Made by a program: the position numbers and the translations under genes. From a virus (lineage: Duplodnaviria > Caudoviricetes): a DNA stretch of 26,724 nt. Within the stretch, counting starts at the first letter, position 1; each line of letters opens with the position of its first letter. This document shows, one piece after another, positions 1-26,724 of the stretch. The DNA lies in the IMG/VR virus record IMGVR_UViG_3300044878_000170, positions 1 to 26,724 of that record; one strand, 5' to 3'. Below the pieces are notes generated by a model. That model searched no databases and was not told the origin of the DNA. It saw only the letters and a program-made list of their open reading frames with translations.

Positions 1-105
1 TTCTTTGGGGATGCCGAGTTGATGGCCGGCTGCCGTTGGTCCGTATGCTTGGTAGACCTTTAGGGCTTCGGCGCGTTGTGCTTCGGTGTACTTTGCTGCT
101 GGCAC
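1..105 (-). CDS. 5' part of an HTH protein, probable terminase small subunit (runs off the window)
   Basis: Translated by hand from GTG at 105: MPAAKYTEAQRAEALKVYQAYGPTAAGHQLGIPKE. HTH-like, preceded by AAGGCGGTGA, and positioned where the late/packaging operon usually starts. Confidence 0.55.
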   Translation of the reverse strand, partial: MPAAKYTEAQRAEALKVYQAYGPTAAGHQLGIPKE

Positions 106-154
106 AATGCGCTCACCGCCTTATGTGTGATTGTCGAGTCTCAGCCGTTATTGG

Positions 155-1480
155 TTATGCGGCGAGTTCCATGCCGTCGATGAGTGCGACGCCGTTGCGG
201 ATGCGGTAGACGGCGGGCCATGATTCGGTGTCGTTGTAGTAGGCGAGCCCGAACCCTTGCTGCCAGTTCTCCACGATGCGGGCCGCTGTACCGTCAGCAC
301 CGATGGCGCCGTTGACCGAGGGGACGGCCCCATCTACGCGGCAGAGGCATCCGGGGTTGGCCGAGTACGACTCGATAGCCTCACCACGCGGGCCGATGAC
401 GCTGTGATAGGTGATCTCTACCCGGTGCGTGTGCCCTGCCCAGGTGTTGAGGTGCGGGACCTGGTGGACGTATTGGGCGGTGGTACTGCCCTTACTGTTC
501 GCCTTGGTGCCGTGGATGTTGCGGGTGGTGTCGTTGTCCCAGTCGGTCGCGGCGGGGTAGGCGTCCACGTACCGGATGCCCAGCTCATCGAGCCGGAGCA
601 GGGACGGCAGGCTCATGACGGGCCACGACTCGGGCATGTTCGCCCGCTTCAGTCCGAACGCGGCGAGGGCGTTGGCTTCGATGAAGTTCTGCATGCGCTT
701 GTCATGGTTGCCTTCGATGACAATAATCTCGGCATCGGGACACATGGCGCGGAGTGTCGCCAGGAACTTATGCCCGGCGTCGATCGCTTCCTGCGTGGTG
801 CCGGCGAACGCCGCCTCTTGGGCGAACCTGCCCTGTGAGGCGAGGTCAAGGAAGTCGCCGAGGATCTGGATCTTGTCGGGCTGCATCTTGAACGCGGCCC
901 GGGTGAAGACGTCCATGGCCTTGGCGTCGTGGAACGGGTCAAGGGTGCCGTCGGGGAGGCGTCGGAACCCTATCTGCGTGTCAGCACCCTTGAGCGCGAG
1001 CTTCATGCCCCGGACGGGCTTGGGCGGCCGGGCGGCGATGGTCACCTGGACGGGGGCGGCCTGTTGGATGACGGGCCATGCCGGGGCGCCGTCACCCGCC
1101 TCAGTGATCGGGCGGACGTTGTTGAGTTTGTTCCAGAATCCGTTGCCGGTCGCGTTGGATGTCCAGCCCCAGGAGAACGTGACCTTGGACGGGTCCTGCC
1201 CGGTGGAGCGAATGAACGTGCAGTAGTCCTCGAACCCCCAGGGGCGTTTGCTGAACCGGGTGTAGTTCGATGAGCCGTCGGCGTTGTGCGTCTCCGACTC
1301 CCCGGCCTCCACGGTGTCCGGTGTCTCTGTGGCGTAGCAGACGCATTGTTCGGCGCGGTGCCGGCGGATTGTCCGGTCCCCGACCTGGTAGCCGAGGTCT
1401 TCGGCGTGCTGCCGGGACGGGGCCGCCGTGTCGATGCCGGGGAAGCCCGTGATGAGCTGTGCATATTTGCAGACCGCCAC
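155..1480 (-). CDS. Calcineurin-like metallophosphoesterase (Mre11-like nuclease family) with N-terminal extension
   Basis: Motifs ADTQ(IG), LGDFLD, EGNHD, IHG and GHTH in canonical order; SD AAGGGGAA before the GTG. Confidence 0.85.
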   Translation of the reverse strand: MAVCKYAQLITGFPGIDTAAPSRQHAEDLGYQVGDRTIRRHRAEQCVCYATETPDTVEAGESETHNADGSSNYTRFSKRPWGFEDYCTFIRSTGQDPSKVTFSWGWTSNATGNGFWNKLNNVRPITEAGDGAPAWPVIQQAAPVQVTIAARPPKPVRGMKLALKGADTQIGFRRLPDGTLDPFHDAKAMDVFTRAAFKMQPDKIQILGDFLDLASQGRFAQEAAFAGTTQEAIDAGHKFLATLRAMCPDAEIIVIEGNHDKRMQNFIEANALAAFGLKRANMPESWPVMSLPSLLRLDELGIRYVDAYPAATDWDNDTTRNIHGTKANSKGSTTAQYVHQVPHLNTWAGHTHRVEITYHSVIGPRGEAIESYSANPGCLCRVDGAVPSVNGAIGADGTAARIVENWQQGFGLAYYNDTESWPAVYRIRNGVALIDGMELAA

Positions 1481-1489
1481 GGTTCCCCC

Positions 1490-1776
1490 TTACTAGGTTG
1501 GCCTACTCGCTAACCCGCTTTGTACGTCAGTGCGTCACTTGTCCGGGATTGCTTTCGTGCCAGTGAACTGCCGGGGCGTGAACCCGTGCCGCCTGCGCGG
1601 TCAGTCCTTGGTGCCAACCCCCGGAAGTTCTGCAGTCTTCCGGGGGCCGACGGAGGGACGGTCTTGACCCGCCGTCCCGCGGGGAACGAGGAAGCCCGCC
1701 GGCGTGGGGGACACTGGCGGGCTTCAAGTTCGCAGGTGCGCGGGTGGGGTCTCAGCCACTTCTCGCACCATAAGCA
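1490..1776 (-). ncRNA. Putative structured leader/ncRNA upstream of the phosphoesterase-terminase operon
   Basis: Successive stems at 1735-1769, 1691-1725, 1655-1678 and 1613-1651, plus a three-way junction at 1565-1607; no convincing ORF. Confidence 0.45.
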
Positions 1777-1782
1777 ATACCT

Positions 1783-1818
1783 ACGTTACAGGTCTTACCT
1801 AGTGTTGTCTAGTGTTCC
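1783..1818 (-). promoter_or_regulatory. SigA-like promoter TAGACA-N17-TAACGT overlapped by two 10-bp repeat units
   Basis: -35 at 1806-1811, -10 at 1783-1788; units GGAACACTAG (1809-1818) and ACAACACTAG (1799-1808). Confidence 0.6.
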
Positions 1819-2038
1819 CGTGTGTCTCAATTTCCAGCGTGTCGCCGTTCACCAGTTCGCCTACAAGTGTCAGGGGCGGCGGCTTGGCTGTGAACCGTAG
1901 GCTCCGGCTGATCGGGTCATCGGTTCGGGTGAGGTCGAGGTCAGCGGCGTCATACAGCTCCTTCGGCGTAATCGTGACATCACCACCGAGCCGGGCGAGA
2001 AGCGCGGCAATTATGTCTTCCTGCGGGCTCCTGCTCAT
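1799..2038 (-). CDS. Hypothetical protein, 79 aa (MSRSPQEDII...)
   Basis: ATG at 2038 overlaps the upstream stop (ATGA). The ORF-track start at 2368 overlaps another gene and is too long. Confidence 0.7.
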   Translation of the reverse strand: MSRSPQEDIIAALLARLGGDVTITPKELYDAADLDLTRTDDPISRSLRFTAKPPPLTLVGELVNGDTLEIETHGNTRQH

Positions 2039-2823
2039 GCTGCCATCCGTTCGCGCCGTTCGGCGAGGGCTTGTTTTGAGCGGTCCCAGAGGTTGCGGAC
2101 CTTGCGGACCTGGTACACGGGCTTGTCGCCCCGGTATCCGATGGGGGTGAGTTTGCCCCGGTTCACCCATTGCCGGATGGTCCCCTGCGGGAGTGCTTCG
2201 CGGGTGACGGGGTCCGAGAGCATCCGGGACACTTCGGAGGCTGTGCCGGTGTGGTATCCGGCGGCGGTCAGGGCGCGTTCCCGCCAGTCCGTGACGTCCC
2301 AGGTCGCCCCGCACGTCTGGCACCGGGCCACCGGGCGGCCTTCGAGGGCGTAGACGGGGGTGCCGCATTCCTGCCCGCCCTCTTCGGTGGGGCAGATGCC
2401 GGCGAAGATGCGGGGCGCGGCCCGGTCGGTTGCCCGGTCGCAGTCCGTCAACGCCTCCCGGAGTTCCTGCTTCAGCACCGGCGCCCAGTCCCGGCCCCGT
2501 ACCTCGCGGATCTGTTCGAGCAGTACGGCCGCGGCCTTGACCGCGTGGGGTTGCCGGTTGCCGAGGGCGTGGGTCCAGCCGGTGAGGATGACGTTGAGGG
2601 TGCGGCCGGTGTCGTAGGCCCTAGCGTTGGTCGGTTCCGACGGGGCGGAATGCCCGGAGGTCCCGACGCTGCCGTTGCCGACGTTCATCCGGGCCGCGGA
2701 CGCCCAGACGGCCTCGACGGTGGCCTTGACCCTGCCAAGGTCGGCAATGAGGACATCCCGGCATCCCGGGCACAGGTAGATACCGTCCGGCTGGTTATCG
2801 CACGCCCCGCAGCTTGATCCCAT
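2035..2823 (-). CDS. Zn-binding protein with C-terminal HTH, probable late-gene regulator
   Basis: CxxC pairs (CGAC, CPGC, CQTC); C-terminal TASEVSRML...QGTIRQWVNRGKL HTH; last large early gene before the late promoter. Confidence 0.7.
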   Translation of the reverse strand: MGSSCGACDNQPDGIYLCPGCRDVLIADLGRVKATVEAVWASAARMNVGNGSVGTSGHSAPSEPTNARAYDTGRTLNVILTGWTHALGNRQPHAVKAAAVLLEQIREVRGRDWAPVLKQELREALTDCDRATDRAAPRIFAGICPTEEGGQECGTPVYALEGRPVARCQTCGATWDVTDWRERALTAAGYHTGTASEVSRMLSDPVTREALPQGTIRQWVNRGKLTPIGYRGDKPVYQVRKVRNLWDRSKQALAERRERMAA

Positions 2824-2828
2824 GCCCC

Positions 2829-2868
2829 TATCTTAACAGGGAAGTTCCTTACTGTTCCTCACTGTTGG
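2829..2868 (-). promoter_or_regulatory. Promoter/operator: three tandem 10-bp units and -10 TAAGAT
   Basis: Minus strand reads CCAACAGTGA GGAACAGTAA GGAACTTCCC TGT TAAGAT, just upstream of the ATG at 2823. Confidence 0.65.
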
Positions 2869-2876
2869 GCGTGTCG

Positions 2877-3245
2877 CTACAGTGCCCATTCCTCGTCATA
2901 GTCCGGGTGCGAGCTGTAGACCGCGGCGAGGGCCCGGAGCACCGGCGTGGTGGGCGGCTCGACACCGAAGCGCTTGACATACTCGCGCTCGGTCAGCCAC
3001 GCGATCTCCCTCGTCATGCGGTACGTCATGCTTTGGGTATCGTTCGCGTCAAAGTCGCCGGATGGGGCTCGCTCGACAAGCACCGGCCATTCCTCATGCT
3101 GCTTGATGATCGCCCGTTTCGCGGCGCACTCAGCAAGGACGCGGGCAGGAGAGAATAGCGGGTCGGGGCTGCTCGCTAGGTAGGGATAGCGGGCCCTCGC
3201 CTCATCCTCGGCGATGCAGGCTTCCAAAAACTCAACAATCGTCAT
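2877..3245 (-). CDS. DUF6221-like protein
   Basis: MTIVEFLEACIAEDE...RVLAECAAKRAII...LRALAAVYSSHPDY pattern typical of this actinobacterial family. Confidence 0.75.
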   Translation of the reverse strand: MTIVEFLEACIAEDEARARYPYLASSPDPLFSPARVLAECAAKRAIIKQHEEWPVLVERAPSGDFDANDTQSMTYRMTREIAWLTEREYVKRFGVEPPTTPVLRALAAVYSSHPDYDEEWAL

Positions 3246-3400
3246 GCGCTCATCCTTCCAGCTTCACACGCGCACGTGTCGTCTTTGCGGCCGGTCAGCA
3301 TCTGCTTGACCTTCCCGTAATCGAACGAGCCCGACGCCCAGTCGTTCTCCATCACGTACAGGGTTTGCTTGATCCGGCGCTCCGCCTCACACTCAGGCAC
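3242..3400 (-). CDS. Small hypothetical protein, 52 aa (not in ORF track)
   Basis: Translated by hand: MPECEAERRIKQTLYVMENDWASGSFDYGKVKQMLTGRKDDTCACEAGRMSA. GGAG upstream, fills the gap, ATGA overlap with the next gene. Confidence 0.65.
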   Translation of the reverse strand: MPECEAERRIKQTLYVMENDWASGSFDYGKVKQMLTGRKDDTCACEAGRMSA

Positions 3401-3587
3401 GGGGACTCCGCTCTTGGTAGTAGTCCCGCCACTGCGTTAGGCCCATGAGCGCCTTGTCATCTTCGGTGTAGAACGTGATGGCCGCGTTTTCGATAATCTG
3501 CCCGAGGCGCAGGTTAGGGTTCGCCAGCCACAGCTCACCGAGGATGGCGAGGATCTCGGGGATGCGCTTTGGCTCTCGACTGCTCAT
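3393..3587 (-). CDS. Small protein, DUF1040/YihD-like
   Basis: REPKRIPEILAILGELWLANPNLRLGQII motif; coupled to its neighbours. Confidence 0.6.
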   Translation of the reverse strand: MSSREPKRIPEILAILGELWLANPNLRLGQIIENAAITFYTEDDKALMGLTQWRDYYQERSPRA

Positions 3588-3709
3588 CCGTGGTCTTCTC
3601 TTTCGTAGGTGTCGGCGCGTTCCTGGTCGGGGCCGATCCGGTCGGCTTCCTGCGCCCGGGCCTGAGCTTCGCGGAGGGCTTCGTAGTCGGTGCGGACGCT
3701 GCGGCTCAT
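3584..3709 (-). CDS. Small hypothetical protein, 41 aa (not in ORF track)
   Basis: MSRSVRTDYEALREAQARAQEADRIGPDQERADTYEREDHG; ATGA overlaps at both ends; GGGGAGG SD. Confidence 0.65.
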   Translation of the reverse strand: MSRSVRTDYEALREAQARAQEADRIGPDQERADTYEREDHG

Positions 3710-3906
3710 GCTGCCTCCCCGGCGGTGAGTGCGGCGCGTGCCTGCTTCACAGCCTCCCGGGCCTGCCGTGCATGCGCCCAGTCCCCGCCCCCCGCGGCAG
3801 CCGACACGGCGGCAGTGTACGCGTCATCAGCGGCGGCCAGATCCGCGGCGAGCTGGTCCCCGTCCCCGCCGGCCATGCTGATCAGGTGCTCGGTGTAGTC
3901 GCTCAT
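3706..3906 (-). CDS. Hypothetical protein, 66 aa
   Basis: 4-bp overlaps with both neighbours in the operon. Confidence 0.7.
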   Translation of the reverse strand: MSDYTEHLISMAGGDGDQLAADLAAADDAYTAAVSAAAGGGDWAHARQAREAVKQARAALTAGEAA

Positions 3907-4247
3907 GCGGAGGCCTCCGTAATAGTGGCGATGCGGTACTCCCAGTCAATGCCGGCGGTCTTGCAGTCCTCGCTCCACTCGCTGACGAATCCTGTAGCGG
4001 CGATTATGTCGAGGCCGAAGTCCCTGATGAATCCGCCGTCCCGATCCACGACGACGTAGCCGATTATCCGGGGCTTCGTGTAGCCGGCGGTGAGGATCGC
4101 GTCGGCCATAACCTCGTAGTGCTCTACGCGACCTTGGAAATTGTTCGAGTCTTGGAAGTACTCCCAGTCCGCTATCGACGCCTCCCGCGGCTGGTTGCCG
4201 TTGTCGCCGATGAACAGTTCGAGGGCCAGTTCGTCACGGGCGCTCAC
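3903..4247 (-). CDS. Hypothetical protein, 114 aa
   Basis: Normal protein composition; GTGA/ATGA overlaps. Confidence 0.75.
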   Translation of the reverse strand: MSARDELALELFIGDNGNQPREASIADWEYFQDSNNFQGRVEHYEVMADAILTAGYTKPRIIGYVVVDRDGGFIRDFGLDIIAATGFVSEWSEDCKTAGIDWEYRIATITEASA

Positions 4248-4435
4248 GCGGCGTTCCTTGCGGGGGTGTGGTCGCGGATTTCGGCCTGGATGGATTCGTA
4301 CCGGGCGCGGGCCTGGGCGGCTTCGGTGGAGGCTTGGGCGAGGTCCGCGTCGGCGCGTTCCATGGCTACTTTGGCGATGCGGAGCTGGCGGTACAGGACC
4401 GCGGCCTCCAGTTCGGGGGTGGGTACAATGGGCAT
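4244..4435 (-). CDS. Hypothetical coiled-coil protein, 63 aa (MPIVPTPE...)
   Basis: Start placed at ATG 4435 after the GGAAGGA SD; the upstream 70 nt are a hairpin leader. Confidence 0.6.
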   Translation of the reverse strand: MPIVPTPELEAAVLYRQLRIAKVAMERADADLAQASTEAAQARARYESIQAEIRDHTPARNAA

Positions 4436-4505
4436 TGCGGGGTTCCTTCCCGTCATTGCCCCGGACTGTCTTGAACCAGTCGCGGGGCTTCGTCTTTGTT
4501 CCATC

Positions 4506-4533
4506 AGTCTACAGCAAAGTTCCCTAGTGTTCC
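4506..4533 (-). promoter_or_regulatory. Promoter/operator GGAACACTAG GGAACTTTGC TG TAGACT
   Basis: Near-identical to the element at 9283-9310; -10 TAGACT at 4506-4511. Confidence 0.7.
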
Positions 4534-4967
4534 ATAAAGTCGGGGACTTTCTCCGGCGCGTCTAACTCCCGGACGGTCAGGATCAGGGACGCCGCACCCT
4601 TCGGCCCTGGGAACAAAAACGGGCCCTCCACGAACTCGTTCGCATCATCCACGCACATCCCGTGATCGATGAACCCGTCCACAATCGCCTTAGCCGTCGG
4701 GTAAAAGTTCATCGCGTCGTACGTGCCGGCGCGCTCCTTCACGACCAGCCCGGTGATCTCCACCCGCCTAAGCCCCGTCGGCAGGCCAGCTGCCGCGGCC
4801 GCCGTGGCGGCGTTCTCCCGCCATCCCTTCCGGATCGGCGACAATACCCGCCAGTGGTCCCGGTCGTTGGAATTCAGGAACGGTTTCCGCTGGAACACCT
4901 TCCCCGTCTTGCGCTTCACGACCGGCTTCACCACCGGGGCCGGAACCGTCACCACCCACTCCCTCAC
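4524..4967 (-). CDS. rusA: RusA-like Holliday junction resolvase
   Basis: DAMNFYPTAKAIVDGF...VDD matches the RusA D-x-x-N..K...D....DD acidic pattern; directly downstream of DnaB. Confidence 0.7.
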   Translation of the reverse strand: MREWVVTVPAPVVKPVVKRKTGKVFQRKPFLNSNDRDHWRVLSPIRKGWRENAATAAAAAGLPTGLRRVEITGLVVKERAGTYDAMNFYPTAKAIVDGFIDHGMCVDDANEFVEGPFLFPGPKGAASLILTVRELDAPEKVPDFMEH

Positions 4968-6229
4968 GAGTAGAACCCGGCCGGCTTGCCGCGGTCCCGG
5001 AGCATCGAGTTATGCCCCAGGAAGTCCATCTGCGCGGTGCCCGTGATGCCGTGGCGGTTCTTCGCCACGATGAGGTCAGCCTCGTGCGGGGCTTCGAGCA
5101 GGTCGCGGTGCATCAGGATCACGACGTCCGCGTCCTGCTCAATCGCGCCGGAGGACCGGAGGTCGGAGAGCTGGGGGACTTTCCCGTCCCGCTGCGTGGA
5201 TCCTCGGTTGAGCTGAGACAGCACAATCACCGGCACGCCGAGGGCTTTCGCCAGGAGTTTGAGTTTCCGGGAGTGCTCCGTGACGACCTCGTACTCGGAC
5301 TTGCGTTTGTCCGGGTGCTCCATCAGGCCGAGGTAGTCCACGACGACGGCGGACAGCCCATGCTTGCGCTTCACACTCCAGGCGTGCCGGGCGACCTGCG
5401 CCATTGTCGAATCCGAGGACGGGTCAATGAACAGCGGCAGCGTGCCCCAGCGCTCCCGGGCGGCGGCCACCCGCTCCCAGTCGGCGTTCGTGAGTTTGCG
5501 GGCCGTGATCCGGCCCATGTCGACCTTCGCCTCCTGCGACACCATGCGGAGTTCGAGTTCGTCGTGGCTCATTTCCAGCGAGGTGAATGCCACGGGGCCG
5601 CGGTTGCATAGGGACAGTGCGGCCTGGAACCCGGCGACGGTCTTACCCACGGACGGGCGGGCCGCGATGATGTACAGCGCCCCGGGCCGCCAGCCCTGAA
5701 TGAAGTGGTTCACGTTCTCCCACGGCGATTCCGTGTACGTGACAGGTGAATCCAGCGAGTCCAGGGTCGCGTCGATGGTTTCCGCGACGGGCCGGATGCT
5801 CGAACCCAGCCCGGACGTGACGCCGGAGAGCTCCCCGAGGGCTTCGTCCGTGAGGGCTTCAACGTCCCCGCCGCTGGCCGCCCGCTGCTGCAACGTGGAC
5901 GCAATGCCCACGAGCCGCCTGCGGGCCGCCTCCCGCGCCACAATCGCCGCGTGGTGAGGTACTGCCGCTTCCGGCACGAACACGCCCACAAGGTCCCACA
6001 GCAGGCTAATGGGGACCAGCCGGCGCCCGGCCTCATCCAGCCGCAACGCCGCATCACCCACCGTGACCGGGTCCGCGGGCTTCCCCGACTCCACCACATC
6101 CCGGATCAGACCGAACAGCGTCTCGCCCTGCAACGTCGAGAAGTCCCGCGGTTCGAGGCTGATCTCATGCAGGCACCCGCCCGCCGATTCCAGTAGCGCG
6201 GACAGGACCGCCGACTCCGCCGCGATCAC
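4964..6229 (-). CDS. dnaB: DnaB-like replicative helicase
   Basis: Walker A AARPSVGKT, SLEMS, VVVDYLGL, SQLNR, DLRSSGAIEQDAD. Start placed at GTG 6229 (GTGA overlap). Confidence 0.95.
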   Translation of the reverse strand: MIAAESAVLSALLESAGGCLHEISLEPRDFSTLQGETLFGLIRDVVESGKPADPVTVGDAALRLDEAGRRLVPISLLWDLVGVFVPEAAVPHHAAIVAREAARRRLVGIASTLQQRAASGGDVEALTDEALGELSGVTSGLGSSIRPVAETIDATLDSLDSPVTYTESPWENVNHFIQGWRPGALYIIAARPSVGKTVAGFQAALSLCNRGPVAFTSLEMSHDELELRMVSQEAKVDMGRITARKLTNADWERVAAARERWGTLPLFIDPSSDSTMAQVARHAWSVKRKHGLSAVVVDYLGLMEHPDKRKSEYEVVTEHSRKLKLLAKALGVPVIVLSQLNRGSTQRDGKVPQLSDLRSSGAIEQDADVVILMHRDLLEAPHEADLIVAKNRHGITGTAQMDFLGHNSMLRDRGKPAGFYS

Positions 6230-6633
6230 TTGATGGCCTTGGGGGTGCCGAGGGCTTCGAGGATGCCGATCGTGGATGCCTGGTAGCACTCATACGCGGC
6301 GCGGTCCATCCTGCCGTTCCGGATCTCCCCGTACAGGGCCTTGTTTGCGGCGCTGTAATCGCTGCAGGTCTGCTCGTCATGGTCACTGAGCCGGGGCTGG
6401 GCGCCGAACCCGTCCATCCGGGCCCGCTGCGTCAACAGGACCCGCTCCACGATGTGCGCCGGCATGATCCACGCCGTAGACGTGCGGAAGTAATCCGTGA
6501 CCGCCGCAAGGCAGTCCGCGAGCGTGTACGGCTCCACCACCTCGGACCATGCCGAGAGGACAGCCTCGTCCACATTCCGGTTGTCAAAAGCCTGGATCTT
6601 CGCGAGCAGTGCGCTCGTCTCTTCAATACGCAT
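6226..6633 (-). CDS. Probable helicase loader
   Basis: Lies between initiator and DnaB; LLAKIQAFDNRNVD...W...L.DCLAAV..YF pattern seen in phage loader/inhibitor (G39P-like) proteins. Confidence 0.6.
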   Translation of the reverse strand: MRIEETSALLAKIQAFDNRNVDEAVLSAWSEVVEPYTLADCLAAVTDYFRTSTAWIMPAHIVERVLLTQRARMDGFGAQPRLSDHDEQTCSDYSAANKALYGEIRNGRMDRAAYECYQASTIGILEALGTPKAIK

Positions 6634-6638
6634 GGGGG

Positions 6639-7394
6639 TTATCCAATCGCTAGCTGGTCTTGGGTGCCGTCCTGGACTGCTTGGAGCCGGCGGCCGATTT
6701 CAAGGGTGGACTGCATTTTGTTCATGGTGGTGGGCTTGCCCTGCGGTGCGCGGTCGGCGGCGTTCATCATCCAGTTACGCCACGTCGCAACCCAGTCGAG
6801 CTTCACGCCCTTGGCGCCGGCGAGTGCCTGGTAGTAGTTGATGAACTTCGCCGTCTCCCGCTGGCCGTCAACGCTCGGACAGTTCGACCGGGCCCACGCC
6901 ACCATCGCCGGGGCAACGGTGAAGTCGGCGGGGATTCGTGAGCCGCGGCTACGCGGCATAGAAGTACCGTTAGGTACTTCATCTTTATCTTCATCTTTAT
7001 CTGCTACAGGTTTGCTAGCCGTTTGCTTAGCATGTGAGCTAGCACTTGCTAGACCGTTTGCTTTCGCCCTGCCACCCATCGAACCGGCCGCCGCCCGCTT
7101 GTTCCTGCGGATTTCGACCTGTTCGGCAGACTCCTGATGCTCCAAATAGTCGTGCATTTCGTAGCCGTTTTCCGACTCGCCCACGAAGCCTACTGTCAGC
7201 AGTTCTTTTCGGGATTTTGCCGAAAAAAGCTTCAAAAACTGTGCTTTCGTGAGCTTCCCGTCATTGAGGTTCCTTGAGCAGTAGCACCAGGCCTCGATGA
7301 GCTGCCGGAACGCCTTGTCGGAGAGCTCGATCGCCTTGGGGTGTTCGGGGAATCCGTTGTGGAGCTTGAAGAAGAGGCGCGGGTCCGAGGCCAT
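6639..7394 (-). CDS. Phage replication initiator (RepA/lambda O-like), 251 aa
   Basis: Start MASDPRLFFKL at 7394; N-terminal DNA-binding domain, low-complexity linker holding repeats, C-terminal F.NYY...K.DW.ATWRNW domain; upstream of loader and DnaB. Confidence 0.8.
   Translation of the reverse strand: MASDPRLFFKLHNGFPEHPKAIELSDKAFRQLIEAWCYCSRNLNDGKLTKAQFLKLFSAKSRKELLTVGFVGESENGYEMHDYLEHQESAEQVEIRRNKRAAAGSMGGRAKANGLASASSHAKQTASKPVADKDEDKDEVPNGTSMPRSRGSRIPADFTVAPAMVAWARSNCPSVDGQRETAKFINYYQALAGAKGVKLDWVATWRNWMMNAADRAPQGKPTTMNKMQSTLEIGRRLQAVQDGTQDQLAIG
6961..7063. repeat. Putative replication origin inside the initiator gene
   Basis: 8-bp inverted repeat GAAGTACC-GTTA-GGTACTTC (6961-6980), AT-rich tandem CTTCATCTTTAT x2 (6977-7000), then iterated (GT)TTGCT(AG) copies near 7010, 7021, 7046 and 7056. 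Confidence 0.65.
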
Positions 7395-7804
7395 CAGGCG
7401 GCCGCCTTTGCTGTGCGGTAGCCGCGGTGCCGTTCGGTGTGCGCGGCCCGGCAGGGCACACACGTCGGGGTCCCGGCGCGGAGGTGCCGCTGGTAGCCCT
7501 GGGGGGTGCCGCAGCGCCCGGGGCTGAACCGGCCGTCGGGACGTGTTACGGGCTCCTTGGGGTTCGCTGCCCGCCACGCCCGGTGATAGGCGGAGTTCGC
7601 TGCCCGGCACGCGTCACAAATGTCCGTGCCGTAGCGGCGGTGCTGCTTGTAACCGGCATGGGTGCCGCACTTGGACGGGTCGAACACGCGGGGCCGGGCA
7701 ACCGGGGCGCGGACGGGGCGGGGCTTGACGGGGGTCGGGGTGAGCTTGACGGGCGCCGGGGCCGTGTCGCGCAGATCGGGCTTGCCGTTCCATGTGTACG
7801 CCAC
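7394..7804 (-). CDS. Protein with two tandem CGT-x2-GY-x2-H-x7-C-x2-C Zn-binding repeats
   Basis: CGTHAGYKQHRRYGTDICDACRAA and CGTPQGYQRHLRAGTPTCVPCRAA. Confidence 0.75.
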   Translation of the reverse strand: MAYTWNGKPDLRDTAPAPVKLTPTPVKPRPVRAPVARPRVFDPSKCGTHAGYKQHRRYGTDICDACRAANSAYHRAWRAANPKEPVTRPDGRFSPGRCGTPQGYQRHLRAGTPTCVPCRAAHTERHRGYRTAKAAA

Positions 7805-7806
7805 GG

Positions 7807-8979
7807 TTACCGCCCTGCCTTGATACCAATGAGGGCCGCGAGGATCGCTTCCGCCAGCAGCGGGGGGACCGCGTTACCGATCTGGAGGAACTGCTTCGTC
7901 TTCGTCCCGCACCACACGAACGGGCGCTCGAAGGTCTGGAGGGCGGCGGCTTCGTCGATCGTGGCTTGGCGTCCTTCCGGGTCGCGGTCCTTCGCCCCAA
8001 TCGCACGGGTCGGGCGGGTGCCCCATTCGGCGTTTCCAGCGCCAGTAATCGTCGGTGCAGGGGATGTTATCGGGCGCGGGTCGACGACCTGGCAAGTTGT
8101 GCCGGACGCCGCCAGGTGCGTCGGGTAGGACTGCAGGGCGGCGGCCTCTTCGGTAGTGAGGCGCTCCGTGGATCCAGTCCAGCCGGGAGAGCCGGTGTAG
8201 CGCTCGTGGTACTTGGCGATCGGTTCCGCGCCGCCCGCGTCCGTGCCGCCGCCCGTGATAGTCGGGGACGGGCGGGTCGTCATGCCCCGCCAGCCGAGCG
8301 CCTCGGCCATGCTGACCCACTTCTTCACTCCCGGGTCGAGCTTGTCCGGGGTGCGGGAGTAGTAGCGGGAGTGCGTCGGGGTGGGCAGGTTGACGGGGCC
8401 GCCGCGACGGGCGACAAGGATGGCACGCTTGCGGGTCTGCGGGACGCCGTACTGCTCCGCGTTCAGGACCTCGACCTTGACCTGGTAGCCCCAGTCGCGC
8501 ATGACCTCGGCGCACGCTTCCCACACGGGCAGGACGGTCGGGACCTGCTCGAAAGCGACAAGCCGGGGACGGTCGCGCCAGACGTAGGCAAGCGGGGACA
8601 GGACGAGCGCGGTCCTCATGTCGTGCTGTTCACCGAAGGCCAGGAGGGCGTCAGCGTCCTTGTAGGCGTGCAGCTCGATGGCTTCGAGGACCTCGTCCAG
8701 CGCTGCGCGGCCTGCGCCCTTCCCGGCGAGGCTGAACGTCTGGCACGGCGGGGACGCGATCAGCAGGCCGTAGGGCCCGTAGGATTCCCGGTGCTGTTCG
8801 GCGGTGAGCTGCAAACCGTCCCACACGTCGTTATAGATGGTGTCCATCCCGTTCGCCGTCCGTGTCGCTACAGCCTCGGGCATGATCTCCACCCCGGCCT
8901 CTTTGATGCCGAGGCGCTGGCAGGCCACTCCCCAACCACTGCCCGCGAACAAATCGAGGGCCTTGATCCGGGCGCTCAT
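7807..8979 (-). CDS. C5 cytosine DNA methyltransferase
   Basis: Motif I DLFAGSG, IV SPPCQ, VI EQV, VIII GVPQTRKR, X QIGNAVPP. Confidence 0.92.
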   Translation of the reverse strand: MSARIKALDLFAGSGWGVACQRLGIKEAGVEIMPEAVATRTANGMDTIYNDVWDGLQLTAEQHRESYGPYGLLIASPPCQTFSLAGKGAGRAALDEVLEAIELHAYKDADALLAFGEQHDMRTALVLSPLAYVWRDRPRLVAFEQVPTVLPVWEACAEVMRDWGYQVKVEVLNAEQYGVPQTRKRAILVARRGGPVNLPTPTHSRYYSRTPDKLDPGVKKWVSMAEALGWRGMTTRPSPTITGGGTDAGGAEPIAKYHERYTGSPGWTGSTERLTTEEAAALQSYPTHLAASGTTCQVVDPRPITSPAPTITGAGNAEWGTRPTRAIGAKDRDPEGRQATIDEAAALQTFERPFVWCGTKTKQFLQIGNAVPPLLAEAILAALIGIKAGR

Positions 8980-9200
8980 GCCGCGTCCCGGTTCAGGTAG
9001 TTGTAGGCGCCGGAGCGGGTGAGGCCGCCGAGGGCGTCGCCGAGCTGCTGGAACGTGGCCCCGTCGTCGTGGGCGACCTGGGCGGCGCGCTTGCGGAGGT
9101 CCTTCAGTGTTTCGTAGACGTGAGAGACATCACGCAGGATGGTGAGAGAATCTTCGGCGGGCGGCATTGCGGGCACGCCGGATGAGCGGTTATTGTTCAT
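8976..9200 (-). CDS. Small HTH DNA-binding protein
   Basis: AHDDGATFQQLGDALGGLTRSGAYNYL HTH; SD AAGGGGAA. Confidence 0.7.
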   Translation of the reverse strand: MNNNRSSGVPAMPPAEDSLTILRDVSHVYETLKDLRKRAAQVAHDDGATFQQLGDALGGLTRSGAYNYLNRDAA

Positions 9201-9282
9201 TTAGAACCATTCCCCTTAGTAATGGTTGGGCCCGTCAGGTGGTTGGACACCGGCGGGTCTTTCTTTGTTTTCGTACAAGTAC

Positions 9283-9310
9283 AGTCTACCGCAGAGTTAC
9301 GTAGTGTTCC
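9283..9310 (-). promoter_or_regulatory. Promoter/operator GGAACACTAC GTAACTCTGC GG TAGACT
   Basis: Same architecture as 4506-4533; follows the ssb terminator. Confidence 0.7.
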
Positions 9311-9386
9311 GCCGTTTCTACCTAATGACACGCCGGTAATTTACTTAGTTCCCGTGTCGAGTTACCTACTCATCCCCGGGCACGCG

Positions 9387-9420
9387 AAAGGACCCGCCCG
9401 GCGTGATGCCGAACGGGTCC
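9387..9420 (-). terminator. Probable intrinsic terminator after ssb
   Basis: GGACCCGTTCGGC-ATCAC-GCCGGGCGGGTCC followed by TTT, 15 nt after the ssb stop; short U tract. Confidence 0.6.
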
Positions 9421-9435
9421 CAGGTGCTGCGGGGG

Positions 9436-9855
9436 CTAGAACGGAGCCTCTGCGCCTCCGCCGTTGCCCCAGGTGTCGGCCTGCGCCGGCTGGTTGCCCC
9501 AGTTGCCCTGCGCCTGCCCGCCGCCGTTCTGCTGGGCGCGGGGGATGATGCCAACCTCGCGGGCCGTCAGCTCCAGCGACTTGCCCTGCGTCCCGTCCTT
9601 CGCCTCATACTCCCGCAGGCGCTCCTGCCCCGTGACGAGGACGCGGTCGCCCTTCTTCAGCACCTCGGCCAACGCTTCTGCCTTCTTCTCCCAGACCGTG
9701 ACCCGCCGCCACGTCGTGCCGTCCTCGTCCCAGCCGCCCTGCGCGTTCTTCTTGCTGTGGTTCTCCGCGAGGGAGAACTCAAGTACGGCCTTGCCGGCGG
9801 GCGTGAATTTCATCTGGGGTTCGCCAATGTTCCCGGATACGGTGATGTCGCTCAT
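9436..9855 (-). CDS. ssb: Single-stranded DNA-binding protein
   Basis: ITVSGNIGEPQMKFTPAGKAV, W.RVTVW...AE, L.KGDRV.V.G, Gly/Gln-rich tail ending APF. Confidence 0.95.
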   Translation of the reverse strand: MSDITVSGNIGEPQMKFTPAGKAVLEFSLAENHSKKNAQGGWDEDGTTWRRVTVWEKKAEALAEVLKKGDRVLVTGQERLREYEAKDGTQGKSLELTAREVGIIPRAQQNGGGQAQGNWGNQPAQADTWGNGGGAEAPF

Positions 9856-9857
9856 GG

Positions 9858-10112
9858 TTATGCTGCCTGTTCTGTGAGGGTGTATTTGCTGAGGTTGTCG
9901 GGGTGGAAGCCCTGCCAGTGCAGATCGGTTTCCGGGGTGCGGCCGGAGACGACGACCACGGGGACGCCTTCATAGCCGAGGGCCTTGATCGCCGCGAGGT
10001 CCGCCGGGGAGGTCGTGACGTCCACCGTCTGGTAGTCGACGTCTCGGTTATCCAGCCACCGCTTCGTGGCCCGGCATGGCTGGCATCCCGGCTTCGTGTA
10101 GAGGGTGATCAT
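9858..10112 (-). CDS. nrdH: NrdH-like glutaredoxin
   Basis: ITLYTKPGCQPCRATKRWL...GVPVV...W.GFHPD. Confidence 0.92.
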   Translation of the reverse strand: MITLYTKPGCQPCRATKRWLDNRDVDYQTVDVTTSPADLAAIKALGYEGVPVVVVSGRTPETDLHWQGFHPDNLSKYTLTEQAA

Positions 10113-10450
10113 GCTGCTTTCCGTTCTGTGGTGGTGCGGTTGTAGATGTTGTCGATGAGGTTCCAGGTGCGCGTTGCGCAGTCGAAGAATGGTGTTTCTT
10201 CAGGGGAATCCCAGCGGGAGAGTTTCCAGCCGTTATGCCGGGCGAGCGTTGCCCACTTCTGGTCAGACTCGATCCGGCCGTTCATCTCCGCGCACATGAC
10301 GATGACGTTCGCGGGCCGGTCGAGGGTCTTTGATCCGCCCATGCCGCGGTTGATGCGGTGCTGCGGAACGAAGGTGTCCTCCCGGCCCACACACCCGCAG
10401 GGACAGTGCATGTCTCGGGCCAAATACAGGGCGAACTGGCGGCCGTTCAC
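10109..10450 (-). CDS. Divergent HNH endonuclease-like protein, 113 aa
   Basis: RD.HCPCGC...QHRINRGMGGS...N.IVMC...N. Start GTG 10450 (GTGA overlap). Confidence 0.6.
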   Translation of the reverse strand: MNGRQFALYLARDMHCPCGCVGREDTFVPQHRINRGMGGSKTLDRPANVIVMCAEMNGRIESDQKWATLARHNGWKLSRWDSPEETPFFDCATRTWNLIDNIYNRTTTERKAA

Positions 10451-10809
10451 GCCGCCATCGCCTGCCCGGCCGGCTGAGCGGCCCACTCGGAGCGGATCGC
10501 GGAGTTCAGGGAGCGGCCGATGTCGAGCCGGTCCCGCAACACCCGAATAGACTCCCGGGCCGCCCGCAACACCTGGTCGGCGATCTCCACGTCAAGCTTC
10601 TGCATCTCCGTCGCAAGGACGGCCGTCTGCTTCCGCAACCCCTCCGCACCGGTCGCCGCGATGAACGCCCGGGCGTAGGCCACCTCGTAGCGGGACCGTG
10701 CCCGGACCGCCGCTTCGTCAATGTCCCGGATCTCGATCTGCTTCGCGTCCAACTGGCGGCCGAGGTTCGCCAGTTCCAGGATCACCTGGTTGGTGGTTGG
10801 GGTGCTCAC
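10447..10809 (-). CDS. Helical/coiled-coil protein in the recombination module
   Basis: Coupled ORF, all-helical composition. Confidence 0.75.
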   Translation of the reverse strand: MSTPTTNQVILELANLGRQLDAKQIEIRDIDEAAVRARSRYEVAYARAFIAATGAEGLRKQTAVLATEMQKLDVEIADQVLRAARESIRVLRDRLDIGRSLNSAIRSEWAAQPAGQAMAA

Positions 10810-11000
10810 GCGGGGACCTCCAGCAGGAACTCGGTCCCACTCTTGCCCTCAGACTTTGCGGCGGCCGCGATCAGCCGCATACCGAAGTCGCGGGCCTTAT
10901 CGGCAGGCATCCGCATATAGACGTTGTTCGGCAGTTCCACGAGGACTGTCTCTGTGGCGCGGACGGGAATGATCTTGACGGCGTGCGTAACCTCGCTCAT
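10806..11000 (-). CDS. Hypothetical protein, 64 aa
   Basis: 4-bp overlaps on both sides. Confidence 0.7.
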   Translation of the reverse strand: MSEVTHAVKIIPVRATETVLVELPNNVYMRMPADKARDFGMRLIAAAAKSEGKSGTEFLLEVPA

Positions 11001-11530
11001 GCTGCACCGATGGCGAGGACGTCGGACCAGTTCAGCGCTCCGGCCCGGACCAGCTCTTCCAGCTTCTGATCCGCGTCACCGGACGGTTTCGGGGCGACAA
11101 AGGACGAACCGGTGACCTGTTCAATGCCGGGGATCTCTTCGCCGTCCGGCGTGACGGCGGAGCCGAGGGACTTGGCCGTGTTGAGCAGGTTCGTGTAGTG
11201 CCATTCGGGGACGCGGGTGATTGTGACGGTTTCGAGGATTTCGGGCTGGTTGGCCCGGATCCATGCTTCCAGTGCGTCCGGATCGGTGATCTTCCATGCC
11301 GGGGTCGGTTTGGAGCGGGTGATGCCGCCGAGTTCCACTTCGGTGCCGTCCTCCAGTTCGACGTACACGGCGCGGCGCTCACCGGGGCGCATGGGCTTCT
11401 CAATGACCTTGCCGTCTGCGTCCTTCGTGCCTTCGGCGTACTTGGCCTTCAGCGCGTTCTCCAGGTCCGCTACACGCTTCTTCAACAGGTACACGGCCAT
11501 GTACTCGACTTCGCTGCTCATGGTGCTCAT
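10997..11530 (-). CDS. Hypothetical protein, possibly Gam/Gp157-like recombination accessory
   Basis: WKITDPDALEAW...TPDGEEIPGIE motif; adjacent to the AAA recombinase. Family call tentative. Confidence 0.55.
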   Translation of the reverse strand: MSTMSSEVEYMAVYLLKKRVADLENALKAKYAEGTKDADGKVIEKPMRPGERRAVYVELEDGTEVELGGITRSKPTPAWKITDPDALEAWIRANQPEILETVTITRVPEWHYTNLLNTAKSLGSAVTPDGEEIPGIEQVTGSSFVAPKPSGDADQKLEELVRAGALNWSDVLAIGAA

Positions 11531-12588
11531 ACCAGCGTCCCCTCCATTACGTTGTCGGCCTGTTCGGCGTCGGTGATTTTCTTCAGTTCGGCTTCGATGG
11601 CGGCGAACATGCCGTAGTCGTCGGCGAGTCCGGCGCGCCTGCCCTGGTTTCGGAGGGCTTCGAGCTTGGCCCGGTTGCCGACGGCGGCACGGTAGAGCCC
11701 GTTCCAGTCCGGCGCCTGCTGCTGTGCGGCCGCTTGCCTTGCATGGAGCGCCTGGGCGCCGGCGTCCTCGTTCGGGTTCGCCTGGGGGCGCTGGGCGAGC
11801 GCCTCGTCCGGGACCGCGGCCGATGCGTGGCCGTCGGCGTCAGAGTGCTGCCTGGGTGAGGTTGCGTCCGCGCCGTCGATGCCGAGTTGGCGCCACAGCC
11901 AATCGACGCTGAAGTCCTTGACCGGCTTCTTCTCGCCGACCGGGACGTCCAACTTCAACGAGCGGACGCCGCCGATGTAGGTTTCCCCGCGGGCGGGCAT
12001 TTCCACGATCACGCCGACGTCGAAGGGGAGCGACTTTTGGGCCTTGACCTTGAACGTCTTGTCCTTCGTCGGCTTGCCGTCTGCGTCCATCACGGTCACG
12101 ACGTCGAGACGTGCCGTAATGAGGGACGGGCCGTCATGGTTGCGTAGGACGTCGAGCAGGTCGTACCAGCGGCCGGAGGCACGGTTCCACAGATCATGCC
12201 CGATGGTCGCCTCGCCGTTGGAGCCCTTGCGGCGGGCATTGGCCCTCGCTTGAGCCTCATCGGACAGCAGTTCCCACATGCGGGTTCCGGAGTCCAGGAT
12301 GATGAGGTTCGGCTTCCCGTCGATGCGAGGCTCTGCAGCCGCCTCTTCCAGCTTGTTGAGGATCCCGGCATAGGTGCCGTTATGCGGGGCGATCTCGAAC
12401 CGGACGCCGGGGATGGCGCCGTACTCGTCCGGGTCATCCTCGCCGACGCCGATCCAGAAGGTGCGGCCGATCAGGTCAGAGGCGGAGGCCTTGGCGCAGG
12501 CGTAGGACTTGCCGGCCTTCTCCGCCCCGGCCAGGAGGGTGATGGGCCACGGCGGTTTGCCGGTGGGCTTGCGGGTCTGGATGCTCAT
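11527..12588 (-). CDS. AAA/RecA-like (Sak4-type) ATPase, 353 aa
   Basis: Start MSIQTRKPTG at 12588; Walker A GAEKAGKS, Walker B IILDS; upstream of ssb. Confidence 0.85.
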   Translation of the reverse strand: MSIQTRKPTGKPPWPITLLAGAEKAGKSYACAKASASDLIGRTFWIGVGEDDPDEYGAIPGVRFEIAPHNGTYAGILNKLEEAAAEPRIDGKPNLIILDSGTRMWELLSDEAQARANARRKGSNGEATIGHDLWNRASGRWYDLLDVLRNHDGPSLITARLDVVTVMDADGKPTKDKTFKVKAQKSLPFDVGVIVEMPARGETYIGGVRSLKLDVPVGEKKPVKDFSVDWLWRQLGIDGADATSPRQHSDADGHASAAVPDEALAQRPQANPNEDAGAQALHARQAAAQQQAPDWNGLYRAAVGNRAKLEALRNQGRRAGLADDYGMFAAIEAELKKITDAEQADNVMEGTLV

Positions 12589-12764
12589 CGTCTCAGGTCC
12601 TGTCGTTCTTGCCACGCTTCGATGCGGGCTTGGGTGGGGTTGACGTATCCGGAGGTCACGGCCTCGCGGGTGTCTGGGGTGGGGTCGGTGTGGCCGGGGC
12701 AGTAGCAGACGTCCAGCCGGCACGTGTCGCAGCGGTACAGGCCGCCGCAATAGCAGGCGCTCAT
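12585..12764 (-). CDS. Small Cys-rich protein, 59 aa (not in ORF track)
   Basis: MSACYCGGLYRCDTCRLDVCYCPGHTDP...; ATGA overlaps at both ends. Confidence 0.7.
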   Translation of the reverse strand: MSACYCGGLYRCDTCRLDVCYCPGHTDPTPDTREAVTSGYVNPTQARIEAWQERQDLRR

Positions 12765-12940
12765 CGGTCGTCCCTCTCGTCTTCCATGAGGCGTTCGCGG
12801 TCGTACTCGGCCCGATTGTCGGCCTCATGCTTGGGGCAGAAGTCGCCGTAGTCCTCGACTTCGTTCTCGCAGTACTCGTCCGGGGAGTCGAACGTCTTGC
12901 GGTAGGTCATCGCGGGGCAGTAGATCGTTTCGGTGCTCAC
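12761..12940 (-). CDS. Small acidic Cys/His protein, 59 aa
   Basis: MSTETIYCPAM...YCENEVEDYGDFCPKH...; start GTG 12940 (GTGA overlap). Confidence 0.7.
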   Translation of the reverse strand: MSTETIYCPAMTYRKTFDSPDEYCENEVEDYGDFCPKHEADNRAEYDRERLMEDERDDR

Positions 12941-13149
12941 AGCCCTGCCGCCTCGTCGTATACGGATTCCGCGGCCTTGCACGCGAGGCACGTGCACCGG
13001 CACGGGCGGGGGACGCGGCGGGTGATCCGGCGGCTCAGGGCGGCCTGCGCCCGGTTCTCCGCGGCGGCATCGGCACGGTCCGCGGCGAGTGCCCAGGCCA
13101 GCCAGACCCCGGCGCCGATCGTGGCGAGCATCAGGAGGAAGGTGTTCAT
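12937..13149 (-). CDS. Small membrane protein with C-terminal Cys cluster
   Basis: N-terminal hydrophobic helix; CRCTCLAC. Confidence 0.7.
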   Translation of the reverse strand: MNTFLLMLATIGAGVWLAWALAADRADAAAENRAQAALSRRITRRVPRPCRCTCLACKAAESVYDEAAGL

Positions 13150-13526
13150 GAGAGCTCCCAGCGGGTCTTGATGGTGCCGAGGGTGAGGGAGGTTTCCCAG
13201 TACAGGGTGAGCAGGAGCGCGTCCCTGACATGGTCCGTGTTGTCGACGGTGGCGGCCGCGTTGACCTGTAGGTCCGGGTGGGTGCCGTTCTCGATGGTGC
13301 CGAGCTCACGGGCGTAGGTGACCAGCTGGTCGATGTCGCACCAGTTGAGATCCCGGTCGGTGAGCCAGGCGAGACGCCGGGTGAGGGTCTGCAGTTCAGT
13401 CTCGGAAGGGCCGGTGAAGCATGCTATGTCTGCCGCGAAGTGCTTGATCTCGGCGAAGACGATGTGGTTGGCGAGGTTCTTGTCGAACAGGTAGGGGGTC
13501 CGGGTAGACTCTAGAAATGTCGTCAC
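13146..13526 (-). CDS. Hypothetical protein, 126 aa
   Basis: First gene after the promoter at 13603-13629. Confidence 0.75.
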   Translation of the reverse strand: MTTFLESTRTPYLFDKNLANHIVFAEIKHFAADIACFTGPSETELQTLTRRLAWLTDRDLNWCDIDQLVTYARELGTIENGTHPDLQVNAAATVDNTDHVRDALLLTLYWETSLTLGTIKTRWELS

Positions 13527-13602
13527 TGTGGTTCCAATCGCTAGTGATGGTGTCGAGGTCCGGGAGTTCGCGCTTCCGGGCCTCTCTTGTTGCTATGGGA
13601 AC

Positions 13603-13692
13603 AGCTTACATGATGTTCCGTACTGTTCCATACATTTACGGGAAAAAAGGCAAAAAAATATAGGCGAGTCGCCGAACAGTGCGGAAGTTCCT
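13603..13692. promoter_or_regulatory. Promoter/operator cluster
   Basis: Minus strand GGAACAGTAC GGAACATCAT G TAAGCT (13603-13629); A-tract 13643-13659; plus strand CGAACAGTGC GGAAGTTCCT (13673-13692). Confidence 0.65.
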
Positions 13693-13982
13693 CACAGTTG
13701 CTCCCACACGCCGACCGGCCGGCGCTCCACCACATACACGCCCGGGTGCGCCTCAACCCACGCCAGCGCCTGGCCCTCCGTGTTGAAGCCGATCTCCGCC
13801 GTCACGTCCCCGTCCATCACCGCGAACTCCCACCCCGCCGCCTTCACCCAGCCGAGCCGGAGCATCGCCCCGACCGCCGCCGCCGCCTGCAGGTCCAGCA
13901 GATGGTCCGGGGACCCCGCCGCAGACTCGGAATCGTTGATAGCCTGACGGACCGCCGCGTGCAGCTCATCCTCCGGGGTCAC
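13692..13982 (-). CDS. Hypothetical protein, 96 aa
   Basis: Coupled to the upstream ORF by GTGA. Confidence 0.7.
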   Translation of the reverse strand: MTPEDELHAAVRQAINDSESAAGSPDHLLDLQAAAAVGAMLRLGWVKAAGWEFAVMDGDVTAEIGFNTEGQALAWVEAHPGVYVVERRPVGVWEQL

Positions 13983-14230
13983 TTGGATTCCCCATGCTCG
14001 GCGCAGGCGGGATCAAGCCACGGATTTTCCTTGACCGGCCGACATTCTGGCTCGACCGTCCCACACCTCGAACACTCGGCAGTCGTCCACCCCGTGAACC
14101 CGTAATAGGCGAAGGGGTCTGGGTCGTCCCCGGACTTGAGTGAACTCTCCGGCACAAAACGCCCGCATGGGCAGAACCAGCGAACGTCACACCAGCTAGT
14201 GCAGGTGCAGTCGGTATCTGCGGCGCTCAT
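13979..14230 (-). CDS. Cys-rich hypothetical protein, 83 aa
   Basis: CTC, CPCG, CSRC; coupled ORF. Confidence 0.7.
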   Translation of the reverse strand: MSAADTDCTCTSWCDVRWFCPCGRFVPESSLKSGDDPDPFAYYGFTGWTTAECSRCGTVEPECRPVKENPWLDPACAEHGESK

Positions 14231-14418
14231 CGTGAGGCCCTCGGCTGTTTCTTCCGGTAGTCCTCAACATCGGCCCACGGGATCCGGATGTGGTTGGACT
14301 GGTTGCCCTTGCCGGTCTTGTACGCGTTGGGGAACTCGTTGGACCGGGTCAGGATCCGGACCGTTTCGGGGTGCAGGCCGAGATGCTCGGCGACCTCGGA
14401 CACTTTCGCGTCACTCAT
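14227..14418 (-). CDS. Excisionase/MerR-like (HTH_17-type) DNA-binding protein
   Basis: KVSEVAEHLGLHPETVRIL...FP.AYK.G....IRIP..DVE winged HTH pattern. Confidence 0.8.
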   Translation of the reverse strand: MSDAKVSEVAEHLGLHPETVRILTRSNEFPNAYKTGKGNQSNHIRIPWADVEDYRKKQPRASR

Positions 14419-14594
14419 GCTGTTACCTCCTGGGGGATGGATCGGGCGAACTCGGCAGCGTCACGGATGGCGTCCTCGAAGCTCGTCCACGTCGCCGTGG
14501 TGGATGGGGTCTTGACGTACCAAAATCTGTGAGACGGGACCTGGACGAGGCAGCAGTCGTCCTTGCACTGGAAGACCCGGACCGGCCGCTTCAT
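14415..14594 (-). CDS. Hypothetical protein, 59 aa (MKRPVRVFQC...)
   Basis: Start ATG 14594 by ATGA overlap. Confidence 0.65.
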   Translation of the reverse strand: MKRPVRVFQCKDDCCLVQVPSHRFWYVKTPSTTATWTSFEDAIRDAAEFARSIPQEVTA

Positions 14595-14881
14595 GCCCGG
14601 CCCCGTTTTGCGATCTCGCGTTCGATGTACCATTTCGCCTTCTCCAAGTCTTCGATGGCGTCGTGCTTCAAGTCGCACCGCCAGATGTATTTCAGGGCGT
14701 TGCCCAGGTTGAACCCCATGTGCTCCGTGATCTGGATGCACTCGATGCCGCTGGGGTGCCCGGTGTAGTGCGCTGGGCGGTTCACCGGGTCGGGGACGGT
14801 CGGGCGAGCGTGGCAGCCTTGAAGGTGAACTGGTGCCCAGCAAGTTATAAGCCCGGTGCATTCGGAGGTGCCCGGTTTCAT
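14591..14881 (-). CDS. DUF3310-family protein
   Basis: DPVNRPAHY..HPSGIECI.....GFNLGNALKYIWR...K....EDLEKAKWY signature; start ATG 14881. Confidence 0.85.
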   Translation of the reverse strand: MKPGTSECTGLITCWAPVHLQGCHARPTVPDPVNRPAHYTGHPSGIECIQITEHMGFNLGNALKYIWRCDLKHDAIEDLEKAKWYIEREIAKRGRA

Positions 14882-15138
14882 GCCGCACTCCAGACACGGC
14901 AGGCCCCGCCGGAGCGGCCCGGGCGGCGACTGCGGTGGTAGCCGACGGCCCGGATCAGGCCCGCGTCGTGCGCCTCCCGGAAGAGCTTCCCCCACATGGC
15001 CGGCGATGGAGGCTCGCGGAGTTCGGCGCGTTCGGTGAGTGAGTACGCGTCAAAGGGCTTGCCCTCGGCGGCGACCTTCATGAGCGCGTCCATTGCGTCG
15101 GCGCTCCAGTCGAGGTCGTCCAGCACTGCGGCCCTCAT
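14878..15138 (-). CDS. Hypothetical protein, 86 aa, possible winged helix
   Basis: Start MRAAVLDD at 15138 (ATGA overlap); PP.P.MWG.LF..A...GLI..VGY. Confidence 0.65.
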   Translation of the reverse strand: MRAAVLDDLDWSADAMDALMKVAAEGKPFDAYSLTERAELREPPSPAMWGKLFREAHDAGLIRAVGYHRSRRPGRSGGACRVWSAA

Positions 15139-15422
15139 GCCGTCACCGCCGGTTCGCACTGGCAGGAATCGTCCGGGTATTCGCACTCGGGGCAGTAGGT
15201 GATGTGCTCCGACCACTCGCCTTGATCATGGGAGCATTCCTCGCAGTAGGTGCCGATCTGCGTCCGTTCGCATATGCGGAGGGTGTCCTCGTTAGCCGTG
15301 CAGCCCTGCGGGTGGTCTTCCGCCCATGATTCGTAGGCTTCTGTTGTCTCGTCGTCCGGGACCTTGCACGAGCAGGCTTCGGCGTTCTCGTAGACGGGGT
15401 AGTCGACATTGTGTGTCGTCAT
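15135..15422 (-). CDS. Acidic Cys-rich hypothetical protein, 95 aa
   Basis: CSC, CEEC, CPEC, CQC; coupled ORF. Confidence 0.7.
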   Translation of the reverse strand: MTTHNVDYPVYENAEACSCKVPDDETTEAYESWAEDHPQGCTANEDTLRICERTQIGTYCEECSHDQGEWSEHITYCPECEYPDDSCQCEPAVTA

Positions 15423-15622
15423 GATGCTTTCCTCCTGCTGTATTCGGTGATGTCGTCTTCGGTGCGCTGGTTGCGGGCCTGGGTGATGATGTGGGCGAGT
15501 TCGTCCGGGGTCAGGGGTGTGTAGCGGAGTTTCTGCCCGGCGGTCGGTGAGCCCATGATGCCGCGGGGGATGGGCTGGGTGGACATGTTCCGGCGGGTAG
15601 CGCGCCGCTGCGGCTCACTCAC
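15419..15622 (-). CDS. Hypothetical protein, 67 aa
   Basis: 4-bp overlaps on both sides. Confidence 0.65.
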   Translation of the reverse strand: MSEPQRRATRRNMSTQPIPRGIMGSPTAGQKLRYTPLTPDELAHIITQARNQRTEDDITEYSRRKAS

Positions 15623-16023
15623 CGGAGATCCGATACTGCGCGGTTGATGAGTGCGTTCGCTTCCGTCAGCCGGTTCACGACGCTTGAACGGCTTGCCGTT
15701 TGTCCCTTTGGTGGGCGGCCACCTTTGCGCCCGTTGGCGGCGTTGGCCTCTTGCCGCGCAATGACGGATTCTTTCCGGCGCTGGTGCTCGGCATGGTGGA
15801 GGATTACATACACGCTCCCCATGTCTTCCCAGAATCCACCCTCGAGCAGTTCGCGCACTGCTCCCGGCGTTTTAGCGAACCGGCGGACGTCGTCCTTTGG
15901 GATGACAAGGTCAAGCAGTCGGCGGTTGCTCCAGATCAGGCCATCCGTGTGGAGTCGGTAGGCGGCGTCACTGAGCTCCCACGTTTCATCGGCATAGCCG
16001 TCTGAGAGTTTCGTCCAGCTCAT
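15619..16023 (-). CDS. Protein resembling the N-terminal domain of the replication initiator
   Basis: Aligns by eye with 6639-7394: KLSDG..ELSDAAYRL vs KLHNG..ELSDKAFRQ; ELLEGGFW..HAEHQ vs ELLTVGFV..YLEHQ; NGRKGGR vs AGSMGGR. Confidence 0.7.
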   Translation of the reverse strand: MSWTKLSDGYADETWELSDAAYRLHTDGLIWSNRRLLDLVIPKDDVRRFAKTPGAVRELLEGGFWEDMGSVYVILHHAEHQRRKESVIARQEANAANGRKGGRPPKGQTASRSSVVNRLTEANALINRAVSDLR

Positions 16024-16289
16024 GATCCGACCTTCACGGCGGGCTTGCGGATGGACTCGGGCTTGACCCCGAGGTAGCGGGCGGCCTTGATGAGTTTGCC
16101 GTCGGTGAGGGCGCGGTAGCCGGATTCGATGTGGGCGATGCTGTGGGGGTGTTTGAAGCCGACGGCGGTGGCGAGTTCGGCCTGGGTCATTTCCTTGTTG
16201 AGCCGGAGTTGCCGGATGAGGCGGCCGGTCTTGGCGGGGTCATCGTCTGAGTGTCGGCGGGTGGATCGCCGTTTCTGTGGAGTGTTCAT
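16020..16289 (-). CDS. cro: Cro-like XRE HTH regulator, 89 aa
   Basis: IRQLRLNKEMTQAELATAVG....SIAHIESG XRE HTH; divergent from the repressor; first gene of the early operon; start ATG 16289. Confidence 0.8.
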   Translation of the reverse strand: MNTPQKRRSTRRHSDDDPAKTGRLIRQLRLNKEMTQAELATAVGFKHPHSIAHIESGYRALTDGKLIKAARYLGVKPESIRKPAVKVGS

Positions 16290-16325
16290 GAAAGGAACTC
16301 TACGGAACAATGCGGAAGATGGCAA
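16290..16325 (-). promoter_or_regulatory. Early lytic promoter TTGCCA-N17-TAGAGT, leaderless into cro
   Basis: -35 at 16320-16325, -10 at 16297-16302, ATG 7 nt downstream, no SD. Overlapped by three repeat units on the + strand (16294-16323). Confidence 0.75.
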
Positions 16326-16338
16326 CCAACACGCCGGA

Positions 16339-16367
16339 ACACTACGAAAATGGCATATGAATGACAG
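16339..16367 (-). promoter_or_regulatory. Possible second leftward promoter CTGTCA-N17-TAGTGT
   Basis: -35 at 16362-16367; -10 at 16339-16344 overlapped by the unit GGAACACTAC (16336-16345). Confidence 0.45.
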
Positions 16368-16378
16368 GTATGTAACTT

Positions 16379-16394
16379 TCGAACACATATTCGA
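16379..16394. promoter_or_regulatory. LexA (SOS) box
   Basis: TCGAACACATATTCGA, one mismatch to the actinobacterial consensus TCGAAC-N4-GTTCGA, in the cro/repressor intergenic region. Confidence 0.7.
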
Positions 16395-16473
16395 ACGAGT
16401 AGTCAGTTCCCCAAAAGCGCGTACTGTTCCCATGAATTAGCCACTTGTAAGCCGAACTTCCGTAAGACACGAT

Positions 16474-16908
16474 GTGGAGGTGAAAGACGCAGAAGCACTC
16501 GAAATCATCGGCGCCCTCATCAAAGAAGGCCGCCTCCACAAAGACCTCCGGCAGCTCCCGTTCGCCAAGTTCGCCGAGGTCGACCCGAAGACGCTCGCGT
16601 CCATGGAAAAAGGCACCCGCGTGGCGTGGGAAACCAACCAGCGCAAGGTAGAGAAGGCTCTCGGTTGGCGTGCAGGTTCCATACAGGAAGTGCTCGATAA
16701 CGCGGCGGACACCCCGAGGGAATCCGTGACGCTGGCCTCGATGCAGGAGGGTGCCGGCGAGGCGTCCTGGCAGGACCTGGACCGGGAGATTAACGGGGCG
16801 CCGGAACAGCCCGTAACACGGGCAAGCCAGTTGACGGACGAGGAACTGCTCGCGGAGCTTTCATATCGATTCCGTAACTATAAAAACAGGTTTCTTGGTG
16901 AATCGTAG
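16474..16908 (+). CDS. Immunity repressor (XRE-type HTH, no peptidase domain)
   Basis: IKEGRLHKDLRQLPFAKFAEVDPKTLASMEKG HTH; divergent from cro and upstream of the integrase. Exact start uncertain. Confidence 0.75.
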   Translation: MEVKDAEALEIIGALIKEGRLHKDLRQLPFAKFAEVDPKTLASMEKGTRVAWETNQRKVEKALGWRAGSIQEVLDNAADTPRESVTLASMQEGAGEASWQDLDREINGAPEQPVTRASQLTDEELLAELSYRFRNYKNRFLGES

Positions 16909-16956
16909 AGGATCCTGCGGGCTTCACAGGTACAGCACATACCTCTGACAAATTAT

Positions 16957-16981
16957 GGAACAGTGCGGAACCGTGTAACCT
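16957..16981 (+). promoter_or_regulatory. Promoter/operator GGAACAGTGC GGAACCGTG TAACCT
   Basis: Two tandem units plus a TANNNT hexamer upstream of 17032. Confidence 0.6.
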
Positions 16982-17031
16982 GTGTCTCGTCACCACGGCG
17001 GCGACGATTTCAGAGCAAGGGCACCATACCG

Positions 17032-17340
17032 ATGTTGAAAGAAAAGCCCCTGGGGGGACTGCACGAGATCACCCGTTCAGCACAGATGCACGAACGCGGC
17101 CACGCCTACTACGGGACGGCCTGCGACGACGGCCCGGCGTGCGACCGGGCCGGGCGGTGGGCGGCGCGGCGCCTCATCACCCCGCGGGCACTGCTCACCG
17201 CCGCGAAAGACGAGTGCTGCACCCTGACCATCGCGGCGGCCCTGTGCGTCACCCGCACCGACGTCCTGCACTACCTCGCCAGCCTCGACGTGGACGAATG
17301 GCTCATCATGCAGCGCCTCATCGGGCACGAGCTGCGCTAA
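17032..17340 (+). CDS. Short ImmA/IrrE-like HExxH metallopeptidase homologue, 102 aa
   Basis: HERGHAYYG followed by RA.RWAARRLI and IAAALCVT; directly after the repressor; start ATG 17032 with AAGGG upstream. Confidence 0.6.
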   Translation: MLKEKPLGGLHEITRSAQMHERGHAYYGTACDDGPACDRAGRWAARRLITPRALLTAAKDECCTLTIAAALCVTRTDVLHYLASLDVDEWLIMQRLIGHELR

Positions 17341-17351
17341 TGCGGGTCGAG

Positions 17352-17945
17352 CTAGAGTGCGGGATTTGTAGCGGCGACGCGTCGCCGGCCGGAAGCCAGC
17401 CTTGTCACGTAGCTCTGGTGGATGCTGAACTGGGTCGCTATGTCCCGGCTAAGGACCCCGGCCATCGCGAGCCTTCGTATCTCGGCGACGTCGGTATCTG
17501 TCAGCTTATGCCTCGGCATCCGCTCACCGTTGGCGAATCGCTTCCTCGCAATGCTGTCATGCACGTTCTCTGCGATCGTCCCCGTCGTCAGGTGGGCCGG
17601 GTTTATGCAGGGCGGGTTGTCGCATGTATGCCTGACGACCTTCCCTGCCGGGATCGGGCCGTTGGCCGCCGTATAGGCGAGGCGATGTGCCAGCCACGCT
17701 ACTCCGCACATCGACAGGTTTCCGTAGCCGTCCCTGCTGCGGCTACCCCGCCACTCATGGCAGCCGCTCGCGGTTACGGTCCATCCGATGAACGCAAGCC
17801 GCTCGGATGGGCTCAAGCCCTTGGGTGCCATTCTTCTCACATTATCGAGTCGGCCGGTGCGATTAAGCTTCGTGTAGTGCTTGTTGCACATGCCGCGAGC
17901 GTGCGCCGTCCGCTCGCATTCAGGCTGGGAGCAGGTAGAGTTCAT
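17352..17945 (-). CDS. HNH homing endonuclease-like protein with C-terminal HTH
   Basis: CSQPEC..ARGMCNKHY; AHRLAY...GPIP....VRHTCDNPPCINPAHL; KLTDTDVAEIR HTH; GGAGG SD. Confidence 0.9.
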   Translation of the reverse strand: MNSTCSQPECERTAHARGMCNKHYTKLNRTGRLDNVRRMAPKGLSPSERLAFIGWTVTASGCHEWRGSRSRDGYGNLSMCGVAWLAHRLAYTAANGPIPAGKVVRHTCDNPPCINPAHLTTGTIAENVHDSIARKRFANGERMPRHKLTDTDVAEIRRLAMAGVLSRDIATQFSIHQSYVTRLASGRRRVAATNPAL

Positions 17946-17946
17946 G

Positions 17947-18037
17947 GTGTCGAACCTCCGATAAGGGTTTGGCCACGCTCCCGGATGGTTACAGCCATCG
18001 CGGGAGCTTCTTGTTCCCCTATTTTACCGCAAGTTCC
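17947..18037 (-). promoter_or_regulatory. HNH promoter (-10 TAAAAT at 18021-18026) and two-hairpin leader
   Basis: GGAACTTGCGG TAAAAT; stem at 17977-18007; second imperfect stem at 17947-17976 pairing the GGAGG SD. Confidence 0.6.
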
Positions 18038-18057
18038 GCACAAGACAGGGGAACTCT

Positions 18058-19185
18058 ATGCCTAGAGTTGAGGACAATTGGGTAAAGAAGGATAAGACGC
18101 GCACCGCACTCTACGGGAAGGGCCTGCGCTGGCGTGCCGTGTGGACGGAGGCCGGCAAGGAACGGAAGCGCTCCTTCGCCGTCAAGGACGCCGCGAAGGC
18201 ACACCTGACATGGGTGGAGCACAACCAGCGCTCCGGGACCTACATCAGTGCCGACCGGGGCCGGGTGTTCGTCCGGGACCTCATCGACGCATGGGTCGAC
18301 ACGCAGGTCCACCTGAAGCCGTCCACGATGGCGGCCACCCGCTCGGACGTCCGCGCCACGATCAAACCGTACTGGGGGGATAAGATCCTCGCCGACATCA
18401 CCCGCGCCGACGTCCAGGCATGGGTGTCCGGGATGACCAAGGCGGCCCGCACCGTCGATACGATCTATGGCCGGTTCCGGAAGTTCCTGAACTGGTGCGT
18501 GGACGAGGGCAGGATCGTCACCTCACCCGCCAAGGGGGTGAACCTGCCCAAGGGCCACAAGCGGGAACACATCTTCCTCACCGTGCCCCAGGTCGGCCGG
18601 CTCGCCCGGGAGATCTCCCCGCAGTTCGCGGACCTCATCTGGTTCCTTGCCACGACCGGGCTGCGGTTCGGGGAGGCCGCCGAGCTCCGGACCAAAGACA
18701 TCGACGTCAAGCGGTGCCGGGTCAGGGTGGCCCGATCCGTGACGGAGGTGGACGGGGCGATGGTGATCGGGCCGCCGAAGAACGGGAAAGAGCGCACCGT
18801 GCCGCTGACGGCGTTCATGGCCGAACGGCTCGCGGCCCGCCTCGAAGGCAAGGGCCGGGACGTGCTGGTGTTCCCGTCCGAGCGCGGCCACCACCTCCGG
18901 TCGAACAACTTCAAGACCCGCGAATACGACACGGCGGTCGAGGCGGCCGGCCTCCCGGAGGGCCTGTGGGTCCATGACCTCCGGCACACGGCCGCATCCC
19001 TCGCAGTCCACTCCGGCGCCTCCGTGAAGTCAGTCCAGCGCATGCTCGGCCACGCCTCCGCCGCCCTCACCCTAGACATTTACAGCGGCCTGTTCGACCA
19101 GGAGTTGGACGACGTCGCCGGGCGGATGGACGCCCTATTGGGAGACGCCAAAATGTCAGACCCTCGACTTACGCTGGGTCAATGA
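18058..19185 (+). CDS. int: Tyrosine integrase
   Basis: TGLRFGE (R), PPKNG (K), HDLRH, LGH, TLDIY (Y). Confidence 0.95.
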   Translation: MPRVEDNWVKKDKTRTALYGKGLRWRAVWTEAGKERKRSFAVKDAAKAHLTWVEHNQRSGTYISADRGRVFVRDLIDAWVDTQVHLKPSTMAATRSDVRATIKPYWGDKILADITRADVQAWVSGMTKAARTVDTIYGRFRKFLNWCVDEGRIVTSPAKGVNLPKGHKREHIFLTVPQVGRLAREISPQFADLIWFLATTGLRFGEAAELRTKDIDVKRCRVRVARSVTEVDGAMVIGPPKNGKERTVPLTAFMAERLAARLEGKGRDVLVFPSERGHHLRSNNFKTREYDTAVEAAGLPEGLWVHDLRHTAASLAVHSGASVKSVQRMLGHASAALTLDIYSGLFDQELDDVAGRMDALLGDAKMSDPRLTLGQ

Positions 19186-19799
19186 ACCGCCCGCTCAAAT
19201 GCTCCGGCTGTGGCATCGTCTACTTCACGGACGACATGATCAACCGCATGTGCATCCACTGCTACAGCCGTTGGATAACCCGCCTGCGCGGAGACGACCG
19301 ATTCTATCCTCCGACCTACGTCTGCTCCCGATGCGCCGGCCGCCGCTACGTCAAGGGCGACCAGTTCCACGACCTCTGCGCGGAATGCTCCACCGTGCAG
19401 AATAAGTGGAACCTTACGCTTCGGGTCTGCGCTCACTGCAAGCGGCGCTTTCGCGGTCGAGTGAGGAAGGGGCGGGTGTACTGCAACGACATCGCCTGCT
19501 CTATCCTCCGTCGACGGGAGGCGCGAATGGTCATTGCCCGGCTGAAAGACTCGCACACGGCGCAGGAGTGGGCCGCCCTCGTTGAGCTGCACGACGGTAC
19601 CTGCGTCTACTGCCAAGAGTCTCCCGCAACGAGCAAGGACCACATCGTCCCAGTCAGCAGGGGTGGCTCTGACGGCATCGACAACCTGGTGCCGGCCTGC
19701 TTGAGCTGCAACAGCTCCAAGGGCAACAAACTGCTCTCAGAATGGCTTCCTCAAAAAATCCTGATTTCGAATCTCCCTGAAACCTCCCTGGCTGCCTGA
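19182..19799 (+). CDS. HNH endonuclease with multiple N-terminal CxxC Zn fingers
   Basis: CSGC, CIHC, CSRC, CAEC, CAHC, then CVYC..DHIVPVSRGG...NLVPACLSCNSSK; ATGA overlap with int. Confidence 0.88.
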   Translation: MNRPLKCSGCGIVYFTDDMINRMCIHCYSRWITRLRGDDRFYPPTYVCSRCAGRRYVKGDQFHDLCAECSTVQNKWNLTLRVCAHCKRRFRGRVRKGRVYCNDIACSILRRREARMVIARLKDSHTAQEWAALVELHDGTCVYCQESPATSKDHIVPVSRGGSDGIDNLVPACLSCNSSKGNKLLSEWLPQKILISNLPETSLAA

Positions 19800-19823
19800 A
19801 AATCCGCGCCAGCACTGGGCGGT

Positions 19824-19873
19824 GCGCCACGTTTACACCGTGGATGTCATCGGTTCGATCCCGGTAGGACCCA
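19824..19873 (+). mobile_element. attP core: 3' two-thirds of tRNA-Val(TAC)
   Basis: Anticodon arm CCACG-TTTACAC-CGTGG, variable ATGTC, T arm ATCGG-TTCGATC-CCGGT, acceptor 3' strand AGGACCC-A. The 5' acceptor strand and D arm are absent; located downstream of int. Confidence 0.9.
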
Positions 19874-19884
19874 CAGAATTACCT

Positions 19885-19926
19885 ACCCCGCCAGTCCGGC
19901 AAGTTCCGCGGATTGGCGGGGTTTTT
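19885..19926 (+). terminator. Intrinsic terminator after the attP tRNA segment
   Basis: ACCCCGCCAGTCCG-N10-CGGATTGGCGGGGT followed by TTTT. Confidence 0.85.
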
Positions 19927-19959
19927 CGTGCCACCGACGGCGTGTCGCGGCGGCCCGGA

Positions 19960-19991
19960 TTCCCTAGGGCATTCCCGGTAAACCTAGGGAA
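19960..19991. repeat. Perfect 9-bp inverted repeat in the attP arm
   Basis: TTCCCTAGG-N14-CCTAGGGAA. Confidence 0.6.
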
Positions 19992-20050
19992 GTTACAGCC
20001 CGTTTCAGTGGGCTGCCGGACCCGAACCGCCCTAAAACCTCCCTGGAACG

Positions 20051-20087
20051 ACGAAAGGCCCCCACCCTCACAAGGAGGATGGGGGCC
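20051..20087 (-). terminator. Terminator of the late/lysis operon
   Basis: GGCCCCCATCCTC-CTTGT-GAGGGTGGGGGCC then TTTCGT, 6 nt after the holin stop. Confidence 0.8.
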
Positions 20088-20093
20088 AGTTCG

Positions 20094-20354
20094 TTACTTG
20101 GGATCCGGGGCCAGCCAGGGGGCGAAGCGGCGGATCAGGTCGTCTACCGCGGGCAGGGCCATGACGCGGGTGATGCCGGCCGCGATTGCCAGCGACGTGC
20201 TGGCCCATTCCAGTCCGGGGTCGATCCCTGCGGCCTCGATGATGAGGGCCCACGCGGCGGCGAGGCCTACGAGGAACGCGAAGACGGTGCGGACGGTGGC
20301 CCGCCACGGGTAGCGCGTCTGGGTGGCTACAGGTGCTTCGTGGTCGCCCATCAC
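20094..20354 (-). CDS. Holin
   Basis: Two hydrophobic helices; TQTRYPWRATVRT...AGITRVMA.P.V...WLAP pattern; follows the endolysin. Confidence 0.75.
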   Translation of the reverse strand: MMGDHEAPVATQTRYPWRATVRTVFAFLVGLAAAWALIIEAAGIDPGLEWASTSLAIAAGITRVMALPAVDDLIRRFAPWLAPDPK

Positions 20355-21127
20355 TTCACCAGCCTTTTCGCGATCTCGTCCGCGACCTGCTGGGCGATCC
20401 CTGCCGGGATGGCCGCGGCGATGTCGGCGGGGGTGGCGTTGTCCAGGATGAGCTTCTGCGTCACCCTTCCCACGCCCTCGACCTGCTGCTGGGTGTTCCA
20501 GTTGATTGACTTCACGGCCTCGTCCATCTTGGCCCGGGTGACGAGGTGTTTGGCCTCGTTCGCGGCGTTGACTTCGTTGATGATCCGCTCAATGTCTGCT
20601 GCTGCCAATTCGTCCTCCTGTGGTGTGATGGTGCCTTGTAGGTTGATGGTGCCGGTCCGGGGCCGAATGAACCCGATGCATCCGCGGCGGGGGAGCTGCT
20701 GCTTCACGGTCGGGCCGGTCGTCCACATGGGGTACGGGTTGCCGACTTGCGACGGGGTGCTGTTCTGCGACATGCAGACAAGGTTGGCGCCCTGATCTTC
20801 GACGCCGACGGCAACGTGCGTCTTCGGGTACCAGACCGGGTAGGAGTCGCCCCACACGACGATGTCGCCGGGCAGCATCGTTTCGTTAGGGCCGACCAGT
20901 TCGTAGGCGGCGGCGATCTCCGGCGACTGAGGGAAGGCGTCAACCATGTTCCCGGCCCAGCCCGGCCAGCGGCCGTTGCCCCAGGTGCTGATCACGGGCA
21001 GACCGAGGGTCTTGGACCAGTGCGCGGCGAGGTCCCAGCACTGGGCGCCGGCCGCGCCGTCCACGTTGATGTACTGGCCCTGGACCAGCGGCATCCATAA
21101 GCCAAGCGATTTCGTGATGTCGAGCAT
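20351..21127 (-). CDS. Endolysin, CHAP-type cysteine peptidase/amidase
   Basis: DG..GAQCWDL (Cys), PGDIVVW, THVAV (His), SQN; helical C-terminal domain. Confidence 0.85.
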   Translation of the reverse strand: MLDITKSLGLWMPLVQGQYINVDGAAGAQCWDLAAHWSKTLGLPVISTWGNGRWPGWAGNMVDAFPQSPEIAAAYELVGPNETMLPGDIVVWGDSYPVWYPKTHVAVGVEDQGANLVCMSQNSTPSQVGNPYPMWTTGPTVKQQLPRRGCIGFIRPRTGTINLQGTITPQEDELAAADIERIINEVNAANEAKHLVTRAKMDEAVKSINWNTQQQVEGVGRVTQKLILDNATPADIAAAIPAGIAQQVADEIAKRLVK

Positions 21128-21136
21128 GCGGTGCTC

Positions 21137-21487
21137 CTAGTCTTGGTCCGGTTCGGGTGGTGGCTTCTTGAGGACCGGCCACGGCCTCAACTCGCGATCG
21201 CTCATGCCGTGCTCGGTGCAGTCACGGCGGAGCTGGGAGGCGTATTCCTCGGTGAGGCGCCGGTTGTGGGCTTCGACGTCGGCGCGGGCGTCGGACAGGT
21301 CCGCTCGTTCCCGCTCTTCGCGGACGAGCGCCCAGGCCTCGTCGCGCTGCTGCTTCAGGCTGGAGTTCCGTGCCCGTTCGCGGCCGGCGGCGCCGCTCAA
21401 GTACTTCCCGAGTCCTTGGACGAGGGCCACCAGGAATACTCCGCCGCCGGCGGTCATGATGGCGACAGTCGCCTGTGTGGCATCCAT
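21137..21487 (-). CDS. Membrane-anchored coiled-coil protein of the lysis cassette, 116 aa
   Basis: Start MDATQATVAI at 21487; N-terminal hydrophobic helix then a charged coiled coil. Confidence 0.7.
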   Translation of the reverse strand: MDATQATVAIMTAGGGVFLVALVQGLGKYLSGAAGRERARNSSLKQQRDEAWALVREERERADLSDARADVEAHNRRLTEEYASQLRRDCTEHGMSDRELRPWPVLKKPPPEPDQD

Positions 21488-21492
21488 AGGGC

Positions 21493-21909
21493 CTACTTTT
21501 CGGGGTCGTAGGCGTAGTGCCTGGTCTGGACTAGTCGGGCAGCGAAGGCGAGGACGGCGAAGATCACGAACGCAAGGGAGGCGACGCGGACGCTGACTTG
21601 GGTAAGTGGCACGCCGCAGATCGCGGCGCCGTAGACGAGCATCGCGAAGCCGCAGAGGATAGCCCCCAGCCGTTCGAGCCACCAGACGCCCTGCAGCACG
21701 GTCGCCGCGCCGATCCCGCCGCCGACGACAAGGAACAATGCCCAGCAGATCAACAGCGTCTGCCCGATCGATCCTTGGATGCTGTGGGGCGGGTCTATCA
21801 CGACCGCGAGACCGAGGACGGCCACGGCGAGATAGGCGAAGAAGTAAATCGCCGACAGAGCACGGGGTTCCTGGACGCGGAGCCAGAGTTTCAGCAGGGC
21901 ATGACGCAT
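21493..21909 (-). CDS. Four-TM membrane protein (holin-like)
   Basis: Four hydrophobic segments; AAGGAGG SD. Confidence 0.8.
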   Translation of the reverse strand: MRHALLKLWLRVQEPRALSAIYFFAYLAVAVLGLAVVIDPPHSIQGSIGQTLLICWALFLVVGGGIGAATVLQGVWWLERLGAILCGFAMLVYGAAICGVPLTQVSVRVASLAFVIFAVLAFAARLVQTRHYAYDPEK

Positions 21910-21968
21910 TGCGCCTCCTTGGGGTGGTTGGTCTAGAGTGGGCGCCCGTTGCGGGTACGCTTGCGCTC

Positions 21969-22568
21969 GTGAGTTTTGAAAATCAAATTTCTGAATTGCA
22001 GAAGCAGGTCGATGAGCTGCGTGGCCTTGTGGAGTCGATGGCTCCTAAGCGGGGGCCCAGGTTGTTCATTGACGACAAGGCCGTGATTGATCCGAGTTGC
22101 AGCCTGATCACCGGCCCAGCGAGTAACCGGATCATCGTTGGCCCATACTCCACGGTGAAGCGCGGTGCCGAGTGGACCGGTGTCATCGAGGTCGGGGCCC
22201 GGGTGTTCATCAACGCGTACAGCTTCATCCGCCCGAACGTGACAATTGAGGATGACGTGTCGTTGGGTCAGCACGTGCGCCTGATTTCCGACACGCACGA
22301 CATCGGCTCCGACGCGTCCGGGCGCCGGACCGCCACCCCCAGGCACCTCCCGATCAGGATTGGGCGCGGGTGCTGGATCGGTGCCGGCGCAACAGTCCTC
22401 GGCGGGGTGACTATCGGTGAAATGTCCATCGTGGCCGCCGGTGCTGTTGTGACGAAGGACATGCCCGCCAACGCCCTGATCGCCGGTGTACCCGCGGAGG
22501 TGAAAGGGCACTACGTTGACGTTGACGGGGCTCCTGTCCTTCAGCGGGTGCCCGTGCCGGTTAGGTGA
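21969..22568 (+). CDS. Hexapeptide-repeat (left-handed beta-helix) O-acetyltransferase, 199 aa
   Basis: IEVGARVFIN, VTIEDDVSLG..V.L...THD, IRIGRGCWIGAGATVLGGVTIG..SIVAAGAVVTKD.P...LIAGVPA. Start GTG 21969, 7 nt after TACGCT (21956-21961). Confidence 0.88.
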   Translation: MSFENQISELQKQVDELRGLVESMAPKRGPRLFIDDKAVIDPSCSLITGPASNRIIVGPYSTVKRGAEWTGVIEVGARVFINAYSFIRPNVTIEDDVSLGQHVRLISDTHDIGSDASGRRTATPRHLPIRIGRGCWIGAGATVLGGVTIGEMSIVAAGAVVTKDMPANALIAGVPAEVKGHYVDVDGAPVLQRVPVPVR

Positions 22569-23196
22569 CGTAGGCGAACGGGATGTTCCCTGTCGCCGTG
22601 ATCGCCGCGGCCGTGGACGGCGTGGACGCGGCGTTGGTGAGCCCGGAGCTGCTGTCCCCGTTGAGTACCGGCGTGAGGGCGATGCCGGCCCCGGTGGTGG
22701 AGGCGATGCCCCGGACAGAGGTCGGCGTGGTTGCCACTTCACAGATGCCCACATAGTAGAGCCCGTCGGTCGGGACGGTGTACGTGCTTGACAGTGGCAG
22801 GGTGAGGGTTGACCCGGCGTTCCATGCCGAGGTGTTGTCGGCCGTGGTCCTGAGCAGGTTCCGGGATCCGTCGAACAGTGCATACCAACGGTTGGTCAGG
22901 GACGTTGCCGCGGTCCCGCAGAGGTACGCAATGTTCGTGACGACGGTCCCCTTCGGCAGCCACACGGCGGTGAGGCGCAGCGTGCCCGAGGTGAGTGCCG
23001 GAACAACAGTGCCCGTGATGAGGCGCCGATCCAGCGTCACAGCCAGTGCGTTGTTTGGGGCGAACCGGAGTGCCGATGCGTCCAACTGCGCCGGGGTGGC
23101 GACGGACGCCAACCTCGCCGGGAGGTTGGCGTCCTGCACCTTGATTTGCGCGGGGATTGTGTTGTCCGCCCCGACGGAGACGATGGTGTTGACCAT
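22561..23196 (-). CDS. Probable minor tail/virion protein, 211 aa
   Basis: Thr/Ala-rich beta-type composition; last gene of the tail cluster. Confidence 0.65.
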   Translation of the reverse strand: MVNTIVSVGADNTIPAQIKVQDANLPARLASVATPAQLDASALRFAPNNALAVTLDRRLITGTVVPALTSGTLRLTAVWLPKGTVVTNIAYLCGTAATSLTNRWYALFDGSRNLLRTTADNTSAWNAGSTLTLPLSSTYTVPTDGLYYVGICEVATTPTSVRGIASTTGAGIALTPVLNGDSSSGLTNAASTPSTAAAITATGNIPFAYVT

Positions 23197-23211
23197 GAGG
23201 TGATCCTGTCG

Positions 23212-25386
23212 TTAGATGGCGAACTGGTCGTACAGGCCGGGGCCCTGCGTGAAGATGTAGTCCCCGCTGAACCGCTGCACGGTCCCGGAGGGGATCGCGG
23301 TGCCGGCGGCGTAGGCCCGGTTGTAGACCTTCGTGATCGAGGCGTCCCGGTGCTGGAGGAATGCCTTCGTTGCGTCGGGGTTTTTGTTGCCCTTGCCGCG
23401 CCGGATGGTTTCCTGCGGGTTGGTGTACCGGACCGCCCCGGCCACCGTCTTGTTCGTGGAGGACAGGAACATGTGGCTCATGGCCGTGTCGTTCTCCGGG
23501 ACGAGGTTGGTGACGGTGCCGGCGAGGGCCGCGCTGGTGGCGTACCCGTTACCGATGGAGGTCACGAGCTTGTCGAACAGGGCCATCGAGGCGGGGAGCA
23601 TCATGTGGTAGTTGTCGCCCAGTTCGATGTTCGCCAGGGCCTTCCACTTGCCGTTCACCGTGACCTGCCCGGTGGTGCGGAGGATGTGGCTGGTGGCGAG
23701 TTCAACAAGGTTGGTGGATCCGCTGGCACTGTTGCGCCCGTAGACGCGCTGGACGAGCTCGAAACTCGTCAGCGCCCGGTACTGGTTCGTCGCCATCGAG
23801 GAAACGTCGATGACCGTGTCCCCGTCGAGGTAGACCGGCGCATCAGCCTGGAACATGGTTGCCACACTGTGGTACGGCATCCATTCAAGGTTCGTCGCGC
23901 CCGCCGGCTGAACCTGCATGGCAATGTCCATGTTCGACGCCGGCTTCAGCAGGATGTCTTTGTTGACCTGCCGGAATGGCGCGTACACGGAGAACACGGT
24001 GGCGCTGGCACTGGAGGTGTCGGCGTTGTTCCCAAGCCATCCGCGGCCCGTCCCAGCCCCGCCCGATGGCGTGTTGGCTGGGTCGTCGCCCAGGAACTTA
24101 CCCGTGATGGTGTAGGTCCCGGCCCGGACGTTGCTCATCAGGGTTACGCCTGTGGTGTCGTAGGCGCCTGCTGCGGAGGTGTAGGTGCTGACCGTTACCT
24201 GCTGGTCGAGTTCGCCGCCGCTGATGGTCAGCTGCCACACGCCGCCCTGGTTGTTGCGGTAGGTGTGGAAGCGGAGTGCGGATCCGGCGTTGTCCACGGT
24301 GATGGTGGCTGTGAACGTCGCCGGGGTTGCCTTGTCGGTGGTGTAGTTGAACGCGCCGCCAGCGACAGAGGCGTAGGTGCCGGCGAGTGTCATGTCAGTG
24401 CCGATTACCTTGGCCGCCTGGACCGTGATTGGGGTGCTGGTGCCTGCCCAGATGTTGGCTAGGACGCGGTAGTCGTCGCCGGCCGTGGAGCCGTAGAACT
24501 GATACGTCACATGCGCGCCGGACGGGGTCAGGCAGGACACTTCGACTTCGTTCGTGCCGGTGTTCTTCTTCAGCTGGAGCTTCGTGCACTTGGACCGTGC
24601 CGCGAGGGCCTGTACGTAGTCGTACTGGTCAGTTGGGAGGCCCGCGGGGATCTGCGGGACCGGGACCTTGGCTGCGGCGTCGAGGGACGCTACACCGTTC
24701 GCCGCGGCCTTCTGTGCGGCGTCCAGCTTCGGGGCTGCGGCAGCGGCGGCGAGGGCCTTGACCTGGGTGTTGGTGTTCGTGCCGTTCGTGGAGACGAGGG
24801 AGGACACGCCGGAGTCGTTCGCCGCTGCCTGATTCGCCGCCGAAGCCGCGTAGGAGGCTGCGGAAGATGCGGAGTCGGCAGACCGGCTAGCGGCGTCCTG
24901 TGCGGCCGCGACAAGGGCCTCAGCCTGTTCCGTGCCCAGCCCCGGAGAGGACGGCACCCGTACCACGGAAGCAAGGTCAATGACCGATCCGGAGGGCACC
25001 GCGAAACTGTGCGTCGGAATGGACGGGGTGACGCCGCTGATCGCGTTGAAACGGTACTCAGCCGACCACGTCCACCCATCAACACTCAGATCCGGATCAT
25101 CCGTAGCCACCAAACGCACACCACGATAAGCCGGGGTGACACCGTCAGGCATCGGCGTGCACAGGTAACCGTCAGTGTCCAGCACCGCCACAATAGGCAA
25201 GGGCAGGATGGTCGCCGCGTTCGGTGACGCTGTCGGATCCGGGAGGTACCCGACAGAGGCGGTGAACTTGACCGTCCCACCAAGGGGGATCGCGTCCGGT
25301 TCCTGGTCCCCGTCGCCGCCATCGACAACACCGGCCAGGAACTGACCGGTTACCCGGCCGGTCGAAACATTCGTAGGCAAAAGCAA
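23212..25386 (-). CDS. Tail fibre/receptor-binding protein, 724 aa
   Basis: TTG start after AGGAGG; N-terminal adaptor, Ala/Ser linker, KAAANGVASLDAAAKVP..QIP fibre motif, long beta-rich C-terminus. Confidence 0.75.
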   Translation of the reverse strand: MLLPTNVSTGRVTGQFLAGVVDGGDGDQEPDAIPLGGTVKFTASVGYLPDPTASPNAATILPLPIVAVLDTDGYLCTPMPDGVTPAYRGVRLVATDDPDLSVDGWTWSAEYRFNAISGVTPSIPTHSFAVPSGSVIDLASVVRVPSSPGLGTEQAEALVAAAQDAASRSADSASSAASYAASAANQAAANDSGVSSLVSTNGTNTNTQVKALAAAAAAPKLDAAQKAAANGVASLDAAAKVPVPQIPAGLPTDQYDYVQALAARSKCTKLQLKKNTGTNEVEVSCLTPSGAHVTYQFYGSTAGDDYRVLANIWAGTSTPITVQAAKVIGTDMTLAGTYASVAGGAFNYTTDKATPATFTATITVDNAGSALRFHTYRNNQGGVWQLTISGGELDQQVTVSTYTSAAGAYDTTGVTLMSNVRAGTYTITGKFLGDDPANTPSGGAGTGRGWLGNNADTSSASATVFSVYAPFRQVNKDILLKPASNMDIAMQVQPAGATNLEWMPYHSVATMFQADAPVYLDGDTVIDVSSMATNQYRALTSFELVQRVYGRNSASGSTNLVELATSHILRTTGQVTVNGKWKALANIELGDNYHMMLPASMALFDKLVTSIGNGYATSAALAGTVTNLVPENDTAMSHMFLSSTNKTVAGAVRYTNPQETIRRGKGNKNPDATKAFLQHRDASITKVYNRAYAAGTAIPSGTVQRFSGDYIFTQGPGLYDQFAI

Positions 25387-25407
25387 GGGGAAGCCTCCTG
25401 TGGCTCA

Positions 25408-25438
25408 GCACGGCCCCGGGGAATGCCCGGGGCCGTGC
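25408..25438. repeat. Perfect 13-bp intergenic hairpin without a U tract
   Basis: GCACGGCCCCGGG-GAATG-CCCGGGGCCGTGC. Confidence 0.7.
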
Positions 25439-25443
25439 AGGGT

Positions 25444-26724
25444 TTAGTAGATCGGGGCAGGGCCGGTGAGCTTCGTCCACATGTTGACCACGCGGCCGTC
25501 GTTGGACCCGACCACGAGCTCACCCGTGAGAGACGGGCCCGCGATGGTGCGGATACCGAGGCCAGCGGGCTGGTTGATGGTGTCCTGCCACAGCAGCTTG
25601 AAGTTGAACCCGTCGTAGGTGCCGACGATGAACGACGGTGCCGGGTTCGTCTCCGCGGAGAAGCCGAACAGGACGGGCCCGTCGTCGCCTTCACGCCGTA
25701 CCCGGTGGATCGCCTGGCACAGGTTCGTGCGGGTCACCCCGTCATCGCCCGGGATGGTGTAGGCCTGCTCAATCGGGTACGTTCCGGTGCGTTTGCCCTG
25801 GGCGCGGTCGATCCTTTGCACACCGTTCGGTGCCACGTCCGTCCCGAACAGGATTGCCTTGGGCATCGCGATGATGCCGACCACCTGATAGGGGTCGTTG
25901 TTGACCGGGCCGTAGAACGCCGTCTGCCACGACGCGCCGAGGTCATCCGAGTACAGGATGCCGTTCGTGTCGTCCCCGAACGTCACCCAGATGCGGTCCC
26001 AGTACGGATCCCAGCACACGCCGTGAACATGGTTGCCGGTCGGGGTGGACCTACCCTGCGTGGCAAGGTAGGCGTTCAGGTCAAAGACCGTGGACCAGGT
26101 TTTGCCCGAGTCGAGGGACATGTAGACGTAGCGGGCGTTCTCGGTGACCGTGTTGCCGTTCCAAGTGGGGAGTTTCGGCCCGTACTCGGCCATCAGGACG
26201 ATGTTCTTGTACGTGCTGAAACCCCACGAGGCGTTGAACGTGGCGTAGGGTGCGTGCGCGGTGAGGACCTTGGACCAGGTGACGGTGCCGGTGCCGTAGC
26301 CGCTGGAGAGCCACAGCTCCCGCGGGTCCGGGTCAACCTTCGTGCAGGCGATCAGTTCACCGTTGTCGAGCTGCCGAACCCACGTAAACGGATCCGCAAA
26401 CACCTTCAGGTCCGTCCACGTCGCCCCGTTGTCGCGGGTCTCTTTGAGTCGGCCAGCGGAGTGGTTGCCGTTGAACCCGACCGTGCGGTCCTTGTTGTAC
26501 TCGGTGATGATGTCGCCGGAGTTAGCCGCGGTCAGGGTCGGGGACCAAGCACCGAGCGCTGCGCGGGTGGGGTCGCCGGGTCCTGCGGTGGTTGCGCCTC
26601 CGGGTGTGCTGGAGGTGGAGAACGCCCGGATTCCCCACGCGCCCCACACCCCGGCTGCAGGCAGTCGGCGCCGGTACACGTCCGGGTTGTCACCGACCGG
26701 GGTGAACTCCTGGATCACGTCGCC
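25444..26724 (-). CDS. Minor tail protein with Asp-box (BNR/sialidase-like) beta-propeller; 5' end outside the window
   Basis: Frame open to the window edge; Asp boxes TRDNGATW, SLDSGKTW, SDDLGASW and partial TYDGFNF. Confidence 0.8.
   Translation of the reverse strand, partial: GDVIQEFTPVGDNPDVYRRRLPAAGVWGAWGIRAFSTSSTPGGATTAGPGDPTRAALGAWSPTLTAANSGDIITEYNKDRTVGFNGNHSAGRLKETRDNGATWTDLKVFADPFTWVRQLDNGELIACTKVDPDPRELWLSSGYGTGTVTWSKVLTAHAPYATFNASWGFSTYKNIVLMAEYGPKLPTWNGNTVTENARYVYMSLDSGKTWSTVFDLNAYLATQGRSTPTGNHVHGVCWDPYWDRIWVTFGDDTNGILYSDDLGASWQTAFYGPVNNDPYQVVGIIAMPKAILFGTDVAPNGVQRIDRAQGKRTGTYPIEQAYTIPGDDGVTRTNLCQAIHRVRREGDDGPVLFGFSAETNPAPSFIVGTYDGFNFKLLWQDTINQPAGLGIRTIAGPSLTGELVVGSNDGRVVNMWTKLTGPAPIY

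Follow-up and report, generated by a model that had tools for sequence, protein, structure and literature searches.

Head-to-tail 10-bp repeat pairs at predicted promoters of an uncultured temperate phage as likely operators of its XRE-family repressor

The DNA analysed here (the window) is a stretch of 26,724 nt from a phage of the class Caudoviricetes (IMG/VR record IMGVR_UViG_3300044878_000170) that is uncultured, temperate and likely to have an Arthrobacter-type host. Its XRE-family immunity repressor (16474–16908, plus strand; residues are counted from 16474, and the GTG at 16480 is probably where the conserved reading frame starts) combines an N-terminal HTH with a conserved C-terminal helix and has no peptidase domain; the structure model comprises the HTH domain, a low-confidence linker (pLDDT 56–64) and the C-terminal helix. 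A Foldseek search with this protein gave nothing at E 0.001 or better. The matches listed were generic XRE domains over residues 2–87 only, the cluster A repressor was absent among them, and, as regards a p53-like C-terminal tetramerisation domain of the Rco type, 8BNY aligned over the HTH only (E 0.087). On the minus strand, the window encodes an XRE (HTH_3) protein in the Cro position (16020–16289), a possible co-binder, as well as a Xis-like HTH_17 protein (14227–14418), a rival binder that we do not favour, and a 262-aa protein (2035–2823) with a weak MerR-like match at its C-terminus. The ImmA/peptidase M78-like gene (17032–17340, plus strand) follows the repressor. Atlas features indicate M78 on 29% of the members of its cluster, and both His and two Cys residues are kept; the catalytic Glu of HExxH, conserved in ImmR/ImmA modules, is present in only four of 17 homologues, that of the window included.

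Close cultured relatives were not found by megablast, which matched a methylase gene only; searches with the repressor, Cro and gene 13146 gave distant matches or none, and an initial scan of genome contigs gave no match. We compared 23 related loci, in which the repeat pairs described below are placed at equivalent promoters.

A sequence-only reading of the window had proposed a network of head-to-tail 10-bp repeats, GGAACA[C/G]TA[C/G], over promoter regions, and all 13 sets of arrays and units that it listed contain the sequences ascribed to them. Exact copies of GGAACASTAS occur six times (0.08 expected) and copies with one mismatch 11 times (3.7 expected) in the window. Most of the 23 units differ from the GGAACA[C/G]TA[C/G] motif by one to four mismatches, and the actual consensus is looser, GGAACnnTRC. 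To avoid circularity, a matrix was trained on 40 units from eight relatives, with the window and its three near twins excluded. With both units scoring at least 4 bits, this matrix found seven spacing-10 pairs in the window that touch intergenic DNA and two within genes, and no pairs at spacings of 9 or 11, while only 8% of the 20-mers of the window touch intergenic DNA; the proposed genome-wide intergenic enrichment is thus borne out for pairs. Intergenic units of at least 9 bits number 18, compared with 1.5 once the intergenic DNA is shuffled, and among G[GTC]AA[ACT] pairs in 24 loci spacing 10 is the peak, with 124 pairs against 18–55 at the other spacings from 6 to 30. These counts uphold the view that the sites are pairs one helical turn apart, not palindromes. 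Single units, however, are also common in genes (of the 40 matches of at least 9 bits, 20 lie more than 12 bp from any intergenic DNA), so that intergenic enrichment is a property of pairs. The units at 1799 and 4524 overlap stop codons.

The arrays as described are real repeats with some weak members: the third unit of the 2839–2868 array (2859–2868) scores −3.2 bits and the unit at 1799–1808 scores −0.1 bits, although the latter repeat is kept in relatives, and the plus-strand array at 13673–13692 is weak, a minus-strand reading of 13682–13701 being about equally good, and conserved. Units at 4493–4502, 9343–9352, 16452–16461 and 19898–19907 had been missed. The in-gene pair at 16803–16822 was rejected as an operator and treated as inherited codons, because it is kept in L001–L006 only and is absent in L013.

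All promoters discussed here are predicted from sequence, and the pairs within them are likely operators. The pair most often stands before a −10 hexamer at a distance that varies little (19–23 bp from the first unit), contrary to the variable distance previously claimed. There are five such composites in the window and four, five, five, four and two in five relatives, against expectations of 0.03–0.17. None was found in the cultured phages TripleJ (23.5 kb) and BV-113 (9.4 kb covered; it has a 40% identical Xis homologue, the same att core as the window and a different repressor) or in the distant loci L019, L020, L023, L026 and L027. In the last of these, the left promoter nevertheless carries a GGAAC pair.

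Most of the arrays outside the switch are on the minus strand. The pair GGAACACTAG ACAACACTAG at 1783–1818 lies on a predicted promoter of the terminal genes (−35 TAGACA, 1811–1806; −10 TAACGT, 1788–1783); the array is conserved in G003, L044 and L045 and appears as AAAGCTAG repeats in L050, and its position suggests that this is possibly the late promoter. The 262-aa protein, a candidate late regulator, is itself preceded by an operator-like pair, GGAACAGTAA GGAACTTCCC, with −10 TAAGAT (2830–2858), 6 nt 5' of the ATG at 2823, and the promoter is predicted to be leaderless. Further minus-strand pairs are GGAACACTAG GGAACTTTGC at 4493–4533 (−10 TAGACT, 4511–4506; extra unit 4502–4493), GGAACACTAC GTAACTCTGC at 9310–9291 within 9283–9352, downstream of ssb (−10 TAGACT; extra unit 9352–9343), and GGAACAGTAC GGAACATCAT at 13629–13610 within 13603–13639 (−10 TAAGCT; a weak third unit upstream). 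An auxiliary weak pair, GCAACTGTGA GGAACTTCCG, occupies the minus strand at 13682–13701, overlapping the 13673–13692 array. On the plus strand, GGAACAGTGC GGAACCGTGT with −10 TAACCT (16957–16981) marks a promoter predicted to serve the ImmA-like gene and, among the relatives, int as well. Within 18021–18059, the minus-strand unit 18037–18028 has a −10, TAAAAT, that faces an inserted HNH gene (17945–17352), and the plus-strand unit 18050–18059, on the int start, is part of an insertion specific to this genome. A separate integrase promoter is not borne out: int begins no more than 20 bp after the ImmA-like gene in 13 of the 15 relatives where both were found. The idea of operators for one phage protein at many promoters is otherwise supported, and the label 'late' reflects position only. 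The pairs at 4520, 13616 and 16970 also give −10 matches on the opposite strand, which we discounted because the TA of the unit itself generates them; the match at 16970 is conserved in near twins only.

The pairs could instead be a positive promoter element that replaces the −35, recognised either by the 262-aa regulator as a phage activator, much as lambda CII acts, or by a sigma factor or regulator of the host. The narrow distance to the −10 would suit such an element, as would the finding that in 25 sense-pair promoters the −35 position, covered by the first unit, fits TTGACA at 0–4 of 6 bases. However, array orientation is reversed at homologous promoters in L002, L014 and L007/L010, so the pairs are not a −35 substitute, as the sequence-only reading had also argued, and units are also found at att, where no −10 stands at the customary position. 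Phage-specific variants would not be expected of a host factor, and the G001 homologue of the 262-aa protein is only ∼35% identical to that of the window, compared with 59–67% for those of G004 and G005, although all three share GGAA(T/A). We consider a positive element very improbable.

The switch between cro and the repressor contains two operator arms. The left arm (16294–16345, plus strand) consists of three units at 16294–16323, antisense over the predicted cro promoter (−35 TTGCCA, 16325–16320; −10 TAGAGT, 16302–16297), and one at 16336–16345. The right arm (16401–16473, minus strand; units 16410–16401, 16430–16421 and 16461–16452) is convergent with it, and its unit 16461–16452 lies inside the predicted plus-strand repressor promoter (−35 TTGTAA, 16445–16450; −10 CACGAT, 16468–16473); L007/L010 lack this convergence of the right-arm pair. 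Switch length varies by no more than 1 bp across 13 loci, a constancy compatible with a looping that would depend on helical phasing. At the centre (16373–16394, plus strand), a −10-like TAACTT abuts a LexA-type box, TCGAACACATATTCGA (16379–16394), that had been overlooked and that 13 of the 23 loci have between their arms. The actinobacterial LexA box has the format tCGAAC-N4-GNNCGa (PMC9380542), which is in use in the host family: we checked it against a Pseudarthrobacter lexA promoter, and it occurs 5' of lexA in G006; the box of the window has one mismatch to it, and L007 and L013 have a perfect TCGAACACGTGTTCGA. From its sequence, the box is a putative site for host LexA.

As to which protein sets the motif, base 5 of the anchored units tracks repressor residue 55 in all 23 loci: Asn is found with C (15 loci), Ser with T or A (six) and Ala with A (two). 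On the tree, residue 55 needs three changes, with Ser arising twice, so that the agreement represents only three independent changes, in linked genes with a common history. For this comparison we chose units by G.AA score, shifted the register of four loci by one base, and left out near-duplicate loci and promoters without an acceptable pair. Five long relatives provided sites kept out of the comparison: the residue-55 rule holds for 16 of their 18 units, the other two carry G and none has the base of another class. For base 2 a rule holds less well (L014 and L033 combine Asn37 with G2), and, as a further reservation, residue 55 is positioned after the recognition helix. In Mantel tests on the 13 loci with all three genes, which are liberal among kin, motif distance correlated with that of the repressor HTH at 0.76–0.85, of Xis at 0.53–0.75 and of Cro at 0.17–0.22 (not significant). 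The partial correlation was 0.62–0.68 (p 0.0005) for the repressor given Xis, −0.16 to 0.27 (p 0.06 or more) for Xis given the repressor, 0.44–0.48 for the repressor given the ImmA-like protein and about 0 for the reverse. Because the motif varies together with the repressor from relative to relative, and does so genome-wide, the pairs are likely repressor switches; we put the probability that they are operators of the XRE repressor, keeping the lytic programme off, at roughly 0.7. The sequence-only reading had left the binder open among three HTH proteins, leaning to a Xis/BldC type; a single phage protein still fits, and covariation shifts the choice to the repressor.

Units also occur at the attachment site (19828–19997), where the minus-strand unit GTAATTCTGT (19882–19873), likewise previously missed, adjoins a tRNA-3'-like core that extends to 19874; further units are present. 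Of 15 loci, 14 have a core-abutting unit of the same class as their promoters. The sole exception is the window, whose att block is of the L007/L010 type, mismatched to its own repressor, and whose Xis helix resembles that of L010; both points speak against the repressor. Counts of pentamers across the entire att arm are noisy, with mixed bases in both classes, and only the core-abutting unit is clean. Such units are what would be expected of an Apl-, Cox- or Xis-type protein, and the Cro-position protein could be the main binder, tuning early transcription and directing excision in the manner of 186 Apl or P2 Cox; Apl, the product of the first lytic gene, binds 10–11-bp repeats both at the switch and at att (PMC7498355). 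In all 21 loci compared, the base-5 class can also be told from Cro position 48, where the recognition helix begins, and this again counts against the repressor. Nevertheless, the partial correlation of Cro given the repressor is negative, and the motif is constant at 40–65% Cro identity (L001 has 65%, with an identical repressor HTH and an unchanged motif) and differs at 75–76% (L005 versus L010, 76%). L030 has arrays and the att unit with no Cro within its 18 kb, although this locus may be defective, and a separate Xis gene is present. We regard Cro as an unlikely main binder.

Even less probable is the winged-helix Xis/BldC-like protein, polymerising head-to-tail at att and promoters as do D29 Gp36 and BldC. 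One-turn direct repeats are the standard site of such proteins, units are present at att, and Xis distance does correlate with the motif. That correlation is gone with the repressor held fixed, however, and no Xis alignment column separates the motif base classes in 18 sequences. The motifs of L007 and L012 differ although their Xis proteins are 81% identical and have the helix PETVRELARA in common, while L008 and L009 have a common repressor HTH and the GCAAC variant despite 72% Xis identity. The arrays have two or three units, not five to seven, and the cultured phage with a Xis homologue (BV-113) lacks the composite in the 9.4 kb covered.

Under the favoured reading, the repressor would sit on pairs over the −35 and spacer and block RNA polymerase at about nine predicted promoters. 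Two HTH domains, flexibly linked to an oligomerising C-terminal helix, would contact two units separated by one turn of the helix; a palindrome would therefore be unnecessary and either orientation would work. An oligomer could also bridge the convergent arms, looping over the cro and repressor promoters, and Cro may bind the same sites. Since the repressor has no self-cleaving domain, we propose that in the 13-locus clade induction runs via host LexA at the switch centre, perhaps with the ImmA-like protein. A wider version is offered only tentatively: one non-cleavable repressor would silence all early promoters through pairs and also lock the att core, one residue would set base 5 and hence immunity type, and host LexA would gate a hidden central promoter that, by firing after DNA damage, would open the loop formed by the repressor.

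Operators scattered over a genome are known, as are repressors that bind direct repeats; our literature searches did not find them combined as here. Rco of the Bacillus plasmid pLS20 is an XRE repressor with an N-terminal HTH, a C-terminal extension and two convergent direct-repeat operators at divergent promoters (compare 16294–16345 and 16401–16461); it differs in serving a plasmid conjugation switch at one locus, with an 8-bp motif and a 75-bp bent spacer (PMC4207663, PMC9986798), whereas in the phage about nine predicted promoters carry pairs at a strict 10-bp spacing, the gap of 55 bp contains a LexA-type box, and a tetramer and looping are hypothetical. P2-family C immunity repressors also bind non-palindromic direct repeats that differ between heteroimmune relatives, but at a single operator, Pe, with half-sites two to three turns apart and no need for a C-terminal extension (PMC2995052); here units are one turn apart (spacing peak 10) at many promoters. 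The cluster A mycobacteriophage repressor, of another actinophage, has asymmetric sites across the genome, yet these are more than twenty single 13-mers with orientation tied to transcription, and the protein is a monomer with two DNA-binding domains (HTH and Stoperator) that blocks elongation (PMC9283540). The window has 10-mer pairs on promoters in either orientation, two to five composites per long genome, and a repressor modelled as one XRE domain plus a C-terminal helix; the stoperator comparison drawn earlier thus fails on site structure and on orientation, antisense at the cro and repressor promoters. The actinophage repressor BPs gp33 binds five regions at several promoters with two half-sites per operator, which are 12-bp palindromes with a variable spacer, and has attP inside its gene (PMC4557955). 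The proteins 186 Apl, P2 Cox, D29 Gp36 and BldC use one-turn direct repeats at promoters, and Apl also at att, as in the window, but in those systems it is the recombination directionality factor that binds (PMC7498355, PMC12266134). Here, covariation favours the repressor and, by this indirect test, a repeat sequence set by Xis is not apparent.

The LexA-type box between the operator arms and the matching unit abutting the attachment core appear to be new. In GIL01 and, with RstR, in the CTX phage, LexA reportedly co-controls a prophage promoter, with a host LexA box in the control region and a repressor that is said not to cleave itself; hosts and repressor families differ, and we did not find a network of direct-repeat-pair promoters reported for them. 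No operator system of Arthrobacter temperate phages was described in the literature searched. The 23 repressor–operator pairs form a natural series in which the one-residue, one-base rule makes heteroimmunity directly testable, and they offer a clean case for how an XRE domain reads direct repeats. The arrangement would also provide a route of SOS induction for an actinophage repressor incapable of self-cleavage and might couple immunity directly to excision.

All coordinates at which the sequence-only reading had placed 10 bp units (approximately GGAACnnTRC) were verified against the window sequence, with weak spots at 2859 (third unit), 1799 (second unit) and 13673 (plus-strand reading). The exact motif occurs six times in the window, compared with 0.08 expected. 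With a scoring matrix built from 40 units of eight relatives, which avoids circularity, there are 18 intergenic units in the window versus 1.5 in shuffled sequences. Head-to-tail pairs at a spacing of 10 bp (both units scoring at least 4 bits) occupy seven places touching intergenic DNA and two coding places, and the same matrix and threshold detected no pairs in the window at spacings of 9 or 11 bp. The enrichment signal is the pair rather than the single unit, because half of the strong single units fall within genes. A hairpin-like intergenic stretch at 1622–1641 (minus strand) contains GGAAGACTGC AGAACTTCCG, only one of which scores well.

The window is the entire record and covers part of a temperate phage. 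Its leftward early genes include cro, xis-like, ssb, methylase and DnaB genes; the other genes are the rightward repressor, the ImmA-like gene, an inserted HNH gene, a tyrosine integrase gene (int) and a second HNH gene, along with the attachment core and lysis and tail genes. We infer an Arthrobacter-type host, since repressor homologues occur in Arthrobacter, Pseudarthrobacter and Paenarthrobacter genomes; nucleotide and protein similarity searches found no close cultured phage relative of the window. A hexapeptide-repeat acyltransferase gene (21957–22568) lies on the opposite strand between the tail and lysis genes. Two genes (15619–16023 and 6639–7394) match the same replication-initiator PHROGs; the shorter one, which comes after cro, was not found at that position in the relatives.

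At five promoters of the window, all of which are sequence predictions, a sense-oriented pair begins 19–23 bp before the TAnnnT element and therefore overlies the spacer as well as the −35 position; −35 hexamers at sense-pair promoters match TTGACA poorly (0–4 of 6 positions; 25 sites in six genomes). In the switch between cro and the repressor gene, two convergent operator arms 55 bp apart (16294–16345 and 16401–16461) are each antisense to their own predicted promoter: plus-strand units cover the cro promoter, predicted as TTGCCA-17-TAGAGT, and minus-strand units face the repressor promoter. Inserted HNH genes have a repressor-type unit directly ahead of the −10 element, GGAACTTGCG G TAAAAT in the region 17352–18057 of the window and GGAACTTAGG G TAAAAT at about 3297 in the related locus L005, as if these mobile genes had been put under immunity control.

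Of 38 loci collected by repressor similarity, 23 (the window and 22 others) combined a syntenic switch with a full repressor at no less than 44% and were used; the duplicates L032, L034 and L035, the truncated L011, L026 (without a syntenic switch) and distant matches were left out. Pairs occupy homologous promoters across these relatives and their sequence varies by phage, the motif classes being GGAAC (window group), GGAA(A/T)C (L007/L010), GGAAT (L015/16/18/31), GGAAA (L014/L033) and G(C/T)AAC (L008/L009/L030). Agreement at base 5 is far higher among units of one phage (0.73) than among those of one promoter type (0.42; 98 units from 19 loci; permutation p 0.001); thus, the sites of a phage change as a set. 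In the five long relative genomes (81–100% complete), composites of a pair plus a −10 element number 4, 5, 5, 4 and 2, versus 0.05–0.17 expected, and all are in the early and lysogeny region, bar one heading an XRE moron in G002. That moron, in the head-gene region (G002:C1 18018–18393, locus L058), encodes a weakly matching XRE protein behind an operator pair. In L027, a Propioniciclava contig whose repressor is only 30% identical, GGAACAATAG GGAACCTAGC at about 9800–9850 lies over the left promoter, which suggests that the operator design reaches past Micrococcaceae.

The repeats themselves are real, and with a probability of roughly 70% we regard them as an operator network that spans the family and is most probably read by the immunity repressor (an XRE protein, 16474–16908, plus strand). 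Among 13 non-redundant loci with all three candidate genes, motif distance correlates with that of the repressor HTH at 0.76–0.85, of the Xis-like protein (14227–14418, minus strand) at 0.53–0.75 and of the Cro-position XRE protein (16020–16289, minus strand) at 0.17–0.22 (not significant). In these 13 loci the repressor correlation survives control for Xis or Cro, whereas neither survives control for the repressor; when every available locus is included, the repressor values fall to 0.52–0.74 and those for Xis reach 0.43–0.69. In all 23 loci base 5 is predicted by repressor residue 55, for which the tree shows three independent changes, and at sites outside its derivation the rule fits 16 of 18 units. 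No Xis column separates the motif classes, whereas a single Cro column (48) separates them. L030 carries arrays of its own, and no Cro was found within its available 18 kb; an unrelated 115-aa gene (7113–7460) occupies the cro position there, and the operators persist. The ImmA-like gene was ruled out as the binder by partial correlation and by its absence from L015, L016 and L018. The case for the repressor is weakened by the small number of independent events and by linkage of the genes, and its units were picked by G.AA score, with four loci re-registered by hand. The proposal of one phage protein acting on promoter arrays is supported as far as the network is concerned; its lean towards an Xis filament is not favoured, covariation pointing to the repressor.

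Activation of lytic promoters can be excluded for a protein that the lysogen contains, and at homologous promoters of L002, L014 and L007/L010 the orientation is reversed; both points argue for steric repression. In the predicted structure of the repressor, a low-confidence linker joins an XRE domain to a C-terminal helix, which is almost invariant in 69 homologues. A putative oligomer with tethered domains would account for direct repeats and loose orientation.

A unit abutting the attachment core, overlooked previously, fits the promoter class of its phage in 14 of 15 loci and occurs under two different integrase types. This unit is the best evidence for an alternative binder, a protein of the Apl/Cox/Xis type, but its variant tracks the class of the repressor in a comparison where Xis fails to do so (L007 versus L012), and we favour such a binder less than the repressor. 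The lone exception among the 15 loci is the window, whose att-proximal block (19860–20000) is 100% identical to L007 over 100 bp, carries T/A-type units mismatching the window's own repressor and is likely to be a recent swap beside the HNH gene at 19182–19799. Among the 15 relatives in which both genes were found, 13 have int within 20 bp downstream of the ImmA-like gene, which leaves a separate operator-controlled int promoter, as had been suggested, unsupported; in the window, an inserted HNH gene brings a unit and −10 element of its own.

The sequence-only reading also missed a LexA-type box at 16379–16394, which is found at the same place, with variable central bases, in 13 of 23 loci. 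It is abutted by a conserved TG-TAnnnT, and switch length varies by no more than 1 bp among the box-bearing loci. Its format agrees with the Streptomyces LexA consensus (PMC9380542). In a Pseudarthrobacter genome, a box of the same format precedes lexA (one of seven pattern loci). The other 10 loci are without the box, so the operator network is independent of it. In place of a LexA box, the switch centres of L014–L018, L029, L031 and L033 have words resembling TT(T/C)CCGCAGGTCA and GTAATTAC in common, possibly sites of another host regulator. GIL01 and CTX phage are reportedly cases of LexA co-control of prophage promoters. No peptidase match was found in the repressor. Its ImmA/M78-like neighbour (17032–17340), which belongs to a set in which the catalytic Glu is mostly lost (kept in just 4 of 17 homologues) and H-x3-H and C-x3-C are kept, may be a non-proteolytic zinc-binding antirepressor.

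At the switch, the proposed network would work as Rco of pLS20 does, its direct repeats would be read as by P2 C, and its sites are spread across an actinophage genome as are the repressor sites of L5 and BPs; site structure sets it apart from the stoperator and P2 C systems, and the likely binder from the RDF class. The literature searched, which covered few subscription papers, described neither operators like these in phages of Arthrobacter (survey PMC5513430 included) nor a repressor site abutting an att core. The possibly LexA-gated centre of the switch and the att-abutting site are open leads from this network, which is less exotic than an Xis filament and which the residue-base rule makes unusually testable.
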